IMG/VR virus record: IMGVR_UViG_3300045988_056849 | Source: a virus | Reading direction: 5' to 3' (one strand) | DNA: 64,000 nt | The notes under the pieces: model-generated | Databases searched by the model: none | Told to the model about the DNA's origin: nothing | The model's input: only the letters and a program-made list of their open reading frames with translations | Part shown: piece by piece, positions 1 through 64,000 of the stretch | How positions within the stretch are numbered: the first letter of the stretch is position 1 | Layout of the letters: every line of letters begins with the position of its first letter | Made by a program: the position numbers and the translations under genes

Positions 1-2
1 GT

Positions 3-224
3 CCTTGTTGTGGACAAATACGAGAGGAAATCAATCCAAATAAGGACATTCCTCTCAGTCAGAAAAATATCGACATTGCTAAGTATTCAAGTGCGTCTCC
101 TCAGGATAAGAGAGAGATGTTGAAGAAACGTTCTCATGACCATTACGAGAAAGAAATCAAACCTTTCAAGGAACATCAACTGCACGAGACAGTAAAGAAT
201 TTCAAAGAAGCAAGTAAAAGTTGA
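3..224 (+). CDS. 3' fragment of a hypothetical gene cut by the window edge
   Basis: Frame 3 is open from base 3 to TGA 222-224 (ends ...HETVKNFKEASKS). No motif recognised. Confidence 0.4.
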   Translation, partial: PCCGQIREEINPNKDIPLSQKNIDIAKYSSASPQDKREMLKKRSHDHYEKEIKPFKEHQLHETVKNFKEASKS

Positions 225-228
225 TGAT

Positions 229-855
229 ATGGGATTAGAGAGCATGTACTTCAAAGCCGATTATCATTACAAAGCAAAACTTGTCAATAAGTGGATTGCG
301 ATAATCAGATACTCACCAAACGAGAAGCGAGTCAAGGCGTATAAGAATTTGGTATTCAAAATGATGAAAGATATTGTCAAGAAGAACATTGCCAATTATC
401 TCAATCTGCTTAACAATACCGAAGCGAAGGACATGCCCGACAGAGATGAATTGGTTGCTGATTGTTATATCATCTTTGACAAATGTTTAGAAAAATATAT
501 AATCAAAGGCAATTACAATTTTTATTTCTATTTCAATAAGTCTCTGTCAAGAAATTTTTACCGAGATTATCAGAAAGAGTTACAGAGGAGCAATGGACAT
601 GTAGAAATTTCAGAAGCGTTGGAGGCAGTGAATAAAGGTTTTCACGATTATCGGGAGCCTGATACAACGGAGCTTTTAATGGAGCGTCTTGGTTTGGATG
701 AATTAGAAAAGCGGATATGTCGTTCAAGAATGTTGGGTCAAAAAACTTCCGAGTTCTTGAAGGAAAATCCAGAAGTAACGAATGGACAATATTCACGTTG
801 TCTGAAAAAAATAAAAGAAGTATTAACAACATCTCAAGAGAAAGGAGAAATTTAA
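229..855 (+). CDS. putative phage-encoded sigma-70 family (ECF-like) sigma factor
   Basis: 208 aa. Region-2-like DELVADCYIIFDKCLEKY...FYFNKSLSRNFYRDY and C-terminal region-4-like HTH LGLDELEKRICRSRMLGQKTSEFL...YSRCLKKIKEVL. Motif-level recognition only. Confidence 0.45.
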   Translation: MGLESMYFKADYHYKAKLVNKWIAIIRYSPNEKRVKAYKNLVFKMMKDIVKKNIANYLNLLNNTEAKDMPDRDELVADCYIIFDKCLEKYIIKGNYNFYFYFNKSLSRNFYRDYQKELQRSNGHVEISEALEAVNKGFHDYREPDTTELLMERLGLDELEKRICRSRMLGQKTSEFLKENPEVTNGQYSRCLKKIKEVLTTSQEKGEI

Positions 856-856
856 T

Positions 857-1198
857 ATGGAAGTCAACATTTATCAAAAGGCTATCGAACAGCTGGTAAT
901 GGAGGGTTATACAATCCTCCAAGTGGCTACTCCGAACAAGGATGAGTTCTTGTTCTTCAATGTTTACAAGTGGCAAGAAGGCTACTTCAACACCGCTCAG
1001 TCTATTGATTTTAATATGGTAGAAGGTGTAAACATTACAGAGTTCTTAACCAAGAACGCAGCGATGTGCGCTAACAGAACAAACTTCATGTCCTTGTTTC
1101 AAAGGGTAATGGAAGAGGGCGTTTTGGTACGTTGCGAGTTCACGAAGAGCGCAACTTGGTTCAAGTGGGCAGCTCCGAATGGTACAAAGAAACTGTAA
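857..1198 (+). CDS. hypothetical protein (113 aa)
   Basis: ATG 2 nt after the previous stop, co-directional tight packing. No motif recognised. Confidence 0.55.
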   Translation: MEVNIYQKAIEQLVMEGYTILQVATPNKDEFLFFNVYKWQEGYFNTAQSIDFNMVEGVNITEFLTKNAAMCANRTNFMSLFQRVMEEGVLVRCEFTKSATWFKWAAPNGTKKL

Positions 1199-1203
1199 AG
1201 AGA

Positions 1204-2691
1204 ATGAAACCGAGTAGATATCAAACAACGATTTATAAAGTATTTCAAAAGACGAAGAAAGATATCAACATTTCAGCGGTTGCGGGTTCAGGGAAAACTA
1301 CGGTGTTATTGGAGTTATTGAATTTTATTCCGAACGATGCCAGTTCCCTGTTCCTTGCTTTTAATAACTCAATCATTGATGAGTTAAAGGAGCGAAACAA
1401 ACGAAGAGATGTTGAAATCATGACTATTCATTCTTGCGGTTGGCGTTCGATATTGAGCCGATACGGAGGAAGAGTGAAGATGAATCCAAACAAGGGCATT
1501 GCTAAAACGGAGCGAGCGTTGAAGGGTTTTGAAGACATTCCCGAACAGAAGCGAGGTTGGTACTATTTTATCATACCAAAGATACTTGACCTCATGCGTT
1601 GTAATCTTTGCGATAATACCGAAGAAGCAATCAACGAGCTATCCGAACACTATGATTTGAATATCGGAGAAACGGAGGTAAAAGTTGCTATGAAAGCATT
1701 TGAGCTTCTGATTAAGGATAAGGGGCAATTTGATTTCATGGATATGATATATGTTCCTGTGACTGACCCTTCGATACGTTTCAGAAAGTATGACTATGTG
1801 TTTTGTGATGAAAGCCAAGACTTCTCAATATGCCAACACCAGTTCATAAAGAATTGCTTGAACCGAAAAGGAAGATTGGTGACTGTAGGAGACAAAAGGC
1901 AGGCAATATACGGCTTCGCAGGAGCCGACGCAGAAAGTTACGAACGACTGGCGAACATTAACGGGCAAGCAATTAAACTGCCTCTGAGTGTGTCTTATCG
2001 GTGTGCCGTTAATATCGTTAAGGAAGCTCAGAGGATAGTGCCTGAAATATCATACGCTCCGAATGCCGAAGAAGGAACGGTCAAGGATGGAAGTCTGACC
2101 GAGATAGAGCAAGGTGATTGGATACTTTGTCGAAACTTGAAGCCGTTGGTTCAAACTTATCTTTGGTTAATGAAGAACAAAATCAAATCAAAGATACGAG
2201 GAAAGGAGATTGGCGAGGGTATTCTTGGACTGATAAGCAAAACAGGAGCTAAAACAATCAACGGCTTGTTCTCTATGCTTGAGGTTGAAAAGAATAATCT
2301 ATTGAGAAAGCTGGAGAAACGAGGAGTGCGGAAACCGAGCCTACACCCAAAGATGGAAGTGCTTCAACAAAAGATAGAAGTTATTGAATGTCTTTGCGAG
2401 GAGGTTGAAAGTGTAGCCGAATTGAAGAAGCTAATTAACAACATTTTTAGCGATGATATTAAAGGCATAATGTTATCTACTATTCATAAGGCGAAAGGCT
2501 TGGAGAATGACCGCATTTTCTTCTTATGCCCAGAGTTGATACCGAGTAAATATGCTACTCAACCTTGGCAGTACGAACAAGAACAAAATTTGAAATATGT
2601 AGCGATAACAAGAGCAAAGAAAGAACTAATATATGTTTGGGGGAATACTTTCAAACAAGACATCAAAGACAGAGTTATTATTCAAAAATAG
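1204..2691 (+). CDS. UvrD/PcrA-like superfamily 1 DNA helicase (paralog 1)
   Basis: Walker A AVAGSGKTT, motif II VFCDESQDFS, motif III VGDKRQAIYGFAGAD, LSVSYRC, motif V STIHKAKGLE, motif VI YVAITRAKKEL. Start moved to ATG 1204, just after the upstream stop at 1198. Confidence 0.85.
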   Translation: MKPSRYQTTIYKVFQKTKKDINISAVAGSGKTTVLLELLNFIPNDASSLFLAFNNSIIDELKERNKRRDVEIMTIHSCGWRSILSRYGGRVKMNPNKGIAKTERALKGFEDIPEQKRGWYYFIIPKILDLMRCNLCDNTEEAINELSEHYDLNIGETEVKVAMKAFELLIKDKGQFDFMDMIYVPVTDPSIRFRKYDYVFCDESQDFSICQHQFIKNCLNRKGRLVTVGDKRQAIYGFAGADAESYERLANINGQAIKLPLSVSYRCAVNIVKEAQRIVPEISYAPNAEEGTVKDGSLTEIEQGDWILCRNLKPLVQTYLWLMKNKIKSKIRGKEIGEGILGLISKTGAKTINGLFSMLEVEKNNLLRKLEKRGVRKPSLHPKMEVLQQKIEVIECLCEEVESVAELKKLINNIFSDDIKGIMLSTIHKAKGLENDRIFFLCPELIPSKYATQPWQYEQEQNLKYVAITRAKKELIYVWGNTFKQDIKDRVIIQK

Positions 2692-2698
2692 AAACATT

Positions 2699-2845
2699 AT
2701 GGAAGATATTGGAAAGAAGGCTCACGATGATGAGTTTAACAAAGGCAAAGAGGATATTGGTAAAGCTCCGAGAAAGTTCATACCAGTTCCCAAAGTAGAT
2801 AAGAAAGGCGACAAGGGCAAGAAACCTGATAAATGTAAGAAGTGA
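2699..2845 (+). CDS. small lysine-rich hypothetical protein (48 aa)
   Basis: First ATG after the helicase stop (2691). Product is MEDIGKKAHDDEF...KKGDKGKKPDKCKK. Short, so uncertain. Confidence 0.35.
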   Translation: MEDIGKKAHDDEFNKGKEDIGKAPRKFIPVPKVDKKGDKGKKPDKCKK

Positions 2846-3282
2846 TGGACAAACCAGCGAAACCCAAAGACACGTTCTATCTTTTCAGAAGAGAAAGAAC
2901 AAGCGGAGAAGGATATGAATATATTCAACACCTTATTTCTCCGAGTCATGATGACGGCTTATCAACGTCTTGTTATCCAGAGTACGCTTGGAGAGGTCAA
3001 ACGCTTCTTGATATCAAGAAAATGAAATACTTGATAAGCATTCACCGATACTACAAAGATAGCGATTGGGAGCTGGTTAAGTATGAAATGGAGGTTGATA
3101 CTCCTTCTTGGTCACATCAGCCTGAAAGAAAGGAGTATGAATGTTTGAATATCGGTAAATGGTGTAAGTTATCCGATAAAGAGAAACAAGAACTTGAAGA
3201 TTACAAACAATTTGCATTACAAAGATATGATAGCAAAAAGATAAACACTATTATTACAAGGGCAATGAATATGTCGTTGTAG
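2842..3282 (+). CDS. hypothetical protein (146 aa)
   Basis: ATGA-type overlap with the upstream ORF. No motif recognised. Confidence 0.55.
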   Translation: MMDKPAKPKDTFYLFRRERTSGEGYEYIQHLISPSHDDGLSTSCYPEYAWRGQTLLDIKKMKYLISIHRYYKDSDWELVKYEMEVDTPSWSHQPERKEYECLNIGKWCKLSDKEKQELEDYKQFALQRYDSKKINTIITRAMNMSL

Positions 3283-3293
3283 GTTTCACGAAG

Positions 3294-3614
3294 ATGAAAT
3301 CAACTCTGGACGGAACATGGGTTGAAGCCGTTCAATACAAGAGAGCAACCGAAGTAGATGACCCGAACGTAGAGCCGTTTACAAGGGAGAAAAGCGACTT
3401 TGAGTACAAGTTCATTCCAGCCGTTCTTGAAATAGATATGGAGATTGTTGCCGTATCTATGGGAAAGCTGGTTGCTGAATATAAAGTTACTGAAGTAGGA
3501 GAAGACAATGCAACAGCAATAAGTCCTTCTGACGTTGAATTGGTAGTATCTAAGAATGTAAGTCCCAATGGCGAAGTTACCAAAGTATCGGGTGGAGTAG
3601 GATTATACTGCTGA
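3294..3614 (+). CDS. hypothetical protein (106 aa)
   Basis: ORF in the operon frame pattern. No motif recognised. Confidence 0.5.
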   Translation: MKSTLDGTWVEAVQYKRATEVDDPNVEPFTREKSDFEYKFIPAVLEIDMEIVAVSMGKLVAEYKVTEVGEDNATAISPSDVELVVSKNVSPNGEVTKVSGGVGLYC

Positions 3615-3624
3615 ATACTATGTA

Positions 3625-3810
3625 ATGATGCCCGATATGAAGAAGCGAGTGAGCAACCGAACGATTATCACCGCTATGTCTTCAGCCTTGTCAGATGCCG
3701 CTGTAAGAGTTCAGCAAATCAGTGCAAGCTCCGAGACTTATGACCTTCAATCGGCTCAAGCATCCATTGACCAGACTTTGCAAATGATATATACTAAGTT
3801 TGGAGTTTGA
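3625..3810 (+). CDS. hypothetical protein (61 aa)
   Basis: Short ORF followed by a terminator hairpin at 3845-3879. Confidence 0.4.
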   Translation: MMPDMKKRVSNRTIITAMSSALSDAAVRVQQISASSETYDLQSAQASIDQTLQMIYTKFGV

Positions 3811-3844
3811 TAATGTTTCCATATTCTTGACGTTTTGTTGTGAG

Positions 3845-3879
3845 AGGAGGGTGTCGCAAGGCATTCTCCTTTTATTTTT
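3845..3879 (+). terminator. rho-independent terminator
   Basis: AGGAGGGTG (3845-3853) pairs with CATTCTCCT (3862-3870): 9 bp including 2 G:U, 8-nt loop, then TTTATTTTT. Confidence 0.65.
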
Positions 3880-3917
3880 ACAAAGTTATTAAATACAAAC
3901 CATTAAATTGTAAAGTT

Positions 3918-4346
3918 ATGTCACGGAAATTTACACCCGAAAGGATTGACGAATTGAAACCAGACGAGATATTTGTCTTTGGTTCCAATATGAATGGGGC
4001 TCATATGGGAGGAGCTGCCCGCATAGCCTACGAGAATTTTGAAGCAACTTGGGGCGAAAGCGAAGGATTGACTGGACGTTCTTATGCTATTCCGACTTTG
4101 GATGAGAACATAGAGAAAGTATCGGAGAGTGCATTGGAAGCGAGTATTGACAAGTTCATAGATTTTGTATTGAATAATCAACAATTGACGTTCTATCTGA
4201 CAAAGATAGGTTGCGGAATTGCTGGTTGGGATATAGAGGACGTGAAAAGGATATTTTGGAAGGTTATCGAAGATTACAAGCCTGACCCAGAGTGTTCTGT
4301 TCCTGCTAATTTAATAATCCCAAAAGAGTTCTATGATGGAAAATAA
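3918..4346 (+). CDS. SLOG/LOG-DprA-like Rossmann-fold protein (phage non-structural family)
   Basis: IFVFGSNMNGAHMGGAARIA...GLTGRSYAIPTL...LTKIGCGIAGW pattern. Start moved to ATG 3918, because the GTG 3840 extension runs through the terminator hairpin. Confidence 0.5.
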   Translation: MSRKFTPERIDELKPDEIFVFGSNMNGAHMGGAARIAYENFEATWGESEGLTGRSYAIPTLDENIEKVSESALEASIDKFIDFVLNNQQLTFYLTKIGCGIAGWDIEDVKRIFWKVIEDYKPDPECSVPANLIIPKEFYDGK

Positions 4347-5247
4347 AGTTCCGAGAAAGCTCAAGAAAGAGTTGCGCAAGGTTGATTGTTTAGAGACTTC
4401 TCAGCCTTTTATCAAAATGGAACCAAATCCATTTAGTCCTTCCAAAATGATGTTTACTCAAAATTCGAGAGTAAAACTCAAAGAAGGTGTCAAGATAAAT
4501 AAATGGACAAAACGTCTTGTTCGCAATATACTCCGAGAAGTAAGGAGAAATCATAAACGCAACACGGAGCTTGCTATGAAGCGTCAAATGGAATGGATAC
4601 ATAAAGGTATCAATCCAATAAATAGTTATGAAGAAATGTTGCGTTCAAAGTCTCAAGAAGAGTTCCGAAGAGAGTATATGAATGAACCTATATTACCAAG
4701 AGACTTGGATGGGTTAAGACCTTCTTGCGTAATAATAGACGATATGGGAGAACAATGGCAACCTGCTAATCGTAGAGAGGTTGAGGAGTTTATGCGTAGA
4801 TGTAACATTTGGCCTCACGTTCAGGAGCCTGACGGAAACGGAGTTGCTATTTTGAAACTTCCTTCCTTATCGAAGGAGAAACTTGAGGAGTTCAAAACCG
4901 AATGGGAGAAATGGTCAAGGAGTGCTCAACCGATAACAGTAATTGACCCTGAAGCAAGCATAGAGTTCATTCCAGCGAAAAGACCTCACCGACTTCATAA
5001 TCATCCAAGAATGGAAGTTGAACTTGGTTTGAACGAAAGAGAAGTAATTGTTGACCAAGAGTTCGTACACTTGTTCAGAAACGCTTACCCAGTACGAGGT
5101 AGGAGAAGAGAAGTTGGCGTTGACCATTTCATAGTTAGCAAGAAAGAATTTTTGGAACGGATGGAAGAGTCAGGGGGGGCAACAGATGAACCTGACGACC
5201 TTCTCAGACCGAGCTACGAAAGAAAACGCATTAAAAGACGTTTATAA
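4333..5247 (+). CDS. hypothetical protein (304 aa)
   Basis: Long ORF overlapping the upstream stop by 14 nt. Basic N-terminus. No motif recognised. Confidence 0.65.
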   Translation: MMENKVPRKLKKELRKVDCLETSQPFIKMEPNPFSPSKMMFTQNSRVKLKEGVKINKWTKRLVRNILREVRRNHKRNTELAMKRQMEWIHKGINPINSYEEMLRSKSQEEFRREYMNEPILPRDLDGLRPSCVIIDDMGEQWQPANRREVEEFMRRCNIWPHVQEPDGNGVAILKLPSLSKEKLEEFKTEWEKWSRSAQPITVIDPEASIEFIPAKRPHRLHNHPRMEVELGLNEREVIVDQEFVHLFRNAYPVRGRRREVGVDHFIVSKKEFLERMEESGGATDEPDDLLRPSYERKRIKRRL

Positions 5248-5455
5248 CGTGCTTGTAAACTCATATAGGAGCGTTGCGGGCGGTTTTCTTTATCAACCGT
5301 TAGACTTATTATCAAAACCGAATACAACGTGGCATACGTGCCTACAAAATGGGAAACTGAAATGTGTAATGATTCACAAAGAAACCCACGTTGGTAAGAA
5401 GGTTATAATGTGCGGTTGCGACGGTACGAGGGAGGGGAAAGAAAGCGTTGCTTGA
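5186..5455 (+). CDS. N-terminal part of a possible split GNAT-like acetyltransferase (start uncertain; GTG 5249 possible)
   Basis: Overlaps the upstream gene by 62 nt if ATG 5186 is used. Ends ...KKVIMCGCDGTREGKESVA. See the finding on a frameshift with 5448..5696. Confidence 0.35.
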   Translation: MNLTTFSDRATKENALKDVYNVLVNSYRSVAGGFLYQPLDLLSKPNTTWHTCLQNGKLKCVMIHKETHVGKKVIMCGCDGTREGKESVA

Positions 5456-5696
5456 AATTCTCTTGAACTGTTTAACAGATATAAAAGAGCATTACTGGTG
5501 TGAAGCGAGCGATGCAATTGAGCATTGGTTAGTTAAGCACGGCATGGAAGCTCACCCGAACGAATGGTGTGCGGAATTGTTAGAGAAGGAAGGAGAAAGG
5601 ATTGAGTATTGCGATGATGGAATACATTACATTCGTCATATAAACGGAGTACCAAAGGTAAAAGCCATTTATGGCAATTTAACAAATAATAATTAA
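5448..5696 (+). CDS. C-terminal part of a possible split GNAT-like acetyltransferase
   Basis: Only a TTG start is available. The same frame is open back to 5409 and there reads AVATVRGRGKKALLEILL (RGxG...LL, GNAT motif A-like). Confidence 0.4.
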   Translation: MLEILLNCLTDIKEHYWCEASDAIEHWLVKHGMEAHPNEWCAELLEKEGERIEYCDDGIHYIRHINGVPKVKAIYGNLTNNN

Positions 5697-5702
5697 CAAT
5701 TC

Positions 5703-5924
5703 ATGGTAAAATTAAAAGCAAAAAGAGCCGTAACGGTTACGATGACCGTAAACGGAGAAGCGTCAACCGCTGAGAGTTTGAAACTCAAGAAAGGTGAAAC
5801 AATCGAAGGAGACTTCCAGTCAGAAAACCTTGCAAACGGCAATCCTACTTTGGTAGTGAACCGTGACGGAGGTTCAAGAATCATTGAGTACTTGGAAGCC
5901 GACTTTGAAGAAGTAGCCGAGTAA
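5703..5924 (+). CDS. hypothetical protein (73 aa)
   Basis: ORF followed by a clean terminator. Confidence 0.5.
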   Translation: MVKLKAKRAVTVTMTVNGEASTAESLKLKKGETIEGDFQSENLANGNPTLVVNRDGGSRIIEYLEADFEEVAE

Positions 5925-5947
5925 AAACAAAGTACATCTTGTAGAAT

Positions 5948-5979
5948 AAGGAGCGATGGAAGTTGCTCCTTTTCTTTTA
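5948..5979 (+). terminator. rho-independent terminator
   Basis: AAGGAGC (5948-5954) pairs with GCTCCTT (5965-5971), 10-nt loop, then TTCTTTT. Confidence 0.7.
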
Positions 5980-5994
5980 TAAACAAAGAAGGAT

Positions 5995-6276
5995 ATGAAG
6001 CGACTTGATAAAGAAAGTATATTGAATGGTGAACCGCTGTTTCCGTTATCCGAGCCGATTGTTGAAAGAAGCAAACCAAAAGTAAAGATTAAGCAAGTAC
6101 CAACTACTTGTCATACAGGCAAGCTATCTTATCCAACGGCAGAAGATGCGGAAAGAGCCACAAAGTTATTAAAGAAGAAACATAAAGGAGGAACGAAATG
6201 GTACAAGTGCGAATATTGCTGGCAATACCATTTGACTTCGATTAAGAAACAACGTAAAGGAAAGATGAGGTTTTGA
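5995..6276 (+). CDS. small zinc-ribbon-like protein
   Basis: TTCHTGKLSYPTAEDAERA...WYKCEYCWQYHLTS (C/H...CxxCxxxH arrangement). Confidence 0.5.
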   Translation: MKRLDKESILNGEPLFPLSEPIVERSKPKVKIKQVPTTCHTGKLSYPTAEDAERATKLLKKKHKGGTKWYKCEYCWQYHLTSIKKQRKGKMRF

Positions 6277-6277
6277 T

Positions 6278-6544
6278 ATGCAACAAATGGTAATACCGTC
6301 AGGACAATTTGTAACAATGCCGAAGCGAGGGTTGGAAAGAGTAAAAGAATTGGTAAGCAATATGAATGATTTTGAATTCAAGCAAAATACTTCTGCTAAT
6401 TATCTTGCTTACCAAGAGCTAAGACGTCAATTGTCGGCTGAATTTAACTACCTTCTTTTGTCAGACGAAGAAGAATGGAAAGAGGCAAACCGATATATTG
6501 AGGATAATCTGAAAATGTTAGGTGCGGAGGGTAAAATATATTGA
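6278..6544 (+). CDS. hypothetical protein (88 aa)
   Basis: Starts 2 nt after the previous stop. Confidence 0.5.
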   Translation: MQQMVIPSGQFVTMPKRGLERVKELVSNMNDFEFKQNTSANYLAYQELRRQLSAEFNYLLLSDEEEWKEANRYIEDNLKMLGAEGKIY

Positions 6545-6545
6545 T

Positions 6546-6842
6546 ATGGACAATAGCAAAGAATATCTGCTTTGTGCAGCAATTCGTAGAGTAGAGCCGA
6601 GAGATTGCCCGAAAGTATATTGGGAACAATTCCACGACATCTACAAAATAGAATTGGGTTGGAGACATCCAGATATAATGCACCGATTTGGGAAGGAAGT
6701 ATCACGCAACCTGAATGACCAAGGCTTCTACACTTCCAAAGGACGTTTCGTGACAAGAGAGGAAGGATTGGAGATAGCAAGAGCCGCAGGTCAGGTTGAT
6801 AAGATAATTGGAGGAGTATTAACAAGTGAAGATTTATATTGA
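6546..6842 (+). CDS. hypothetical conserved phage protein (98 aa)
   Basis: ATG 6546 follows stop 6544. GFYTSKGRFVTREEGLEIARAAGQV motif, which I have seen in other phage proteins of unknown function. Confidence 0.55.
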   Translation: MDNSKEYLLCAAIRRVEPRDCPKVYWEQFHDIYKIELGWRHPDIMHRFGKEVSRNLNDQGFYTSKGRFVTREEGLEIARAAGQVDKIIGGVLTSEDLY

Positions 6843-7318
6843 TGCCTAAGATAATAATTTGTAGAGGTCTGCCAGGGTCAGGTAAAACTACTTGGGCGAA
6901 AGATTATGTTCAACGCAATATCTTCAATCCTGCGGTAAGAGTAAACCGAGACGACATAAGGAAGATGCTTGCTATAACATATAATACTTTGACCGAAGAG
7001 TTTGTGAAGGGAATGGAGCGAGATATGATAACAAACGCTCTAAACTTTGGATTTGACGTTGTAGTTGATGATACTAACATATATACTTCGGCAGCAGAGC
7101 TTATAGTAGCAGCCATAGAACAATCCGATTGGGAAACGGTAAAAGTTGAGGTCAAAAGTTTCTTTGATACTCCAATTGAAACTTGCGAAGATAGACAAAT
7201 GGAACGAAGTCCTCAAGAACGAGTACCAGACTATCGAATCAGGCAACTCATGGATTATTATGAGAAGTACGGAAAGAGATTTGAAAACTATATAAAAAGA
7301 AGTGAGTGTGTAATATGA
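6839..7318 (+). CDS. stand-alone polynucleotide-kinase-like P-loop kinase (T4 Pnk kinase-domain type)
   Basis: IIICRGLPGSGKTTWA (P-loop), RVNRDDIR, VVVDDTNI in the order and spacing of the T4 Pnk kinase half. No phosphatase domain. Confidence 0.7.
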   Translation: MMPKIIICRGLPGSGKTTWAKDYVQRNIFNPAVRVNRDDIRKMLAITYNTLTEEFVKGMERDMITNALNFGFDVVVDDTNIYTSAAELIVAAIEQSDWETVKVEVKSFFDTPIETCEDRQMERSPQERVPDYRIRQLMDYYEKYGKRFENYIKRSECVI

Positions 7319-7521
7319 AAGCAACCGATAAACAAAAACAGATTTGCGACCTTGTTATTCAGCAAGCGAGCTTTTGGAAGAGTTCTAATGATATAGATAG
7401 TCCAACCCATTATTGCGATAATTCCGAGAGCGTGAGAAGTCTTGAGCTATCAGAAGAAGATGAAGAGGACTTGACAAACTTTCTTGATAACTTGTTAAAT
7501 TTTGTAAAGGAAAAGAAATGA
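7315..7521 (+). CDS. hypothetical acidic protein (68 aa)
   Basis: ATGA overlap with the kinase stop. Confidence 0.45.
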   Translation: MKATDKQKQICDLVIQQASFWKSSNDIDSPTHYCDNSESVRSLELSEEDEEDLTNFLDNLLNFVKEKK

Positions 7522-7796
7522 CACTGAAGGAGCTTGAAGATAATTTATTGCTAAGAGACGAGAATGTAGAATTGAAAGAAGATACGTTTTTGTCTTTTCG
7601 CATATTTATATATTCGCTAATGGGTAAGAGAAAGATATTGACATTTATGGATAAACAAAAAGAGTTCCGAGTGACCAAAATATCCGACTACCCAGACCAA
7701 GGCAAACAATACCCTATTTGTGTATTAAGAGTAGAAAGATTGCGCTTGAAGAAAAAAGTAGTGAAAGCGAAGAGAAGCGCAGCCGATAAGACTTGA
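7518..7796 (+). CDS. hypothetical protein (92 aa)
   Basis: ATGA overlap with the upstream ORF. Confidence 0.5.
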   Translation: MTLKELEDNLLLRDENVELKEDTFLSFRIFIYSLMGKRKILTFMDKQKEFRVTKISDYPDQGKQYPICVLRVERLRLKKKVVKAKRSAADKT

Positions 7797-7841
7797 TACG
7801 CAAATATAAGTATAGGTAATGAATTGTAATCGCAAATAGAA

Positions 7842-9074
7842 ATGGATAAGAGTAAACAAATAACTATTCCAGAGGACGTAGTAAACCCAACGGAGTATAA
7901 GAAGATGCTTGCCTTGGAGAAACATCCAATAATTCGCAACACTATCTATATAAGTAGTGAAGGAGACGAAATCAATATTGGAATGTTACCTCATAGGTTG
8001 GCAAAACATATAGAACATCTCAGTAGCAAAGAGCAAGAAGACATATTGGAACTCAAGAGAAAGTATAATCAGCTCCGAGCTAAGATAAGCACCGCAAAGT
8101 CTCTTGCCTTTGGGAGAGCAGGAAGGTATGGAGGTAAGAGCAAGGATGAATTAGCCGTATATAAACTCAGTCCGTTTGAGGAGGATATTATTGAGCTACT
8201 TGGGCGTATGTTTACCGTAGCAGAGGTTGTAAAGATAATGGGCGAGGATAACGGAGTAATTGTCAACGAGGACGATGTCAAGGGAATACTGAAGAAGCAT
8301 ATCGTTGAGATAGAGCGAAAGCGTGAGGAGTTCCGAAACCGAGTAGCAGATGTCCGACTGTATAACAAAAGACCGAGACTTGAGGAGCTTGCTTGGATGT
8401 ATTCCAAAATGAAGAATAAGTATATTGCTCTCAATTCGATTGACTCTTACAACGCAATGCTTCGTACTTTGGAGCAGATACGCAAGGAAGCAGAAGGAGA
8501 CATACTCAATATAAACGGAGTAGTTGATGTCAATATCGAAGTAACAATACAAAATCATATTCAGAAGGAAATACTCAAAACGATAAACCTCAAAGAGATT
8601 ATCTTGGGGCGTGTCGCAGCACGTATGAATTATGACCCGAAGAAATTGGTTGCTGGTTTACATAATAGCTACTATGCGAAGTTTGTCGATATATCGGGAG
8701 ACTATGACGAGAATGCTGAAATGAGCTATCCTTCCAACTCAGCTTATGACTTTGCTATGATAGAGCGTACCGCTGGACGAGAGGTAATGGATGTCAAGGC
8801 AGAAGATGTTACCGAAACGGAACACTCCTCAGCTACAAATGTCAAAGACTTGTTCTTGTCTAAGATACGCAAGCAAAAGCAAGATATGGAAGCACGTCAG
8901 GCAGGATGGGACGCAGAAGCCGAAAGGAAAAGACCTGTTGCGGAGGATGAAACTCCAATAGACCGTAGTACGAACGGACGAGGTAAAGACAAGATACCAC
9001 CGAGCAAGACGAAGGCTGGGCAGCGCAAGAATAAAGATAAGCCGTATGGTAAAGAGATAAAGACGAAGAAATAA
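7842..9074 (+). CDS. hypothetical protein (410 aa), possible HTH segment
   Basis: Long ORF with an HTH-like FTVAEVVKIMGEDNG and a basic C-terminal tail. Function not recognised. Confidence 0.65.
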   Translation: MDKSKQITIPEDVVNPTEYKKMLALEKHPIIRNTIYISSEGDEINIGMLPHRLAKHIEHLSSKEQEDILELKRKYNQLRAKISTAKSLAFGRAGRYGGKSKDELAVYKLSPFEEDIIELLGRMFTVAEVVKIMGEDNGVIVNEDDVKGILKKHIVEIERKREEFRNRVADVRLYNKRPRLEELAWMYSKMKNKYIALNSIDSYNAMLRTLEQIRKEAEGDILNINGVVDVNIEVTIQNHIQKEILKTINLKEIILGRVAARMNYDPKKLVAGLHNSYYAKFVDISGDYDENAEMSYPSNSAYDFAMIERTAGREVMDVKAEDVTETEHSSATNVKDLFLSKIRKQKQDMEARQAGWDAEAERKRPVAEDETPIDRSTNGRGKDKIPPSKTKAGQRKNKDKPYGKEIKTKK

Positions 9075-9098
9075 ATCATTGTAAAAGGCATGTAAATA

Positions 9099-9434
9099 AT
9101 GTGTACCGTTAAACCGTTCTACAAACATTACTTCTCACGAATAGATAAATGGGATGATAAGATAGCAAACAACTTTCTTGAGCTTGGTTACGCTGTTAGT
9201 ATCGTAGTACCGTTGGAGAAAGTAAAGATATGTCAACTCATTTATCAGTATATCGAAAACGACCAAGGGCGTTGGCTTGCTAAGTCCGTTATGTTTGTAG
9301 ATTTGAATTGGTACGTTCAATATAAAGCAAGGAGACTTGAGGAGCAATTCAGTAACGGAGCTTTGTCAATAGAGGACTTACAAATAACAGCTTGGGAGTT
9401 AAACAAGCAATATGATAATCTATTAAACAGTTAA
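9099..9434 (+). CDS. hypothetical protein (111 aa)
   Basis: ORF in operon context. Confidence 0.5.
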   Translation: MCTVKPFYKHYFSRIDKWDDKIANNFLELGYAVSIVVPLEKVKICQLIYQYIENDQGRWLAKSVMFVDLNWYVQYKARRLEEQFSNGALSIEDLQITAWELNKQYDNLLNS

Positions 9435-9438
9435 AGTT

Positions 9439-9651
9439 ATGGACATTCAAAAGTTTATTCAAGATAATGTTCCCAACGTAGAAGCGAGGGAAGAATTTGC
9501 GAAGTATAAGACATTGAAAGAATGTCTTGCTAACCCGAAGTTGTACGACCGTACTCAGGCAGCTTCTTTGTTTGATGAGTTCCTATATGTAAAGGATAAG
9601 TTGTTTGGGGAGGCAATGGACAATTGGTTAAAGAAACGAGGGAGTAAATAA
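9439..9651 (+). CDS. hypothetical protein (70 aa)
   Basis: ORF followed by a terminator. Confidence 0.45.
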   Translation: MDIQKFIQDNVPNVEAREEFAKYKTLKECLANPKLYDRTQAASLFDEFLYVKDKLFGEAMDNWLKKRGSK

Positions 9652-9677
9652 GCAACTTTGATATTCTATATTGTAAG

Positions 9678-9708
9678 GCTCTGGGCTGCGAAGTTCGGAG
9701 CTTTTTTA
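9678..9708 (+). terminator. rho-independent terminator
   Basis: GCTCTGGGC (9678-9686) pairs with GTTCGGAGC (9693-9701): 9 bp including G:U pairs, then TTTTTT. Confidence 0.6.
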
Positions 9709-9734
9709 TTGGTAAATTATACACCTTTTGCTAA

Positions 9735-9822
9735 ATAAAAGTTAAATATTGCCCAAAATTAAAATTTCTCCAAAAATAATTGGTAAAAAATTTTGCCGTT
9801 TCGCAAGAAGTTAGTACCTTCG
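9735..9822 (+). promoter_or_regulatory. Bacteroidota-type promoter P1 with conserved upstream box
   Basis: -33 TTTG (9792-9795), 19-nt spacer, -7 TACCTTCG (9815-9822). The upstream 24-mer ATAAAAGTTAAATATTGCCCAAAA (9735-9758) is identical to 25875-25898. Confidence 0.65.
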
Positions 9823-9871
9823 TACTGTAATTGATAACGAAATAAGTTTAACAATCAAAAAATACAAGGTC

Positions 9872-11140
9872 ATGAAAGCAATCGAATTAACAAAGAACGA
9901 AAGAGAAATTTTGAAAGCAATCGTAGCTAACGCAAAGAAGGTAGGTGATTCAGGAGTTGAGTTCATTCTTCAGGACGTAGCGAGAGAAACTGGTAAATCT
10001 ATCCGAAGCGTATCAGCAACAACTGGAAGCCTTGCTAAGAAAGGTATGTTGCTAACCGCTAATGGAGACAGCTACTTCGATGGAGAACTCACAGAAGCTG
10101 GACTTCATGAAGTAGAAAGTAGCAAGGTTAATAACAATCAAGAAGTAAAAACTCAATCAAATAAATCAAAGAATATGGCAACAAAAGCAAACAAGACCGT
10201 AAAGGTGGAAGACAGCAAGAGTGTAACGAACGCAGTTGATAACTTCGATGCTCCTGTAATGGACGAGCGTATCTTGAAGTTGAACGAATTGAAAGCTGTG
10301 AAGATGGCTAACCTATCGAAAGGCAAAAGACCTGCTGCAAAGGAAGCAAAAGAACTTGCTACCTATATTCTCAACAACTGGGATAATCTTGCCGAGTTGA
10401 AGAATATCAAGAGCGAGGATGTAACGAATGAAGACCTTCAGAATATCTTGTCCAGTCGTTTGAAGAATTTTGAAGACGCAAGCAAAGCAGCGGAGAAAGC
10501 GGTCAAAGAAGCAGAAAAGGCTGAGAAAGCTCCGAAGGCGAAAACCGAGAAGAAGGAAACGAAGAAAGCTGCCCCTGCTAAGTCAAAGAAGGCTGATAGC
10601 AAGAAAGCAGAGCCGAAAGCGAAGGAAGAGAAGAAGGATGAACCGAAGGTGGCTAAAACTGCCCGCAAAGTGGGAGACGTTCACCCGAAGCACCCGACTT
10701 GGGTATGGACTGAGTACGCTGAAGGAAAGTTCGATTGGAGAACCAATCCAGCCGACAAGAAGCAAGGTCAGAGAACGGACAAGGCAGCGACTTCTGAAAT
10801 GAAGTCCGAGCCGAAAAAAGCAGCCGTGAGTAAGAAGGCTGTTGCTAAGGAGACAAACAAAAAGGTGGCCAAAGGTGGTAAGGTTGAAAAAGAAGCTCCG
10901 AAGGAATTGACAATTGACGAGTTCGTTGCTTTACCTTCTAAGAGTGCGAGAGGCAACAAGAAACCGAGCGAAGCCCAAAAGGAAGCATTAAAACTTGTTA
11001 TGAAAGGCTACCGAGTAACCGCTGACCATAAGTTCTTTGAGAACGCAGAAGGTGATAAGAAAGCGTGTAATTGGGATAGCGTAGTTGCTATGCTGAAGAG
11101 ATACGGAATGGAGTACATACCAGTTGGACTTGTAAAGTAA
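9872..11140 (+). CDS. winged-helix + histone H1-like Lys/Ala-rich DNA-binding protein
   Basis: N-terminal wHTH-like ILKAIVANAKK...ARETGKSIRSVSATTGSLAKKGML. Central KAAEKAVKEAEKAEKAPKAKTEKKETKKAAPAKSKKADSKKAEPKAKEEKK. Also carries the VGDVHPKHPTWVWTEYAEGKFDWR module. Confidence 0.7.
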   Translation: MKAIELTKNEREILKAIVANAKKVGDSGVEFILQDVARETGKSIRSVSATTGSLAKKGMLLTANGDSYFDGELTEAGLHEVESSKVNNNQEVKTQSNKSKNMATKANKTVKVEDSKSVTNAVDNFDAPVMDERILKLNELKAVKMANLSKGKRPAAKEAKELATYILNNWDNLAELKNIKSEDVTNEDLQNILSSRLKNFEDASKAAEKAVKEAEKAEKAPKAKTEKKETKKAAPAKSKKADSKKAEPKAKEEKKDEPKVAKTARKVGDVHPKHPTWVWTEYAEGKFDWRTNPADKKQGQRTDKAATSEMKSEPKKAAVSKKAVAKETNKKVAKGGKVEKEAPKELTIDEFVALPSKSARGNKKPSEAQKEALKLVMKGYRVTADHKFFENAEGDKKACNWDSVVAMLKRYGMEYIPVGLVK

Positions 11141-11628
11141 TGATAGCAACAAAAGAAAATAGCCTGATTGTAGAACTCCGCACCTTTGCTAAGCTAATAG
11201 GAGAAGAAGGAAGACAAGCGGAGTTCTACCGTCAGATGCTAAAAGACGCAAAGCCCATAGAGGTTGTACGATTATCGGATGTATTCACGGAAACCGAGAT
11301 AAAAGCAATAAAGAAGTTCGTCAAGCCTCAAGTCAAGGAATGTTTCCGCAACGCAACTCTATTCGCTCATATCTTCCCAGAGGTCAAATATGTCGAAGGC
11401 AAGATGACGGTTTGCGGTACGTTCGGAACGGAGCATGCTTGGAATAAGGTAGGCGACAAGTACGTTGATATCACTATGGAGCTTGCTTTACAACGAGACC
11501 CAACGAAAGAGGAGTATATGGCTTTGGGAGAGTATGACCAAGAAACCGTTGTTAGCATCTGTTCTGAGGTAGGCTTCTATGGTAGTGTGTATCCGATATT
11601 GTATAACAAACAAAATTCCGAGAAATGA
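11140..11628 (+). CDS. possible papain-fold (transglutaminase-like) protein
   Basis: C...H...D arrangement: KECFRNATLFAH ... TEHAWNKVGDKYVDIT. Motif-level only. Confidence 0.35.
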   Translation: MIATKENSLIVELRTFAKLIGEEGRQAEFYRQMLKDAKPIEVVRLSDVFTETEIKAIKKFVKPQVKECFRNATLFAHIFPEVKYVEGKMTVCGTFGTEHAWNKVGDKYVDITMELALQRDPTKEEYMALGEYDQETVVSICSEVGFYGSVYPILYNKQNSEK

Positions 11629-11691
11629 AAAAGTTTGAATATTTGAGATTATCTTACAGCGTAGTTCAACCTTGTAAGAAAGAGGTAAAAG

Positions 11692-11910
11692 ATGGACAAG
11701 AAATATAATATAGCAAAAGCTATCAACATACTGGTATGTATGGGTATAGTAGTAGCGATAATGCTTTGTGCGTACAATGCTTGGAGCCTGAACGGTGAAT
11801 ATACTTTATTCAGTTTCTTTGCTTCTTTGGTAATGCACGGAGGATTGGGAATAATGATATATTGCGGAGTTGATTGGATACTCCGCAGAGTGTTTCACCA
11901 AATTAAGTAA
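11692..11910 (+). CDS. small membrane protein (2 predicted TM segments)
   Basis: Hydrophobic stretches ILVCMGIVVAIMLCAY and LVMHGGLGIMIYCGV. Confidence 0.5.
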   Translation: MDKKYNIAKAINILVCMGIVVAIMLCAYNAWSLNGEYTLFSFFASLVMHGGLGIMIYCGVDWILRRVFHQIK

Positions 11911-11912
11911 AG

Positions 11913-12158
11913 ATGAAAAAATTGATTATGTTGCTAATGTTAATCATAGCCTCAAGTTGCGGGATTAACAGATACCAACCAGTTCAGAACGAAGAAAGAA
12001 CAGATGTAATAAAACAAGAGATTAAAGAAGAGCCGAGAGAAGGACAAATAACAATAATCGAAGTACCACGTCAGAAGTTTACGAGAGAACAAAGAATAAT
12101 GTTAAACAAAATAAAAGAACAAGCAGAAGATGTCGAATTTGAAGAAATTCAAGGTTAA
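11913..12158 (+). CDS. small lipoprotein
   Basis: Signal peptide plus lipobox, MKKLIMLLMLIIASSCG. Confidence 0.55.
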   Translation: MKKLIMLLMLIIASSCGINRYQPVQNEERTDVIKQEIKEEPREGQITIIEVPRQKFTREQRIMLNKIKEQAEDVEFEEIQG

Positions 12159-12315
12159 GTTCTTTGGTAGCAAACACCGTAAAGAACAAATCAAACAAGT
12201 TAAAAATCTTATCGTTGACGCTCCGAAGAGAGAAGCAGTTGAGGACGTTCTGCGTCACCAATACGGCTACGAGGTAATCAACGGATTGAAAATTCACGAT
12301 TATGAAGGAGAATGA
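12130..12315 (+). CDS. hypothetical protein (61 aa)
   Basis: Overlaps the upstream gene by 29 nt. Short, so uncertain. Confidence 0.35.
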   Translation: MSNLKKFKVKFFGSKHRKEQIKQVKNLIVDAPKREAVEDVLRHQYGYEVINGLKIHDYEGE

Positions 12316-12769
12316 AAACATTGACCCTATGCTTGAGGCGAAAGCTACTTGCTTGGGAGGTTGTCTGACTATGGTAGTCATGGGCGTATTATTAGCAATA
12401 GTCCTATTCCTTACCAGCTGTAACGGAGCTTTTGAACGCAAAGACCCAAGGGCAGTAACGTATCGGGAGAAGGTAAGTGATACAGATACTTCGGATATAT
12501 GGAGAAACGTCACCTATGAGCTTGTAAGTGTGTCGTATGATACTGTTCCGAAGGTACGGAGGGAACGAAGTACCATAGAGCCTGAAATTTTAGCTCCGAA
12601 GGTTCAGACCATACCGAAAGACCGTGTTGATTTGAACGATTATCTTGGAGACCCAGACGATGGTACTGATTGGAATTACACCGAGATAGACGAAGAGGCA
12701 GAAAAGTATCTTGATGACTTGGGAATTTATTGGGATAGCGACAAAGAATATTGGAGGAAAAGAAAATGA
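12302..12769 (+). CDS. membrane-anchored or lipoprotein-like protein
   Basis: TM/signal segment CLGGCLTMVVMGVLLAIVLFLTSCNG, then an acidic ectodomain. Confidence 0.5.
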   Translation: MKENENIDPMLEAKATCLGGCLTMVVMGVLLAIVLFLTSCNGAFERKDPRAVTYREKVSDTDTSDIWRNVTYELVSVSYDTVPKVRRERSTIEPEILAPKVQTIPKDRVDLNDYLGDPDDGTDWNYTEIDEEAEKYLDDLGIYWDSDKEYWRKRK

Positions 12770-13050
12770 GCAAAATCTACGGAGTTTATATGGCGTACAC
12801 TAAATATGAAGTATTGCCTGATGAGGAGTGCAACAATCCAGACATTCCTAAATACCCACCCGAAATAGCGAGAGTGAGAATGTACGACAATAAGCAAGCA
12901 CAAATGGATGCTTATGCTAATACGATGTGTCCTGCTTCTCAATGTTTTGAAGCCGATACGAAAGAAGAGGCAGACAAAATAGTTGAGGACTACAAAAAGA
13001 AGTTCCAAGATAAGGCTTGGCTTGAGGAAAACATAGAGCCGTATATTTGA
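12766..13050 (+). CDS. hypothetical protein (94 aa)
   Basis: ATGA overlap (ATG 12766 / TGA 12767-12769). Confidence 0.5.
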   Translation: MSKIYGVYMAYTKYEVLPDEECNNPDIPKYPPEIARVRMYDNKQAQMDAYANTMCPASQCFEADTKEEADKIVEDYKKKFQDKAWLEENIEPYI

Positions 13051-13059
13051 TATCAAAGC

Positions 13060-13151
13060 GTTAAATTTTGGGCATTTTTAGTTAAAAGCGAAATTTCTAC
13101 AAAGATTTTTCGCTTTTTATTTTGCCGTTTGCGAAATAGTTTCTACCTTCG
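13060..13151 (+). promoter_or_regulatory. Bacteroidota-type promoter P2
   Basis: GTTAAATTTTGGGCA box. 10-bp hairpin AAAAGCGAAA/TTTCGCTTTT (13084-13117). -33 TTTG (13121-13124), 19-nt spacer, -7 TACCTTCG (13144-13151). Confidence 0.6.
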
Positions 13152-13179
13152 TACCAGATAACAATTAAAACATACGGTT

Positions 13180-13539
13180 ATGGCAGTTTATAGAGAAGGT
13201 TACAAAGCTATCGAAGCTATCGAAGCTATAAAAAGAGCAAGTAAGAGAATTTACAATGACGCTTGCGACTATGGTGCTCCAACCAAGAAAGGAGACGTGA
13301 TTTGGAACTATGCTAAACAACTATGCGATTGGTACGGAGTAGAGGGAACAAGGAAGGAGAGCCGATACAGCACTGGTTGTACTCTTACTCAGGACGTAAA
13401 ATTGATAGACGAATGGGCTGTAAGTGACGAACGCAAGACTTTATCTCAAGCGACCGAGATTTATACAGTTACCTTCGTGACTTGCTCAGATGGTCAATGT
13501 AAAGGCATGAACGGATATATTTACATAACAAAGAAATAA
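13180..13539 (+). CDS. hypothetical protein (119 aa), first gene after P2
   Basis: ORF 29 nt downstream of the -7 box. Cys-rich. No motif recognised. Confidence 0.55.
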   Translation: MAVYREGYKAIEAIEAIKRASKRIYNDACDYGAPTKKGDVIWNYAKQLCDWYGVEGTRKESRYSTGCTLTQDVKLIDEWAVSDERKTLSQATEIYTVTFVTCSDGQCKGMNGYIYITKK

Positions 13540-13543
13540 ACAT

Positions 13544-13846
13544 ATGGGACTTATTATTTTGAACGAACAGGAAAAGAAGGATTTATTGGTATTGTTGAAA
13601 AGCTCCGATAACGAGTGTTATGATAACATTATCAAGAAACTGAGAAAAAAGCCTATTTGGAAACGTATCTTGTATGTACTTGACGGGCGTTTCGGCAATA
13701 AAGTATTAAAGGAACAATACAGAGGATGGTGGCGACTATTCACCTATGGTACATTGGTTATCCTATTTATAAGGTTTGTAATGTTTCCTTTCTTTCAATG
13801 GTGGGATGGAGTTGTAAGTTTTCTGAACTATGTAATTTGGGGATGA
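13544..13846 (+). CDS. membrane protein (100 aa)
   Basis: C-terminal hydrophobic WWRLFTYGTLVILFIRFVMFPFF. Confidence 0.5.
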   Translation: MGLIILNEQEKKDLLVLLKSSDNECYDNIIKKLRKKPIWKRILYVLDGRFGNKVLKEQYRGWWRLFTYGTLVILFIRFVMFPFFQWWDGVVSFLNYVIWG

Positions 13847-13847
13847 T

Positions 13848-14147
13848 ATGACTCATAAGGAAATACTATCCGAGATTGATTGGGAGGTAAAGAAGCAAGA
13901 ACGCTTCTTGAACCTTGTAGGCAGAGCCAATCGAATGAAGCCCAAAGATAGGGAAGCCGTTTTGAAGAACGCTTGTTGGGTAGATGGTACGGTTGAAGGA
14001 CAAGTCCAGTATTGTTTAAGGAAGAGAGAAAAACTGCTGAAGGCTTATAGAAAGTTATATGATAAGTGGATTAATATAAAAAGACCATTCAAATACTCAA
14101 TATTTGATGATAAAACAAAAAAAGATGATTTGCGAGACAAACATTAA
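13848..14147 (+). CDS. hypothetical protein (99 aa)
   Basis: Starts 2 nt after the previous stop. Confidence 0.5.
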   Translation: MTHKEILSEIDWEVKKQERFLNLVGRANRMKPKDREAVLKNACWVDGTVEGQVQYCLRKREKLLKAYRKLYDKWINIKRPFKYSIFDDKTKKDDLRDKH

Positions 14148-14364
14148 ACCGCTTCTTCATCAACTTCAAACTTGGGAAGAAACTGATGACCCAAACATTA
14201 GAGTTTTGAAACAAACTAAAACGGTTTATGTTGATAATAGATACGAAGCTAAATTGAGATTATTCAATTATATACGTTATACCAAAAACGGTTTAGAAAT
14301 CCCAAAATATGAACCTTATAAAAATACTGAAATAGGTAAAACAGTTCCCATACTTAATTTTTGA
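14125..14364 (+). CDS. hypothetical protein (start uncertain: 14104, 14107 or 14125)
   Basis: Last ORF of the operon, followed by a large stem-loop. Confidence 0.4.
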   Translation: MICETNIKPLLHQLQTWEETDDPNIRVLKQTKTVYVDNRYEAKLRLFNYIRYTKNGLEIPKYEPYKNTEIGKTVPILNF

Positions 14365-14383
14365 ATCCAAACACATAGCAAGG

Positions 14384-14450
14384 TTGCTCGTGAACTCCAA
14401 CCTTCGGGGTGATAAAAGACTTCGGAGGAGAAAGCGGAACTCACGAGCAA
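14384..14450 (+). other. 67-nt compound stem-loop (operon terminator or small structured RNA)
   Basis: TTGCTCGTGA (14384-14393) pairs perfectly with TCACGAGCAA (14441-14450). The interior contains two CTTCGG motifs (CC-UUCG-GG tetraloop hairpin). Followed by TCATATTTTAATT. Confidence 0.5.
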
Positions 14451-14513
14451 TCATATTTTAATTGCCTGACGAAACGTAACAATACCAAAGATAACCGCCA
14501 AAATAATTTTGCT

Positions 14514-14650
14514 ATAAGGGGGTGTTTAGGGGGATATTCTGCGTGAGCGTACATGTACATACGTAAGCAAAAAAACTTTCTTATCAGAAATAAAGACATA
14601 ACAAATAATTGAGAACTTTCTTTGCTACTTTCTTTGGTTCATAAGGGGGT
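14514..14650 (+). repeat. non-coding repeat cluster (ATAAGGGGGT x2, GTACATGTAC palindrome, ACTTTCTT x3)
   Basis: ATAAGGGGGT at 14514-14523 and 14641-14650. TAGGGGGA at 14527-14534. Perfect palindrome GTACATGTAC at 14549-14558. ACTTTCTTA at 14575-14583 and ACTTTCTTTG at 14615-14624 and 14627-14636. Confidence 0.7.
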
Positions 14651-14695
14651 AACCATCAAAGTTATCCTACCCAGTATGTATAAAAAATTGTAAAT

Positions 14696-15274
14696 ATGAA
14701 TTGGATTAAGAAATTTGCTCAATGGCTTCTATCGGAGGAACTTGCCGAAGAAAGGAAGCATTATCAGAAAATCAATGACGACCTACGAGCCGACAAGGAA
14801 GCATTGGAAAAATCGAACGAAGGTTTGAGACGTTTAGCATTCGGGAGACGTAAACACCTTGTATCTCAATTAATGCTTGAGTGTATAGTAAAGTGCTTAC
14901 CAGACCCAAATGCCGTAGGAACAGGAGGCATAACCGCTTCGGACATCAAATTGCGTAACATGGGTTTTGTAGATGAGATTGGTGGAAGGAAGTACGACCA
15001 TAAGTGCTTCGTCAAGGAAATAACAGCTCACGAAGGAGAGCGAGGAGCGATTGTCCACATAACCGACTACAACATGAATATCTTCATTCCGCTGAGAAAG
15101 GAGAATGTCAGTTATGAGATGTACGGTGTTCAAACCGCAATTGAGACTTACTTCTGGGACTTTTATGGAGCAGGGTTAAGGATGTTAAGTGCGGAAGCAT
15201 GGGCGATGGCTACGGAGTTCATACGAGCACAAAACAATGTATTGAAAGAATTTAGAGAACAAGGATTGTTATGA
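14696..15274 (+). CDS. hypothetical protein (192 aa)
   Basis: ATTGTAAAT leader immediately before the ATG. N-terminal coiled-coil-like segment. Confidence 0.6.
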   Translation: MNWIKKFAQWLLSEELAEERKHYQKINDDLRADKEALEKSNEGLRRLAFGRRKHLVSQLMLECIVKCLPDPNAVGTGGITASDIKLRNMGFVDEIGGRKYDHKCFVKEITAHEGERGAIVHITDYNMNIFIPLRKENVSYEMYGVQTAIETYFWDFYGAGLRMLSAEAWAMATEFIRAQNNVLKEFREQGLL

Positions 15275-15693
15275 AAGTAAGAGTCAGTCAAATACCCGAA
15301 GAAAGCGGCAAGCCGAAGTATCAAAAGAAGATGAAAACCACGACAAAGAAGGCAAAGGACTTCGATGACGAGGAAGATGATGACGACTTTGGAGAGGAGC
15401 CTGAGGAGGACGAGCCGAAACGGTTGAAGAAAACAATGATTAACTTCGGAGAGGAGGGAATTGTTATATCAGCCTACGATTTGAACTGCATTGAGAAGGA
15501 TATGCGATTTGTAGAGAAACCGACCGCTCACTGGGAGTTCGGTATCACGATAAACAAAGGACTCAATCCAGGGCAGTTCATCAACAAAACGGACTTATCT
15601 ATGTGGTATATCAAGGAGGAAGTCAGAGACCGAAAATGGGACAGACTGATGGAACTCCTGAAATTAGAAGGTCTCAACGTTATTGAAGTGTAA
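15271..15693 (+). CDS. hypothetical acidic protein (140 aa)
   Basis: ATGA overlap. DFDDEEDDDDFGEEPEEDEP tract. Confidence 0.55.
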   Translation: MKVRVSQIPEESGKPKYQKKMKTTTKKAKDFDDEEDDDDFGEEPEEDEPKRLKKTMINFGEEGIVISAYDLNCIEKDMRFVEKPTAHWEFGITINKGLNPGQFINKTDLSMWYIKEEVRDRKWDRLMELLKLEGLNVIEV

Positions 15694-15697
15694 GTAA

Positions 15698-15707
15698 ACA
15701 GTTATAG
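15698..15707 (+). promoter_or_regulatory. ACAGTTATAG box, copy 1
   Basis: Exact 10-mer, 37 nt upstream of the HU gene ATG 15745. Flank AAACAGTTATAGTA. Confidence 0.6.
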
Positions 15708-15744
15708 TACCGTTACATTTTGTTAAATTTAATTGTAAAGAAAA

Positions 15745-16047
15745 ATGAAAAAGTATGAATTGGTAGCCGCAGTGGCTAAGGAAACTGGGATGACCCAGAC
15801 AGACGTGAACAAAGTAATCGACGCAATGTGTCCTGTAATCGTAAAGGCTTGCGTTGAGGATGGTGACGAAGTGAACCTGCCTACTCTTGGTAAGTTCAAA
15901 CAGAAGGTCAACCCTGCTCGCAAGGGCATCAATCCGTTGACCAAGAAACCGATGGATGTGCCTGAGAGTCATACGTTGAAGTTCACACCGACAACAACTA
16001 TCAAGAAGGTTATTCAGCCCAAAGCAGCAAAGAAAGCTAAAAAGTAA
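15745..16047 (+). CDS. HU/IHF-family DNA-binding protein
   Basis: MKKYELVAAVAKETGMTQTDVNKVIDAM...LPTLGKFKQKVNPARKGINPLTKKPMDVPESHTLKFTP (beta-arm RxGxNP). Confidence 0.85.
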   Translation: MKKYELVAAVAKETGMTQTDVNKVIDAMCPVIVKACVEDGDEVNLPTLGKFKQKVNPARKGINPLTKKPMDVPESHTLKFTPTTTIKKVIQPKAAKKAKK

Positions 16048-16072
16048 GCGAATACCCGAATGACGAGAGAAT

Positions 16073-16113
16073 GGAGATTGGCGAATAATGTTTGCTTTTC
16101 TCCGTTTCTTTTT
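16073..16113 (+). terminator. weak terminator-like hairpin
   Basis: GGAGA (16073-16077) pairs with TCTCC (16099-16103) across a large loop, then GTTTCTTTTT. Confidence 0.3.
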
Positions 16114-16155
16114 CTCCCAAAGTTTATAATTACAATTTAACAAAAGCAGAATGTA

Positions 16156-16446
16156 ATGAAAGCAATAACAACGAAAGAAAAGTTACCAAAGTTTCTTGTA
16201 GTGAATGCCGAAGCTCCGAGCAAGCCTTGGAATAAGTATTTGCTGAAACCTTACGAGAAAGGTGAAATTGTGAAAGTCGCTCCGTTTGAAGAACAAGTAT
16301 CTCACCCCAGCGTTGGTTCAACTCCTGAACAGTTCCGCAAAAGATACGTTGTTATATATCGTAAAGATGAAGAAGGCAAATGGACGCTGAAATATACACA
16401 AGGATGGGAATCATTTGATTTATTAACAACAATAAAAAAGAAGTAG
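16156..16446 (+). CDS. hypothetical protein (96 aa)
   Basis: ORF in operon context. Confidence 0.5.
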   Translation: MKAITTKEKLPKFLVVNAEAPSKPWNKYLLKPYEKGEIVKVAPFEEQVSHPSVGSTPEQFRKRYVVIYRKDEEGKWTLKYTQGWESFDLLTTIKKK

Positions 16447-16447
16447 T

Positions 16448-17083
16448 ATGAAACGTTTGAAAAGATTTATTTTGAGCTTGTTGCTCACGAAACAGGAACG
16501 AGTTATGATTTGGAACGCTCTTTGGTTCTCTAATCATACCTACAGGAGAAGGGGAAATGTAGATGGTGCTGCCGCAGTACAGATGGTGATGAACAGAACT
16601 GAGGGGTTGATTGTACCGAAAGGCAGAAAATACTCCGAGAAAGAACTTGTCGAGATTGTTGAAGGAATTATCAACGAAGCGGCAAAGGCAAGCGAGGAAG
16701 TAACAAGACATGTTGCCCGTCAAGAGTTCAACAAAGGCTATCGGAAAGGTAGAAGCGAAAGAACGCTTGAAGAGATTGCTGAACCACTCAGACCTTTCGG
16801 CAGAGCCGTACACGTTGAGGAGAAAGACGGCAAATTGGAAGTTGATATGGAACTCAACGAAGGTATGGAGATTGACCGTGAGAAGTGCGAAACATGCGAT
16901 GCTCGTGAAGGCTGTATTATCTTCGCTATGATATTTGGTCAGGACAAAGAAGAGGATGCCGAGGGCAGCGATTCAAAGCCGACTGAAGGCGAAGATACCG
17001 AGAAGGAGGAGAAAGATGAAGAGCAAGCACCCGAAGGCACTGAAGGACATCACGAAGCTCCGAAGGAAGATGAGGGCAAATAA
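16448..17083 (+). CDS. hypothetical protein with acidic C-terminus (211 aa)
   Basis: Starts 2 nt after the previous stop. Confidence 0.55.
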   Translation: MKRLKRFILSLLLTKQERVMIWNALWFSNHTYRRRGNVDGAAAVQMVMNRTEGLIVPKGRKYSEKELVEIVEGIINEAAKASEEVTRHVARQEFNKGYRKGRSERTLEEIAEPLRPFGRAVHVEEKDGKLEVDMELNEGMEIDREKCETCDAREGCIIFAMIFGQDKEEDAEGSDSKPTEGEDTEKEEKDEEQAPEGTEGHHEAPKEDEGK

Positions 17084-17104
17084 AATTCTTTGATTGTCTA
17101 TATA

Positions 17105-17145
17105 GAAACCGTGCGGCAAGGTTAATAACTAAGTCACACGGTTTC
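17105..17145 (+). other. 9-bp perfect hairpin (no T-tract)
   Basis: GAAACCGTG (17105-17113) pairs with CACGGTTTC (17137-17145). Confidence 0.45.
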
Positions 17146-17163
17146 AACATTTAATAACAAGAT

Positions 17164-17826
17164 ATGATAAAGAGTAATTACATAGTATTTGACTGCGAAA
17201 CAGGTGGGTTATATGAGGACAAAAATCCAATAACCCAATATGCTGCGGTTGTTCTTGACGGCTCTACTTTGAAAGAGATAGACCGTTGGGAAACTTTCGT
17301 CAAGCCTTATGCTGATTTAGTTATCGAACAGGATGCGTTGGATAGGACTATGGTGAGTATGTCCGATATAAACAAGGGCATGAGCATTAAGGAGTTTATA
17401 TCAACCGCTACGGAGTTCTGGGAAACTCATAGAGCAAAGTCCAAGAAGAAGGAAATGGGACGGCTTGTACCAGTAGGTCATAACGTTCCTTTTGATATTC
17501 GGTTTTTGAATTACGCTCTTTCTCTTCAGAAGAAGGATGATGTTGAGTTTTGGATGTATCCGAATATCATTGATACCTTTCCGCTTGCTAAGTTAGCGTG
17601 GGGAATTAATGGAGACGAGAAAATCAACTTGGGAGCTTCTTGCGAGAGGGCAAAGATACGACTTACAGATGCTCACGGAGCGATGAATGACGTAGAAGCG
17701 ACAGCCGACCTTCTAAGATGGTATATGCGTAAACTCCGAGCGAAGAAAGGAGAAGGAGCGGCAGAAGCTACTCAGGGCAGAGCGAAGGGAGATGAGTTCT
17801 TTGAGTTCAAATGTGGAGCAAAGTAA
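17164..17826 (+). CDS. DnaQ-like DEDDh 3'-5' exonuclease
   Basis: Exo I IVFDCETGGL, Exo II VGHNVPFDIRFL, Exo III HGAMNDVEATADLL. Confidence 0.8.
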   Translation: MIKSNYIVFDCETGGLYEDKNPITQYAAVVLDGSTLKEIDRWETFVKPYADLVIEQDALDRTMVSMSDINKGMSIKEFISTATEFWETHRAKSKKKEMGRLVPVGHNVPFDIRFLNYALSLQKKDDVEFWMYPNIIDTFPLAKLAWGINGDEKINLGASCERAKIRLTDAHGAMNDVEATADLLRWYMRKLRAKKGEGAAEATQGRAKGDEFFEFKCGAK

Positions 17827-17848
17827 TTTTCACAAAGTTTATAATAAT

Positions 17849-18169
17849 ATGAGCAAAGAAACGTTTGATTTAGCTTCTAATTTAGAACAAGCATTTAATA
17901 GTATTGGAACATCAATGATGTCTTTGAATTTTGCTTCAAAATTGCTTGCTTATGTAGCAGTAATGGGCGGAGGCAATGAAGCAGTTACTATGCACGAAGG
18001 TTTGAACGCTGGTATAGCAATAGCTCAAAGGAAGTTCAATATATTTGGCGGTGAAGTTCCAGATTATAAAGGAATTATTTGCATCAGAGCTTTCATTAAT
18101 GAGCTTGAAAGGAAGGGTGATAAAACTCCTTGGTTAAAGGAAATATATGACCGTTATAATTTGAAATAA
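17849..18169 (+). CDS. hypothetical protein (106 aa)
   Basis: First ATG after the exonuclease stop. Confidence 0.5.
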   Translation: MSKETFDLASNLEQAFNSIGTSMMSLNFASKLLAYVAVMGGGNEAVTMHEGLNAGIAIAQRKFNIFGGEVPDYKGIICIRAFINELERKGDKTPWLKEIYDRYNLK

Positions 18170-18179
18170 ACAGTTATAG
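18170..18179 (+). promoter_or_regulatory. ACAGTTATAG box, copy 2
   Basis: Exact 10-mer starting right after stop 18169, 26 nt upstream of ATG 18206. Flank AAACAGTTATAGTA. Confidence 0.6.
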
Positions 18180-18205
18180 TAATCATAAATGTAAATTAAA
18201 ATCGT

Positions 18206-18964
18206 ATGTCTGAAACAAATGAAACTCCGAAACGTAAACGGAGAACAAAAGAAGAGATTGAAGCTGCTAAGGCAGCAGGCACTTACAAGCCGAGAACAAG
18301 AAAGAAAGTTGAGGAAGCTCCGAAAGAGGAAACAGCGAAAGCTCCTGAGGAGTTCCAAGCAAAACCTACGAAACTGCCTGCTGAACAATCCGTTCTGATT
18401 ATGGCTTGCCTTCAGCCTGAGGTTTCAAAGAGAGCTATTGAAGCGGCAAAGGAGAAAGGCGTTGAGGTTGTAATTCTTGAAGACCGAGTAATTCACGACT
18501 ACTTGAGCGTGCGTGATAAGGATAACAAAGAAGCAAGAAGTTTGGGAGACTTCCTGAATGATACTTCCAATCGTTTGCATGCTGAAGACCAATGCGTGAA
18601 GTTATGGATGATACTTACGAAGGGTCAACCGATTGAGAACGCAGAGCAACGTGTATTCACGAGAACGGAGGTTGTTAAGTCAACTAATCTATCTCACGGA
18701 AAAGCTGACCAAGTCTTTCAGTTACTCCGAGCCTTCGGAATGTTACGTTTCACGAAAGGAACGCACGAGTTTGTTCTCAACTTCAGCAAGAAGAAATGTC
18801 ACGATACTATCAAAACAGAAGTTCTTGCGATGTGCAAAGCGTTGAGCAACGACATTCTCCGTTACAAGGCATCAATTGAAGCCGATACTGAATTGACGAA
18901 AGAGCAAAAAGATGAAATGTATAAAGAGTTACAAAGAGCCGTTGACGAGACAATCGAGTATTAA
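18206..18964 (+). CDS. hypothetical basic-N-terminus protein upstream of terL
   Basis: KR-rich N-terminus PKRKRRTKEEIEAAKAAGTYKPRTRKK. Its position directly upstream of the large terminase makes a small-terminase role possible, but this is not supported by any motif. Confidence 0.55.
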   Translation: MSETNETPKRKRRTKEEIEAAKAAGTYKPRTRKKVEEAPKEETAKAPEEFQAKPTKLPAEQSVLIMACLQPEVSKRAIEAAKEKGVEVVILEDRVIHDYLSVRDKDNKEARSLGDFLNDTSNRLHAEDQCVKLWMILTKGQPIENAEQRVFTRTEVVKSTNLSHGKADQVFQLLRAFGMLRFTKGTHEFVLNFSKKKCHDTIKTEVLAMCKALSNDILRYKASIEADTELTKEQKDEMYKELQRAVDETIEY

Positions 18965-18992
18965 GCGGAAACAACCATAAAAAGAGTTTGAG

Positions 18993-19024
18993 AGCTAACA
19001 GGGTACAATCCTTGTTAGCTTTTG
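18993..19024 (+). terminator. terminator-like hairpin
   Basis: AGCTAACA (18993-19000) pairs with TGTTAGCT (19013-19020), plus inner G:C pairs, then TTTG. Confidence 0.5.
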
Positions 19025-19043
19025 TCGTATAAAGAGGATTGAT

Positions 19044-20762
19044 ATGATAGCAACAGTACCAGACATAATTGCGAAAGCTCCTGTGACCTTGTTACAGTCT
19101 CCAATGCATCAATTGGAATGTCTCAATATAGTAGATGAGATAATTGACGGCATGGACGACAAGGGAATATTGGAGCTCATGCAAGGTTCAGGAGGAGACT
19201 TGGATTGGGTATTAGATAACTTGATGAAAGATACTTATCAGGTTATGTACACGGGTGACCCAAACATTGACTTCGCTCCGAAATATACAGATAGACTTTC
19301 ACAGTCTATCGAAGAAACATTGCGGACACGCAACCTTACTTACTTTATTACTTCGGTAATGCCCGACTTTCAATTGTCTTGGCATCATTTGGAATGGGGA
19401 GACTTGGTACACCGATACAATAAATTATGTATCAACGCTGCCCGTGACCATGGTAAGTCGTATTATTTCTCAAATGCCTATTGTGCTTGGAAGCTCTATT
19501 CCTACGCAAAGCCTAAATCAAGTGTATTCTCTGCCCGACCTACGAAGAGCAATTCCAATCGTGGGTATTTGTTTAGCTTCTCACTCCAGCAGTCCGTTGA
19601 CCTTATGGAGATTTTGAAAGGAACGATTGAGAGCAACGACATTCTCAAAGACAGATTGTATCCTGATTCAAGAAATAGCGGAGCGTGGGCGAGTACGAAC
19701 ATAGTATGTAGGAACGGAGCGAGGTTGACGTGTAAGGGATTTGGGTCATCAGTACGTGGTGCTCACCCATACTGGATAGTAGTAGATGATGGACTGAAAG
19801 ATAACGTCATATACAGTGCCCTACAAAGGCAGAAAAGTATAGACTATTTCCACGCTGTTATTATGAACATGCTCGTGCCAGGAGGACAAATCATTGTCGT
19901 TGGTACTCCGTTCCACGCTTCGGATTTATACGGAGACTTGAGAAGCAAGAGCATATTTGCTACACATAATAAGAAGGGTTGGTTTGTAATTGAATATCCT
20001 GCTATCTTCCCTGACGGACGTATATTGTGGCCACAGCGTTGGAGCTTCTTCGATTTGATGGACAAGAAAGCAACGCAAGGTAACATCATCTTCAGTCGTG
20101 AGAACTTATGCCGACCTATTACCAATGAGGCTTCTATATTCCCATTGAAAGTTTTGGAACGCTCTTTGGTACGTATGGAGAACTACACGTTGGTACGCAA
20201 TCGGGATGACTTCCCAATCAAGTTTAACAAAGTTGTTACAGGCTGTGACTTCGCAATATCTGCTAACGTAGGAAGCGACTACACCGTGTTCACGACTTGG
20301 GGAGTAGATGACGAAACAGGAGAGCGTTGGTTGCTAAACTTTTACCGAGATAAGGGCAAGACCTTCCACGAACAGATGCAAATATTGAAGGGAATCAACG
20401 CAAGATTCAGACCTGATAGCATGGTGATGGAGCAAAACACATTCCAACAGATATTCGTTCAGGAAAGCGATAAACAGGGGTTGCCAGTTATAGGACATAC
20501 CACTGGAATAGATAAGTACGACTTGAAAACAGGCTGGCCAGGATTGGCTATTGATTTTGAGAGAGGTAAGATACATATACCAACTGGAGATAAGTATTCA
20601 CAAGATGTAAAAGATTTGATTTTCTCTGACCTTGGTTCGGTAGCCTTTACGGATAAAGGACTTGAGTCAGTAGGAGAACATGACGACATCTCATCCAGCT
20701 TCTGGCTTGCTAAGTTAGGTGCTAATCTTATCACGACTGGTTTCAAATATACTTTCCTTTAA
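19044..20762 (+). CDS. terL: terminase large subunit
   Basis: Walker A-like CINAARDHGKSY, Walker B YWIVVDDGLKD, coupling motif VVGTPFH, and a C-terminal RNaseH-like nuclease region (GCDFAIS...DYTVFTTWG...GEHDDISSSFWLA). Confidence 0.85.
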   Translation: MIATVPDIIAKAPVTLLQSPMHQLECLNIVDEIIDGMDDKGILELMQGSGGDLDWVLDNLMKDTYQVMYTGDPNIDFAPKYTDRLSQSIEETLRTRNLTYFITSVMPDFQLSWHHLEWGDLVHRYNKLCINAARDHGKSYYFSNAYCAWKLYSYAKPKSSVFSARPTKSNSNRGYLFSFSLQQSVDLMEILKGTIESNDILKDRLYPDSRNSGAWASTNIVCRNGARLTCKGFGSSVRGAHPYWIVVDDGLKDNVIYSALQRQKSIDYFHAVIMNMLVPGGQIIVVGTPFHASDLYGDLRSKSIFATHNKKGWFVIEYPAIFPDGRILWPQRWSFFDLMDKKATQGNIIFSRENLCRPITNEASIFPLKVLERSLVRMENYTLVRNRDDFPIKFNKVVTGCDFAISANVGSDYTVFTTWGVDDETGERWLLNFYRDKGKTFHEQMQILKGINARFRPDSMVMEQNTFQQIFVQESDKQGLPVIGHTTGIDKYDLKTGWPGLAIDFERGKIHIPTGDKYSQDVKDLIFSDLGSVAFTDKGLESVGEHDDISSSFWLAKLGANLITTGFKYTFL

Positions 20763-20807
20763 TCAGCGTTTTATAAGGAGAAACTGTTCAATTTAATAAC
20801 AATAAAT

Positions 20808-21257
20808 ATGAAACAAAGAAAAGTAAACATTATCATCAAAGGCTACGGCAAAAAGCCTTTGTATGCGACTTCACATTCAGCAGGAGCTGACTTATATTCA
20901 GCCAACGCTTCGGATATTGTTCTTCAGCCGATGGAACGCAAAATCATTCCCACGGGTTTGTTTTTGGAACTTCCTATTGACGCTGAAGCTCAAATAAGAC
21001 CGAGAAGCGGATTGAGCGCAAAGAAAGGAATTGTAGCAATTCTTGGAACCATTGATGCCGATTATCAAGGAGAAGTTGGTATCATAGTAATTAATCTAAG
21101 CGATGAAGCGTTTGTAATCGAAAGAGGAGAACGACTTGCTCAGATGGTTCTGAATGGAGAAGGAGGATTGTTCCAAGGAGACTGGGTTGAGGTTGAAGAG
21201 TTTTCCAGAGAGAGCGAACGAGGAGCAGGTGGATTTGGACATACAGGTACAAAGTAA
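20808..21257 (+). CDS. dut: trimeric dUTP diphosphatase
   Basis: The five dUTPase motifs: HSAGADLYS, PRSGL, GTIDADYQGEVG, RLAQMV, ERGAGGFGHTG. Confidence 0.9.
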   Translation: MKQRKVNIIIKGYGKKPLYATSHSAGADLYSANASDIVLQPMERKIIPTGLFLELPIDAEAQIRPRSGLSAKKGIVAILGTIDADYQGEVGIIVINLSDEAFVIERGERLAQMVLNGEGGLFQGDWVEVEEFSRESERGAGGFGHTGTK

Positions 21258-21499
21258 TGAACCAGTTCAGACAGTTCACTAACGGCAAAGGTTTGTTTAT
21301 CGGGGTTGACTTTGGCTTTGGTAACGACTTTGCCGTTGAAACTCAAATACAGAAGCAGCCTGACGGGAGCTTGAAAATACTTTCGAGCAATATCATTGGA
21401 CGTGCCAAAGATTACAAGAACGAAGAAAAGAGAGAACAAATTTGTAAGGAATATGAGAGATTATGCAATCAAGAAACCGTTGAGCAAAAATCAACTTGA
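21257..21499 (+). CDS. hypothetical protein (80 aa)
   Basis: ATG overlaps the dut stop. It overlaps the next ORF, so one of the two starts is wrong. Confidence 0.4.
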   Translation: MNQFRQFTNGKGLFIGVDFGFGNDFAVETQIQKQPDGSLKILSSNIIGRAKDYKNEEKREQICKEYERLCNQETVEQKST

Positions 21500-22016
21500 C
21501 GATTTGACTAATGGGCTTGTTAATGCTATGCGTTATTCCGACCCAAATGTTGAATACCCAAGTTACGATAAGGCGAAACAAGATGATGGGGTAATGGCTG
21601 AATGGTTTTATCCCATTTTCAATGGTACCAATGACTTCTCCGAGCTTACAGCCATTCATATGTACACTACTCAGGAAGCTACGTTTGAGAACGTAGGTGA
21701 GCTGCTATTGGGCATTGCTTTGACTGAGATGAAACACTACGATAAGCTGTCAGACTTTATCCGAAAGATAGGAGGAAAGATTGACCAGAGATATAACAAC
21801 TCAGGCGTTACCGTAGGAAAGACCGCAGAAGAAGCGATTGAAATAGCAATCGGTGCGGAGGAGAAAACAATTGACTTCTATGAGAACTTGCAAAAGAAGC
21901 TCTTGAAGTTACAAGAAACGGAGACAATCAAGATAGCTCTTCAACTGCTTGCTAAATTAGTAGCGGATGAGGTAGTTCATCTGAAACTATTAAAAGAACA
22001 ATTAAAGAATGATTAA
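21453..22016 (+). CDS. ferritin-like (four-helix-bundle, rubrerythrin/Mn-catalase-type) protein
   Basis: E...EMKHY...and...EEKTIDFY...DEVVHL pairs, typical of di-metal ferritin-like folds. Start uncertain (21396 or 21453). Confidence 0.5.
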   Translation: MRDYAIKKPLSKNQLDDLTNGLVNAMRYSDPNVEYPSYDKAKQDDGVMAEWFYPIFNGTNDFSELTAIHMYTTQEATFENVGELLLGIALTEMKHYDKLSDFIRKIGGKIDQRYNNSGVTVGKTAEEAIEIAIGAEEKTIDFYENLQKKLLKLQETETIKIALQLLAKLVADEVVHLKLLKEQLKND

Positions 22017-23946
22017 CAAAATGAAATGTAACGGTATTGATTTGTTAGCAGACTATGTGTTCTTGTCTAAATACTCTCAAAGACGAGAGGATGGACGACT
22101 TGAACACTGGGATGAAACTATTGACCGTATCTACGAGATGCACAAGGTCAAGTTGAAACAGTTAGGTCTGCTTGGTGAAGAAACGGTTGCTATGATAGAA
22201 GAAGCAATGCGTTTGGAAGTTGATAAGAAAATCTTGTCTTCCCAGCGTGGGCGTCAGTTCGCTTCTCCTTCGGTAACGAGTGGAATATTGAAGCATGAAG
22301 CCAAGTTATACAATTGCTGTTCTACCTACGTTGACCGTGTAGAAGTATTCAGCGAAATCATGTATTTGCTTCTTTGTGGTTGCGGCGTTGGTTATTCCTT
22401 ACATAAGGAGTACATTGACAAGCTACCAATAGTCAAGCCGTATAACGGAGACCAAAGACCTCAATTTTTTGTTGAAGATAGTATCGAAGGATGGGCTGAT
22501 TCAATCCGAGAGCTTATGACGGCTCTATTTGAAGGCAAGTCCGCTGATATAGTCTTTGACGCTATCCGACCAGAAGGAGCGTTGATTGACGGTAAGTTCC
22601 TTGCACCTGGCCCAGAGCCGTTAATAAAAGCCCATAATCATATCAAAGAAGTCATGAAAGTCGCTCAAGGCAGAAAGCTCACGAGTATCGAAGTTCATGA
22701 CATTATTTGTTATATAGCCGACAGTGTTGTGAGCGGAGGGGTGAGACGTTCTGCTATGATAGCCTTGTTCGACAAAGACGATGAGTTGATGCTCCGAGCT
22801 AAGACAGGAAGCTGGTGGACGGACAATCCTCAAAGAGCTATGGCAAATAATAGTATTCTTGCTACTCTATCTGACCCACTGGGTTACGAGGAAATGAAAG
22901 ACAAGTTACAAGTTATCCGTCAGTTTGGAGAGCCAGGTTTTGTAAACGTAAAGAGTTTCAAATATACAGTCAACCCTTGCGGTGAGATTGTAATGGAGCC
23001 TGCTATCAACGGCAAGTCTGGATTTGCGTTCTGCAATCTTGTAGAGATAAATGCCGAGCGAGTTAAAACCAAAGAGGAGTTCTTGGAAGCGTGTCGTGTA
23101 GCTTCGTTCGTAGCAACCGTTCAGGCTCTTTATACTGACTTCAAATATCTGTCTCCTGCTTCACGGGAAATAGCCGAGCGTGATAGAGCTATCGGAGTGA
23201 GCATAACAGGCATATATGCCAATCCTATCCTTCGGGGTGAGGTATTAAGAGAAGGTGCGAAGGTAGTTTCAGAAACCAATGCGGAATGGGCAGCAATATT
23301 CGGTATAAATAAGAGCCGTACTTGTACGACAATTAAACCGAGCGGCAATGCTTCTTCTATTCTTGGTTTGTATTGTAGTGGCATTCATCCAGCTCATGCT
23401 GAAAAATATCTGCGTAGAGTTCGCATCAAAACTTATAGCCCAGAGTTCCTTGCTTTGAAAGATACTCCGTTGGTAAAAGTTCTACGAGGGGATGAGGCTG
23501 TGATAAGTTTCCCAATTGAGTCTGATGACCCGAATATGATATTCAAAGACGAGGTATCATCCGTTGAGCATCTCAAGTTTATCGGTATGGTAAAACATTA
23601 TTGGATAAACAAAGGAAGCGTTAATACCAAAGCCGTTGCTAACAATATATCCGCAACCGTTGAGGTGAAAGATGATGAGTGGGACGAAGTAGCAGCTGTT
23701 CTGTTTACCAACGATTATCTATTCACTGGCGTGAGCTTGTTACCGAAGATGGGCGACCAAATTTATGACAACGCTCCATTCCAACGTTTATCTTCCTCAG
23801 AAGTCGAAAGTGAGTACAATGCTATCAAAGAGTATCTTGATACCCACGAAGTAGATTTCAACGAGATAATGAGCGACCGTGAGAACTTCTATTCAGGCGA
23901 CATGGTAGCCGTAGGATGTTCGGGAGGAGCCTGTGAATTGAAATAG
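22009..23946 (+). CDS. nrdJ: class II (adenosylcobalamin-dependent) ribonucleotide reductase
   Basis: Active-site loop TVNPCGEIVMEP, TTIKPSGNAS, C-terminal redox tail GCSGGACELK. 645 aa. Confidence 0.8.
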   Translation: MINKMKCNGIDLLADYVFLSKYSQRREDGRLEHWDETIDRIYEMHKVKLKQLGLLGEETVAMIEEAMRLEVDKKILSSQRGRQFASPSVTSGILKHEAKLYNCCSTYVDRVEVFSEIMYLLLCGCGVGYSLHKEYIDKLPIVKPYNGDQRPQFFVEDSIEGWADSIRELMTALFEGKSADIVFDAIRPEGALIDGKFLAPGPEPLIKAHNHIKEVMKVAQGRKLTSIEVHDIICYIADSVVSGGVRRSAMIALFDKDDELMLRAKTGSWWTDNPQRAMANNSILATLSDPLGYEEMKDKLQVIRQFGEPGFVNVKSFKYTVNPCGEIVMEPAINGKSGFAFCNLVEINAERVKTKEEFLEACRVASFVATVQALYTDFKYLSPASREIAERDRAIGVSITGIYANPILRGEVLREGAKVVSETNAEWAAIFGINKSRTCTTIKPSGNASSILGLYCSGIHPAHAEKYLRRVRIKTYSPEFLALKDTPLVKVLRGDEAVISFPIESDDPNMIFKDEVSSVEHLKFIGMVKHYWINKGSVNTKAVANNISATVEVKDDEWDEVAAVLFTNDYLFTGVSLLPKMGDQIYDNAPFQRLSSSEVESEYNAIKEYLDTHEVDFNEIMSDRENFYSGDMVAVGCSGGACELK

Positions 23947-23948
23947 AT

Positions 23949-24245
23949 ATGAAGATTGAAAGTTTTATATTAAGTATTCTCAAGAAGATTGAAGAGTCAT
24001 GGCCAGGAGTTATTTGCTATGCTTATAAAACTGGTAACGCTCCGATGACCTACGTTTGGTGGGAAGTCTCCGTTTCAGATTTTGATTTGTATATGCACGA
24101 TAAGCGTTTCAAAACTCTTACCAACGCTTGGCATAAAGCAGCGAAAGCTCAAGGGCATAAGATAATCTTTGTTTGTGGTTGGAAGCCTACGGAGGAGAAA
24201 CTTGTCAAACTGATGGAAGAGGATAATTTGATATTGAACGTGTAA
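23949..24245 (+). CDS. hypothetical protein (98 aa)
   Basis: Starts 3 nt after the nrdJ stop. Followed by a terminator. Confidence 0.5.
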   Translation: MKIESFILSILKKIEESWPGVICYAYKTGNAPMTYVWWEVSVSDFDLYMHDKRFKTLTNAWHKAAKAQGHKIIFVCGWKPTEEKLVKLMEEDNLILNV

Positions 24246-24275
24246 TTTAATTGTCTCATTTAAGTATGATTTGAG

Positions 24276-24310
24276 AGGAGCTACTTGTGAAAGTCGCTCC
24301 TTTCTTTTTA
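24276..24310 (+). terminator. rho-independent terminator
   Basis: AGGAGC (24276-24281) pairs with GCTCCT (24296-24301), then TTCTTTTT. Confidence 0.65.
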
Positions 24311-24316
24311 ACAAAA

Positions 24317-24370
24317 GTTAAATTTAGCAAAGTTTCTTATAAAAAGTTTTGCGGTTATAAAATAACTTCG
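24317..24370 (+). promoter_or_regulatory. promoter P3 (shortened variant of the P1/P2/P4 family)
   Basis: GTTAAATTTAGCAAAG box, TTTG (24348-24351) and TAACTTCG (24363-24370), but only an 11-nt spacer. The downstream TTCGTACCAGATAA is shared with P2. Confidence 0.4.
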
Positions 24371-24396
24371 TACCAGATAATCAATATAACAAAGTC

Positions 24397-25878
24397 ATGG
24401 GAGCATTTATACCAAGTAAATATCAAAGAGCCGTTTACATCTATATTGAGAAGGGTAAAGGCAATGCGGTTATAGACGCAGTAGCAGGTTCAGGAAAATC
24501 TACAACGATTGTGAATGCGTTGAAACTTATTCCGAAGAACAAGCGAGTATTGTTTTTGGCGTTCAACAAGGCAATCGTAGAGGAACTGAAAATCAAAGTA
24601 GGTAATCTCAACAATGTAGATATTAAAACGCTACATAGTTTGGGAGCTTCGGCAACTATGCGAGCTTTGAACTCTCAGCTTCAGGTTGATAAATATACGG
24701 CTTGGGTTAATAATGGTATCAAATACTCTTCCCTTTCTCCGAAGTCAGACTTGTTACCTGAACAGATGTCAACTTGGAAAGGCAATATCTTGAAGCTCAT
24801 TGACCTTGGTAGAGTAAACTTGGTTAAGTCCGAGAAGGAATTGGAAGAGCTTGCTTGGAAACATAATATTGATTTGGAAGATAACGAGGTTGATATTGCT
24901 ATTAAGGGTATCAATTGGGGCGAAAGGGAAACGCAAGTCATAGACTTCACAGACATGATATACTTCCCGAACGTCAAACAGATAAAGATGTTCCAATACG
25001 ATTGGGTATTCATAGACGAGTGTCAGGACTTGAACGCTGCCCAAAGAAACTTGTTCTTGAAATGCTTGAAACCTAATGGTAGATTTGTAGCTGTTGGAGA
25101 CCCACGTCAGGCAATCTATGGTTTTGCTGGAGCGGACGTTGAAAGTTTCAACCTTTTGAAGAGACTTCCGCACACCGTGAAACTTCCTTTATCCGTATGT
25201 TACCGTTGCGATGGAGATATAATCGGAATGGCCAAAGAGATAGTGCCTCAGATAGAAGCAAGAGCAGGTGCGCCAGCAGGTGTAGTTAGTCGGGAGAGCG
25301 TTATGGCGGATGTTAAGGATGGTGATATGATACTTTGTAGGGTTTCAGCTCCGTTGGTTAAATTGTGTATGCAATATATCGGGAGAGGGGTGAAAGCGTA
25401 TGTGAAAGGAAGGGATATTGGAACCAATCTTATTAACATGATAAAGAAAACCAATCGCAAGCAGATTAAGGACGTAATGGAGAGACTTGAAAGGGAATTA
25501 TCACGGATAATCGGAAAGGTGGTAGCAAAGCAGGGATGCACCGAAGCTGAAGCGAAGGAACATGAAATGTATAAGAACTACGAGGACAAGTTGAGAGCAA
25601 TCGAAGTTCTTTCAGAAGGGTTGGCAACTTCCCAAGAAGTGATTGACCGCATAGACATGATTTTCTCCGATGATAACAAGAACGGTATTTGTTTGAGTAC
25701 GATACACAAGTCAAAAGGTTTAGAGAGCGACCGAGTATTCATCATATGTGAAGATAAGCTCTATTTGAAATATTGTATGACCGTTCCGTGGATGGCGGAA
25801 CAAGAACGCAACCTTGTCTATGTTGCGATAACAAGAGCCAAGCACTTTTTAGGATATATTCAAGACTTTGTAGCATAA
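24397..25878 (+). CDS. UvrD/PcrA-like superfamily 1 DNA helicase (paralog 2)
   Basis: AVAGSGKST, VFIDECQDL, VGDPRQAIYGFAGAD, LSVCYRC, STIHKSKGLE, YVAITRAKH. Collinear with 1204..2691. Confidence 0.85.
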   Translation: MGAFIPSKYQRAVYIYIEKGKGNAVIDAVAGSGKSTTIVNALKLIPKNKRVLFLAFNKAIVEELKIKVGNLNNVDIKTLHSLGASATMRALNSQLQVDKYTAWVNNGIKYSSLSPKSDLLPEQMSTWKGNILKLIDLGRVNLVKSEKELEELAWKHNIDLEDNEVDIAIKGINWGERETQVIDFTDMIYFPNVKQIKMFQYDWVFIDECQDLNAAQRNLFLKCLKPNGRFVAVGDPRQAIYGFAGADVESFNLLKRLPHTVKLPLSVCYRCDGDIIGMAKEIVPQIEARAGAPAGVVSRESVMADVKDGDMILCRVSAPLVKLCMQYIGRGVKAYVKGRDIGTNLINMIKKTNRKQIKDVMERLERELSRIIGKVVAKQGCTEAEAKEHEMYKNYEDKLRAIEVLSEGLATSQEVIDRIDMIFSDDNKNGICLSTIHKSKGLESDRVFIICEDKLYLKYCMTVPWMAEQERNLVYVAITRAKHFLGYIQDFVA

Positions 25879-25953
25879 AAGTTAAATATTGCCCAAAAAT
25901 AGAAAAAAGTTTGGAAATTATTTTTGCCGTTTGAAAAATACTCCGTACCTTCG
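25875..25953 (+). promoter_or_regulatory. Bacteroidota-type promoter P4
   Basis: 24-mer identical to P1 (25875-25898). -33 TTTG (25923-25926), 19-nt spacer, -7 TACCTTCG (25946-25953). Confidence 0.65.
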
Positions 25954-26004
25954 TAGTGTAATTGTAAATAAAGATTGTAAATCAAACAGTAAATTTCAAA
26001 GAAT

Positions 26005-26786
26005 ATGGAAGCAACAAATCAGAATTTAGACAGCGTATTAAAGAAGCTGAGAAAGTTACAAAACCTTTACGAAGGTGCAAAGAAAATCAACTCTGAAGGA
26101 GAAGCGAACGCAGCTGCTGCGGCTATACAAAGACTTCTTACCCAGTACAACTTGTCTATGGATGAGATTGGAACGGACGAGGAGAAAGCAAAAGATACTG
26201 TGTTTGAAGAGAAAGTGGACGGATTCACCTACAAGAGAGTATCGGAGGAGAATGGGAGTTCCGTTTGTTATACGTTCTTTGTAAATGGAATTTCTGCAAA
26301 TGTTTTCAAGTAGGAAGCACTTACAGAAGATTGATGATTTTCGGTAAGAAAGAAAACATTGAGACCGTTAAGTGGTTGCGTGGAATGCTTGCTGAACGTT
26401 TCGTAGCGTTCTCCAAAAATCGTTTCAAGGAGTACAAGAAAACCATGGAGTATGCTATGAAGCCTATCAGTATGGATAAGTATCAGAGAAGTTACTTGAT
26501 GGGCTGTGCAGCTGGGCTGGATGCTAAGCTGAAAGAGGAGAGTGACCGAGAAAAAGCAAAGAATGCCGAATATGGAGCAAAAGTTACAGCTTTGGTAGTT
26601 CGCAATGATACAGCCGTTACCGAGTATATTGAAAACAAGTACAAGGTTGGTAGAGGAAGAGCGAGAAAAGAGAATTTTGATTCAGCCAGAGCCTACGGAT
26701 ATAAGGATGGCAAGAACACGGAGCTTCACAAGCAAGTAAGTGCGGGAGCGAAGAGTCAAGCCGATGGAGTGAAATTGCTTAAATAA
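26005..26786 (+). CDS. DUF2786-like protein, encoded in two overlapping frames (frameshift or pseudogene)
   Basis: N-terminal LKKLRKLQNLYEGAKKINSEGEANAAAAAIQRLLTQYNLS in frame 1 (stop at 26313). The continuation ...GGEWEFRLLYVLCKWNFCKCF... is in the frame of ORF 26265..26786, which is open from 26208. Confidence 0.5.
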
Positions 26787-26808
26787 ACCATATGACTTTG
26801 ATTGTGAT

Positions 26809-26850
26809 TATGGGGGTTGTCCTTCGGGATGGCTCCCATAGTTATTTTAC
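26809..26850 (+). terminator. terminator / conserved hairpin element A
   Basis: TATGGGGG (26809-26816) pairs with CTCCCATA (26833-26840), around an inner CC-UUCG-GG hairpin, then GTTATTTT. The CTCCCATAGTTATT 14-mer (26833-26846) recurs at 29547-29560. Confidence 0.6.
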
Positions 26851-26885
26851 GCAAGTATTAAGTCTTATGAAATAGGTAGTTTAAT

Positions 26886-27650
26886 ATGTCGGGAATAATT
26901 TACAAATTCACTATAATGAGCAGTTTTAGATATTTCGGTCATAAGCCGTTCTATGTAGGACAATTTATGCGGGATGTTTCAAAAGAACAATTTTTGAGAA
27001 ATGATTGTTTTGTATACGATGGTAGCGGTAAGACTTGGGAAAGATTTTGTAAAGGACTCAAAAGAAAGTTTCCAACCTGCTGGCGTAAACTAATCAAACG
27101 AGAAGTCTTGTTTTATTCAGAGAATTGTTCGCAGAAGGCTCTTGATAGAATGGAAGAGTATTTCATCAAACATGAGAAGTCTCATTACTCATACGAGGTA
27201 GGCGGTTGCAACATACTATGGGGAACTGCTAACAAGTTCGGTTCTGGAAGTCCTATGAAAGACCCAATGATTGCGGCTAAAGTTACTAAGCAATTACGAG
27301 GAAGAAGAGGAGCAAAAAGGTCAGAAGAAGGTAAGCGAAACATGTCTATTGCTGCTAAAAGGTCATGGGAGAATGCAAATAAGCGCAGAAGGTTAATTTC
27401 AAAGTCTATGTCTTCATATATGCAGAACGGAGGAAAGGAACATTTGTCCAGAGTTAAGAAAGGAAGAAAGTTCAGCGATGAACATAGAAGGAACATTGCT
27501 TTGAATCATGCTGATATTAGCGGTAAAAATCATCCTTGTTACGGTAAGCATTTCAAATGGATAACAAATGGTTTAGTGGAACAAAGATTGGATGAAGGCA
27601 AATCAATTCCTGAAGGTTTTCAATACGGTAGAATTAAATACAAGAAGTAA
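26886..27650 (+). CDS. free-standing GIY-YIG homing endonuclease with NUMOD3-like repeats
   Basis: GIIYKFT...KPFYVGQ (GIY...YVG) N-terminal motif. C-terminal repeats GSGSPMKDP, RGRRGAKRSEEGKRNMS, KGRKFSDEHRRNI, SGKNHPCYGK. Confidence 0.65.
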   Translation: MSGIIYKFTIMSSFRYFGHKPFYVGQFMRDVSKEQFLRNDCFVYDGSGKTWERFCKGLKRKFPTCWRKLIKREVLFYSENCSQKALDRMEEYFIKHEKSHYSYEVGGCNILWGTANKFGSGSPMKDPMIAAKVTKQLRGRRGAKRSEEGKRNMSIAAKRSWENANKRRRLISKSMSSYMQNGGKEHLSRVKKGRKFSDEHRRNIALNHADISGKNHPCYGKHFKWITNGLVEQRLDEGKSIPEGFQYGRIKYKK

Positions 27651-28624
27651 TGAATATAATTTTTGACGGAAACTACGCATTTCACAAATGCTTCAGCGTT
27701 TTTTCTCAATATTACAAAGGTCAAGATATGTCAGACGTATTGAGCGACCCAGAGAAGCAGCAAGTTTTACTGCGTAAATGCATCATAGACATGTGTGCAG
27801 CAATCAAACGGTTTAAGGATATCAAACGAGTGGCATTTGTGATAGATAGCTCTTCATGGCGTTACAGTATCTACGATGATTACAAGTACGCTCTTACGAG
27901 AGTCAGAGACCCATTTTACAAGCATTTCCTGACCGTATTAGATATGTTTGAGGCTCTTCTTCGGAGAAAAGGACTAATCGTCAGTAGAGTCATGGGAGCA
28001 GAGGGGGATGACCTTCTGTACGTATGGGGCTTGTACTTTGGATATTGTTTGGACGAAGAGCTGGTAATAATTACTGGTGATTCCGATATTCGACAAATCA
28101 TGAACAAAAACGTTTCCTTGTTCAACAATAACTCAAAGAACTTGAAGATGTATTGTATCCCAGAGAAGGAAGTGTTTTGGAACGAGTATCTTGAAACTGA
28201 TGTTCAGGTCATACCTACGAAGCCATTTGAGGTTTTGTTATATAAGGTCATTATGGGAGACACTTCTGATAACATTCCTAAGCTCAAAGCAGGGTTTGGG
28301 CCAAAAGCCTTCGACAAGTTCATTGAATCAATCAGTCCTTATCACGAGCCGAAAGATATTGACCTTGTACCGATGGCTCAATGGATTGCCAAACGTTTCT
28401 CCGAGTTTACGAAAATGAAAGAGGAGGAAGTATTGGGACAAGTTTTATTCAATCTGAAGATGACGTGGTTGAACTTGTCTGTATATAACAATACCGATTA
28501 TCAGACTAAGAACGGCAAGAGCCTTCTTGAAAATATGCTTGACGATGTAAACGACCAAAAGAATAAATACAGTTATAGTAAAGCATACACGTTAGAAGAT
28601 TTTTATGGTATGGCAATCAAATAA
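27650..28624 (+). CDS. 5'-3' exonuclease / flap endonuclease (T4 RNase H / FEN family)
   Basis: IIFDGNYAFHK, VIDSSSWR, AEGDDLL, ITGDSDIRQI, MGDTSDNIPKLKAGFGPKAFDKF. Confidence 0.8.
   Translation: MNIIFDGNYAFHKCFSVFSQYYKGQDMSDVLSDPEKQQVLLRKCIIDMCAAIKRFKDIKRVAFVIDSSSWRYSIYDDYKYALTRVRDPFYKHFLTVLDMFEALLRRKGLIVSRVMGAEGDDLLYVWGLYFGYCLDEELVIITGDSDIRQIMNKNVSLFNNNSKNLKMYCIPEKEVFWNEYLETDVQVIPTKPFEVLLYKVIMGDTSDNIPKLKAGFGPKAFDKFIESISPYHEPKDIDLVPMAQWIAKRFSEFTKMKEEEVLGQVLFNLKMTWLNLSVYNNTDYQTKNGKSLLENMLDDVNDQKNKYSYSKAYTLEDFYGMAIK
28569..28578 (+). promoter_or_regulatory. ACAGTTATAG box, copy 3 (inside the 3' end of the FEN gene)
   Basis: Exact 10-mer, 58 nt upstream of ATG 28637. Flank ATACAGTTATAGTA. Confidence 0.5.
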
Positions 28625-28636
28625 ACATTGATAAAT

Positions 28637-28813
28637 ATGAAAAAGAAAACAATCATCTGGGTTGCAATTATTGTAGCCGTAGTTATCGGAGCGTTGGTGT
28701 ATATGCACTACACTCCTGTTTGGGTATCAATCTCAAACGTTGTGAGTTTAGCAATCGGTGTCGTTGTCGGCTGGATTGCTCATGTTTTGTATAACAAATA
28801 TATCAAAGAGTAA
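28637..28813 (+). CDS. small membrane protein (2 TM)
   Basis: IIWVAIIVAVVIGALVYM and VVSLAIGVVVGWIAHVL. Confidence 0.5.
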   Translation: MKKKTIIWVAIIVAVVIGALVYMHYTPVWVSISNVVSLAIGVVVGWIAHVLYNKYIKE

Positions 28814-28815
28814 TC

Positions 28816-29481
28816 ATGGACGAAATTAGCAAAGCGATTCAAGGAGCGAGAGCTGCTCAGCGAGGACGCATCATGGGAAGTTTCTCAAACTTCCAAGAAG
28901 TAACAGCGGATGACGATGCTATCCGCAAAGGTGAAGAAGTATCGGAGGAAAATCCATTTGACAAAGCTGCCGAAGAAGCGGATGTGGAGAAGTCCGATGT
29001 AATAGATGCTTTATCCTATCAGGGAGACATTAAAGTGTCTAAGACTGGTAAGGAGATTAAAGACCAAGTGGACACCGTTCTGCTGCCTGCTATGACGGCA
29101 GACTTGGCTGTAAAGGAGGCTGAAGCTGATAAGAAGTTGAAAGACTGCGGAACAGCTCCGACCAAAGACCCAGACAAATGGTGGACGGATGGTATCAAGA
29201 TGGACTGCGGTTACAAAATCTATGATTGGGAAGAAACCTATGTTCCTAACAATGACGGAGGAAAGATGATGAGTTCACTTTCGGCTTCGGATGCAGAGGA
29301 CAAGAAAGGTAACGTGCCCGAAAATCAAGAGCAAGCAACATGCCGTAGAGAGTACAACGATATTGTACGAGCTATCTGCAATATCAAAGTTGATATCAAG
29401 GCGTGTGAGATTTTGAAAACTCTTGCTGACAATAAAGAGTTTGAACTTTCACCACGTCAGGTATTAGCATTAAGGTTTTAA
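28816..29481 (+). CDS. hypothetical acidic protein (221 aa)
   Basis: ORF in operon context. No motif recognised. Confidence 0.6.
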   Translation: MDEISKAIQGARAAQRGRIMGSFSNFQEVTADDDAIRKGEEVSEENPFDKAAEEADVEKSDVIDALSYQGDIKVSKTGKEIKDQVDTVLLPAMTADLAVKEAEADKKLKDCGTAPTKDPDKWWTDGIKMDCGYKIYDWEETYVPNNDGGKMMSSLSASDAEDKKGNVPENQEQATCRREYNDIVRAICNIKVDIKACEILKTLADNKEFELSPRQVLALRF

Positions 29482-29483
29482 CG

Positions 29484-29560
29484 TGGGGAGGTGTACTGCG
29501 ACTGGAGAGGGAATTGAGTTGTGAAACTTGGTTCCCTTTCATTTTTCTCCCATAGTTATT
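29484..29560 (+). terminator. terminator / conserved hairpin element B
   Basis: GGGAATTGAGTT (29509-29520) pairs with AACTTGGTTCCC (29525-29536): GTGA loop, 12 bp including G:U, then TTTCATTTTT. The outer GGGAG/CTCCC pairing ends in CTCCCATAGTTATT (29547-29560). Confidence 0.6.
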
Positions 29561-29577
29561 AAGTAAAATGTTACACT

Positions 29578-29919
29578 ATGCCAATAGATAATGATAATCC
29601 ACAAGTATGGAGCTACTTTAAGCGAGGAGATATTGTCAAGGATTCAGAAGATAGTGTTTGGGGCAATACTAAATTTGAAATCACTGGGTTTCATGGTAAT
29701 TGGTACTGTCCTTTATTATCAACGAATATATGCGGCAAGTTCTATCCCAGCGGCAATCCTCAGCGTTGTAATTTAGGAGTGAGAGAAGCAAGGTTAATTA
29801 ACGCAGCTCACCGACCTTTCAAAAGAATGAAAAAAGTTCCTTTGCTGAAACTAATGGCGAAAGGAAACGTGGAAGCGAGGAGAGAATTTGTTATGAGAGT
29901 AAATACAAAAACTTTATAA
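29578..29919 (+). CDS. hypothetical protein (113 aa)
   Basis: First ORF after hairpin element B. Cys-containing. No motif recognised. Confidence 0.55.
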   Translation: MPIDNDNPQVWSYFKRGDIVKDSEDSVWGNTKFEITGFHGNWYCPLLSTNICGKFYPSGNPQRCNLGVREARLINAAHRPFKRMKKVPLLKLMAKGNVEARREFVMRVNTKTL

Positions 29920-29922
29920 TTT

Positions 29923-31077
29923 ATGTTTGAACAAGCAGCATGGTATGATAAGCTCCCAAACGAGAGCTTGGAAGTGTACGAGCCTCATTTGAGATTATTC
30001 TTTGAGACTATGTACGAGCGACAAATGATTTGGAAACGTAGGTTCATAGACAAGAAGGAAAGACCTTGGACAGACAACAAGATATTCCAAGAGTCAAAAT
30101 TCACGAACGTGTACCGAGAACTTGACCGAAACAGTCAATGGCAAATCAAAAACATTCTTCTTGATGAAAGTCTTTCTTTGAAGAACTTGGTTTGGAAGAT
30201 GATGGTTTTCCGTTTCTTCAACAATCCTGAAACATTCGAGTTTGAACCGAAGGGAAAGAGCGTTCAACCCAGTCTATTCGGAGCACCTATCAAATCAGGA
30301 CTTAAACAAGCTCAATCTATGGACGAGCTTATTTCAGCCAAGAAATGGAAGAATGGTATTCCCGATTGGGAGGAGTATGACGAAGATGAATTCAGTCGTT
30401 TCATTGCGGGCGTTCGGAGTTCGGGTCAAAATCCATATACAACCGCTTACTTGATAAACTCTCAAGCAACACCTGGTCAGCCGAGAGATTATTGTTACAC
30501 AAGGGTTGTAATACCTCACCTGCATAAGAACGTAGGAAAGCTCATTGCTACGGTGATGAAAGCTAAAAGACCAGAAGATATTATTGAGTATCTGAAAACC
30601 TTCCCTGCGGTGGCGGATTTTATTGCTCATGAGTTCTATCAGGACTTCACATATATACCGAGATATACCAACCGTAAATTTATGAAGTTTGACCAAAACG
30701 ACTTCACGAACGTTGGGCCAGGTTGTAGTATAGGCATACGCCTTATTTATCCGAGCTTGAAAACTGTAAGAGAGCAAAAACAAGCTATCTACTGGTTGAA
30801 GGAAGCAGCAACCGAATGGCTTGAGAAAATTGGTAAAGAGAAGGGTGAGCCGTTTCCGTATCTTGATTGGGACAAAGAGAGTGGAGAATATTACACTTTC
30901 AGTCGCCAAGAGTATGAGGAAGATGAATTGAACCGTGATGTGCTATATACTGAAATAACCCTTCACCAGATTGAGATGTGGTTATGCGAGTTCCAGAAAT
31001 ATTGGAAGATGATTATTGGAGAAGGCAAACAGCGCAGCAAATTTCAACCGAGAAGCAAATCAATTATTTCAAAATAA
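29923..31077 (+). CDS. alpha-glutamyl/putrescinyl thymine pyrophosphorylase (aGPT-Pplase)-like DNA base hypermodification protein
   Basis: N-terminal signature YERQMIWKRRFIDKKERPWTDNKIFQESKFTNVYRELDRNSQWQIKNIL. This matches the ER..I..R....PWT.D.I....KFTN.YRE.DR.SQ core I recall for this family. Recognition by eye only. Confidence 0.55.
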   Translation: MFEQAAWYDKLPNESLEVYEPHLRLFFETMYERQMIWKRRFIDKKERPWTDNKIFQESKFTNVYRELDRNSQWQIKNILLDESLSLKNLVWKMMVFRFFNNPETFEFEPKGKSVQPSLFGAPIKSGLKQAQSMDELISAKKWKNGIPDWEEYDEDEFSRFIAGVRSSGQNPYTTAYLINSQATPGQPRDYCYTRVVIPHLHKNVGKLIATVMKAKRPEDIIEYLKTFPAVADFIAHEFYQDFTYIPRYTNRKFMKFDQNDFTNVGPGCSIGIRLIYPSLKTVREQKQAIYWLKEAATEWLEKIGKEKGEPFPYLDWDKESGEYYTFSRQEYEEDELNRDVLYTEITLHQIEMWLCEFQKYWKMIIGEGKQRSKFQPRSKSIISK

Positions 31078-31079
31078 CA

Positions 31080-32129
31080 ATGGACAAGAAATTAACAGAA
31101 TTTTTTGAGAAGAAAGAATTTGAGGTTGTAGAAAAGAAAACTACAACCCAAGTTCTTATTCAGAACTTACTTGCGTTCAGTGTACGTGAGAAGAAGGGAG
31201 GGTTGTTTGATATTTCAATCAACATAGTAAAGGACGAAGAAGAAAAGGAGAAGCTGAGAAAGCGTATCAACCGTGAAGGCTCTTCGGAGAACGAAGGTTG
31301 GAACATTGACTTTGAGAAAACTCCGATACTTCACAACGTAACGATAAGCCAATTTGAAGCCTTCTGTAAGCAAACTAAGCTCATTGCTCAGGTGAAACGT
31401 CTTTCGGAGTTCCGAGAGGTACAGAGCGACTTCACGTTGGCAGTAGCAGAAAAGGACGGCAAAACTTTGAAGTGGCGTTCAAACCTTCCTACGGAGAAGC
31501 ATATTGTTGATGCTGTATTCAAAGGCAGCGAGTACACTCACCGTTCAGTAGGTTTGGGCGGTTTAACTCTTACCAAGAAAGACGTTGTATTGGACTTGGG
31601 TGGTAATATCGGAGCTTTCACTTGCGACATCTTCGATAAAGTCAAAAAGGTCATTGTATTTGAACCTGAAGATGTGAACTATGAATTTCTATCTACGAAT
31701 ATAGAAGACAACGGAGCAAAGAACGTAATTGCCCACAAACAAGCCGTAGTTGGTAATGACGATAAGGTGCGTGACTTCTATCTGGGTAAAGCTCCGTATT
31801 ATTATTCATTCTTGGTAAAACATAACCGCAAGCGAGTTCCTGTTGAGTGCGTGAATATCAACGAGGTTATGAAGAAGTACAACCCTACCAAGATGAAGGT
31901 TGATATTGAAGGCTCTGAATGGGAAGTTCTTATCAACTGCACGGACTTCGGGAATGTTGACCAGATAATCTTTGAGTACAACTTCGATATGAATATGGAC
32001 TTGAAAGAGGACTTCAAGCGGTTCAAGGCTCTTCGGAAACATCTCAAGAAACACGGCTTTGACGTTCAGGAGATGGAGCGAGATATGAAGCAGAATTGGA
32101 ATTTGGTTTTCATGGTAACAAAGAAATAA
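31080..32129 (+). CDS. FkbM-family SAM-dependent methyltransferase with an uncharacterised ~170-aa N-terminal extension
   Basis: VLDLGGNIGAFT (SAM motif I), VIVFEPEDVNYEFLSTNIEDNG, MKVDIEGSEWEVL. Start moved to ATG 31080, 3 nt after the upstream stop. Confidence 0.75.
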   Translation: MDKKLTEFFEKKEFEVVEKKTTTQVLIQNLLAFSVREKKGGLFDISINIVKDEEEKEKLRKRINREGSSENEGWNIDFEKTPILHNVTISQFEAFCKQTKLIAQVKRLSEFREVQSDFTLAVAEKDGKTLKWRSNLPTEKHIVDAVFKGSEYTHRSVGLGGLTLTKKDVVLDLGGNIGAFTCDIFDKVKKVIVFEPEDVNYEFLSTNIEDNGAKNVIAHKQAVVGNDDKVRDFYLGKAPYYYSFLVKHNRKRVPVECVNINEVMKKYNPTKMKVDIEGSEWEVLINCTDFGNVDQIIFEYNFDMNMDLKEDFKRFKALRKHLKKHGFDVQEMERDMKQNWNLVFMVTKK

Positions 32130-32132
32130 GCT

Positions 32133-32465
32133 ATGCCGATTTCAAAGAAAATAAAAGAACTCAAGGAGCCATTGGAGGTAGATTTACAGCTGATGGCTTC
32201 TGAGCTTGATACTTCGGTTAAGAACATGAAGTATTTGTCGAAAGATATGATGTCCGATGCTACGTCAATTGATGCGTTCGATGCGTTGGTTGAGGACATA
32301 GAAAGAGGAGAAGGAAGCGAGGTGACAACGTTTGATGACAATACCATTTTATATGAGTATTTGGACGAAGCTGTTGTTGTACATAACGTTCTTGGCGTTC
32401 GTTACGTTCTATTTGATAGTATGGTGACGCAGAAGATAGAAAACAAGTTGGACAGTTATAGATAG
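32133..32465 (+). CDS. hypothetical acidic protein (110 aa)
   Basis: Starts 4 nt after the methyltransferase stop. Confidence 0.55.
   Translation: MPISKKIKELKEPLEVDLQLMASELDTSVKNMKYLSKDMMSDATSIDAFDALVEDIERGEGSEVTTFDDNTILYEYLDEAVVVHNVLGVRYVLFDSMVTQKIENKLDSYR
32452..32461 (+). promoter_or_regulatory. ACAGTTATAG box, copy 4
   Basis: Exact 10-mer overlapping the last codons of 32133..32465, 34 nt upstream of ATG 32496. Confidence 0.55.
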
Positions 32466-32495
32466 TTCAAACATTCATTTATAAATTTCAAGTAT

Positions 32496-33110
32496 ATGAG
32501 AACAATTGTCATTTTCAAAACGGCTACACCCGATGAAAGGATTGTCTTGCGTACTGACTCAATGTATGACGACTACGAGAGTGTGTTCACCGTCATGACC
32601 GTTGAAGGAAGTATCGAAGGAGTAATCAATGAATTCAAGGGCGGTAGCATTATCAGCCTTTCTACAATATCAAGATTTGTTGCTAACAATACTGGTATTG
32701 AAGCAGTGGCTATGTCTCCTGACGATGCTAAGTTGGATGTTGCCACAGCAACACCTAAGTTCCTATCAATTGATGTCTTTCCGATATTCAATGAAACGTC
32801 TTATCGTGAACATGTTTCTCCTGAATATCAGGAACGGTATTCATACGAGGACTCAAAAGACTCATTGCCTTGGTTGGCTATTAAGTCTGTGAAGGCGGTG
32901 TTAGCTACTCCGTTTGACTTGGAAATATCACACAACGGCAGTGCTTGTACTTTCGGAGGTAATTCTGAGAATGTTGGAACAATATCAGACTTCCAGAACG
33001 TAATGTTTGCTTGTAAGGATGATTTGGGCGTAGATGACCCGAAAGGCATTTGGCAGCTCAAGTTCACCATGAACGGCATTACCGATATTCGTGAAGTGGT
33101 AATTTCCTAA
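32496..33110 (+). CDS. hypothetical protein (204 aa), tandem paralog A
   Basis: The N-terminus MRTIVIFKTATPDERIVLRTD resembles that of the next ORF. Confidence 0.6.
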   Translation: MRTIVIFKTATPDERIVLRTDSMYDDYESVFTVMTVEGSIEGVINEFKGGSIISLSTISRFVANNTGIEAVAMSPDDAKLDVATATPKFLSIDVFPIFNETSYREHVSPEYQERYSYEDSKDSLPWLAIKSVKAVLATPFDLEISHNGSACTFGGNSENVGTISDFQNVMFACKDDLGVDDPKGIWQLKFTMNGITDIREVVIS

Positions 33111-33122
33111 AACGACAAGAAT

Positions 33123-33647
33123 ATGAGAGATTTTGTAATTGTAAACAAAGAAGACACTACCAAGAAAGCAACTCTAAGGGTTGATATGGTAGAGGATAAG
33201 ACCGAGAAACTCACTATCATGTGGTGCGATGGCGTTCGTGATACGGAGTTTGAAAAGATTATCCCATGGAAGTGCGGAACGGTAACATCAATGACCGAGA
33301 TTGAAGAGTGGGCAACTCAATATCAGTCTGAGCTGGATGTTTATATGTACGGAGGGGAGCAAGTTCAAGTATTGGGCGCACCTACTCACAAACTGACCGT
33401 TACAGCTACTGTTACGAACAACAGCAAGGCGAATGTAATTCTGAAAGGAACGAAAGAAGGAGCTTTGCCTGTAAGTGATGAAATTGAGCTTACTTCGGGA
33501 GAGCCGAAAGAGATTCAAGGTATTGAAGGATACAGCTACACGTGGGAGCTTGTAAGCCCATACACTTGGACTTCGGGAGCACCTGAGGCTTTTGTTTGTA
33601 CTGAAGATAAGGATATTGCTTTAGCAATTTCTTTCCCAGTAGCATAA
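33123..33647 (+). CDS. hypothetical protein (174 aa), tandem paralog B
   Basis: The N-terminus MRDFVIVNKEDTTKKATLRVD resembles that of the previous ORF. Followed by a terminator. Confidence 0.6.
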   Translation: MRDFVIVNKEDTTKKATLRVDMVEDKTEKLTIMWCDGVRDTEFEKIIPWKCGTVTSMTEIEEWATQYQSELDVYMYGGEQVQVLGAPTHKLTVTATVTNNSKANVILKGTKEGALPVSDEIELTSGEPKEIQGIEGYSYTWELVSPYTWTSGAPEAFVCTEDKDIALAISFPVA

Positions 33648-33671
33648 GAAACAAGAAGTCAAATGAAGAAA

Positions 33672-33700
33672 GGAGGGCATTGAAAAATGTTCTCCTTTTT
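33672..33700 (+). terminator. rho-independent terminator
   Basis: GGAGGGCAT (33672-33680) pairs with ATGTTCTCC (33687-33695): 9 bp including 2 G:U, loop TGAAAA, then TTTTT. Confidence 0.7.
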
Positions 33701-33717
33701 ATTTGTTTACACATTTT

Positions 33718-33727
33718 ACAGTTATAG
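33718..33727 (+). promoter_or_regulatory. ACAGTTATAG box, copy 5
   Basis: Exact 10-mer, 33 nt upstream of the portal ATG 33761 and 17 nt after the terminator. Confidence 0.6.
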
Positions 33728-33760
33728 GATATTCAAATGTAAAATTGATTTCAATATAGT

Positions 33761-35494
33761 ATGGGTAATTCATATGCTAAACAGTTAGATGCCATTGCTC
33801 TTGCAGAAGCGAAGCTGAAGGCAAAAAGGTTTAGGACACTTGAGAAAGCTCTAAGGTCAGACTCACCAGAGGATATGATAAAGGCTACTCAGGTGTTCAA
33901 CCAAATTCAGCCAAAAGTGGAGCAAAATACAAAGGCATTTTTCATTGACCCATTGGAGTTCAATTCCAATTTAGGGTACAAAGATAAGCCGTTTTCATTG
34001 ACGTACACTACGTTGAAGAGAATGTCGAAGACACCTATCATAAATTCAATTATCAAAACAAGAAAGAATCAAGTAGCAGACTTCGCAGAGCCTCAAGAAA
34101 ACAAGTATTCAACTGGCTTCGTTATCCGAAAGAAACCGAAATTTGGAATTGAACAAAAGATGGATAACAAAGACCGAAAGATTGCGTATGCTATTACTGA
34201 ATTTATCTTGAAGGGCGGTAATGTTAGTCAATGGGAGCATGACGACTTCGATACGTTTATCAGAAAGATTGTTGATGACTCTTTGACTTACGACCAATTA
34301 ACTTTCGAGTGTATTCGCAACCGAAGAGGACAATTGGAGAGTTTCATGGCTACTGATGCCGCAACTTTCCGAATGGCTGATTCATACTTTGATAAGGATT
34401 ATGATAATGTTTTCTTCCAAAGAAACGGAGCGAATGTATGGCAAGATAGGAACGATTATGGGCCAAAGGTTTATGGCTATTATCCTGCTTATGTTCAGGT
34501 GTATCAGAATGTCAAGGTCAATGAGTTCTATCCTTGGGAGCTTTGTTTTGGAGTTCGCAATCCTTCTACTTCAATATACTCAAATGGGTATGGTTGTTCC
34601 GAGCTTGAAGAGCTTATCAACGTTGTAACATCTATGCTTTGGGGAGATGAATACAATAGACGTTTCTTCAGTCAAGGTTCAGCTCCGAAAGGTTTATTGC
34701 GTATTAAGGGAACAAACAACGAAGCAGCACTTCAGCAATTCAAACAACAGTGGCAGTCCATGATTACAGGAGTAATGCAGTCTTGGAAAACTCCTGTCGT
34801 GGAAGCGGACGTGGATTGGATAGACCTTCAGAAGAACAACCGTGATATGGAGTATAGTTCTTGGATGGAATATCTTATCAAACTATCTTGTGCCATATAT
34901 TCAATTGACCCTTCCGAGATAGGATGGGACATCAGCCGTTCTTCGGGGAACGGAGGATTGTTTGAAGGAAGTCAGGAACAACGCCTGAAACATTCCAAAG
35001 ACAAGGGTTTGTATCCACTTCTGAAATTCCTTCAGAGGAAAATCAACAAATATATCATTGAGCAAATCAATCCTGATTTTGAACTTGTATTCGTAGGTTT
35101 GAACGGCTTGACTATCGAAGAAGAGCTTGATATGGACATCAAGAAAGTAGGCAGCTTCATGACCGTAAACGAAGCACGTGAGAAATACGAGATGAAACCG
35201 CTTGAGTTCGGAGACGTACCGACCAATGCTACTCTTATTCAGAACAAGAATGCGGAGATGATGGCTAAACAAGGTGGTCAAGGAATGGAGATGGATGAGA
35301 ACGGAAACATCAAACCGAGTTCCGAGAAGAAAGGAGAGGAGCCTGACGCAGAAGAGGAAGATGAGGAGCAAAATCCTTTTGACTTGTATGCCGAAGAAAA
35401 TGACGAGGAGGACACTAATAAGGGTGGACTGAGAGAAACGTTTGTAAAAGCATTTGATAACTTTCTAAATAACGAAGAAAATGGAAGTAACTAA
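33761..35494 (+). CDS. portal protein
   Basis: 577 aa with an acidic C-terminal tail. It heads the morphogenesis block and lies upstream of a MuF-like gene. Called on size and synteny plus general resemblance to portals, not on a diagnostic motif. Confidence 0.6.
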   Translation: MGNSYAKQLDAIALAEAKLKAKRFRTLEKALRSDSPEDMIKATQVFNQIQPKVEQNTKAFFIDPLEFNSNLGYKDKPFSLTYTTLKRMSKTPIINSIIKTRKNQVADFAEPQENKYSTGFVIRKKPKFGIEQKMDNKDRKIAYAITEFILKGGNVSQWEHDDFDTFIRKIVDDSLTYDQLTFECIRNRRGQLESFMATDAATFRMADSYFDKDYDNVFFQRNGANVWQDRNDYGPKVYGYYPAYVQVYQNVKVNEFYPWELCFGVRNPSTSIYSNGYGCSELEELINVVTSMLWGDEYNRRFFSQGSAPKGLLRIKGTNNEAALQQFKQQWQSMITGVMQSWKTPVVEADVDWIDLQKNNRDMEYSSWMEYLIKLSCAIYSIDPSEIGWDISRSSGNGGLFEGSQEQRLKHSKDKGLYPLLKFLQRKINKYIIEQINPDFELVFVGLNGLTIEEELDMDIKKVGSFMTVNEAREKYEMKPLEFGDVPTNATLIQNKNAEMMAKQGGQGMEMDENGNIKPSSEKKGEEPDAEEEDEEQNPFDLYAEENDEEDTNKGGLRETFVKAFDNFLNNEENGSN

Positions 35495-35735
35495 GAAAGA
35501 TGCGCCAATAGTGCGCACGTTTAGCGAGTATTTGCCTGAACCTTTCATTGACGAAGTTTCGGCAGATGAAAAGTATTACGGTTGGGCACCTATGGGAACT
35601 GCTGAAACCGATAACGGTTGGCGTATCATGAAAGAGACGAAGGACGGAACTGTTACCAAGAGAGAGTACGCTCAAGGAACAATGGACTTCATCTCAGCTT
35701 GGAGTGAACGTGCTACTTATAACTATTCAAGATAA
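35481..35735 (+). CDS. hypothetical protein (84 aa)
   Basis: Overlaps the portal stop by 14 nt. Confidence 0.45.
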   Translation: MEVTKKDAPIVRTFSEYLPEPFIDEVSADEKYYGWAPMGTAETDNGWRIMKETKDGTVTKREYAQGTMDFISAWSERATYNYSR

Positions 35736-35741
35736 TAGATT

Positions 35742-37628
35742 ATGGCAGGGAATACTAAAAATTTGGGGCAGGTTGCTGGTGTATATATCGGCAACACTCC
35801 GCCTGAAAACATAATTCTGATTTGGTATGATAATACTCCGAGTCAGATGCGACATAAGATATACGACCCAGGATTGAGTCAGTGGGTAGTTCTTGACCAG
35901 AACGTTATCTCATTGATTACTTATTCCGAGTTGGTAAACATCGCAAAGAATGTCGGTCTGTCTATCGGTCAGTATTTCCAAATCAAGGATAAAGGAAATG
36001 CTTTGGCTCTTGCTATCACAACGACCAAAGTGCAGTATGATGATGAATTGGGTAATATCCTGATTGACGATTTGGGTACCAATATTCAATATCACGTAAC
36101 TTCTTCCAATCTTTTGGTAGATGACGTTGCGGGTGTATTCGATACGGTAAACAAAAAGCTGGTATTCCAATTCAAAGAAATGGTTCCCGACTTTACTGCT
36201 GATGATTACATCATGGGTAAGGTTCAGCGTAACAACGTTTGGAGCCTTGCTAAGTATCGGTTGTCTTCTTTCTTATCGAAGGTAACTGGTAACTCAATCA
36301 GTTGGAATGGAGGCTTCTTCTTTAATTTCGGTGATGCTTTGAAAGCTCAGCTGGATAAGAAAGGAGGAGTTGTTGCCAAAGACACCTACGATACGGATAT
36401 GCAGAAGGTCAATCAAGACATAGCAAACGTAGGTAAAGCAAATCAACAGATTATAGATAATGCTAACAAAGCAATAACTGATGCAACGTCTGATACGGCT
36501 ATCTACGCCAAAAAGTCTCCTGCGTTAGAAACAGGAGGAGAGCCGACCGATGCAGCAAAAGGAGACAGCTTGTTAACAATCTTGTCTAAGTTTCAGAGAT
36601 ACATCACACGTTTCAAGTATGCAACTGGTATTCGAGTATCTCAAGACTTCACTGATGCCGTACAACCAGAATACGTCAATAACAATGATACTGTTGACTC
36701 TGCGCTCAGAAAGATACAGTACTGGTTAAAGAATGCTGGTACGGGCAGTAAACTATCACCTGATTGGACTCCGAAGGACTATGCAGGAACCATAGCCGAT
36801 GTAGCAGGTGGAGATAGTCTTGACGAAGCATTTGCGAAGGCTATCGGAAAACTGAATCAGATTGGTACTATATCGAACGGTCAAGTGCGTTCAAAGGCAA
36901 CTACTTCGGGCGGTACAAGTAGAACTATTTTCAATTTAGCTTCTGCAATTCTTTCTTTTTATAGAGATGGTACAAGTGGACATAATGTTTCTCTGAGTTC
37001 ATCTTCTGGTTTGAGTATAAAGGATTCAAATAATTATGGATTGGTAGCTAATGGAGATGGTTTAGATTTTCAATCACAAACACAGCAAATTTTTGATATT
37101 CCTGCTTATGAAAAAAGCGGTTTAAGTAATGTTTACGGAGGAGCTTCTGCTTTGTATAGAGGTAGAGCGATTTCAACAGCACCTGGATATGCTTCATTAG
37201 GTATTATTTCCGCTTTATCAGCTGTTTGTAATTGGAACGGTTTAACTCCTTCGGGGGGGTATCAAGTATTTGATGCTTATTTTGCTAATTTCAAAGCTGG
37301 AGGGCTGTCTCTTGGACTTATTCATTTATCGTCCACTGACCTTTACTTGGATACCGATTGTTCTTTTGTTAGCTGCACAAACAGCGAAAATAAAAACGTA
37401 TTTTTGCCAGCTGACCCGCATGATGGACAATTGATTATTGTAAATCAAGTGAACTCTGCTAATATTGCGGTACATGGAAATGGACGTAGAATTTGTGATA
37501 ATACTAATGTAGATTCAGTGAATATTGGTTCTGCAAGAAGCTGTGGAATTTTTGTATTTAATCCTAATATTGCTACTGACCCTGGTTATAAATGGGGAAT
37601 GTGGGTATTTGAACGTTGGAACAGATAA
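35742..37628 (+). CDS. tail fibre / receptor-binding-like protein
   Basis: N-terminus NLGQVAGVYIGNTPPENIILIWYDNTP...WVVLD resembles fibre N-termini. Long Gly/Ser/Asn-rich beta-type C-terminal region. Confidence 0.45.
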   Translation: MAGNTKNLGQVAGVYIGNTPPENIILIWYDNTPSQMRHKIYDPGLSQWVVLDQNVISLITYSELVNIAKNVGLSIGQYFQIKDKGNALALAITTTKVQYDDELGNILIDDLGTNIQYHVTSSNLLVDDVAGVFDTVNKKLVFQFKEMVPDFTADDYIMGKVQRNNVWSLAKYRLSSFLSKVTGNSISWNGGFFFNFGDALKAQLDKKGGVVAKDTYDTDMQKVNQDIANVGKANQQIIDNANKAITDATSDTAIYAKKSPALETGGEPTDAAKGDSLLTILSKFQRYITRFKYATGIRVSQDFTDAVQPEYVNNNDTVDSALRKIQYWLKNAGTGSKLSPDWTPKDYAGTIADVAGGDSLDEAFAKAIGKLNQIGTISNGQVRSKATTSGGTSRTIFNLASAILSFYRDGTSGHNVSLSSSSGLSIKDSNNYGLVANGDGLDFQSQTQQIFDIPAYEKSGLSNVYGGASALYRGRAISTAPGYASLGIISALSAVCNWNGLTPSGGYQVFDAYFANFKAGGLSLGLIHLSSTDLYLDTDCSFVSCTNSENKNVFLPADPHDGQLIIVNQVNSANIAVHGNGRRICDNTNVDSVNIGSARSCGIFVFNPNIATDPGYKWGMWVFERWNR

Positions 37629-37630
37629 AT

Positions 37631-38215
37631 ATGAAAGCAAAAATTATAAGCCGTTATTCAGTCAAAGTGATTGATTACGACATAGAAAAACAAAAAGCTG
37701 ATAATCTTTATAAGGCTACTTTGCAAGAAAAAGAAATTGGCGATGAGTTCATAAAACCTATTCTTGCTAAAAAAGAAGAAAAGAGAACGGAAAGTGATTT
37801 GATTAAAATTATTCTTCGCAAAGAATTGGAAGATAATTATAAAAACAAACTTGATGAACTTTCAGCTTTCAAAGAATATGTTCCTTCAGAATTTTTCGGT
37901 GAAATTGATGATACAGATTCAGTAAGACCGTATTACATTGAAGAAGGCGAATCAATTTTGCAAAAATGGGAGGTGGTAAAAAAAGATGTAGGCAAGATAA
38001 ACGAAAAAATAAAATCTTTGAAGGAGAAGTTATCAGAAGGAGATTATAAAGTAATCAAAATATATGAAGCTAAATTAGCCAACAAAGATGAACCATACAG
38101 TCAAACTGATGAAGAAGAGTTTATAAAAGAAAGACAATCAATACGTGATGAAATCAATCGTTTAGAAGCTCTTTTGCCAAACAGCGGAACAATAAAAGAA
38201 ATGACGCAAAAATAA
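37631..38215 (+). CDS. coiled-coil protein, possible fibre assembly factor
   Basis: ATG 3 nt after the fibre stop. K/E-rich heptad-like sequence. Called on position only. Confidence 0.45.
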   Translation: MKAKIISRYSVKVIDYDIEKQKADNLYKATLQEKEIGDEFIKPILAKKEEKRTESDLIKIILRKELEDNYKNKLDELSAFKEYVPSEFFGEIDDTDSVRPYYIEEGESILQKWEVVKKDVGKINEKIKSLKEKLSEGDYKVIKIYEAKLANKDEPYSQTDEEEFIKERQSIRDEINRLEALLPNSGTIKEMTQK

Positions 38216-38220
38216 TAGCC

Positions 38221-38796
38221 ATGTGTAAGATAGTTTATTTAACGTCCAAACGTTTCGATAAGCCTGCTAACGAGTTCAAGAAGGCACTCGCAAAGGAGCT
38301 ACGGAAACGAAACGTTGAAGTTGTGGTAGATAGTTCGTATGATGTATTTAACTTCTTCCGCAAGCATAAAACGTATGGGATAGCACTTGCTTTTGATTTC
38401 TATCGAGATGGACAGCAAGGAGCAGGGCTGACGCTAAATAAAAATTGTTCTTACATTGGCAGAGACTTTGCTTACAATTTATCAAACGCCTATGACGTTT
38501 TAACTCCGATAACGAAGTGGAGAGACTTTCAGTTTGTTGATTCTCACGACCGAGAATGGTTCAAGTTTTTCAATAAAGTCAGTTCTTCTACGAAAGCGAT
38601 ATTTTATTTGTGCACGTACACCAATGACTCCGACCGTGAAGAGTTCTACGTTGTATATGATAAAGTCATTCAGCTTTTCGCAGATGAGATTGTAAGGTGT
38701 CTCCGTTCTGATTATAATACAGAAGATTACAGAAAGAGGGTAAAACTTGCTAAATTAAAAACTAACAAAGTAAAAAGGCATGGAATGGTTATCTGA
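38221..38796 (+). CDS. hypothetical protein, possibly a degenerate Amidase_3-like fold
   Basis: Collinear resemblance to the MurNAc-L-Ala amidase layout (KIVYLTS..., LAKELRKRNVEV, IALAFDFYRDG, FAYNLSNA, AIFYLCTYTND), but the Zn-ligand His/Glu positions are not conserved. Confidence 0.3.
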   Translation: MCKIVYLTSKRFDKPANEFKKALAKELRKRNVEVVVDSSYDVFNFFRKHKTYGIALAFDFYRDGQQGAGLTLNKNCSYIGRDFAYNLSNAYDVLTPITKWRDFQFVDSHDREWFKFFNKVSSSTKAIFYLCTYTNDSDREEFYVVYDKVIQLFADEIVRCLRSDYNTEDYRKRVKLAKLKTNKVKRHGMVI

Positions 38797-39268
38797 AAAT
38801 CTGTTTGGGCTTATATCTTTGTTGTTTGGAGCAGGCGGTATTGGCTTTGCTGTAATTTCTAAGATACTGGACAGGAAGAAGTATGAGCAGGAAGTAAGAA
38901 CTGCTTCAGCAGAAGCCGATATGAAAGGCGATGACTTTTGGAAGAAGCGGTATGACGTTCTTCAGAAAGAGGTTGAAAACAAAGACAGCTGGTGGAAGGA
39001 GAGATATGATACATTGTATAACGAGTACCAAAATGAAAGAAAGTTAAGCAATGAAATTGTTAAGTCTTTCCGCACAGAGTTAAATGAGATGAGAAGTGAC
39101 TACGATAAACAACGAGAGCTTGAAAAGATGAAATATGACAAGCTCATGGAACAGTATCGTAGTTTCGAGGAAGAAAGTCAGAAGCGTGAGCACGAGTACA
39201 AACAACGTATTTCGCAACTTGAAAATTTGGTTGCTTCTTACGAACAAAGATTAAAGACAAATGAATAA
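38780..39268 (+). CDS. N-terminally anchored coiled-coil membrane protein
   Basis: TM segment LFGLISLLFGAGGIGFAVISKIL, then a long K/E/R coiled coil. Confidence 0.5.
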   Translation: MEWLSENLFGLISLLFGAGGIGFAVISKILDRKKYEQEVRTASAEADMKGDDFWKKRYDVLQKEVENKDSWWKERYDTLYNEYQNERKLSNEIVKSFRTELNEMRSDYDKQRELEKMKYDKLMEQYRSFEEESQKREHEYKQRISQLENLVASYEQRLKTNE

Positions 39269-39833
39269 AAGCATAACCATATCTATCGGAGGACTTATTG
39301 CAATAGGCATAGCGTTATTGATAGGTTACTTTTGGGGCAGGTCAAGTGTAGAACTACCGCAACCGAAAAGGATTGTTGAGGTCAAATGGGTAAAGGGAGA
39401 CATTGTAAGAGATACAATTGACCGTCCAGTTCCTTATGAAGTCAAAGTTCCCGTTGACCGTCCAGTCTTTGTTCCTACGGATACAGCTGCGTTATTTGCT
39501 ATATGGCAAGATTATTACTTGGACAGAAAGTATGCTTTGGACTTTTCTAATGATAGTTTGGGTACATTTAAGGTTGATGCTTTGGTGAGTCAAAATAAGC
39601 TCATTTCTGCCACTTCTTTTATTCAGCCGAATATCCGAACGGTTACGGAAAGAGAAGTCATATACAAAGTTCCTACGTTACAACCGTGGGCAATGTTAGG
39701 TACGTCAGCCGACTTCCGAACGAATAAGCTACAATTTGGACTTGATATCAAAAATAAGTACATTATTGGACTTTCGGGAATAAGGCTGGATGACCGATAC
39801 GGATATACAATTGATTTTGGAATAAAATTTTAG
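39261..39833 (+). CDS. N-terminally anchored membrane protein
   Basis: TM segment ITISIGGLIAIGIALLIGYFWG. Confidence 0.5.
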   Translation: MNKSITISIGGLIAIGIALLIGYFWGRSSVELPQPKRIVEVKWVKGDIVRDTIDRPVPYEVKVPVDRPVFVPTDTAALFAIWQDYYLDRKYALDFSNDSLGTFKVDALVSQNKLISATSFIQPNIRTVTEREVIYKVPTLQPWAMLGTSADFRTNKLQFGLDIKNKYIIGLSGIRLDDRYGYTIDFGIKF

Positions 39834-39836
39834 CAT

Positions 39837-40022
39837 ATGGCAAAGAAGGAGACAAAACATAGTCATTTCATTCCTTCCCCATTCCCAGTCGTTACCGAGT
39901 ATGAAAATGCTTTTGTGAAGTCTTGGAATGAAAATACCGCAAATGCAGTTGCAGAAGTCCTGAAATATATGGCTCAAGCAACTGCTTCTGCTATTAAAGA
40001 AACTAAGGAGGAGAAGAAATGA
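39837..40022 (+). CDS. hypothetical protein (61 aa)
   Basis: Short ORF in operon context. Confidence 0.4.
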   Translation: MAKKETKHSHFIPSPFPVVTEYENAFVKSWNENTANAVAEVLKYMAQATASAIKETKEEKK

Positions 40023-40228
40023 AAAAGATTAAACACTTTGGTAAATGGTTATTGACCGTAGTCATTACCGTTCTTTATTTGGTAACATTCTTTTGGGTAG
40101 GACATGTATTGTACTATCTATCGAAGGTGTTCAAAATTATCGGACATACGTTCATGCTTGAGTTCGCTTCGGCAAAAGACGAGTTAAGAACGTTTTGGAA
40201 ACATTATACAAATTTAGGAGACATATGA
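40019..40228 (+). CDS. small membrane protein (holin-like size)
   Basis: ATGA overlap. TM segment WLLTVVITVLYLVTFFWVGHVLYYL. Confidence 0.45.
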   Translation: MKKIKHFGKWLLTVVITVLYLVTFFWVGHVLYYLSKVFKIIGHTFMLEFASAKDELRTFWKHYTNLGDI

Positions 40229-41157
40229 TTTTCAATCAAGGACAGATACAAGATATGTTATCAATTCTCAAAAGGTACGAATTGGTATTCATAGCAGGTC
40301 AGTTAGGATTGGATTATCTTTCTCAATCGGATAAGGATATACTGATTGCTGCTGGAATCAATCTTGATAAGTATAAGAACAAGAAAGGAGTAATTGAGCA
40401 CGCATTCCTTTTCGGTATATTGGCTGAGGCTATCGGGGATGCGAGAGCAAAGAAAATGACTTATGCTCAGTTTCAGAAGTTTCTTGCTTCGGGTAATTTC
40501 ATACCGCTTACCGAAGAAGAGGAGTTTGCCCTTCAAACCGTAAAGAATAGAGCATACACCGACATCACCAGTTTAGGAAACCGAATGAGGACTGGGTTGA
40601 GTAACGTAGTATTGAGAAATAATCAACAACAGACTCTGGTAGTTCAGAATATGATTAAGCAAAAGACTATCAAAGCCGTTGAACTCCGTATGGGAGCGAG
40701 AGGACTTGCGGCAGACCTTGCCGAGACTTCTCAGGATTGGGAAGTTGATTGGTTGAGAATTGCTTACTATCTTACCCACGAAGCCTATAATTCAGGACGT
40801 GCTCAGAGTATCTTGAAAGAGTACGGAGCTGATGCTGAGGTTTATTTCGATGTTTACCCAGGTGCTTGTCAGCGTTGTCGGGAGCTTTACTTGACTGACC
40901 CTGAAGACCCAGATAGCGAGCCGATTGTTTTCAAACTCAAAGATATTATTGCTAATGGTAACAATATCGGGCGAAAGGTTAAGGAGTGGAAGCCGACTAT
41001 TTCACCAACTCACCCTTATTGTCGTTGTACGATAAATCACAAGAAAGCAGGTTTTGCTTGGGATGCAGAGCTGAGAGCCTTCACCAAACCTATCAAGAAA
41101 ACTTCCACTAATCCAAAGTTAAAAGGAGTGAAGTTGAATATAAAAGTATCGAAATAA
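40225..41157 (+). CDS. MuF / SPP1 gp7-like minor head (head morphogenesis) protein
   Basis: C-terminal signature YPGACQRCRELYL ... ISPTHPYCRCT. ATGA overlap start at 40225. Confidence 0.7.
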   Translation: MIFNQGQIQDMLSILKRYELVFIAGQLGLDYLSQSDKDILIAAGINLDKYKNKKGVIEHAFLFGILAEAIGDARAKKMTYAQFQKFLASGNFIPLTEEEEFALQTVKNRAYTDITSLGNRMRTGLSNVVLRNNQQQTLVVQNMIKQKTIKAVELRMGARGLAADLAETSQDWEVDWLRIAYYLTHEAYNSGRAQSILKEYGADAEVYFDVYPGACQRCRELYLTDPEDPDSEPIVFKLKDIIANGNNIGRKVKEWKPTISPTHPYCRCTINHKKAGFAWDAELRAFTKPIKKTSTNPKLKGVKLNIKVSK

Positions 41158-41165
41158 GATTGTAA

Positions 41166-41843
41166 ATGAAAACTGAAAAATTGTTACTCATCCAGCCGCA
41201 TAGTGATGATATTCTCTTTTGTTGTTCTCATCTGCTGTTCCTTCCTCAATACGAGGTTCAGGTGCTGACCGTAGAGAATGACCCAAAGAGAATAGCGGAG
41301 GATGAAAAATTGTTTGATTTTCTCAATATTCCGTTCCATCATCTTGAATTAGATTTTCATGATGAAAGTTATTACGAGTTCCATAAGAATTACAAAGAAG
41401 TAACGGTGGAAGCAACGTATAAACATTTGAATGAATACTTCGGGAGGGAAACGCTGAACGAGATTGAGGAAACGCTTGTAAATTGGGTTAGAAAGTTCTT
41501 GAAAAAGAACAAAGGGTACACGGTGGTAGCTCCTTGGGGAGTTGGTCACCCATTTCATCTTTTCGTTCGGGAGACTTTACAAGGAGCGTTGAGTTACATG
41601 GAGTATTATCGGGAGTTCCCTCACTCCTATAAAAGACGTTCTCAACCTCAAGTAGAGAAACAAAAGCAAGAATACACTCTGAAACGTTCCGTAACAGTTG
41701 AGGAGTTTCATGAAGTGAAGTGGAAACTTGCTTCCAAATTCTATCGTTCTCAATCAGGTTTACAGTTCTACGAACAGGGTTATATTAAGAAACAGCTGCC
41801 CGAAGAGATATATGTGAGGGAAGCGGATGAATTACCATTTTGA
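41166..41843 (+). CDS. PIG-L/LmbE-family de-N-acetylase
   Basis: LLLIQPHSDDILF (AHPDD-type motif), RIAEDEKLFDFLNIPFHHLELDFHDES, WGVGHPFHLF (HxxH). Confidence 0.65.
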   Translation: MKTEKLLLIQPHSDDILFCCSHLLFLPQYEVQVLTVENDPKRIAEDEKLFDFLNIPFHHLELDFHDESYYEFHKNYKEVTVEATYKHLNEYFGRETLNEIEETLVNWVRKFLKKNKGYTVVAPWGVGHPFHLFVRETLQGALSYMEYYREFPHSYKRRSQPQVEKQKQEYTLKRSVTVEEFHEVKWKLASKFYRSQSGLQFYEQGYIKKQLPEEIYVREADELPF

Positions 41844-41844
41844 T

Positions 41845-43296
41845 ATGAAGATATTTATTGCTGATTTTCAGATAGCGAAATATGGCGGTATTGTAGAATA
41901 TGTTGCCAGTATGCTCAAAGCGTTCCGAGATTTGGGACACGAAGTAGATGTTGCTCAAATGACTCCTGCTTCTACTACCCAGAACGCTTATAACAAGAAA
42001 GTGAAAGAATTTGAAAGCGGAGAACATCAACGCAAGATTAAGTTCCATTCTCAGGCAGGAGGTTACGAGAAAGATGAAGTAACAGGTTATTGGCGCAATA
42101 ACTATTATGGATATTTCTTGCCTCCAAGTAACCGTATCGGAGTATATGAGAAGAATGCGGTTGAGAGGTGGAAGGAGCTGGTGAAGGATGCTGATATAAT
42201 TCTTTGGAATTTCATGCCCACGAAAAGTTCTGCTTGGAATAAGAAGGGCGTGGAGTTCGATTTTTGGCATAAGTTCTTTGACCTTCCTTCTTCGATTAAA
42301 CAAGTGTTCTTGGTACACGATGCTTATTTCAATGTAAGAGCTTCCAATATATCGGCTCTGAAAGATAAGATAATGTTTATGGCTTGTGCTCATTTAGCTG
42401 CTTATCAATGCTGTTCTGAAATAGGTATTCCGAGAAGTTTGCTATTGAATCCACGATACCTACCCAGCGGAGCTAAGATGACCGTGAAGATGATGAATAA
42501 ACGCAAGGAGGACTTTTTTGCTGCTCATATGTTTAAGTCTATGAAGCATATGGAGGAGCTGATTGCTGCCGTTCCGTATATTCAGAAGGGAGAGGAGGAA
42601 CGTTTCAAAGTAAAGATTGCTGGGACAGGCATAGAATATAACTATATGACCAGCGAGACGAAAACAAAGAGTAACTATATGTGTACTACGAAGCGTGACC
42701 CAGACCTTCCGAAGAAACTTGACGGCAAACTTTCTCTTTGGGATAGAGCCGAGAAGTTTGGAATGGAGTACATGGGTCAGATGTCGGGCGGTGAAGTTAT
42801 AGATACTTTGAGAAATACGAAGTTTGCTATTGACCCATCTTGGGCTGAACATTATGCACGTTATTGTCGTACCCATATAAACGGCTTTATTATCGAAGCG
42901 ATGTTATGCGGTGCTTATCCTGTTTTGCGTGATTATAGAGGACTGGCGAAGGTGGAAGGAAAGGAAATATATGACCCACTATTCGAGAACGTCAGAGCAA
43001 TCATTATTCCGTGGGATGCTACTCCGAAAGAATTTGCTGAGGCTTTGAAAAAGGCTGCTAAAATGTCTCCTGCTAAATTCTTGAAAGATACAAAGTACAA
43101 CTTTGAGTTAGTACACGAATTGTTTAATGCTACGAAGAATGCCGAAGAGATAATCAGACTGGTTAAAGGAGGAAGAAAGCTGGTAAGGAAAGAACTTGAA
43201 AAAGGCAAAGACTCACCGAATGTTAAGAAGATAACTCATGAAATCATGGAAGAGTTTTATCATATAGAACTTCCAATTGAGTGGGAAACGGATTGA
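41845..43296 (+). CDS. GT-B fold (GT4-like) glycosyltransferase
   Basis: N-terminus MKIFIADFQIAKYGGIVEYVASMLKAFRDLGHEVDV. C-terminal sugar-donor region NGFIIEAMLCGAYPVLRD. Start at ATG 41845, 2 nt after the upstream stop. Confidence 0.65.
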   Translation: MKIFIADFQIAKYGGIVEYVASMLKAFRDLGHEVDVAQMTPASTTQNAYNKKVKEFESGEHQRKIKFHSQAGGYEKDEVTGYWRNNYYGYFLPPSNRIGVYEKNAVERWKELVKDADIILWNFMPTKSSAWNKKGVEFDFWHKFFDLPSSIKQVFLVHDAYFNVRASNISALKDKIMFMACAHLAAYQCCSEIGIPRSLLLNPRYLPSGAKMTVKMMNKRKEDFFAAHMFKSMKHMEELIAAVPYIQKGEEERFKVKIAGTGIEYNYMTSETKTKSNYMCTTKRDPDLPKKLDGKLSLWDRAEKFGMEYMGQMSGGEVIDTLRNTKFAIDPSWAEHYARYCRTHINGFIIEAMLCGAYPVLRDYRGLAKVEGKEIYDPLFENVRAIIIPWDATPKEFAEALKKAAKMSPAKFLKDTKYNFELVHELFNATKNAEEIIRLVKGGRKLVRKELEKGKDSPNVKKITHEIMEEFYHIELPIEWETD

Positions 43297-43350
43297 CGCA
43301 GTTATTATCTTTATCATAATGTTAATCATGTAAAATAAACATAATGAATT

Positions 43351-51980: not shown

Positions 51981-52424
51981 ATGAAAATTAAAGCAAAAAA
52001 TCAGAATGTAGCTTCCATGGAGCTTATCGTGCCTGTAGATGGCCGTATTTCCATCGATGCTAACGGAGTAGCGGAGGTATCAGCTAAGTGTGCAGCCGCT
52101 CTTGTAAAGGGCACTAACGACTGGGATTATGCTAAAAAGGCTACAGCCGTTCAGGACGATGAGGAAGAAGATGACGACAACGAGGGTGGTGAACCTTCCG
52201 ACCGTGAGCGATTTGAAGCTCATCTTGACACGTTGACTCTTGCTCAGATGAAGGAATACGCCAAAGAAGGCGAAATGCCCGAAGAGGAGTATGAGAAACT
52301 GAACTCAAAGAAACTCATGAAAGCATACTTGCTGAAAAAGTACGATGAAGCCGAAGCAGCAGGTGAGCTTGATGAAGAGGACGATGAGGAAGAAGATGAC
52401 GACAACGAGGGTGGTGAACAATAA
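51981..52424 (+). CDS. highly acidic protein with an internal 42-bp exact DNA repeat (possible decoration/scaffold-type protein)
   Basis: Start at ATG 51981, downstream of the terminator. QDDEEEDDDNEGGE occurs twice. Confidence 0.55.
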   Translation: MKIKAKNQNVASMELIVPVDGRISIDANGVAEVSAKCAAALVKGTNDWDYAKKATAVQDDEEEDDDNEGGEPSDRERFEAHLDTLTLAQMKEYAKEGEMPEEEYEKLNSKKLMKAYLLKKYDEAEAAGELDEEDDEEEDDDNEGGEQ

Positions 52425-52448
52425 ATAACCTTTTAACATTGTCCTGAT

Positions 52449-53246
52449 ATGCCAAGTTTAAGACTGAAAATACAATACAATAAGAATATGGAGATGATTA
52501 TGTCTCCTACGGAGCTAATGGAGAATTATCTGTTTGGTATTCCCATGTGCTCTAATGACGGCAGAAAAATGTCTATGTCGGCTATTGCGCAGCACATCAT
52601 TTCAGCCCAGACTACGATTGAGAGTTTGTTCAGTATTAAACTTACAAAACAAGTCATAGAGGAAAACCGTGATTTCATACGGCAAGAATTTATGTCTTGG
52701 GGGTATATCAGGACAATGTACCCTATTGATTACATAGACAATCTTGAAGGTTGGATAAATGATGTTTGTCAAATAACCTATCCGAAGGAATGGTTGTCTA
52801 TCAAAAAGATTGAAGCAGTTGCTGTATATCGTAACATCTACCTTATTCCAAACACTGGTAGTAAGGAAGGAGCGACAATGACGCAAAATTCTTTAATCTA
52901 CAACGGCATTTCTCCGCATCTTGGATGGTTTGGACAAACTTTTATTCCCAACTATTGGAGAACGAGGTATGTTACAGGTTGGGACAAAATTCCTGCTGAT
53001 TTATTTGACTTCATAGCAAAGATGGCAGCATTGAACGTTCTTGCTATTATTGGAGATATATTGTATGGTATTGGATTAACTTCTATACAGATAAGTTTGG
53101 ACGGAGTGAGCCAAAATACTCCGTTGGCGAGAAGTGCTCAGGGAGGACTTTTTGCAGGACGTATAAAGACGTATATTGATGAGATGAATAGAATGATGCC
53201 TGCTTTGAAGAGCAAGTACAGAGGCATACCGTTTGAAGTATTATAA
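52449..53246 (+). CDS. virion structural protein (head-tail joining region, by position)
   Basis: Lies between the capsid and sheath genes. No diagnostic motif. Confidence 0.5.
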   Translation: MPSLRLKIQYNKNMEMIMSPTELMENYLFGIPMCSNDGRKMSMSAIAQHIISAQTTIESLFSIKLTKQVIEENRDFIRQEFMSWGYIRTMYPIDYIDNLEGWINDVCQITYPKEWLSIKKIEAVAVYRNIYLIPNTGSKEGATMTQNSLIYNGISPHLGWFGQTFIPNYWRTRYVTGWDKIPADLFDFIAKMAALNVLAIIGDILYGIGLTSIQISLDGVSQNTPLARSAQGGLFAGRIKTYIDEMNRMMPALKSKYRGIPFEVL

Positions 53247-53249
53247 ATT

Positions 53250-54101
53250 ATGGAAAGTAACGGTAAAAACAGAAAGAGTATTATAACAGACAAACCTACT
53301 GCGTTTCAAACTCCTCCAGCTGGTATCAATCCGAAGGTAGGGTGGAATGTTGATAGGTTTGAAACTTTAATACAAACTCAAGGCTATGACGCTTTCATAG
53401 ACCGAGCTTTGCGCTGCCCATGCGTAGATAAAGCAACTGGACAAGCTCTTTCAACGTGTCAAAATTGTTTAGGTAGAGGTTGGTTTTTTATTGATAGAAC
53501 TGAAACACGCTTGATTGCTCAACACATGGATAGCAAAAAGCATTATGAAAATTGGAGCGAAGTCAATAGAGGAACTGCTTCCATAACTACTAAGGGAACG
53601 GATAAACTTGGTTTTATGGACAGAGTGATTTTGATGCAGTTGGAAGAATTTTACTCAGAAATAATACGACCTATTTTTTATCAGGGAGAAATCATTGCCT
53701 ATCCAGTTTATGAACCTTTGGAGATAACAAACATGTTTTTGTTTTCTTCGGATGACGAAAAACTTGTACCTGTAACACCTGACGAATATACGGTTGACAA
53801 AAATAAAATAGTTTTTAGTTTAGGTATTCAAGATAAGATAGCAATATCTGATATGAATATAAAGGCTAAATCAGAGATACCTATAAGTATATCCATAAGA
53901 TATTCTCACTATCCTGTTTATCATGTTATAGACATCAATCGAGAGCTTATGAAAGTACGTGAGAGTAGGTTCTGTTCATTCGATGACGAGAAGCTCAGGC
54001 AAATGCCTATAAATGTGTTAGCAAGGAAAGCTCATTATATATTCGATGCTCAGAAGTTCGGAGAAGAGAGTTTTGAAAATACTGTAATGCCGAAAGGATA
54101 A
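53250..54101 (+). CDS. virion structural protein with CxC...CxxCxGxG zinc-finger-like motif
   Basis: RCPCVDKATGQALSTCQNCLGRGW. Lies between the capsid and sheath genes. Confidence 0.5.
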   Translation: MESNGKNRKSIITDKPTAFQTPPAGINPKVGWNVDRFETLIQTQGYDAFIDRALRCPCVDKATGQALSTCQNCLGRGWFFIDRTETRLIAQHMDSKKHYENWSEVNRGTASITTKGTDKLGFMDRVILMQLEEFYSEIIRPIFYQGEIIAYPVYEPLEITNMFLFSSDDEKLVPVTPDEYTVDKNKIVFSLGIQDKIAISDMNIKAKSEIPISISIRYSHYPVYHVIDINRELMKVRESRFCSFDDEKLRQMPINVLARKAHYIFDAQKFGEESFENTVMPKG

Positions 54102-54107
54102 CAATAT

Positions 54108-54911
54108 ATGAAACCAATAGTAATAGACTTATCAGGACTTCAATCGCAATTTGGTTTAGCAGCCGATACGATTGATATGCTTACTGAAACTTGCGTAAAT
54201 GCGGTTACAGCAGCAGTTTATGCTAATTGGGAAGCTCTTGCTAAACAAAAATTGAACTCAACCCTTCCAGAATATACCCAACATTTGATTAAGGTAGATA
54301 AAGGAAGATTTGCGAAACAGATTGTATTGACTGGAACACTTCCTAATATGATTGAACAAGGAGCTTCTGCGTTCGACATGAAAGAAGGTTTCAAAAAGTC
54401 TCAAAAAGTAAAGTACACAATACCTGTTTATAACAAGAAAGGAAAGCAAGTGTATAAGGGAGGAGATTGGTATTTGACCATTCCGTTCCGTATTGGCACA
54501 CCAGGCTCTCTTGGTCAAGCAGGATTCACTGGGGAAATGCCTCAAGAAATATACGATATAATGAGGAAGCGAGCGGCAGGAAAAGGCTTGACGGCTTCTG
54601 AACTTCCTTCTCCGTATGATGTACCTCAATCAAGAGCCGCAATTGAAGCAACTCCCAATAATCCAAGATATGATGAATATACCCATCGCAATTCTATTTA
54701 CGAAGGTTTAACAAAACGAAAGGCTCAATACGGACAGACTTCTCAAAATACCTATGGAACATTCAGACGAGCTGGAGCGAACTCCGACCCATTATCTTGG
54801 ATTCATAAGGGTATTAAACCGTATCATTTAGCCGAAGAAGCAGTTGAGAAAACAGACGTTGAAACAATTGTTGAAAATGAAGTAACAACCTATTTAGAAA
54901 CAATATTATGA
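54108..54911 (+). CDS. virion structural protein (neck/tail-completion region, by position)
   Basis: Position only. Confidence 0.5.
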   Translation: MKPIVIDLSGLQSQFGLAADTIDMLTETCVNAVTAAVYANWEALAKQKLNSTLPEYTQHLIKVDKGRFAKQIVLTGTLPNMIEQGASAFDMKEGFKKSQKVKYTIPVYNKKGKQVYKGGDWYLTIPFRIGTPGSLGQAGFTGEMPQEIYDIMRKRAAGKGLTASELPSPYDVPQSRAAIEATPNNPRYDEYTHRNSIYEGLTKRKAQYGQTSQNTYGTFRRAGANSDPLSWIHKGIKPYHLAEEAVEKTDVETIVENEVTTYLETIL

Positions 54912-55627
54912 GCGGAATACTTTTACCAGAAATTGTTATCTATAACACTTTGGAAAGCATAGTGAAATTGTTGCGTGATGATTTACAAGAAAACGTAGCA
55001 GATGACAAAAAAACTATATTATACAAGATACTGGGAGTGGATGAAGAAGGCAAGCCGATTAAGATGAATTTGTATAATTACTTTGTCCAAGCAAAGAAGA
55101 TGATTTTGACACCTCAAAACTTATCTGTTAATTTCGGATATAACCAAGAGGTTGCTAAAATCATATCAATGCACATTCTCCTTCCTTCAGAACAGGGTGA
55201 AGCAGCGATTGGAGAAGATGAAGGATATTTGGAGGATGATATATTGGATGAAGAAGGAAAGAAAACAGCAACTCAACAATACTTTACTCAGACATATAAT
55301 TGTACGTATCAAATCATGATTACAAGCAATAACTCTTCTGAAGTGAACGTAGTATATAATGTAATGAAAAGTATGCTGCTTATGCTTGTTCCTCATTTGG
55401 AGCTGATGGGTATTCGCATTCCTTCGTTATCGGGGAACGATATAATGATGCAAGACGACCTTACCCCAGTTCCTTTGTTTCATAAAGTTCTCAATTTAAC
55501 GTTCAAGTATGAACATAACGTTCCACAACTTGTAGTTCAGGAGGTAGCAAAGAAGTTCTATTTCCAAATGAGAATGATTGATTACAACGATGATACTTCA
55601 TCAAGCTCAAGTATAGATAAGGAGTAA
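54908..55627 (+). CDS. virion structural protein (neck/tail-completion region, by position)
   Basis: ATGA overlap. Position only. Confidence 0.5.
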   Translation: MSGILLPEIVIYNTLESIVKLLRDDLQENVADDKKTILYKILGVDEEGKPIKMNLYNYFVQAKKMILTPQNLSVNFGYNQEVAKIISMHILLPSEQGEAAIGEDEGYLEDDILDEEGKKTATQQYFTQTYNCTYQIMITSNNSSEVNVVYNVMKSMLLMLVPHLELMGIRIPSLSGNDIMMQDDLTPVPLFHKVLNLTFKYEHNVPQLVVQEVAKKFYFQMRMIDYNDDTSSSSSIDKE

Positions 55628-55659
55628 AATTTGAAATAAATTCATATAAACAAAAGATT

Positions 55660-57282
55660 ATGGCAACAGTAGTTAATTTTCATGGCAAGAACTACATTGA
55701 ACCTGGTTCGTATGCTGCTACCGTTTATAATCCAACGTCAGTCGTAAACGTTGCCGAATTTGGTAATGTTATGATTATCGACACTGGGTTGGCGATGAAT
55801 GGCTCATACGAATACGCAGGAGGTTCAGGAGTTCAGGGTGAACTGGCACAAGGCTTGAAGTCTGTGTACGAGTTTACAAACTATGAGGACTTCTTGGCTT
55901 TCATGGGAGGAGGTCTGGTTGGCGATATAGCTAACAAGATTTTCACGCCTTTGGACGGGTCAGCAGGTGCTCCTAAGTTGTATTATGTCCGTGCCGCCAA
56001 AACGACTTGCGCAACTCTTACAGCTACAATATCAGGCTCCAATGCTTTGGTACTGAAATGTAAGAACGAGGGCATTGTTGGTAACGGAGTAAAAGTTGAT
56101 GATGTTTTGAAAGTAGGTTATGGAGCTCAGATTGTAGCTGGCGAAACTACTGATACTTTCAAACTTCAAGTTTTCCGTGGTTCCTTTATGGGAGTGGACG
56201 ATGCGGGTGAAGCCTTCGGAGCGAAGAGCGAAGCTGATGCAGTTCCTAACCTTATTGCAGAATCAAGTGACCTTACTACTCTTCAGGAGTTGTACGATTG
56301 GGCGAGGTCAAACAAGCAGATGCTTGCTAACTTCGTTGTAAGTATGACTGGTGATGGAGAAACCGAGCTTGCTGCTGTAGCTTTGACTTTGGCTACTGGA
56401 GGTACAACCGAGTATATGGGCGGTACGGAGTACGCAGATGTGTTAGAAGCAATCGCAGAGTTGGATGTTACGTTCTTCCTGTGCACTAACTTGAATGCTG
56501 CTAACGGCAAAGGAGTTGATGCTGCAACGAACGGTAAATTGTTTACATTCCTGAAACAGACTGCTAAGTTCACTGAATTTATGGTAGTGCCAGGCGGTGA
56601 GGACGATACCGACTTGTTTGGAGACACTAACAGCTCCGAGTCAATTGCTAAGTATTTCAATTCAGGTCAGGTTGTTTGCGTACACGGTGCTCCTATCGTA
56701 ACGAGAAAAGACCAGAACGGTACAAAACAGCTTCACACTATCTACCTTGCTGCGGCAATCGTAGGTTTGAACGCAGGAATGGCTGCTCAAACTCCGCTTA
56801 CTTTCAAGCGTGTCGGTTATCAGTCTTTTGCTTACGACTTGAAGAAACGAGAAAGAGAGAGAGCATTACAAGCTGGTATCATGCACGTTCGCAACGTATC
56901 GGGTTATTGGTGCGTCAACCAAGGCATTACGACCTTGCTGGATAATAAGAAAACAATTGCCGATGACGGTCAGTCGTTTGAGTTATCCGTAGAGCTTATC
57001 AAGGCTCAGTTGAACAAAGAGCTTATTTTGGAAGGACAAACGAGGTTTACAGGACAAACGGCAGCACAGGCTTCTCCGCAGTCTGTTAAGAACTTCACCG
57101 AAACAAAACTTGCTTCTTTGGTAGCATATCCTGGCAATGATAACTTGCTTATCAGTTGGAAGAATGTAAAGGTTGTTGCTAAGAACAGCGACTACTTTAT
57201 CACTTACGACTTCGTGCCGAACGTACCTGTGAACAAGACGTTCTTCATTGGGAACATCTTGGATTTTTCAGTAGAAGTGTAA
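55660..57282 (+). CDS. contractile tail sheath protein
   Basis: 540 aa, immediately upstream of a 166-aa tube-sized gene, a chaperone pair and the tape measure. Called on synteny and size. Confidence 0.6.
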   Translation: MATVVNFHGKNYIEPGSYAATVYNPTSVVNVAEFGNVMIIDTGLAMNGSYEYAGGSGVQGELAQGLKSVYEFTNYEDFLAFMGGGLVGDIANKIFTPLDGSAGAPKLYYVRAAKTTCATLTATISGSNALVLKCKNEGIVGNGVKVDDVLKVGYGAQIVAGETTDTFKLQVFRGSFMGVDDAGEAFGAKSEADAVPNLIAESSDLTTLQELYDWARSNKQMLANFVVSMTGDGETELAAVALTLATGGTTEYMGGTEYADVLEAIAELDVTFFLCTNLNAANGKGVDAATNGKLFTFLKQTAKFTEFMVVPGGEDDTDLFGDTNSSESIAKYFNSGQVVCVHGAPIVTRKDQNGTKQLHTIYLAAAIVGLNAGMAAQTPLTFKRVGYQSFAYDLKKRERERALQAGIMHVRNVSGYWCVNQGITTLLDNKKTIADDGQSFELSVELIKAQLNKELILEGQTRFTGQTAAQASPQSVKNFTETKLASLVAYPGNDNLLISWKNVKVVAKNSDYFITYDFVPNVPVNKTFFIGNILDFSVEV

Positions 57283-57302
57283 CAAATAAAAGATAACATA
57301 CT

Positions 57303-57803
57303 ATGGCAAAGAATGAAAAAGTGATGACTGCCCCTTTGGCTATCATCCAGATAAATTCAGTTACCGTGGGTAAAATGAAGAACGTTCGCATCACTGAGAA
57401 TATCCGAAGAGGACGTGTGACGGGCGTAGGACGTTTGAACCCAGAGGAGCTGCCTGCCTTGGAATGGAGTGGTTCTTTGTTTTGTTCTTCTTATACTATC
57501 AACTTCAACCTTTTGGCTAACAAAATGAAGAAGGGAGCGTTCAGAAACGCTGGTACAGTAGAAGAATGGGCAAACGCTATTCTGCTTCAGGAAGATGGGC
57601 TTGAAATTGCTATCCTTCGTAAAGTGAAGGACGGAGCTATTGACAACGAAACTGGTTTGGTTTCTACTAAATATGAGACTTTTGCGAAAACAGTTGGAGC
57701 GTTCATGACACGTGAAGGCTTCGATATTCAAGAAGGTCAGATTTCAGGACGTGATACTGAATTCGAGTATTTGGAACCAATTCTGTACAACGGGATTGTT
57801 TAA
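57303..57803 (+). CDS. tail tube protein
   Basis: 166 aa, between the sheath and chaperone genes. Followed by a terminator. Confidence 0.55.
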   Translation: MAKNEKVMTAPLAIIQINSVTVGKMKNVRITENIRRGRVTGVGRLNPEELPALEWSGSLFCSSYTINFNLLANKMKKGAFRNAGTVEEWANAILLQEDGLEIAILRKVKDGAIDNETGLVSTKYETFAKTVGAFMTREGFDIQEGQISGRDTEFEYLEPILYNGIV

Positions 57804-57813
57804 GCCAAAATAA

Positions 57814-57823
57814 ACAGTTATAG
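57814..57823 (+). promoter_or_regulatory. ACAGTTATAG box, copy 7
   Basis: Exact 10-mer, 61 nt upstream of ATG 57885, immediately followed by a hairpin. Flank AAACAGTTATAGGAAGGT, as in copy 6. Confidence 0.6.
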
Positions 57824-57824
57824 G

Positions 57825-57858
57825 AAGGTAGTATGTGAATAACGTACTACCTTTTTTA
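57825..57858 (+). terminator. rho-independent terminator
   Basis: AAGGTAGTA (57825-57833) pairs with TACTACCTT (57845-57853), then TTTT. Confidence 0.7.
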
Positions 57859-57884
57859 TTGTAAATAAACTAAATTGTAAAGTC

Positions 57885-58283
57885 ATGATTGAAAGACAGA
57901 AAAAATTCAGTATCGGAGAAAAGACGTTCACGGCTCAGTTCCCCAACGTTGGGCAGCTAATTGACTTGGAAAGTTTGAAACAGGCTCTAACCAATAACCG
58001 ATATGGGGTTATGGCAGCGAGTGGCGTAGCAAGCATGTATTATGCTCTTGATATGGTAGATGCTATTTCCTTCCTTCAGGTATGCGTTCCGAGCGTAGCG
58101 AAGTATTATGATATAAAAAATTACACTGCCCTTGCTCCTGAAGATATCAAGGAATTGGTAGAAGCGTATCAGAAGGAATTGAAACCTTGGTTCGACAAGG
58201 TTATGGCAGAACTCAAAGGCATAAAACTGAACGATGGCGGAGACAAAACTGAAGAGGGAGCTGAAGCTGGAGAAGAGGGTTGA
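57885..58283 (+). CDS. tail assembly chaperone (gpG-like position)
   Basis: 132 aa, directly upstream of the tape measure. Acidic C-terminus. Overlaps the next ORF by 50 nt. Confidence 0.5.
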   Translation: MIERQKKFSIGEKTFTAQFPNVGQLIDLESLKQALTNNRYGVMAASGVASMYYALDMVDAISFLQVCVPSVAKYYDIKNYTALAPEDIKELVEAYQKELKPWFDKVMAELKGIKLNDGGDKTEEGAEAGEEG

Positions 58284-58581
58284 TAACTTCCTTTCTTCTT
58301 GGCATCAATTCCCGATTGATTATTGGTGGCGCAAAAGATACCATGTACCATTCGGTTCACCTCAGCATAGGGAGATGAACTTCATTGATATGTATATAGA
58401 GTTCCAAGAGGAAGTTGCTATCAATAGAGCCATCAATCATACCGACTATGATGAGGATGAAGCTGAAAACGAAGCATTGGGATTAGTAGATACCAATAAG
58501 AAAGTTGTTAAAGTAACAGAGAAAGAAATTGATGAAGACTTTGAGAAATTAGATTTGAGTCAATTTGATAAACAAGAATAA
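58234..58581 (+). CDS. second tail chaperone ORF (gpT-like position), +1 frame relative to 57885..58283
   Basis: Its frame is open only from 58231. It has its own ATG at 58234. Ends 3 nt before the tape-measure ATG. Confidence 0.45.
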   Translation: MAETKLKRELKLEKRVDNFLSSWHQFPIDYWWRKRYHVPFGSPQHREMNFIDMYIEFQEEVAINRAINHTDYDEDEAENEALGLVDTNKKVVKVTEKEIDEDFEKLDLSQFDKQE

Positions 58582-58583
58582 TT

Positions 58584-60617
58584 ATGGCAGATGTAACGGT
58601 AAACATACGTGGCGATGCTTCCCAGCTCCGAGATGAGTTGGATAATGTAAGCAGAAACCCAAGTTCAGACACCTCTGCTCCTACACCTTCGGGCGGTAGG
58701 GGTGTAGGTTCAGCTGTTCCTTCTAACGACCGAATGATTGAGGACGTTCGGAGGGAAATGCAGCAGCGTGGAGTTCTCTTGGTGCCTGGTTCTTCTTCGA
58801 TGACTCAGATTATCAATCAGTACGGTCAAGCAACGAGAGGAGCTGTCAATGACCGTATTTCGGAAAGGTACGACGCAAGGAGAGACGACATGCGCAAGCG
58901 TATGAGTTCCGACTACGATGCTATTGAAGCCGATATTGATAAGAGGAGACAGGAAGGACTTCAAAGACTTGGCCCAAATGCTAATGACCCATTCTATACA
59001 GCTATGCTTGACCAGCAATTGGAGCAGGAAAGGCAAAGACAGTACCGAATGGTGGGAAGTCAGTATGACAAGGAAGAGGAACAAATCAATCAGGAAGAAG
59101 CGAACGAAAGAACGCAAGCCGAAACCGAGTTGACTGCCGCTATCCGAGAATTGACCGAGTATTTCAACCGACAAGCAAATCAAGGAGGAGATGCGCCTGA
59201 TTCATATATCGGGAGACTTCGTGCTCAACAGAGAGAGTTGATGCAACAACGTGACTCAGCAGATAGTGAGGAAGGAGCTATGGCAGCTTCAAGAAGTCTT
59301 GCTGACGTGAACGAACAACTCCGAAGAGTATTGGGAGGAGGAGCTGCTCAACAAGGCAGACCTTATTATGATTCAGCGTTGCAAGGAGCTCAAGGAATAC
59401 AAAGACTTTTCAGCGGACTTCAAAGTGGCGATATTGGAAGCACTATAATGGGTGGAGGTTCAGCCATAGCAGGAATATCGGGTATGGGTCTGAAAGCAGC
59501 ACTACGCTTCTTGGGATGGGTAGGAGTTGCCGCAGGTGCAGCGAAGTCTCTGACTGGAACTTCGGACTCATATGAATCAATGCAAGGTCTGGCTTCTTTG
59601 AGAGCTACTACTGGTTATCAAGGTGGTGACGCTTCAAACTATTTAGGAGCTATGCTGCCTGACGCTAACTTCAGAGGTATCAATTACACCAACTTTGGTT
59701 ACGATACGGAGGAGTTTGCTGGTAATGCTGCGAGAAGAACGAGGGCACGTGGTACTTCGGACGATTGGTATGCGGAAACCATGCGTCAAATTGGACTGGA
59801 AAGAAACCTTGCACTTTCAGAAGGCTCTTTGGAAAAAGGAGGTCAATATGACCGATATGGATTGAATGTAACAGAAGCAATCTCACGCTTGGTTACTATC
59901 TTGAATGGTATCGAAGGTTCAGGAGTATCTATGGGAGACTTCACGAGAGTTCAAGAGAAGTACGATATTCAGCAACAGATAATGGGCTCATATATGAATA
60001 GAGCCGACCGACCGAGCTATGATGTAGCAAATGCTAATTTAGCAGCCTTCTCAGCAGTTCAAGGTATAACGCAAGATTCAAGAATTGGAACTGATTATCA
60101 ATCTTTCCAAAACATGATTCAACAGCCGATGAACGAGCGAATGAGAGCGTTGATATATAGTTCGGTTGCTGACTTATTCCCAGAGACTGGCGGACGCATG
60201 GACTTGATTGACCGTGAACTTCGCAATCCTGAAAATGAAGGTAAAATCATGCAATCCGTTATACAGCGTATCACACAACAGTTCGGAGGTACGGACACTC
60301 AGATGGGTTACTTTGCTTTCAAGTCCTTGTTGCCTGATATAGCTCCTGACCGTTTAGACCAATATATCAGTCAGTTCTCCGATACTGGTACAATGCCAGG
60401 AAGTATATTGAAGAAGGGAATTGGTAATCAAGGAGATTTTGACCGAGCTGGGCGACAAAATATGGATTCATGGGCGGTACAATCTACTGAATTCACTACG
60501 GCTTGGACGAAGGGAAAGAACGAAGTTGTTTCAGTTCTCAATCAAATTCTTGGTAAGATTACAGGTACAACAACTATGCCTACTCCAAACACAACTAAGA
60601 AGGGAGGAAACAAATAA
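58584..60617 (+). CDS. tail tape measure protein
   Basis: 677 aa. Q/R/E-rich helical N-terminal half. Gly-rich hydrophobic segment IMGGGSAIAGISGMGLKAALRFLGWVGVAAGAA. Lies after the chaperone pair. Confidence 0.7.
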   Translation: MADVTVNIRGDASQLRDELDNVSRNPSSDTSAPTPSGGRGVGSAVPSNDRMIEDVRREMQQRGVLLVPGSSSMTQIINQYGQATRGAVNDRISERYDARRDDMRKRMSSDYDAIEADIDKRRQEGLQRLGPNANDPFYTAMLDQQLEQERQRQYRMVGSQYDKEEEQINQEEANERTQAETELTAAIRELTEYFNRQANQGGDAPDSYIGRLRAQQRELMQQRDSADSEEGAMAASRSLADVNEQLRRVLGGGAAQQGRPYYDSALQGAQGIQRLFSGLQSGDIGSTIMGGGSAIAGISGMGLKAALRFLGWVGVAAGAAKSLTGTSDSYESMQGLASLRATTGYQGGDASNYLGAMLPDANFRGINYTNFGYDTEEFAGNAARRTRARGTSDDWYAETMRQIGLERNLALSEGSLEKGGQYDRYGLNVTEAISRLVTILNGIEGSGVSMGDFTRVQEKYDIQQQIMGSYMNRADRPSYDVANANLAAFSAVQGITQDSRIGTDYQSFQNMIQQPMNERMRALIYSSVADLFPETGGRMDLIDRELRNPENEGKIMQSVIQRITQQFGGTDTQMGYFAFKSLLPDIAPDRLDQYISQFSDTGTMPGSILKKGIGNQGDFDRAGRQNMDSWAVQSTEFTTAWTKGKNEVVSVLNQILGKITGTTTMPTPNTTKKGGNK

Positions 60618-64000: not shown

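Follow-up and report, generated by a model that had tools for sequence, protein, structure and literature searches.

On its + strand, the window (the whole stretch of viral DNA that was analysed, 64,000 nt) holds seven exact copies of the 10-mer ACAGTTATAG, with no copy on the - strand; they lie at the positions reported by the first-pass annotation (15698, 18170, 28569, 32452, 33718, 48814 and 57814). That annotation had called for a count on both strands against shuffled controls, and dinucleotide-preserving shuffles (n=100) gave an expectation of 0.12 copies, with seven reached in 0/100. The word is the joint top-frequency 10-mer of the window and the only one among the top 10-mers that is not a purine-rich coding repeat. 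The box copies, variant boxes, hairpins and candidate reader gene are arranged as follows.

229..855, +, candidate box reader, 208 aa, sigma-70-family fold (sigma-2-like N-terminal half and C-terminal helical domain)
7801..7809, +, variant box CAAATATAA, intergenic, 32 nt 5' of ORF 7842-9074
15698..15707, +, box copy 1, intergenic, 37 nt 5' of the ATG of the HU-like gene 15745-16047
18170..18179, +, box copy 2, intergenic, 26 nt 5' of the ATG of ORF 18206-18964 (gene before terL)
28569..28578, +, box copy 3, within the 3' end of the exonuclease-like gene 27650-28624
32452..32461, +, box copy 4, in the final codons of ORF 32133-32465, 34 nt 5' of ORF 32496-33110
~33670..33704, +, terminator-like hairpin and T-run, ending ~15 nt 5' of box copy 5
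33718..33727, +, box copy 5, 3' of an intrinsic terminator and 33 nt 5' of the portal gene 33761-35494
43299..43307, +, variant box CAGTTATTA, intergenic (GCAGTTATTA at 43298), 43 nt 5' of ORF 43351-45318
48814..48823, +, box copy 6, 5' of the head protease/scaffold gene (TTG 48848 or ATG 48872)
48824..48862, +, hairpin (48824-48857) and T-run abutting box copy 6
55608..55616, +, variant box CAAGTATAG, 43 nt 5' of the tail sheath gene 55660-57282
57814..57823, +, box copy 7, 3' of the tail sheath and tube-like genes, 61 nt 5' of ORF 57885-58283
57824..57860, +, hairpin (57824-57854) and T-run abutting box copy 7

Measured from the box end to the next ATG, the distances for copies 1 to 7 (37, 26, 58, 34, 33, 48 and 61 nt) agree with the 26-61 nt given earlier; the value for copy 3 refers to the ATG at 28637 in an ATG-only gene map, and the listed small, holin-like ORF 28628-28813 has a TTG start 49 nt 3' of that box. 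The earlier statement that all copies lie at gene boundaries calls for a correction at copies 3 and 4, which are not in non-coding DNA but overlap the 3' ends of the preceding ORFs (27650-28624 and 32133-32465). The major capsid gene 50410-51903 is also 3' of copy 6. As to the gene names, HU (Pfam, 1.9e-23), portal (9.8e-19) and head maturation protease (PHROG, 4.7e-34) were borne out by family matches; terL and the small membrane gene are weaker assignments, with matches to Terminase_6C and to a holin family, respectively, both below cut-off. The family search gave no match for the ORF called tail chaperone, whose position 3' of the tail sheath gene fits that name. An eighth copy of the 9-mer, CCAGTTATAGG, lies at 20484, deep within terL, and a relaxed core occurs 13 times on the + strand of the window and 0 times on the - strand. 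The similar flanks and variants described earlier were found as claimed: AAACAGTTATAGTA and ATACAGTTATAGTA flank copies 1 to 3, GG(G)AAGGT followed by a hairpin accompanies copies 6 and 7, and CCCATAGTTATT variants follow hairpins near 26838 and 29552.

The functional core of the box is 9 nt long, CA-R-n-TATA-R (headline form CAGTTATAG), of which ACAGTTATAG is the strongest local form. Relatives with as little as 62% portal identity carry the core in front of the corresponding genes: the box is retained 5' of portal, protease and tail genes, whereas the sequence around it has diverged. In 4.1 Mb of related loci, 306 occurrences of the strict core were counted on the + strand and 29 on the - strand, with non-redundant +/- counts of 62/5 for CAGTTATAA, 52/2 for CAGTTATAG and 24/5 for CAATTATAG; 143/173 non-redundant sites lay no more than 100 nt 5' of the start of an ORF, with distances to the ATG mostly of 18-68 nt, all these being counts of sites that are not phylogenetically independent. 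Box 7-mers also ranked top in an unbiased enrichment scan of upstream regions from the window and several lineages, and the sampled structural-gene regions of Bacteroides phage DAC16 and Chryseobacterium phage MA9V-3 gave no box bias. Box density was 8-13 per 100 kb in the flanks of portal, capsid and tail genes and 3.1 around recombination/replication genes, that is, 2.5-4 times higher in structural modules than around replication genes. Copy 3, located inside a gene, reads TAC-ARN-TAT-ARN as codons in about 12 lineages: the two tyrosines enclose a variable residue (S/K/N/R), yet the C and T at the synonymous box positions are invariant, and neighbouring Tyr codons do vary, a pattern pointing to selection at the nucleotide level.

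The layout of the box resembles that of an extended -10 element. Its least constrained position is the equivalent of -13 in TGnTATAAT, its last base is always a purine, and no -35 signal appeared in the logo of box sites. In 86/172 sites a CA dinucleotide begins at index 14-16 (≤6 sites at flanking positions), which places its A 7-9 nt 3' of the box. In the window, 6/7 copies have CA at index 13-17, three of them within the 14-16 peak; copy 4 has TCAAA at the predicted start, and CA is absent from the expected position at copy 7. The Bacteroidota housekeeping promoter, read by sigma-ABfr, consists of -33 TTTG and -7 TAnnTTTG (PMC7366714). Four other intergenic regions carry an element of this layout, TTTG-N19-TAccTTcG with the spacer counted up to the TA (TTTGCCGTT-N14-TACCTTCGTA), or a close variant (~24348), matching the Bacteroides consensus (PMC7366714). 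The boxes lack both the -33 TTTG and an accompanying host-type -7 TAnnTTTG, in keeping with the earlier remark that it is unlike the host-type promoter.

Hairpins occur on either side of the boxes. The 57-nt segment 33660-33716 upstream of copy 5 folds at a dG of about -20 kcal/mol, and 27/192 sites lie 5-22 nt (two at 34-40 nt) 3' of a hairpin and T-run, places at which a new promoter is needed. In 52/192 sites, essentially two orthologous site families, a hairpin begins 0-2 nt 3' of the box, although the tightness of this offset comes partly from the way in which the stem finder lengthens stems by A/G-T pairs into the T-run. The hairpin of copy 7 is real, since 12/12 of its pairs show compensatory changes across 19 orthologues. 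The first-pass annotation had taken the hairpins downstream of copies 6 and 7 as an objection to a promoter; this objection falls away if the box is a -10 element, as the predicted start then lies within the 5' arm, so that an RNA initiated from the box would be without most of the terminator stem. Starting the RNA at the predicted +1 of copy 6 (A 48832, in TCA 48830-48832) changes the dG from -20.2 to -2.4 kcal/mol, and starting it at 57830 changes that of copy 7 from -17.7 to -6.6; the mean over hairpins goes from -16.2 to -5.0 kcal/mol for a start at index 16. The abutment of hairpin and box fits equally well a start at the box end that gives the RNA a 5'-terminal stabilising hairpin.

The product of ORF 229-855, whose gene adjoins SbcD/SbcC-like, UvsX-like and resolvase genes, is a candidate divergent sigma factor, judging from its modelled fold. 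Its AlphaFold model (pLDDT 82.6) matched almost exclusively sigma factors in a Foldseek search of the PDB, among them sigma-32 (8hkc_E, prob 1.0) and RpoS region 2 (5h6x_B, TMt 0.71, rmsd 2.9 Å); the E-values against PDB were weak (0.02-0.5) and the whole-chain TM-scores low. In BFVD, nearly all named matches were sigma factors of phages (best E 2.2e-4), and weak Sigma70_r2 matches were obtained for 4/35 homologues. The ORF itself had no significant sequence match in Pfam, PHROG or PDB, and hhalign against an approximate E. coli RpoE sequence was negative. Each of the box-bearing lineages sampled has a homologue, with 47-49% identity in the 62% clade, and tblastn found none in cultured-phage records; this co-occurrence of box and sigma-like gene is confounded by shared ancestry, both being features of the clade.

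We consider that the box is probably a "-10-only" (extended -10-like) middle/late promoter with a candidate sigma-like reader and terminator bypass. This promoter reading is the one best backed by every comparative test run, being supported by the conservation of orthologous sites, the bias in strand and position, the accumulation in structural modules, the extended -10-like layout with its start-site signal, a separate host-type promoter class and the sigma-factor fold of the co-occurring ORF 229-855. The earlier proposal of a phage-specific middle/late promoter core, perhaps read by 229..855, is thereby favoured. The genes served would be those for DNA packaging, head, tail and lysis of a Bacteroidota-type myophage of ~90-100 kb. 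Host core RNA polymerase would carry a phage sigma-like subunit, most likely ORF 229-855, and the holoenzyme would recognise a hexamer at -12..-7 (TATA-R-n) together with C-A-R at -16..-14, needing no -35 element and starting 7-9 nt 3' of the last box base, preferably at the A of (T)CA. Genes needed earlier would use the host-type TTTG-N19-TAccTTcG promoter, the two motifs then marking two temporal classes. At what would be the two most insulated operon starts, those of the protease/capsid and tail-assembly genes, an intrinsic terminator adjoining the box may halt polymerases coming from upstream; a box-started RNA would begin in the 5' arm, the hairpin could not form and the polymerase would read on. 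A point against this reading, which needs explaining, is that the modelled ORF 229-855 has a sigma-4-like C-terminal domain though no -35 element is visible.

Several of these observations could also be read at the RNA level. A sequence-specific endoribonuclease might cut polycistronic transcripts at the box before selected genes, so that the mRNAs of copies 6 and 7 would start with a protective hairpin: the box is strictly sense-strand and always in 5' leaders, a covarying hairpin 0-2 nt after it (52/192) is the geometry expected of a 5'-terminal stabilising stem-loop, and with all genes co-oriented every box would be transcribed by read-through. Little read-through RNA is expected, however, at the 27/192 boxes just 3' of strong terminators, and cleavage would give no role to the CA peak 7-9 nt downstream and leave the TATA core and the free -13-equivalent position unexplained. 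Conserved RNA structure is absent at most boxes, no Rfam family matched in the window, and no nuclease of such 9-nt specificity was seen among the ORFs scanned; we regard this processing site as unlikely. Far less credible still are site-specific single-strand nicks in virion DNA, as in T5-like phages, a nick site having been suggested by the first-pass annotation: a strand-specific motif recurring along the genome would suit it, but the 18-68 nt spacing to start codons, the fixed-distance CA, the covarying RNA hairpins and the structural-module enrichment would have no reason, and no nicking enzyme was found. Both the processing site and the nick site, alternatives raised in the first-pass annotation, account for fewer observations than a promoter does.

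T7 and SP6 promoters end in a TATA-R-like sequence (..CACTATAG). The box, which ends likewise and always in a purine, might be a T7-like or mitochondrial-type promoter (...TATA|R) starting at its last purine and used by a phage-encoded RNA polymerase or by a heavily modified host polymerase blind to intrinsic terminators. Transcripts of copies 6 and 7 would then begin with a stabilising hairpin, as the 0-2 nt offset allows, and several large ORFs (35742-37628, 41827-43296, 43351-45318 and 45321-47693) lack an assigned function. Yet no RNA polymerase family matched among ~58 ORFs scanned with PHROGs/Pfam over most of ~83 kb, only 9 nt are conserved against 17-23 in T7-like promoters, the CA signal lies at +7-9, in accord with a sigma-type geometry, and the phage encodes a sigma-like protein, and we think such a start improbable. 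We find it just as doubtful that the box is not the -10 itself but the binding site of a phage regulator (late activator, repressor or antiterminator loader) near a weak host-sigma promoter. A 9-bp word conserved at fixed positions 5' of genes would suit a regulator, the sigma assignment of ORF 229-855 is insecure, and a terminator just downstream, as at copies 6 and 7, is a feature of lambda-type Q-dependent late promoters. Against this, most sites bound by regulators are dyads or direct repeats, but the box is an asymmetric word found strictly on one strand, the host-type -7 TAnnTTTG does not accompany it, and it has itself a -10 composition and the correct spacing to a CA start.

Taken as an extended -10-like promoter, the box shares with TGnTATAAT promoters a short upstream determinant, one free base, a TATA-type hexamer, the lack of a -35 element and a start ~7 nt after the hexamer, but its upstream determinant is C-A-R instead of T-G and its hexamer, TATA-R-n, has no conserved final T. 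In Thermus phage P23-45, middle/late genes are driven from an extended -10 class and promoters of the -10/-35 type are shut off (PMC3950348); host sigma-A acts there with the small appropriator gp39, the candidate here being a phage sigma-like protein. At T4 late promoters, gp55, together with gp33 and the gp45 clamp, recognises an 8-bp TATA box; the likeness extends to a single 8-9 bp AT-rich box at -10 with nothing conserved at -35, close conservation at many late genes and a small, highly divergent phage reader of the sigma family (PMC2988020), here a candidate. CARnTATAR nevertheless differs in sequence from the T4 box, the candidate reader has a C-terminal sigma-4-like domain that gp55 lacks, and our family searches found no gp55 or gp33 match. 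In the SPO1 cascades, phage sigmas redirect host core polymerase to later-class promoters; the capsid protein here is distantly SPO1/Herelleviridae-like (~35% identity). The phiEco32 sigma gp36 likewise redirects host core polymerase to phage-specific later-class promoters (PMC12276001). Promoters of the SPO1-like/phiEco32 kind have both -35 and -10 elements unrelated in sequence to the box, and no sequence similarity to their sigmas was detected. Bacteroidota housekeeping promoters (PMC7366714) share the presumed host and the position 5' of genes but are of quite a different type from the extended -10-like box, which forms a distinct promoter class within the same genome. The box of this uncultured gut phage is most likely a promoter of the phage family's own, probably read by a divergent phage-encoded sigma factor, and would be a further example of a familiar phage strategy.

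The decamer ACAGTTATAG (hereafter the box) was reported in the first-pass annotation as a strand-specific repeat preceding genes, and a recount returned the same seven exact copies, every one on the + strand. This is far above chance, with 0.12 copies expected and seven reached in 0 of 100 dinucleotide-preserving shuffles; one-mismatch neighbours add little in the window.

Exact copies of the box in the window
15698, + strand, copy 1, before an HU-like gene
18170, + strand, copy 2, before the gene preceding terL
28569, + strand, copy 3, before a small holin-like gene
32452, + strand, copy 4, before ORF 32496-33110
33718, + strand, copy 5, before the portal gene
48814, + strand, copy 6, before the head protease/scaffold and capsid genes
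57814, + strand, copy 7, before ORF 57885-58283 (first annotated as a tail chaperone)

The distances from box end to the next ATG, 26-61 nt, were reproduced, and so were the variant words, the hairpins that follow copies 6 and 7 and the resemblance between flanks. The claim that all copies sit at gene boundaries needs amending for copies 3 and 4, which lie within the 3′ ends of the upstream ORFs and not in spacers. An additional 9-mer copy, CCAGTTATAGG, lies within terL at 20484. Exact copies in the window are restricted to 15.7-57.8 kb, and another 19 kb of the genome contributes just 4 relaxed copies on the + strand and 1 on the - strand. Weaker box-like words (ACAAAGTTATTAAA, CCAAAGTTTATAAT, CCCATAGTTATT and CCCATAGTTATTAAG, at 3885-3898, 16128-16141, 26838-26849 and 29552-29566, respectively) follow terminator hairpins and may be weak or differently timed forms of the box promoter proposed below.

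Every gene of the window is on the + strand and its G+C content is about 40%. Uncultured IMG/VR contigs from gut metagenomes, 89-101 kb long and dozens of them of 90-100 kb, match the window, and megablast of 12 kb of the window against INPHARED returned no cultured near relative. The nearest cultured phages are the Bacteroides phages DAC/SJC03 (35% identity in terL, 45% in the capsid protein) and Chryseobacterium phage MA9V-3 (capsid, 40%); the capsid protein also shares about 35% identity with those of SPO1- and K-like myophages, and the genome carries a tail sheath gene. Packaging, head and tail genes are interspersed with replication, recombination and nucleotide-metabolism genes, among them two paralogous helicase genes about 23 kb apart (1132-2691 and 24397-25878; both phrog_1967, E about 1e-93 each). 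In the scanned regions of DAC16 and MA9V-3 the box favoured neither a strand nor a position, and these phages are therefore unusable as experimental proxies.

Among uncultured relatives the box is conserved in both sequence and strand.

Occurrence of box words in related loci
CAGTTATAA, 62 on the + strand and 5 on the - strand (non-redundant, about 3 Mb)
CAGTTATAG, 52 on the + strand and 2 on the - strand (non-redundant, about 3 Mb)
CAATTATAG, 24 on the + strand and 5 on the - strand (non-redundant, about 3 Mb)
Strict core, 306 on the + strand and 29 on the - strand (raw counts, 4.1 Mb)

Most non-redundant sites (143/173) lie within 100 nt upstream of the start of an ORF with 50 codons or more, mostly at 18-68 nt from the ATG, and an unbiased scan for 7-mers enriched upstream of genes put box words at the head of the list in the window and close to it in several lineages. 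In front of the portal gene the box, as CAGTTATAG, CAGTTATAA or CAATTATAG, is found at an equivalent position, amid diverged surroundings, in relatives whose portal is as little as 62% identical, and it is kept also in lineages that have no terminator before it; it is likewise conserved upstream of the protease/scaffold gene and of the tail-assembly genes. Because more distant lineages carry the variants CAACTATAA, CAAGTATAA or CAGATATAA, the general consensus is the 9-nt core CARnTATAR. The clade at 62% portal identity (loci L059-L080) uses CAACTATAA/CAATTATAG, with A in place of G at position 3 of the box, has a higher G+C content (about 50% around the sigma gene) and encodes a homologue of the sigma-like protein described below that is 47-49% identical. 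Sigma and box may have co-evolved in this clade, a reading that is only suggestive because it concerns a single event. In the recombination module of a related locus, an inserted homing-endonuclease-like gene (L081:5423-6169) has a box of its own, CCAGTTATAAG, at 5396-5404, 18 nt before its start codon.

Copy 3 falls among the final 20 codons of a gene for an exonuclease-like protein, where about a dozen lineages read TAC-A[G/A]N-TAT-A[A/G]N. The two tyrosines flank a residue that varies (S, K, N or R), whereas the synonymous bases, C in TAC and T in TAT, are invariant and nearby Tyr, Thr and Leu codons vary freely; the fourth is the sole box position to drift. In these alignments, selection at copy 3 acts on the nucleotides and not on the protein. 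The box is a real and biologically meaningful element.

The box has a promoter-like anatomy. Aligned as C(-16), A(-15), R(-14) and n(-13), followed by the invariant hexamer TATARn at -12 to -7, it resembles in layout the extended -10 promoter TGnTATAAT, and the free base would fall at -13; where that promoter has TG at -15/-14 the box has A-R, its upstream determinant being CAR. Promoters of the extended -10 type do without a -35 element and depend on sigma domain 2 (PMC3950348). No -35 signal was found for the box, logo positions -30 to -10 all having 0.21 bits or less and the seven window copies having nothing in common there. As a general -35 element, TTTACAC was rejected: the word recurs in front of the portal box alone, with only 11 nt between it and the hexamer. 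With the C of the box as index 0, the extended -10 register predicts +1 at index 16, and a CA dinucleotide begins at index 14, 15 or 16 in 86/172 sites, compared with at most 6 at positions on either side, a start-like signal 7-9 nt past the box that is found again at unrelated gene fronts, with counts that are phylogenetically non-independent. Common forms are TATAG-GATAT-TCAAA and TATAG-ATAA-TCAAA; among the window copies, CA begins at index 13-17 in six of the seven and within the 14-16 peak in three.

ORF 229-855, the sigma-like protein of the window, is the candidate reader of the box. It is 208 aa long and has no match in Pfam, PHROGs or PDB by phmmer and profile search, nor any homologue in cultured-phage records by tblastn; an hhalign comparison with an approximate E. 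coli RpoE sequence was negative. Sub-threshold Sigma70_r2 matches appeared in 4 of 35 homologues (best E 0.0072) and not in the window protein itself. Only fold comparison was informative. The AlphaFold model built with the 35 homologues, which is confident (pLDDT 82.6), matched sigma factors at nearly all top positions of a Foldseek search against PDB (sigma-32, with probability 1.0, sigma-S, SigI, sigma-B, WhiG and pro-sigma-K); its N-terminal half superposes on RpoS region 2 with an rmsd of 2.9 Å over 107 columns (TMt 0.71), and phage sigma factors make up nearly all of the named matches in BFVD. The model has both the sigma-2 and the sigma-4 domain fold, and since the Foldseek E-values are weak the sigma assignment is one of fold only. 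Every sampled lineage that carries the box has a homologue, with identities down to 40-49%. Fold and co-occurrence within this one clade make ORF 229-855 a candidate sigma factor for the box. In L081:3828-9655 (within the 10 kb that precede the window's left end, in a 97%-identical contig) the sigma-like gene directly follows genes for a UvsX-like recombinase, SbcD-like and SbcC-like proteins and a Holliday-junction resolvase, a neighbourhood that, as a lead only, is similar to the setting of T4 gene 55 near genes 46/47.

The first-pass annotation also held that the box does not resemble the host-type promoter. In Bacteroides the promoter consists of TTTG at -33 and TAnnTTTG at -7 (PMC7366714), and this pair is found in none of the seven box regions. 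It is the layout of the Bacteroidota housekeeping (sigma-ABfr) promoter that four intergenic sites of the window share.

Host-type promoter motifs in the window
9792-9824, TTTGCCGTT-N14-TACCTTCGTA, before ORF 9872
13121-13153, TTTGCCGTT-N14-TACCTTCGTA, before ORF 13180
24348-24372, close variant TTTGCGGTT...CTTCGTA, outside the scan pattern, before the helicase gene at 24397
25923-25955, TTTGCCGTT-N14-TACCTTCGTA, before ORF 26005

The motif TTTGCCGTT-N14-TACCTTCGTA corresponds to TTTG-N19-TAccTTcG, counted from TTTG to TA, and the four sites are probably early promoters of the host polymerase. Box density per 100 kb is 7.8-12.8 in the flanks of portal, capsid and tail genes and 3.1 around the recombination/replication genes adjoining the sigma-like gene. 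As there are two motifs and two gene sets, these data point to two temporal classes of genes. Three of the host-type promoters are also preceded, at about 30-50 nt and on the + strand only, by the word AAGTTAAAT(A/T)T(T/A)G(CCCAAAA) (9739-9758, 24315-24330 and 25879-25898), which could be an operator or an UP-like element. A separate word, (A)TTGTAAA, precedes the ATG by 0-14 nt at about nine genes (e.g. 3907, 7823, 9078, 14687, 15732, 41159 and 57874); ATTGTAA occurs 16 times on the + strand and 5 times on the - strand of the window, and words of this type precede start codons in relatives too (AAATTGTAAAAATG). It may be a translation-initiation signal; Shine-Dalgarno use is largely absent from Bacteroidota.

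Taking anatomy, conservation and candidate reader together, we infer, with somewhat better than even confidence, that the box most probably constitutes the code for middle/late promoters in a widespread clade of gut phages that has its own sigma factor. The objection raised in the first-pass annotation was the hairpin downstream of copies 6 and 7. Boxes and hairpins are associated in two arrangements: 27/192 non-redundant sites follow a hairpin and T-run at a distance of 5-22 nt (34-40 nt in two), as at the portal, and 52/192, essentially orthologues of copies 6 and 7, have a hairpin and T-run starting 0-2 nt past the box. Stem sequences vary by lineage (GGTAGTA, GGTGTACTG, AAGCACTAC, GAGTTACAC, AAGGGTGTAG and others). 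At the tail site compensatory double changes were found at 12/12 predicted pairs among 19 orthologues, and at the protease site several distant orthologues (e.g. L141, L147 and L181) keep the pairing with other stem sequences. The hairpins after copies 6 and 7 are G+C-containing stem-loops with a T-run directly after them and of conserved structure, the features of intrinsic (rho-independent) terminators.

Predicted folding energy of the box-abutting hairpins, full-length and if RNA starts at the predicted +1
48824-48857, hairpin after copy 6, -20.2 and -2.4 kcal/mol
57824-57854, hairpin after copy 7, -17.7 and -6.6 kcal/mol
Family mean, 52 sites, -16.2 and -5.0 kcal/mol

A start directed by the box would fall in the middle of the 5′ arm of the hairpin, which answers the objection. 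Since the predicted start lies within that arm and the truncated hairpin is weaker, the arrangement could terminate incoming transcripts and let its own escape. Tentatively, and at less than even probability, we propose a compact, conserved 'terminate-and-restart' module of about 45 nt at the starts of the protease/capsid and tail-assembly operons, which would halt all transcription coming from upstream and in which a phage sigma reading a TATA-type -10 foreign to the Bacteroidota host would start inside the terminator 5′ arm and give terminator-immune late transcripts. As a corollary of the promoter reading, the box-terminator module is plausible and the more original of the two.

The abutment of hairpin and box would fit equally well a promoter whose transcripts start at the box end, in a T7-like geometry, and carry a stabilising hairpin at their 5′ terminus. 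Promoters of T7-like single-subunit RNA polymerases are conserved over 17-23 bp and the polymerase is phage-encoded, whereas the box is conserved over only 9 nt (9-10 nt at most), its likeness to T7-like/SP6 promoters is limited to TATAG, and the ORFs scanned, which cover part of the genome, yielded no RNA polymerase family; we reject membership of that class and consider a start at the box end improbable. That the box marks an RNA processing site is unlikely in our judgement, and we give little credence to a binding site for a regulator; that it is a nick site is very improbable. No match was found within the window at Rfam gathering thresholds, and we found no description of the element in the literature on 'Flandersviridae'/Bacteroides phage promoters or on Bacteroidota phage sigma factors.

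The clade is common in human gut metagenomes and, to our knowledge, almost nothing is known of transcription in these phages. With a promoter word and a candidate sigma, temporal classes and operon boundaries could be annotated clade-wide from sequence alone, and the box-abutting terminators suggest a means of insulating late operons in a genome with all genes on one strand. Bacteroidota promoters differ from those of other bacteria, and a phage with a TATA-type -10 code and its own sigma in a Bacteroidota host would be a clear case of transcriptional takeover. Box and reader are a candidate orthogonal promoter/sigma pair for Bacteroides engineering; if the phage sigma does read the box, the phage would have a private transcription code that might be used as an orthogonal expression system in Bacteroides.

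The closest functional analogues of the box would be the phage promoters that consist of a -10 element only, such as those of T4 late genes, where a single 8-bp TATA box with no counterpart at -35 is read by the divergent sigma gp55 (PMC2988020), and the extended -10 promoters of Thermus phage P23-45 (PMC3950348). In sequence the box is unlike either; with the T4 promoters it has only the TATA core in common, and it departs from their 8-bp consensus. No gp55 or gp33 homologue was found, ORF 229-855 and the adjoining ORF 857-1198 (113 aa) being without PHROG or Pfam match; a role of the latter as a gp33-like co-activator gained no support. Unlike gp55, ORF 229-855 matches in fold conventional sigma factors with a C-terminal domain. 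The promoter reading would not overturn current understanding but would extend the T4, P23-45 and SPO1 paradigm to a new host phylum.

What the first reader, a model, noticed from the sequence alone, without database searches (positions are those of the whole stretch)
29923..32129. aGPT-Pplase-like gene coupled to an extended FkbM methyltransferase: candidate for an undescribed thymidine hypermodification
**aGPT-Pplase-like ORF.** ORF 29923..31077 carries ...YERQMIWKRRFIDKKERPWTDNKIFQESKFTNVYRELDRNSQWQIKNIL... I recognise this as the conserved N-terminal core of the alpha-glutamyl/putrescinyl thymine pyrophosphorylase family. In phages such as ViI, M6, SP10 and PhiW-14, members of this family displace the phosphate of kinase-activated 5-hydroxymethyl-dU in DNA with amino acids or polyamines.

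**Methyltransferase.** Three nt downstream begins an FkbM-type SAM methyltransferase (VLDLGGNIGAFT, VIVFEPEDVNYEFL, MKVDIEGSEW). It has a ~170-aa N-terminal extension with no motif I can place.

**Why it may be new.** To my knowledge no characterised thymidine hypermodification route uses an FkbM methyltransferase. A translationally coupled pair therefore suggests a methylated adduct or a new acceptor.

**Other genes in the window.** There is a stand-alone Pnk-like kinase (6839..7318), dut and nrdJ. Four unassigned ORFs flank the pair in the same transcription unit (29578..29919, 32133..33647). No thymidylate-synthase-like dUMP hydroxymethylase is present in this window, so the substrate-generating step is unaccounted for here.
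Basis: partly seen in the sequence, partly recalled or inferred. Interest (0 to 1): 0.85.

Follow-up and report, generated by a model that had tools for sequence, protein, structure and literature searches.

The report
Gut-phage thymine-modification genes with optional methyltransferase
Both genes are real and belong to what looks like a DNA thymine-hypermodification toolkit in a widespread, uncultured gut phage of about 100 kb, but the methyltransferase is an optional add-on, more often linked to sugar-transfer genes than to its neighbour, and no chemistry has been shown.

Summary
Both ORFs exist as described. ORF 29923..31077 is a clade-1 aGPT-Pplase (Pfam PF18723, now "HMUDK_hel", E 8e-49). 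It is not the characterised clade-2 amino-acid:DNA transferase. It keeps an invariant E351-x3-C355-E356 motif like the clade-2 catalytic Glu/Cys.

It is a syntenic core gene of an abundant, uncultured ~99-kb myovirus lineage. No canonical 5-hmdU DNA kinase (PF18748) or clade-2 transferase was found.

ORF 31080..32129 is an FkbM methyltransferase with a folded ~115-aa N-terminal domain. It is accessory, present in 20 of 80 related loci and absent from relatives whose Pplase1 is 93% identical. Its family sits beside DNA-type glycosyltransferases in three other contexts.

Ralstonia phage phiRSL1 has a parallel cluster: hydroxymethylase-like gene, clade-1 gene, glycosyltransferases and a sulfotransferase.

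Best reading: an hmU-based hypermodification system with interchangeable tailoring enzymes, not an obligate Pplase–methyltransferase pair. It is a new variant of a known kind. Everything rests on computational inference.

The parts
29578..29919 (+). orf113: conserved small ORF of unknown function, always directly upstream of the Pplase1-like gene. The spacer is 3 nt.
   Evidence: Present at 35-100% identity in almost all of the 80 related loci. No Pfam, PHROG or NCBIfam match. Junction read.
29923..31077 (+). Clade-1 aGPT-Pplase (Pfam PF18723 'HMUDK_hel'). A core gene of the lineage and a predicted DNA-base-modifying enzyme.
   Evidence: PF18723 at E 8.3e-49. AF2 model with pLDDT 86.8. BFVD Foldseek top hit SP10 gp186 at E 4.8e-12, TMq 0.64, then phiRSL1 and PhiW-14 homologues. 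Syntenic in 80 of 80 loci.
30973..30999 (+). Putative catalytic motif E351-M-W-L-C355-E356-F-Q-K359.
   Evidence: Invariant in 38 lineage members and in ViI-like gp160 homologues, SP10 gp186C and M6 gp55. It resembles the clade-2 motif E-T-x-L-C-K (PaMx11 gp46 E243/C247, PMC11472151). hhalign pairs E351 with E243 and C355 with C247, but not significantly (E 0.14).
31080..31424 (+). N-terminal alpha/beta domain of the methyltransferase (about residues 1-115). Unassigned.
   Evidence: Confidently folded in the AF2 model. No Pfam or NCBIfam match. Travels with the methyltransferase domain down to 45% identity, including in the radical-SAM/TAGT context. Absent from the 205-aa short homologues.
31425..32129 (+). 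FkbM-family class I SAM methyltransferase module. Motif I VLDLGGNIG is at residues 170-178, nt 31587..31613.
   Evidence: PF05050 at E 5.6e-9 and TIGR01444 at E 4.9e-19. AF2 pLDDT 91.2. Rossmann methyltransferase fold hits at E ~1e-6. No DNA amino- or C5-methyltransferase motifs.
32133..32465 (+). orf110: conserved small ORF that directly follows the Pplase1-like gene in relatives lacking the methyltransferase.
   Evidence: For example in L004, Pplase1 ends at 6155 and the orf110 homologue starts at 6160.
41166..41843 (+). PIG-L/LmbE-like putative sugar de-N-acetylase. Tentative. It is a core gene, and in distant relatives it is fused to a TAGT glycosyltransferase domain.
   Evidence: PIG-L at E 0.088 over the full domain. 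4 of 13 lineage homologues hit PIG-L, best E 3e-5, and 2 carry TAGT at E 2e-13. L145 fusion seen.
41827..43296 (+). GT-B (GT4-like) putative glycosyltransferase. Tentative. It is a core gene, replaced by TAGT in some relatives.
   Evidence: Glycos_transf_1 at E 3.6e-4 plus N-terminal Glyco_transf_4 at E 2.4e-3. 7 of 10 homologues hit Glyco_transf_4. Presence/absence matrix.
20808..21257 (+). dUTPase. A nucleotide-pool enzyme expected in phages that replace thymine.
   Evidence: PF00692 at E 3.8e-26.
6839..7318 (+). AAA_33/Pnk-like P-loop kinase. It is the only candidate for an hmU kinase, and it is not a member of the 5-HMUDK family.
   Evidence: AAA_33 at E 2e-18 with no PF18748 hit, whereas M6 gp54 and SP10 gp186N do hit PF18748. 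Only 24% identity to M6 gp54, E 0.036. Best phage hits are polynucleotide kinases.

Best explanation
**Setting.** The window comes from a ~99-kb circular or terminally redundant genome. It belongs to an abundant, uncultured myovirus lineage with a DnaE-type polymerase. Its terminase is distantly related to those of Bacteroides phages.

**Proposed pathway.**
1. The lineage replaces dTTP with 5-hydroxymethyl-dUTP. The genes inferred for this are an SPO1/SP10/M6-type dUMP hydroxymethylase next to the polymerase, a YfbR-type 5'-deoxynucleotidase and a dUTPase.
2. It then modifies hmU in DNA after replication. The product of 29923..31077 is the lineage's core DNA-base enzyme. By analogy with clade-2 enzymes, Cys355 would attack C6 of a flipped hmU, or of an activated hmU, with help from Glu351/Glu356. 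This would create an exocyclic methylene that a nucleophile or a hydride captures. This step is inferred from the motif only.
3. A core PIG-L-like/glycosyltransferase module (41166..43296) probably adds or trims a sugar. This is inferred.
4. The FkbM methyltransferase (31080..32129) is an optional tailoring enzyme at an insertion hot spot downstream of the Pplase1 gene. Its N-terminal domain probably recognises the substrate. It most likely methylates a hydroxyl or amine of the appended group, most plausibly a sugar. This would create a strain-specific variant of the modified base that escapes host nucleases. This is inferred from gene neighbourhoods.

**Shown:** gene identities, synteny, presence/absence patterns and motif conservation. 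**Not shown:** any chemistry.
For: **Clade-1 membership of ORF 29923..31077.**
- PF18723 at E 8e-49.
- Fold match to SP10 gp186, phiRSL1 and PhiW-14 homologues, TM 0.55-0.64.
- Homologues in cultured phages are almost all from thymidine-hypermodifying groups: ViI-like phages, Vibrio phages and SP10.
- The E...CE..KY motif is invariant across clade 1 and resembles the clade-2 catalytic Glu/Cys.

**Hydroxymethylase-like gene (L091:5877-7127).**
- It matches PF00303 at E 1e-24.
- Its top phage hits are SPO1 gp29, SP8, SP82G, SP10 (45% identity) and M6 gp58.
- It shares 'PCN', 'NRSND', the uracil-specifying Asn and a C-terminal helical extension with SP10 and M6.
- It scores far below every ThyA equivalog cutoff.
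- It is conserved upstream of DnaE across the lineage.
- YfbR-like and dUTPase genes are present.

**The methyltransferase is accessory.** It occurs in 20 of 80 loci.

**The methyltransferase family recurs beside DNA-modification-type genes.**
- Radical SAM plus a PIG-L-TAGT fusion in L145 and L198.
- Glyco_trans_1_2 plus a thymidylate-synthase homologue plus dUTPase in L147.
- A 'beta-glucosyl-HMC glucosyltransferase'-like ORF inserted between the Pplase1 and methyltransferase genes in L026-L028.

**Parallel cluster in phiRSL1.** A hydroxymethylase-like gene (34% identity, E 8e-35) sits next to a clade-1 homologue (hhalign probability 97.5%). Three glycosyltransferases, NDP-sugar genes, a sulfotransferase and an APS kinase follow.
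Against: - No canonical 5-hmdU DNA kinase (PF18748), clade-2 transferase (PF18724) or PLP enzyme was found anywhere in the reconstructed genome. The known activation step is therefore unaccounted for.
- Clade-1 proteins have no demonstrated activity. M6 gp55 was not needed for the glycinyl-thymidine transfer step reconstituted from M6 lysates, and the need for ViI gp160 was never established (PMC8989533). Pfam now treats the domain as a helical part of the kinase.
- Similarity to clade 2 is not statistically significant by profile (E 0.14) or by fold against PDB 8Z2M (E 0.75, TM 0.32-0.39).
- The glycosyltransferase and PIG-L assignments in the window are below Pfam thresholds.
- The PIG-L/glycosyltransferase block lies among uncharacterised genes downstream of the portal. 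It could therefore act on virion proteins rather than DNA.
- The methyltransferase fold hits are generic.
- All co-occurrence counts come from related genomes and are not corrected for phylogeny.
Confidence: 0.5

Rival explanations
1. The Pplase-like enzyme and the FkbM methyltransferase form an obligate two-step pathway. The first displaces phosphate from kinase-activated hmU with an amino acid or polyamine. The second methylates that adduct.
For: The two genes are 2 nt apart in one operon. The adjacency persists down to 45% methyltransferase identity (L143). The Pplase superfamily membership and the Cys/Glu motif hold.
Against: The methyltransferase is absent from 60 of the 80 related loci (a few of which end too early to tell), including ones whose Pplase1 is 93% identical. 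There is no 5-HMUDK and no clade-2 transferase. The methyltransferase with the same N-terminal domain sits away from Pplase1, beside radical-SAM and TAGT genes, in L145 and L198. In L026-L028 a glycosyltransferase-like gene separates the pair.
Confidence: 0.12
2. The methyltransferase, and possibly the PIG-L/glycosyltransferase module, has nothing to do with DNA bases. On this view it is a moron that methylates a glycan on virion proteins or on the host surface, or it methylates RNA or protein. Its place next to the Pplase1 gene is only an insertion hot spot.
For: FkbM enzymes are classically O-methyltransferases of natural products and sugars (established knowledge). The PIG-L/glycosyltransferase block lies among uncharacterised genes downstream of the portal, in both the window and L145. 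The methyltransferase distribution is patchy. Its fold neighbours are RNA methyltransferases and CbiT, which is non-specific.
Against: The glycosyltransferases next to the methyltransferase in other phages are DNA-type. These are TAGT at E 4e-12 and a 'beta-glucosyl-HMC glucosyltransferase'-like ORF at E 4e-18 to 1e-12. In L147 the neighbours are a thymidylate-synthase homologue and dUTPase. In cultured podoviruses, distant FkbM-like genes sit beside a ParB-like nuclease or a DNA methylase, not structural genes.
Confidence: 0.2
3. The clade-1 protein is not a group transferase. It converts (activated) hmU in DNA back to thymine, or it acts as a non-catalytic or accessory partner of a kinase. 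On this view any adduct in this lineage comes only from the glycosyltransferases, and the methyltransferase tailors that adduct.
For: Clade 1 was dispensable for the transfer step with M6 lysates, and only clade 2 was shown necessary in ViI. It is fused or adjacent to the kinase in SP10 and M6. Borohydride turns the clade-2 intermediate into thymidine. In phiRSL1 clade 1 is embedded in a glycosyltransferase cluster.
Against: SP10 makes glutamyl-thymine yet has only a clade-1 domain (Table 3 of PMC5889632). This argues that clade 1 can transfer groups. There is no kinase partner here. No reductant-binding feature was identified.
Confidence: 0.13
4. Nothing unusual happens to the DNA. The thymidylate-synthase homologue is an ordinary thymidylate synthase. 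The PF18723 protein is a structural or packaging factor, as in the 'terminase small subunit' annotations, placed near the portal.
For: There is a partial PHROG 800 'terminase small subunit' hit. Some GenBank records carry the same label. The gene lies about 2.7 kb upstream of the portal.
Against: The 'small terminase' label traces to RefSeq names for M6 gp54 and SP10 gp186, which are experimentally 5-hmdU DNA kinases (PMC8989533). The thymidylate-synthase homologue scores far below ThyA cutoffs and groups with hydroxymethylases. The invariant Cys/Glu motif argues for an enzyme.
Confidence: 0.05

Closest known systems
Clade-1 aGPT-Pplases / Pfam PF18723 'HMUDK_hel' (ViI gp160, PhiW-14 gp72, SP10 gp186 C-terminal half, M6 gp55)
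   Same: Significant HMM match. Same predicted all-alpha fold (TM 0.55-0.64). Same invariant E...CE..KY motif. Occurs in a genome with an SPO1-type dUMP hydroxymethylase.
   Different: Only ~25% identical. There is no 5-HMUDK (PF18748) partner or fusion and no clade-2 paralogue in the genome. It lies between a 5'-3' exonuclease and the portal rather than in a modification cluster. The family itself has no demonstrated activity.
[quoted passage not shown]
   Same: A similar C-terminal motif (Glu-x3-Cys followed by a charged residue and Lys) at a comparable position. The predicted helical fold is remotely similar. The presumed substrate is hmU-derived bases in DNA.
   Different: No PF18724 match. 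The profile-profile E is 0.14. Foldseek E is 0.75 with TM 0.32-0.39. The kinase that makes their substrate is missing here.
dUMP hydroxymethylases of hmU phages (SPO1 gp29, SP8, SP10 gp188, M6 gp58)
   Same: The lineage's thymidylate-synthase homologue is 36-47% identical over the catalytic core. It shares PCN, NRSND, the uracil-specifying Asn and a long C-terminal helical extension.
   Different: It lies outside the window, next to a DnaE-type polymerase. Activity is untested.
Ralstonia phage phiRSL1 ORF230-238 cluster
   Same: A hydroxymethylase-like gene sits next to a clade-1 PF18723 gene, with several glycosyltransferases and a group-transfer tailoring enzyme. One of its glycosyltransferases is homologous to the ORF inserted between the Pplase1 and methyltransferase genes in L026-L028.
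   Different: The tailoring enzyme is a sulfotransferase with an APS kinase, not a methyltransferase. The genes are clustered, whereas in the window's genome they are dispersed. No paper on the DNA chemistry of phiRSL1 turned up in one library search.
FkbM-family O-methyltransferases (Pfam PF05050, TIGR01444; PDB 2PY6)
   Same: Domain match, SAM motif I, the DIEGSE motif and a class I fold.
   Different: It carries a ~115-aa N-terminal domain of unknown function. It is encoded by phages next to DNA-modification-type genes. No FkbM enzyme is reported in a DNA hypermodification pathway.
TET-associated glycosyltransferases (Pfam TAGT) and T-even-type hmC glucosyltransferases
   Same: Relatives of this phage place the same methyltransferase next to a TAGT domain or a 'beta-glucosyl-HMC glucosyltransferase'-like gene.
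   Different: The window itself has only a sub-threshold GT-B candidate 10 kb away. The base would be hmU, not hmC (Asn in the thymidylate-synthase homologue).

Membership tests
aGPT-Pplase clade 1 (Pfam PF18723, HMUDK_hel) | Profile-HMM match above the curated cutoff | tested here: met
   166.9 bits against a cutoff of 25, E 8.3e-49. The same model recognises M6 gp55, SP10 gp186C and a ViI-like gp160 homologue.
aGPT-Pplase clade 1 (Pfam PF18723, HMUDK_hel) | All-alpha fold shared with known members | tested here: met
   AF2 pLDDT 86.8. BFVD hits are SP10 gp186 at E 4.8e-12 and TMq 0.64, phiRSL1 at E 3e-8, and PhiW-14 at E 2.6e-5.
aGPT-Pplase clade 1 (Pfam PF18723, HMUDK_hel) | Conserved C-terminal E-x3-C-E-x2-K-Y motif | tested here: met
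   E351, C355, E356, K359 and Y360 are invariant in the lineage and across clade-1 members.
aGPT-Pplase clade 1 (Pfam PF18723, HMUDK_hel) | Co-occurrence or fusion with a 5-hmdU DNA kinase (PF18748) | tested here: not met
   No PF18748 hit in any scanned protein of the reconstructed genome. tblastn with M6 gp54 and SP10 gp186 finds only a weak P-loop match.
aGPT-Pplase clade 1 (Pfam PF18723, HMUDK_hel) | Co-occurrence with a dUMP hydroxymethylase | tested here: met
   The thymidylate-synthase homologue upstream of DnaE is conserved across the lineage.
Amino-acid:DNA transferase (clade 2, PF18724) | Profile-HMM match to PF18724 | tested here: not met
   Only PF18723 is reported at E<0.01. M6 gp51, PaMx11 gp46 and PhiW-14 gp109 do match PF18724.
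Amino-acid:DNA transferase (clade 2, PF18724) | Structural similarity to PUGT (PDB 8Z2M) | tested here: inconclusive
   Rank 2 in the PDB search, but E 0.75, probability 0.33 and TM 0.32/0.39.
Amino-acid:DNA transferase (clade 2, PF18724) | Catalytic Cys with a nearby essential Glu | tested here: inconclusive
   A look-alike motif is present, and hhalign pairs it with E243/C247. The alignment is not significant (E 0.14).
Amino-acid:DNA transferase (clade 2, PF18724) | Transfer of an amino acid or polyamine onto 5-phosphomethyl-dU in DNA | not testable with these tools
   Needs biochemistry.
FkbM methyltransferase (PF05050 / TIGR01444) | Profile match above cutoff, SAM-binding motif I and a class I fold | tested here: met
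   36.8 bits against 22.7 and 69.2 bits against 37.7. VLDLGGNIG is at residues 170-178. Rossmann methyltransferase fold.
FkbM methyltransferase (PF05050 / TIGR01444) | O-methylation of a hydroxyl acceptor | not testable with these tools
   The acceptor is unknown. Only gene neighbourhoods bear on it.
Classical DNA methyltransferases (N6-A/N4-C, C5-C) | Motif IV (D/N/S)PP(Y/F/W), or PCQ plus ENV | tested here: not met
   A regex scan finds none.
dUMP hydroxymethylase (SPO1 gp29 type) - for the thymidylate-synthase homologue outside the window | Thymidylate-synthase fold with a catalytic Cys and the uracil-specifying Asn. Closer to hmU-phage enzymes than to ThyA. | tested here: met
   PF00303 at E 1e-24. 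Best hits are SPO1, SP8, SP10 and M6. Motifs. Scores are 61-75 bits against ThyA cutoffs of 108-327.
dUMP hydroxymethylase (SPO1 gp29 type) - for the thymidylate-synthase homologue outside the window | Formation of 5-hmdUMP rather than dTMP | not testable with these tools
   Needs an enzyme assay.
Terminase small subunit | Homology to a validated small terminase | tested here: not met
   The PHROG 800 hit covers only the Pplase1-like part. The label derives from RefSeq names of M6 gp54 and SP10 gp186, which are 5-hmdU DNA kinases.

The most novel reading that the evidence does not exclude
An abundant lineage of gut phages makes a so-far undescribed hmU-derived base, for example a glycosylated or aminoglycosylated base that is methylated in some strains. 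It would do so by a route that uses only a clade-1 aGPT-Pplase and no canonical 5-hmdU DNA kinase. The lineage would diversify this base by swapping tailoring enzymes at two genomic hot spots: FkbM methyltransferase, radical-SAM/SPASM, GT-B, TAGT and a GT-A-like glucosyltransferase. This would give clade-1 enzymes their first function and give FkbM methyltransferases a role in DNA chemistry.
Probability: 0.3. Interest if true: 0.82.

Novelty: new variant of a known kind. Interest (0 to 1): 0.62.

Why it matters
**Open question on clade 1.** Thymidine hypermodification is known from a handful of cultured phages. Only the clade-2 transferase route has been worked out. The role of the paralogous clade-1 proteins has been open since they were predicted. 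This lineage carries clade 1 alone, together with an hmU-generating enzyme. It is therefore a natural test case for what clade 1 does.

**Natural comparisons.** The lineage is common in public metagenomes. Close relatives differ by presence or absence of single tailoring genes. Comparing DNA from natural variants could assign chemistry to each gene.

**Practical consequences.** If gut-phage DNA carries bulky, variable thymine adducts, this affects restriction and CRISPR evasion in the gut. It also affects sequencing and quantification biases in viromics, and it adds to the enzyme toolbox for DNA labelling.

Tried and rejected
- **Nucleotide similarity.** blastn of 29500-33700 against 50,697 phage records found no match. 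There is no cultured close relative. The terminase is only 35% identical to Bacteroides phages SJC03/DAC19.
- **'Terminase small subunit' reading of ORF 1** (PHROG 800, some GenBank labels). Rejected as an annotation error that propagated from M6 gp54 and SP10 gp186.
- **Sequence search of the Pplase1 profile against PDB.** Nothing relevant.
- **Foldseek against PDB.** No significant hit. 8Z2M and QNG1/DUF2419 are only weak.
- **hhalign of clade 1 against clade 2.** The global mode was meaningless. The local mode aligned the motifs, but at E 0.14.
- **Window kinase as 5-HMUDK.** Rejected as a family member. It remains the only kinase candidate.
- **Methyltransferase as a classical DNA methyltransferase.** No diagnostic motifs.
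- **Function of the methyltransferase from fold.** Hits are generic: TYW2/Trm5, RumA/TrmA, fibrillarin and CbiT. The N-terminal domain could not be searched alone.
- **PDB sequence searches for the PIG-L-like, GT-B-like and L026 glycosyltransferase-like proteins.** Uninformative.
- **PHROG and Pfam scans of orf113, orf110, orf204, orf174, orf221 and most genes at 35.7-47.7 kb.** No assignments.
- **Literature searches.** Nothing for FkbM plus hypermodification, for hmU in Bacteroides or gut phages, or for phiRSL1 DNA chemistry.
- **Iyer et al. 2013**, the original prediction paper, is not held in the library.

Full report
**1. Observation**

Both ORFs are present as described. ORF 29923..31077 encodes 384 aa and contains the quoted peptide. 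The ATG at 31080 opens a 349-aa ORF with the three quoted methyltransferase motifs. Public gene calls use the same boundaries.

Four genes are packed with spacers of 2-3 nt: orf113, the Pplase1-like gene, the methyltransferase and orf110. All genes in the window lie on the + strand, with constant positive GC skew.

**2. What the first ORF is**

- Pfam gives one hit, PF18723, at E 8.3e-49. This model was formerly called aGPT-Pplase clade 1 and is now named "HMUDK_hel, 5-hmdU DNA kinase, helical domain".
- Calibration with known proteins shows how Pfam partitions the system. M6 gp55, a ViI-like gp160 homologue and the C-terminal half of SP10 gp186 are PF18723. M6 gp51, PaMx11 gp46 and PhiW-14 gp109 are PF18724, "amino acid:DNA transferase". 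M6 gp54 and the N-terminal half of SP10 gp186 are PF18748, the kinase.
- The published biochemistry concerns clade 2 only. With M6 lysates, the kinase gp54 plus the clade-2 protein gp51 were sufficient for the amino-acid transfer step, and the clade-1 protein gp55 could be left out. In ViI the clade-2 protein gp247 was shown necessary, and the need for the clade-1 protein gp160 was not established (PMC8989533; PMC5889632).
- An AlphaFold model built on 38 homologues is confident, with pLDDT 86.8 and pTM 0.87, and is all-alpha.
- Against predicted viral structures, the best matches are SP10 gp186 (E 4.8e-12, TMq 0.64), then the phiRSL1, Nodularia-phage and PhiW-14 "helical domain" proteins. A clade-2 protein appears only at E 1.1.
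- Against the PDB nothing is significant. PUGT (8Z2M) is rank 2 at E 0.75, and the queuine-salvage glycosylase-like protein 7UGK follows.
- The "terminase small subunit" PHROG hit comes from RefSeq labels on M6 gp54 and SP10 gp186. I reject it.

**3. Catalytic motif**

In the lineage alignment, H348-Q-I-E351-M-W-L-C355-E356-F-Q-K359-Y360 is invariant. E, C, E, K and Y are also invariant in ViI-like, SP10 and M6 clade-1 proteins.

Clade-2 enzymes carry "E-V-E-T-(I/V)-L-C-K-W-K". In PaMx11 gp46, E243 and C247 line the active site, and Cys and Glu are essential in M6 gp51 and ViI gp247.

A local profile-profile alignment places E351 on E243 and C355 on C247. Its E-value is 0.14. The equivalence is therefore suggestive, not demonstrated.

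**4. Genomic setting**

- The exact protein is found on a 98,831-bp ENA contig. The window wraps around that contig's ends, which implies a circular or terminally redundant genome.
- Hundreds of homologues with at least 68% identity lie on 90-125-kb contigs. A tail protein of the window is indexed in 234 blocks of the public collection.
- The lineage has baseplate and sheath-initiator genes, a DnaE-type polymerase, RecA and SbcCD-like genes, two UvrD helicases, HU, dUTPase and a ferritin-like protein.
- It also has a class II RTPR reductase, and its terminase is 35% identical to those of Bacteroides phages.
- In 80 IMG/VR loci the order 5'-3' exonuclease, orf221, orf113, Pplase1-like..., orf110..., portal is conserved. 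The Pplase1-like gene is therefore a core gene.

**5. The missing substrate step**

In a near-identical relative (L091/L102), a 416-aa thymidylate-synthase-family gene lies directly upstream of DnaE (PF00303, E 1.2e-24).

- Its best matches among 50,697 phage records are SPO1 gp29, SP8, SP82G, SP10 (45% identity, annotated dUMP hydroxymethylase), CP-51-like phages and M6 gp58.
- It shares "PCN", "NRSND", the Asn that specifies uracil and a ~130-aa C-terminal extension with SP10 gp188 and M6 gp58.
- It scores 61-75 bits against ThyA equivalog cutoffs of 108-327.
- It is conserved upstream of DnaE across the lineage.
- A YfbR-type 5'-deoxynucleotidase follows DnaE, just as an HD hydrolase follows the homologous gene in M6.

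The genome very probably makes 5-hmdUMP.

**6. What is absent**

No PF18748 kinase, PF18724 transferase or PLP enzyme was found in the window, in the remaining ~35 kb reconstructed from L085, L087, L091 and L102, or by tblastn with the M6 and SP10 proteins.

The window's kinase (6839..7318) is AAA_33/Pnk/PSTK-like. It resembles M6 gp54 only at the P-loop level.

**7. The methyltransferase**

- The FkbM assignment is solid. The AF2 model has pLDDT 91.2. It shows an alpha/beta domain at about residues 1-115 followed by a class I methyltransferase fold.
- PDB neighbours are generic nucleic-acid and CbiT-type methyltransferases. There are no DNA-methyltransferase motifs.
- The gene is accessory. 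It is present in 20 of 80 loci and absent from relatives whose Pplase1 is 93% identical, where orf110 follows the Pplase1 gene directly.
- The two-domain protein is nevertheless old. A 45%-identical copy again follows the Pplase1 gene in a 90-kb relative.
- A 52-55%-identical copy lies in a different hot spot in L145 and L198. There it sits between a radical-SAM/SPASM gene and a PIG-L-like protein fused to a TET-associated glycosyltransferase domain (TAGT, E 4e-12).
- A 205-aa single-domain homologue lies between a Glyco_trans_1_2 gene and a kinase/thymidylate-synthase pair, near dUTPase, in an unrelated 35-kb contig.
- In L026-L028 a 278-aa ORF is inserted between the Pplase1 and methyltransferase genes. 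It matches phage "glucosyl transferase" and "beta-glucosyl-HMC-alpha-glucosyltransferase" proteins at E 4e-18 to 4e-7.

That makes three independent adjacencies between this methyltransferase family and a glycosyltransferase.

**8. A second module in the window**

- ORF 41166..41843 is weakly PIG-L/LmbE-like. ORF 41827..43296 is weakly GT-B/GT4-like, with both halves of the domain in the right order.
- Scanning lineage homologues repeats these hits. Glyco_transf_4 appears in 7 of 10 homologues. PIG-L appears in 4 of 13, best E 3e-5.
- The block o320, PIG-L-like, GT-B, o655, o790 is core.
- A radical-SAM/SPASM gene is inserted before the PIG-L-like gene in 11 loci. None of the 18 loci with the methyltransferase beside the Pplase1 gene has it. 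The Fisher p is 1.3e-4, not corrected for phylogeny.
- GT-B is replaced by the TAGT fusion in L192, L198 and L203.

This pattern looks like interchangeable tailoring enzymes. A role on virion glycans cannot be excluded.

**9. An external parallel**

In Ralstonia phage phiRSL1, ORF230 is a hydroxymethylase-like gene (34% identity, E 8e-35, with PCN and NRSND). It sits next to ORF231, a clade-1 homologue (hhalign probability 97.5%, E 5e-12). A sulfotransferase, three glycosyltransferases, NDP-sugar enzymes and an APS kinase follow.

Brevibacterium phage LuckyBarnes has a thymidylate-synthase homologue followed by two such glycosyltransferases, next to its polymerase.

Clade-1 genes therefore occur in sugar-type clusters with a group-transfer tailoring enzyme. 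That is the architecture I infer here, dispersed over the genome.

**10. Verdict**

It is wrong on the clade, on the assumed kinase, and on the idea of an obligate coupled pair.

The most likely mechanism is hmU incorporation followed by post-replicative processing. A clade-1 Cys/Glu enzyme and glycosyl-type enzymes would do the processing. The methyltransferase would be an optional tailoring step, probably on a sugar.

None of the chemistry is shown. It is a new variant of a known kind. I score interest at 0.62, because it offers a tractable natural system for the unresolved function of clade-1 aGPT-Pplases in a very common phage lineage.

Noticed in passing
L091:5877-7127 (relative IMGVR_UViG_3300045988_050215), outside the window: A 416-aa SPO1/SP10/M6-type dUMP hydroxymethylase-like gene lies directly upstream of a 1196-aa DnaE-type polymerase. 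A YfbR-like 5'-deoxynucleotidase follows. The arrangement is conserved across the lineage.
   Followed up: yes
window 41166..43296: A putative PIG-L/LmbE-like deacetylase and a GT-B glycosyltransferase form a core block with 40195..41157, 43351..45318 and 45321..47693. Relatives insert a radical-SAM/SPASM gene, or that gene plus the FkbM methyltransferase, before the PIG-L-like gene. Some replace GT-B with a TAGT domain fused to the PIG-L-like protein.
   Followed up: partly
L026:6097-6933 (also L027, L028): A 278-aa ORF is inserted between the Pplase1-like gene and the methyltransferase. It is homologous to phage 'beta-glucosyl-HMC-alpha-glucosyltransferase' or glucosyl transferase proteins of LuckyBarnes and phiRSL1.
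   Followed up: partly
L214 (Ralstonia phage phiRSL1, NC_010811.2 160043-174744): A contiguous cluster holds a hydroxymethylase-like gene, a clade-1 PF18723 gene, a galactose-3-O-sulfotransferase-like gene, three glycosyltransferases, NDP-sugar pyrophosphorylase/nucleotidyltransferase genes and an APS kinase. It is a candidate for a sulfated glycosyl-hmU modification in a cultured phage.
   Followed up: partly
RefSeq NC_007809 gp54, NC_019487 gp186, NC_029061 gp15; PHROG 800: The 5-hmdU DNA kinases M6 gp54 and SP10 gp186 are labelled 'terminase small subunit' in RefSeq. The label has spread to PHROG 800 and to clade-1 homologues in some Klebsiella phage records. Rhodoferax phage gp15, which follows a clade-2 transferase gene, carries the same label and was not checked.
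   Followed up: yes
window 19044..20762 and 33761..35494: The large terminase is separated from the portal by ~13 kb. That stretch holds dUTPase, a ferritin-like gene, a class II reductase, a UvrD helicase, a DUF7168 gene, a NUMOD3 endonuclease-like gene, a 5'-3' exonuclease and the Pplase1/methyltransferase operon.
   Followed up: no
window 26886..27650; L087:4845-5534 and 8498-9163: There are several GIY-YIG/NUMOD3 homing-endonuclease-like genes. Relatives differ by ~2 kb in this part of the genome, which is consistent with mobile insertions.
   Followed up: no
window 1132..2691 and 24397..25878: Two paralogous UvrD/SF1 helicase genes occur in one phage genome.
   Followed up: no
L102:3336-7343: A 1335-aa putative tail fibre starts with an Mtd_N (major tropism determinant N-terminal) domain at E 5e-11. 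No reverse transcriptase or diversity-generating retroelement was looked for.
   Followed up: no
window 9872..11140: A 422-aa protein has a long Lys/Ala/Glu-rich low-complexity stretch. This stretch gives spurious cross-matches to other loci and to 43351..45318.
   Followed up: no
window 1..64000 against ENA ERZ28666920 scaffold_57: The window is collinear with the reverse strand of the 98,831-bp contig, but it runs across the contig's ends with a ~55-bp offset. This indicates a circular assembly or terminal redundancy.
   Followed up: partly
L211 (Pelagibacter phage HTVC112P), L212 (cyanophage MED4-117): Distant single-domain FkbM-like methyltransferases of marine podoviruses lie beside a ParB-like nuclease/SNF2-like gene or a DNA methylase, just upstream of the terminase. 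This hints that phage FkbM-like enzymes in general may act on DNA.
   Followed up: no

What the first reader, a model, noticed from the sequence alone, without database searches (positions are those of the whole stretch)
41166..43296. GlcNAc-transfer/de-N-acetylation type enzyme pair (PIG-L deacetylase + GT4 glycosyltransferase) embedded in the head-morphogenesis operon
41166..41843 has the PIG-L/LmbE signature (QPHSDD, HxxH). The gene starting 2 nt later is a GT-B/GT4-like glycosyltransferase (KYGGIVEYV...GHEV; FIIEAMLCGAYPV).

A GT4 enzyme plus a PIG-L deacetylase is the canonical two-step logic of mycothiol (MshA/MshB), bacillithiol (BshA/BshB) and GPI-anchor synthesis: transfer GlcNAc, then unmask the amine.

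Here the pair sits between the MuF-like head gene and two large putative virion-cargo enzymes, not among metabolic genes. Possible targets:
- capsid or portal proteins (virion glycosylation)
- packaged DNA, where an amino-sugar adduct would give a cationic modification analogous to known hypermodified bases
- host envelope glycans

I know of no described phage system with this placement.
Basis: partly seen in the sequence, partly recalled or inferred. Interest (0 to 1): 0.8.

Follow-up and report, generated by a model that had tools for sequence, protein, structure and literature searches.

The report
Phage DNA sugar-modification enzyme pair
Two adjacent genes in an uncultured gut phage do encode a sugar-adding enzyme and a sugar de-acetylating enzyme, and comparison with related phages suggests they help decorate the phage's own DNA (modified thymine) with an amino sugar rather than glycosylate the capsid.

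Summary
Both ORFs are real: 41166-41843 (225 aa, "DA") and 41845-43296 (483 aa, "GT"), 1 nt apart, each with hundreds of metagenomic homologues.

DA is a divergent PIG-L/LmbE member. The evidence is weak but consistent Pfam hits, a profile chain to the solved deacetylases Dbv21 and Orf2*, viral LmbE-like structural matches, and invariant PHSDD and GHPFH motifs. GT has a GT-B, GT4-like fold (PimA, T4 alpha-glucosyltransferase, BshA).

The position near head genes is misleading. The same phage encodes a 5-hydroxymethyl-dU DNA kinase (29923-31077) followed by an FkbM methyltransferase. Just outside the window it has a dUMP-type thymidylate-synthase homologue.

- In 80 related loci, kinase and DA co-occur wherever the flanks allow.
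- DA always has a glycosyltransferase partner: GT-B in 38 loci, a TET-associated glycosyltransferase (TAGT) in 16. In one of those relatives DA and TAGT were confirmed to be a single fused protein.
- In a more distant relative, amino-acid:DNA transferase, DA, radical SAM, TAGT and the kinase form one contiguous cluster.

Best reading (about 0.6): post-replicative thymidine hypermodification, with HexNAc transfer followed by de-N-acetylation. The chemistry is untested. I rate it a new variant of a known kind.

The parts
41166..41843 (+). DA: divergent PIG-L/LmbE-family zinc amidohydrolase (225 aa), predicted sugar N-deacetylase
   Evidence: The ORF is present. Invariant residues in 30 homologues are P11 H12 S13 D14 D15, G125, H128 P129 and H131. 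PIG-L is the recurrent Pfam hit in 27 of 30 members. A profile chain links it to bona fide PIG-L proteins and to the PDB deacetylases Dbv21 and Orf2*. The AF2 model has pLDDT 94.9 and matches viral LmbE-like models.
41845..43296 (+). GT: GT-B fold (GT4-like) glycosyltransferase (483 aa). Its start lies 1 nt after the DA stop, which suggests translational coupling.
   Evidence: See (homologues are about 483 aa; 77% mean column identity). The AF2 model has pLDDT 82.6. Foldseek PDB hits are PimA, glycogen synthase, T4 alpha-glucosyltransferase, BshA, TarM, SdgB and MshA at E 5e-9 to 1e-7. The protein is basic (pI 8.9) and has no hydrophobic segment.
29923..31077 (+). 5-hydroxymethyl-dU DNA kinase (5-HMUDK), the hallmark enzyme of post-replicative thymidine hypermodification
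   Evidence: Pfam HMUDK_hel scores E 8.3e-49 (166.9 bits against a gathering score of 25). tblastn finds about 25% identity over 93% of its length to the corresponding genes of ViI-like phages. It is present in 63 of 63 related loci with enough upstream flank.
31080..32129 (+). FkbM-family SAM methyltransferase (349 aa). It follows the kinase here. In relatives L033/L034 its orthologue lies directly upstream of the DA::TAGT fusion.
   Evidence: Pfam Methyltransf_21 scores 6.4e-9 and NCBIfam fkbM_fam scores 4.9e-19. It is 53% identical to the L033 gene adjacent to DA::TAGT.
20808..21257 (+). dUTPase / dCTP-deaminase-like enzyme. Probably supplies dUMP for the hydroxymethylase; assignment to the pathway is inferred only.
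   Evidence: Pfam dUTPase scores 3.2e-28.
33667..33700 (+). Terminator-like hairpin just upstream of the portal gene. With the hairpin at 48823-48858, it brackets a possible long late transcription unit that contains DA and GT.
   Evidence: One search found 15-pair stems followed by T-rich tails, and no comparably long hairpin between them on the + strand. This is a consensus scan only.
48823..48858 (+). Terminator-like hairpin after the lysis genes, the possible end of the unit containing DA and GT

Best explanation
DA and GT are tailoring enzymes of a phage DNA hypermodification pathway that starts from 5-hydroxymethyl-deoxyuridine.

Inferred sequence of events:
1. A dUMP-specific thymidylate-synthase homologue, encoded just outside the window next to the DNA polymerase III alpha-subunit gene, supplies 5-hm-dUMP, so that 5-hmdU replaces T during replication.
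2. After replication, the 5-hmdU DNA kinase (29923-31077) and the other module enzymes act on the polymer.
3. The GT-B enzyme transfers an N-acetyl-hexosamine, most simply GlcNAc from host UDP-GlcNAc, to a hydroxyl of the 5-hmdU-derived base.
4. The LmbE-type zinc amidohydrolase DA removes the N-acetyl group. This leaves a free, protonatable amine in the major groove.
5. The FkbM methyltransferase may add further tailoring. In most sister clades a radical SAM/SPASM enzyme may do so as well.

Expected benefit: protection from restriction and CRISPR nucleases, and charge neutralisation for packaging.

Shown here: the families of DA, GT, kinase and methyltransferase; their strict co-occurrence; the exchange of GT-B for TAGT; the fusions; and the contiguous cluster in L118.

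Inferred only: that DNA is the acceptor, the identity of the sugar, the acceptor atom, and the order of steps relative to the kinase.
For: 1. The window encodes a bona fide 5-HMUDK. The same phage species encodes a thymidylate-synthase-family protein of 416 aa with the catalytic Cys and the uracil-specifying Asn177 equivalent.

2. In 80 portal-anchored IMG/VR loci (portal 62-100% identical), the kinase is present in 63 of 63 loci with at least 4 kb of upstream flank. DA is present in 54 of 56 loci with the full downstream flank. In the other two, the flank ends before the DA position.

3. DA always has a glycosyltransferase neighbour, but the family differs: GT-B in 38 loci and TAGT (PF20691) in 16. 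TAGT is the family shown to glycosylate 5hmC in DNA (PMC8256090). Retaining DA while swapping the GT family argues for one shared acceptor chemistry.

4. In L033/L034 the gene order at the same locus is radical SAM, FkbM methyltransferase, DA::TAGT fusion, between the same flanking genes. The MuF-like gene is 64% identical. That methyltransferase is the orthologue (53% identical) of the one next to the kinase in the window.

5. In L118/L119 (portal 45% identical; 12 contigs) the following genes are contiguous and lie just upstream of the portal: amino-acid:DNA transferase (PF18724, 28.2 bits against a gathering score of 26.2), DA (37% identical), radical SAM/SPASM, TAGT and 5-HMUDK.

6. An independent TAGT::PIG-L fusion lies among replication genes, near (four genes downstream of) a ThyX gene.

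7. Proven DNA arabinosyltransferases are GT-B enzymes with the same PDB neighbours (BshA, MshA, PimA) as this GT (PMC13326640). T4 alpha-glucosyltransferase is among the top structural hits.

8. Both proteins are soluble. GT is basic.

9. The nearest cultured relatives by capsid (Bacteroides phages DAC16 and others) lack detectable homologues of GT, DA and the kinase alike.
Against: - There is no biochemical or mass-spectrometric evidence; everything rests on gene association.
- In the window's own clade DA and GT lie about 10 kb from the kinase. They are probably in a different transcription unit from it, one shared with portal, MuF-like and lysis genes.
- No amino-acid:DNA transferase was found in this phage. 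How the kinase product is used, and whether GT needs it, is therefore unknown.
- Co-occurrence within the clade is uninformative about linkage, because every member has all the genes.
- TAGT-family enzymes are not exclusively DNA-directed; the human homologue GREB1 O-GlcNAcylates a protein (PMC7968844, listed).
- GT-B structural neighbours include the protein O-GlcNAc transferases SdgB and GtfA.
- The first Glu of the GT4 EX7E motif is not conserved (Thr343).
- DA gave no significant Foldseek hit to PDB LmbE structures.
Confidence: 0.6

Rival explanations
1. DNA is the target but the chemistry differs. One version: the GT-B protein substitutes for the missing amino-acid:DNA transferase and couples a sugar or other nucleophile to 5-phosphomethyl-dU, giving phosphate displacement or a phosphodiester-linked sugar as in SP-15-type bases. 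Another version: DA hydrolyses a non-sugar amide on the modified base.
For: - The kinase is present, but no AADT/ADDT is detectable in this phage.
- Among the GT's Foldseek hits is the pseudo-glycosyltransferase VldE. From my own knowledge, GT-B enzymes also include phosphorylases.
- The SP-15 and Carin-5 thymidine modifications are described as phosphorylated and then glycosylated (PMC12686479).
- A relative (L118) carries a Stealth-like gene, whose family are sugar-phosphate transferases, about 6 kb upstream of the cluster.
- An N-acetylated thymidine modification is known in PaMx11, 5-acetylaminomethyl-dU (PMC8989533).
Against: - The repeated fusion or adjacency of this LmbE clade with three different GT families (TAGT, GT4, GT5) points to a sugar amide as the DA substrate.
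- L118 has both an ADDT and a TAGT, so there the glycosyltransferase is not a replacement for the transferase.
Confidence: 0.18
2. Virion protein glycosylation: GT O-glycosylates capsid, portal or tail proteins with HexNAc, and DA trims it to HexN, as the position between the portal/MuF-like genes and the protease/capsid genes suggested to the first reader.
For: - The pair is probably co-transcribed with late structural genes. No long terminator-like hairpin lies on the + strand between 33700 and 48823.
- Structural neighbours include the protein O-GlcNAc transferases SdgB and GtfA.
- From my own knowledge, mycobacteriophages glycosylate capsid and tail proteins with GTs encoded beside structural genes. 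Papers citing this are listed.
- The TAGT homologue GREB1 glycosylates a protein.
Against: - The position is not conserved: in L118 DA sits in the kinase / DNA-transferase cluster upstream of the portal.
- The 'head' interval is a mosaic that also carries an endolysin, homing endonucleases, GroES/EL, a radical SAM enzyme and a methyltransferase.
- The methyltransferase that accompanies DA::TAGT in L033 accompanies the DNA kinase in the window.
- A TAGT::PIG-L fusion in another phage lies among replication genes.
Confidence: 0.12
3. Host-directed or small-molecule function: modification of host envelope glycans (capsule, LPS or peptidoglycan precursors) for superinfection exclusion, or synthesis of a GlcN-containing metabolite by analogy with BshA/BshB and MshA/MshB.
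For: - GT4 plus LmbE is the canonical pair of bacillithiol, mycothiol, aminoglycoside and GPI pathways (established knowledge).
- BshA and MshA are among the structural hits.
- The authors of the Stenotrophomonas phage DLP3 genome suggested LPS modification for its BshA-like GT (PMC7326821).
Against: - No third-step enzyme is seen (such as a BshC- or MshC-like ligase), nor any membrane protein, flippase or lipid-carrier enzyme.
- The phage shows no integrase in the regions examined.
- Partners in relatives are DNA-modification enzymes (kinase, ADDT, TAGT).
Confidence: 0.08

Closest known systems
Thymidine hypermodification pathways built on 5-hmdU, 5-HMUDK and amino-acid:DNA transferase (phages M6, ViI, PhiW-14, SP10, PaMx11; PMC5889632, PMC8989533)
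   Same: The kinase family is the same. A thymidylate-synthase homologue sits beside the polymerase gene. A radical SAM enzyme is present in sister clades. An ADDT lies in the L118 cluster. The logic is post-replicative and modular.
   Different: The known pathways append amino acids or polyamines. Neither 'glycosyltransferase' nor 'deacetylase' occurs in the text of PMC8989533. Here a GT and an LmbE deacetylase are constant members, and the window's clade has no detectable ADDT.
Phage DNA glycosyltransferases: T4 alpha/beta-GT, TET-associated TAGT and GT-B enzymes on 5hmC, and GT-B arabinosyltransferases on 5-hydroxycytosine (PMC8256090; bioRxiv 10.1101/2023.12.21.572611; PMC13326640)
   Same: This GT has the GT-B fold with the same PDB neighbours (T4 AGT, BshA, MshA, PimA). 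TAGT enzymes replace it in sister clades. A TAGT was shown to accept UDP-GlcNAc in vitro.
   Different: The known enzymes act on cytosine-derived bases. No sequence-level relationship to them was detected: tblastn found no hit among 50,697 phage records. None of those papers' main texts describes a deacetylase step (the word is absent apart from one reference title).
GlcNAc-transfer then LmbE-deacetylation pairs: MshA/MshB, BshA/BshB, PIG-A/PIG-L, BtrM/BtrD, and glycopeptide GtfA/B with Orf2*/Dbv21
   Same: The two-enzyme logic is the same. The closest solved sequence relatives of the DA clade are Dbv21 and Orf2*, which deacetylate GlcNAc on a bulky aglycone. The Zn-ligand and catalytic motifs are conserved.
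   Different: The genomic partners here are DNA-modifying enzymes, not thiol, antibiotic or GPI genes. DA and GT are too divergent to pass the curated Pfam or NCBIfam cut-offs. HPDH is replaced by HPFH.
Oligosaccharide-modified thymidine of SP-15, YerA41 and Carin-5 (PMC12686479)
   Same: These have a thymidine-derived base carrying sugars that may include GlcNAc. Carin-5 has a gene block with glycosyltransferases and a GlcNAc-N-deacetylase-like protein.
   Different: The Carin-5 deacetylase is annotated as a polysaccharide deacetylase, not a PIG-L protein. The base linker is a (di)hydroxypentyl group. No 5-HMUDK is mentioned in that paper. The hosts and phage lineages differ.
Base J (beta-D-glucosyl-hydroxymethyluracil) of kinetoplastids
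   Same: It involves glycosylation of 5-hmU in DNA. The JGT enzyme is structurally related to phage GT-A/TAGT enzymes.
   Different: In base J, hmU is made by JBP dioxygenases, the sugar is glucose, and there is no deacetylation. It is eukaryotic.
Stenotrophomonas phage DLP3/DLP5 gene set: PIG-L deacetylase, WcaG, WecE, methyltransferase and a 482-aa BshA-like GT (PMC7326821)
   Same: A cultured phage has the same pair of families plus a methyltransferase.
   Different: Its function is untested. BLAST detects no similarity to the window proteins. Its set includes NDP-sugar tailoring genes that are absent here.

Membership tests
PIG-L / LmbE (PF02585) zinc-dependent de-N-acetylases | Sequence match to the family model above the curated threshold | tested here: not met
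   The window protein scores 13.8 bits (E 0.088) against a gathering score of 28.2. The best of 30 homologues reaches E 5.4e-4. There is no NCBIfam hit.
PIG-L / LmbE (PF02585) zinc-dependent de-N-acetylases | Homology demonstrable through intermediate sequences or profiles | tested here: met
   27 of 30 members give PIG-L as the recurrent hit. hhalign of A1 against A3 gives probability 99.9% and E 1e-34. 20 of 41 A3 members hit PIG-L, best 4e-14. The A3 profile finds Dbv21 at 2.5e-13, Orf2* at 1.8e-12 and diacetylchitobiose deacetylase at 4e-5.
PIG-L / LmbE (PF02585) zinc-dependent de-N-acetylases | Metal-binding and catalytic motifs: (A/P)HxDD after strand 1, and HxxH after the fourth strand | tested here: met
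   P11 H12 S13 D14 D15 and G125 H128 P129 H131 are invariant in 30 homologues. PHxDD and the second His of HxxH are invariant in the 41 distant relatives; the Gly and first His of GxxHxxH are conserved in at least 90%. In the AF2 model the motifs follow strands 4-10 and 118-123. Their roles as ligands are assigned by analogy with MshB (established knowledge).
PIG-L / LmbE (PF02585) zinc-dependent de-N-acetylases | LmbE-like alpha/beta fold | tested here: inconclusive
   Foldseek against BFVD finds viral LmbE/PIG-L-annotated models at E 3.4e-8, 2e-5 and 4.8e-3, with TM 0.47-0.56. Foldseek against the PDB gives no hit below E 9e-3 and no LmbE structure in the top 50.
PIG-L / LmbE (PF02585) zinc-dependent de-N-acetylases | De-N-acetylase activity on a GlcNAc-bearing substrate | not testable with these tools
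   This needs an enzyme assay.
GT-B fold glycosyltransferases, GT4-like (Glycos_transf_1 / Glyco_transf_4) | Two Rossmann-like domains with the GT-B topology | tested here: met
   The AF2 model has pLDDT 82.6. 201 PDB matches have E<=1e-3, and the 50 best listed are almost all GT-B enzymes: PimA, glycogen synthase, T4 AGT, BshA, TarM, SdgB, MshA.
GT-B fold glycosyltransferases, GT4-like (Glycos_transf_1 / Glyco_transf_4) | Match to the Pfam models above the curated threshold | tested here: not met
   Glycos_transf_1 scores 20.6 bits against 26.4. Glyco_trans_1_4 scores 21.1 against 27. Glyco_transf_4 scores 18.4 against 28.5. A few homologues carry precomputed PF00534 or PF13439 hits.
GT-B fold glycosyltransferases, GT4-like (Glycos_transf_1 / Glyco_transf_4) | N-terminal glycine-rich loop and C-terminal EX7E nucleotide-sugar motif | tested here: inconclusive
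   KYGG (G14, G15) is conserved, and E351 in FIIEAM is invariant. The position seven residues upstream is an invariant Thr343, not Glu. The residue roles are my reading by analogy and were not checked by structural superposition.
GT-B fold glycosyltransferases, GT4-like (Glycos_transf_1 / Glyco_transf_4) | Donor (UDP-GlcNAc) and acceptor specificity | not testable with these tools
   An N-acetylated amino sugar is inferred only from the obligate LmbE partner.
Phage thymidine hypermodification gene set (5-hmdU pathway) | 5-hmdU DNA kinase present | tested here: met
   Window 29923-31077 hits PF18723 at E 8.3e-49. It is present in 63 of 63 related loci with enough flank.
Phage thymidine hypermodification gene set (5-hmdU pathway) | Source of 5-hmdU (dUMP hydroxymethylase or a T-dioxygenase) | tested here: inconclusive
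   A thymidylate-synthase-family protein of 416 aa is encoded in the same phage species, outside the window (L015:5877-7124; PF00303 at 1.2e-24). It scores far below the TS equivalog cut-offs. Hydroxymethylase and methylase activity cannot be told apart by sequence here.
Phage thymidine hypermodification gene set (5-hmdU pathway) | Amino-acid:DNA transferase (aGPT-Pplase / ADDT) | tested here: not met
   None was found in the window phage, either by Pfam on the unknown ORFs or by tblastn with the L118 ADDT. It is present in relative L118 (PF18724, 28.2 bits against 26.2).
Phage thymidine hypermodification gene set (5-hmdU pathway) | Non-canonical thymidine derivative in virion DNA | not testable with these tools
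   This needs nucleoside LC-MS.
TET-associated glycosyltransferase (TAGT, PF20691) | The GT of the window belongs to this family | tested here: not met
   The window GT has the GT-B fold and no TAGT hit. TAGT occurs as the alternative partner of DA in sister clades.

The most novel reading that the evidence does not exclude
A widespread clade of human-gut phages of roughly 100 kb (probably infecting Bacteroidota) carries a previously undescribed class of DNA base. It would be a thymidine-derived residue bearing a free-amine hexosamine, possibly methylated. It would be made on the DNA polymer by a glycosyltransferase (GT-B or TAGT, interchangeable) followed by an LmbE/PIG-L deacetylase. That would be the first LmbE-family enzyme to act on DNA and the first amino-sugar nucleobase. 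It would also link the 5-HMUDK pathway to glycosylation.
Probability: 0.4. Interest if true: 0.8.

Novelty: new variant of a known kind. Interest (0 to 1): 0.65.

Why it matters
Hypermodified phage DNA defeats restriction enzymes and CRISPR nucleases, distorts sequencing, and is a source of enzymes for DNA labelling.

The known thymidine hypermodifications are amino-acid or polyamine adducts. The known DNA glycosylations are mostly neutral or acidic sugars on cytosine derivatives. A de-N-acetylated amino sugar on a thymidine derivative would combine steric shielding with a positive charge.

It would add a deacetylase to the enzyme classes known to work on polymeric DNA. It would also show that phages swap unrelated glycosyltransferase folds within one pathway.

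The phage is common in human gut metagenomes: the exact GT protein is indexed in 167 blocks of the collection. The modification could therefore bear on Bacteroidota phage-host dynamics and on biases in gut virome sequencing.

Tried and rejected
- Direct similarity to cultured phages: blastn of 40000-47700 and tblastn of GT and DA against 50,697 phage records gave nothing.
- Single-sequence and family-profile searches of DA and GT against PDB sequences gave only noise. The link to solved LmbE enzymes appeared only through a second, more distant alignment.
- Foldseek of the DA model against the PDB returned only generic Rossmann-like folds (UDP-GlcNAc 2-epimerase halves, CARF domains). I considered and rejected a CARF or epimerase reading because of the profile chain, the motifs and the BFVD hits.
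- PHROGs and NCBIfam had no family for DA or GT.
- The search for an amino-acid:DNA transferase in the window phage was negative.
- The Acinetobacter 'DLP3' of PMC13326640 is a different phage from the Stenotrophomonas DLP3 that carries a PIG-L gene, so that apparent link was dropped.
- The MuF-like label of 40195-41157 could not be confirmed by any HMM. It rests on motif resemblance only.
- The 790-aa neighbour gave no PDB or family hit.
- The sigma-70 promoter scan is not meaningful for a probable Bacteroidota phage.

Full report
**What is at the coordinates.**
The window is a co-linear, all plus-strand phage genome segment with no tRNA genes. ORF 41166-41843 encodes 225 aa, here called DA. 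The next gene encodes 483 aa from the ATG at 41845, here called GT. The mechanical ORF begins at 41827, but all homologues are about 483 aa. The DA stop TGA (41841-41843) and the GT start are 1 nt apart.

Both proteins are strongly conserved. DA has 254 homologues and GT has 358 at E<=1e-3, almost all from metagenomic contigs of about 90-125 kb. The exact GT sequence is indexed in 167 blocks of the assembly collection.

The phage is a contractile-tailed virus. It has a tail sheath, an HK97-type protease and a major head protein (phrog_752). The head protein is 45% identical to that of Bacteroides phages DAC16 to DAC23. It has no DNA-level relative among 50,697 cultured phage records.

**Is DA a PIG-L/LmbE enzyme?**
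By direct HMM, only marginally: E 0.088, below Pfam's cut-off. PDB sequence searches were empty. Four further lines settle it at the superfamily level.

- 27 of 30 homologues independently give PIG-L as the only recurrent Pfam hit.
- A profile of the family searched against 1.84 billion representatives found 281 relatives. An alignment of 41 distant ones (A3) is linked to the family at hhalign probability 99.9%, E 1e-34. Of these 41, 20 hit PIG-L, the best at 4e-14.
- The A3 profile finds the solved LmbE-family enzymes Dbv21 (2.5e-13), Orf2* (1.8e-12) and diacetylchitobiose deacetylase (4e-5).
- The residues that define the family's metal site and catalytic base are conserved. PHSDD (11-15) and G125/H128/H131 are invariant in the close family. 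PHxDD and the last His of GxxHxxH are invariant in the distant set, and the Gly and first His are conserved in at least 90%. In a confident AF2 model (pLDDT 94.9) they sit directly after strands 4-10 and 118-123.

Foldseek against viral predicted structures finds LmbE/PIG-L-annotated proteins (E 3.4e-8, 2e-5, 4.8e-3). One discordant result remains: Foldseek against the PDB returned only generic Rossmann-like folds at E of about 1e-2. I therefore file DA as a divergent LmbE-superfamily member, not as a member of any characterised subfamily.

**Is GT a GT4-type glycosyltransferase?**
The AF2 model (pLDDT 82.6) matches about 200 PDB chains at E<=1e-3. The 50 best listed are almost all GT-B enzymes. 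The hits are led by PimA, archaeal glycogen synthase, T4 alpha-glucosyltransferase bound to DNA, BshA, TarM, SdgB and MshA.

Pfam GT1/GT4 hits exist but lie below threshold. The glycine-rich KYGG loop and the Glu of FIIEAM are invariant, but the first Glu of the EX7E motif is a Thr. The fold is established. The CAZy family, donor and acceptor are not.

**What the surroundings say.**
The pair lies between the portal (33761) with a MuF-like gene (40225-41157, no HMM support) and the protease/capsid genes (48848, 50410). The same interval also contains a GH108 endolysin. The decisive finding is elsewhere in the window.

- 29923-31077 is a 5-hydroxymethyl-dU DNA kinase (PF18723, E 8.3e-49). It is followed by an FkbM-family methyltransferase at 31080-32129.
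- 5-HMUDK phosphorylates 5-hmdU in polymeric DNA. It is the entry point of all characterised thymidine hypermodification pathways (PMC5889632; PMC8989533).
- Genome copies of the same phage species were reconstructed from IMG/VR contigs. They encode a 416-aa thymidylate-synthase-family protein directly upstream of the DNA polymerase III alpha gene. It is far below the thymidylate-synthase equivalog cut-offs.
- A dUTPase is at 20808-21257.

The phage therefore very probably replaces T by 5-hmdU and modifies it further.

**Linking DA and GT to that pathway.**

1. *Fusions.* Close relatives of DA are fused to a radical SAM/SPASM enzyme (P0243) or to a TET-associated glycosyltransferase, TAGT (P0248). 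More distant LmbE domains are fused to TAGT (P0331), GT4 (P0361, P0365, P0384), GT5 (P0372, P0375) or methyltransferases.

2. *Same locus, different glycosyltransferase.* In L033/L034 the gene order is MuF-like (64% identical), radical SAM, FkbM methyltransferase, DA::TAGT fusion, then homologues of the 655-aa and 790-aa proteins, then the endolysin. The methyltransferase there is the orthologue (53% identical) of the one next to the kinase in the window.

3. *Census of 80 portal-anchored loci, portal 62-100% identical.*
   - The kinase is present in 63 of 63 loci with at least 4 kb upstream.
   - DA is present in 54 of 56 loci with a full downstream flank. In the other two the flank ends before the DA position.
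   - Of the 56 DA-positive loci, 38 have the GT-B enzyme, 16 have TAGT, and 2 are truncated right after DA.
   - Radical SAM/SPASM precedes DA in most clades but not in the window's clade, which instead has the FkbM methyltransferase.

4. *A contiguous cluster.* In the more distant relative L118/L119 (portal 45% identical, 12 contigs) the order is amino-acid:DNA transferase (PF18724, above the gathering score), DA (37% identical), a 94-aa ORF, radical SAM/SPASM, TAGT, a 117-aa ORF, 5-HMUDK, portal.

5. *An unrelated phage.* In L035 a TAGT::PIG-L fusion lies among replication genes, four genes downstream of ThyX.

6. *Absence together.* The nearest cultured relatives by capsid lack detectable homologues of all three genes.

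**Mechanism proposed.**
GT transfers an N-acetyl-hexosamine to a hydroxyl of the 5-hmdU-derived base on DNA. UDP-GlcNAc is the obvious abundant donor. DA then hydrolyses the acetamide and exposes an amine. The methyltransferase, and the radical SAM enzyme in other clades, tailor the product.

The two-step logic is that of MshA/MshB, BshA/BshB, BtrM/BtrD and glycopeptide GlcNAc transfer followed by Orf2* (established knowledge). The closest solved relatives of the DA clade are the enzymes that deacetylate GlcNAc on a large aglycone.

Precedents make each element plausible:
- A TAGT transfers Glc or GlcNAc to 5hmC DNA in vitro (PMC8256090).
- Proven DNA arabinosyltransferases are GT-B enzymes whose Foldseek neighbours are BshA, MshA and PimA (PMC13326640).
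- Carin-5 has sugar-modified thymidine and a gene block with GTs and a GlcNAc-deacetylase-like protein (PMC12686479).

What is not explained is the role of the kinase in a phage with no detectable amino-acid:DNA transferase. The sugar may be attached to plain 5-hmdU in parallel with a kinase-dependent branch. It may be attached to a kinase-dependent substituent, or through the phosphate. I give about 0.6 to 'DA and GT modify DNA by HexNAc transfer and deacetylation', and about 0.18 to a DNA target with different chemistry.

**Rivals.**
- *Virion protein glycosylation (about 0.12).* It is suggested by probable co-transcription with late genes. Long terminator-like hairpins occur only at 33667-33700 and 48823-48858. 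SdgB and GtfA are among the structural neighbours. However, the position is not conserved and the partners are DNA enzymes.
- *Host glycan or thiol-like metabolite synthesis (about 0.08).* No supporting genes were seen in the regions examined.

**Novelty.**
I searched 7.7 million PMC papers plus bioRxiv. I found no description of an LmbE/PIG-L deacetylase in a 5-HMUDK or DNA-glycosylation pathway. The nearest items are the Carin-5 gene block and the unstudied PIG-L plus GT set of Stenotrophomonas phage DLP3.

The finding is therefore a new variant of known kinds (DNA glycosylation; thymidine hypermodification), not a new category, and it is so far purely genomic. Its emphasis on the head-operon placement does not.

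Noticed in passing
window 43351-45318 and 45321-47693: The two large genes downstream of GT (655 and 790 aa) are conserved next to DA/GT or DA::TAGT in all relatives examined (32-51% identity). They have no Pfam, NCBIfam or PDB match. The 655-aa protein has a P-loop-like GGAGIGKS motif and hits only phrog_1250 (unknown function).
   Followed up: partly
L001/L002 7906-9809 (relatives with GT 84% identical): GroES (Cpn10) and GroEL (Cpn60) genes are inserted between DA and GT in one sister clade, and a radical SAM/SPASM gene precedes DA there. The strict adjacency of DA and GT seen in the window is therefore not universal.
   Followed up: partly
L117 8965-19803: An unrelated phage contig (DNA pol A type) carries GT1, a DA-like LmbE protein and a methyltransferase. 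These are followed by a PEP mutase/cytidylyltransferase fusion, a TPP enzyme that is probably phosphonopyruvate decarboxylase, an epimerase and a nucleotidyltransferase. The whole block lies between DNA polymerase/topoisomerase genes. It looks like a phosphonate-sugar tailoring cluster, conceivably another DNA or glycan modification.
   Followed up: no
L118 463-4043: Upstream of the ADDT-DA-rSAM-TAGT-HMUDK cluster lie a class I methyltransferase, a DegT/DnrJ/EryC1-type sugar aminotransferase fragment and a Stealth_CR2-like protein (sub-threshold hit). The Stealth family are sugar-1-phosphate transferases. This hints at more elaborate sugar chemistry in that clade.
   Followed up: no
L073, L075-L077 about 509; L094 about 1302 (both about 8-9.5 kb upstream of the portal): Some relatives carry a TAGT-like gene (32% identical to the P0248 TAGT domain) far upstream. 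In the loci whose downstream flank is present (L075, L076) they also carry DA and the GT-B enzyme downstream. That is two glycosyltransferases of different folds in one genome, possibly producing a disaccharide.
   Followed up: no
L015 5877-7124 (same phage species, outside the window): The thymidylate-synthase homologue has a C-terminal extension of about 130 aa with no counterpart in E. coli ThyA, and His147 is replaced by Asn. It lies immediately upstream of a 1196-aa DNA polymerase III alpha-subunit gene.
   Followed up: partly
window 26886-27650; L005 8743-9321; L007 2559-3155; L009 4845-5534 and 8498-9163: Several GIY-YIG/NUMOD3 homing-endonuclease genes are scattered through these genomes. 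One in L005 is inserted between the MuF-like gene and DA. They account for much of the gene-order variation between close relatives.
   Followed up: no
window 21396-22016 and 22009-23946: A ferritin/rubrerythrin-like protein is followed by a 645-aa protein. The latter matches a PHROG ribonucleotide reductase family (1.3e-109) but only marginally matches the Pfam RNR barrel. It is probably a divergent RNR pair.
   Followed up: no
DA model m5242696b20bc: Method note: a pLDDT-95 model of a protein that is demonstrably LmbE-related by profiles gave no LmbE structure among the top 50 Foldseek PDB hits, yet it hit LmbE-like predicted viral structures. A negative Foldseek-PDB result alone would have wrongly refuted the family call.
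   Followed up: yes
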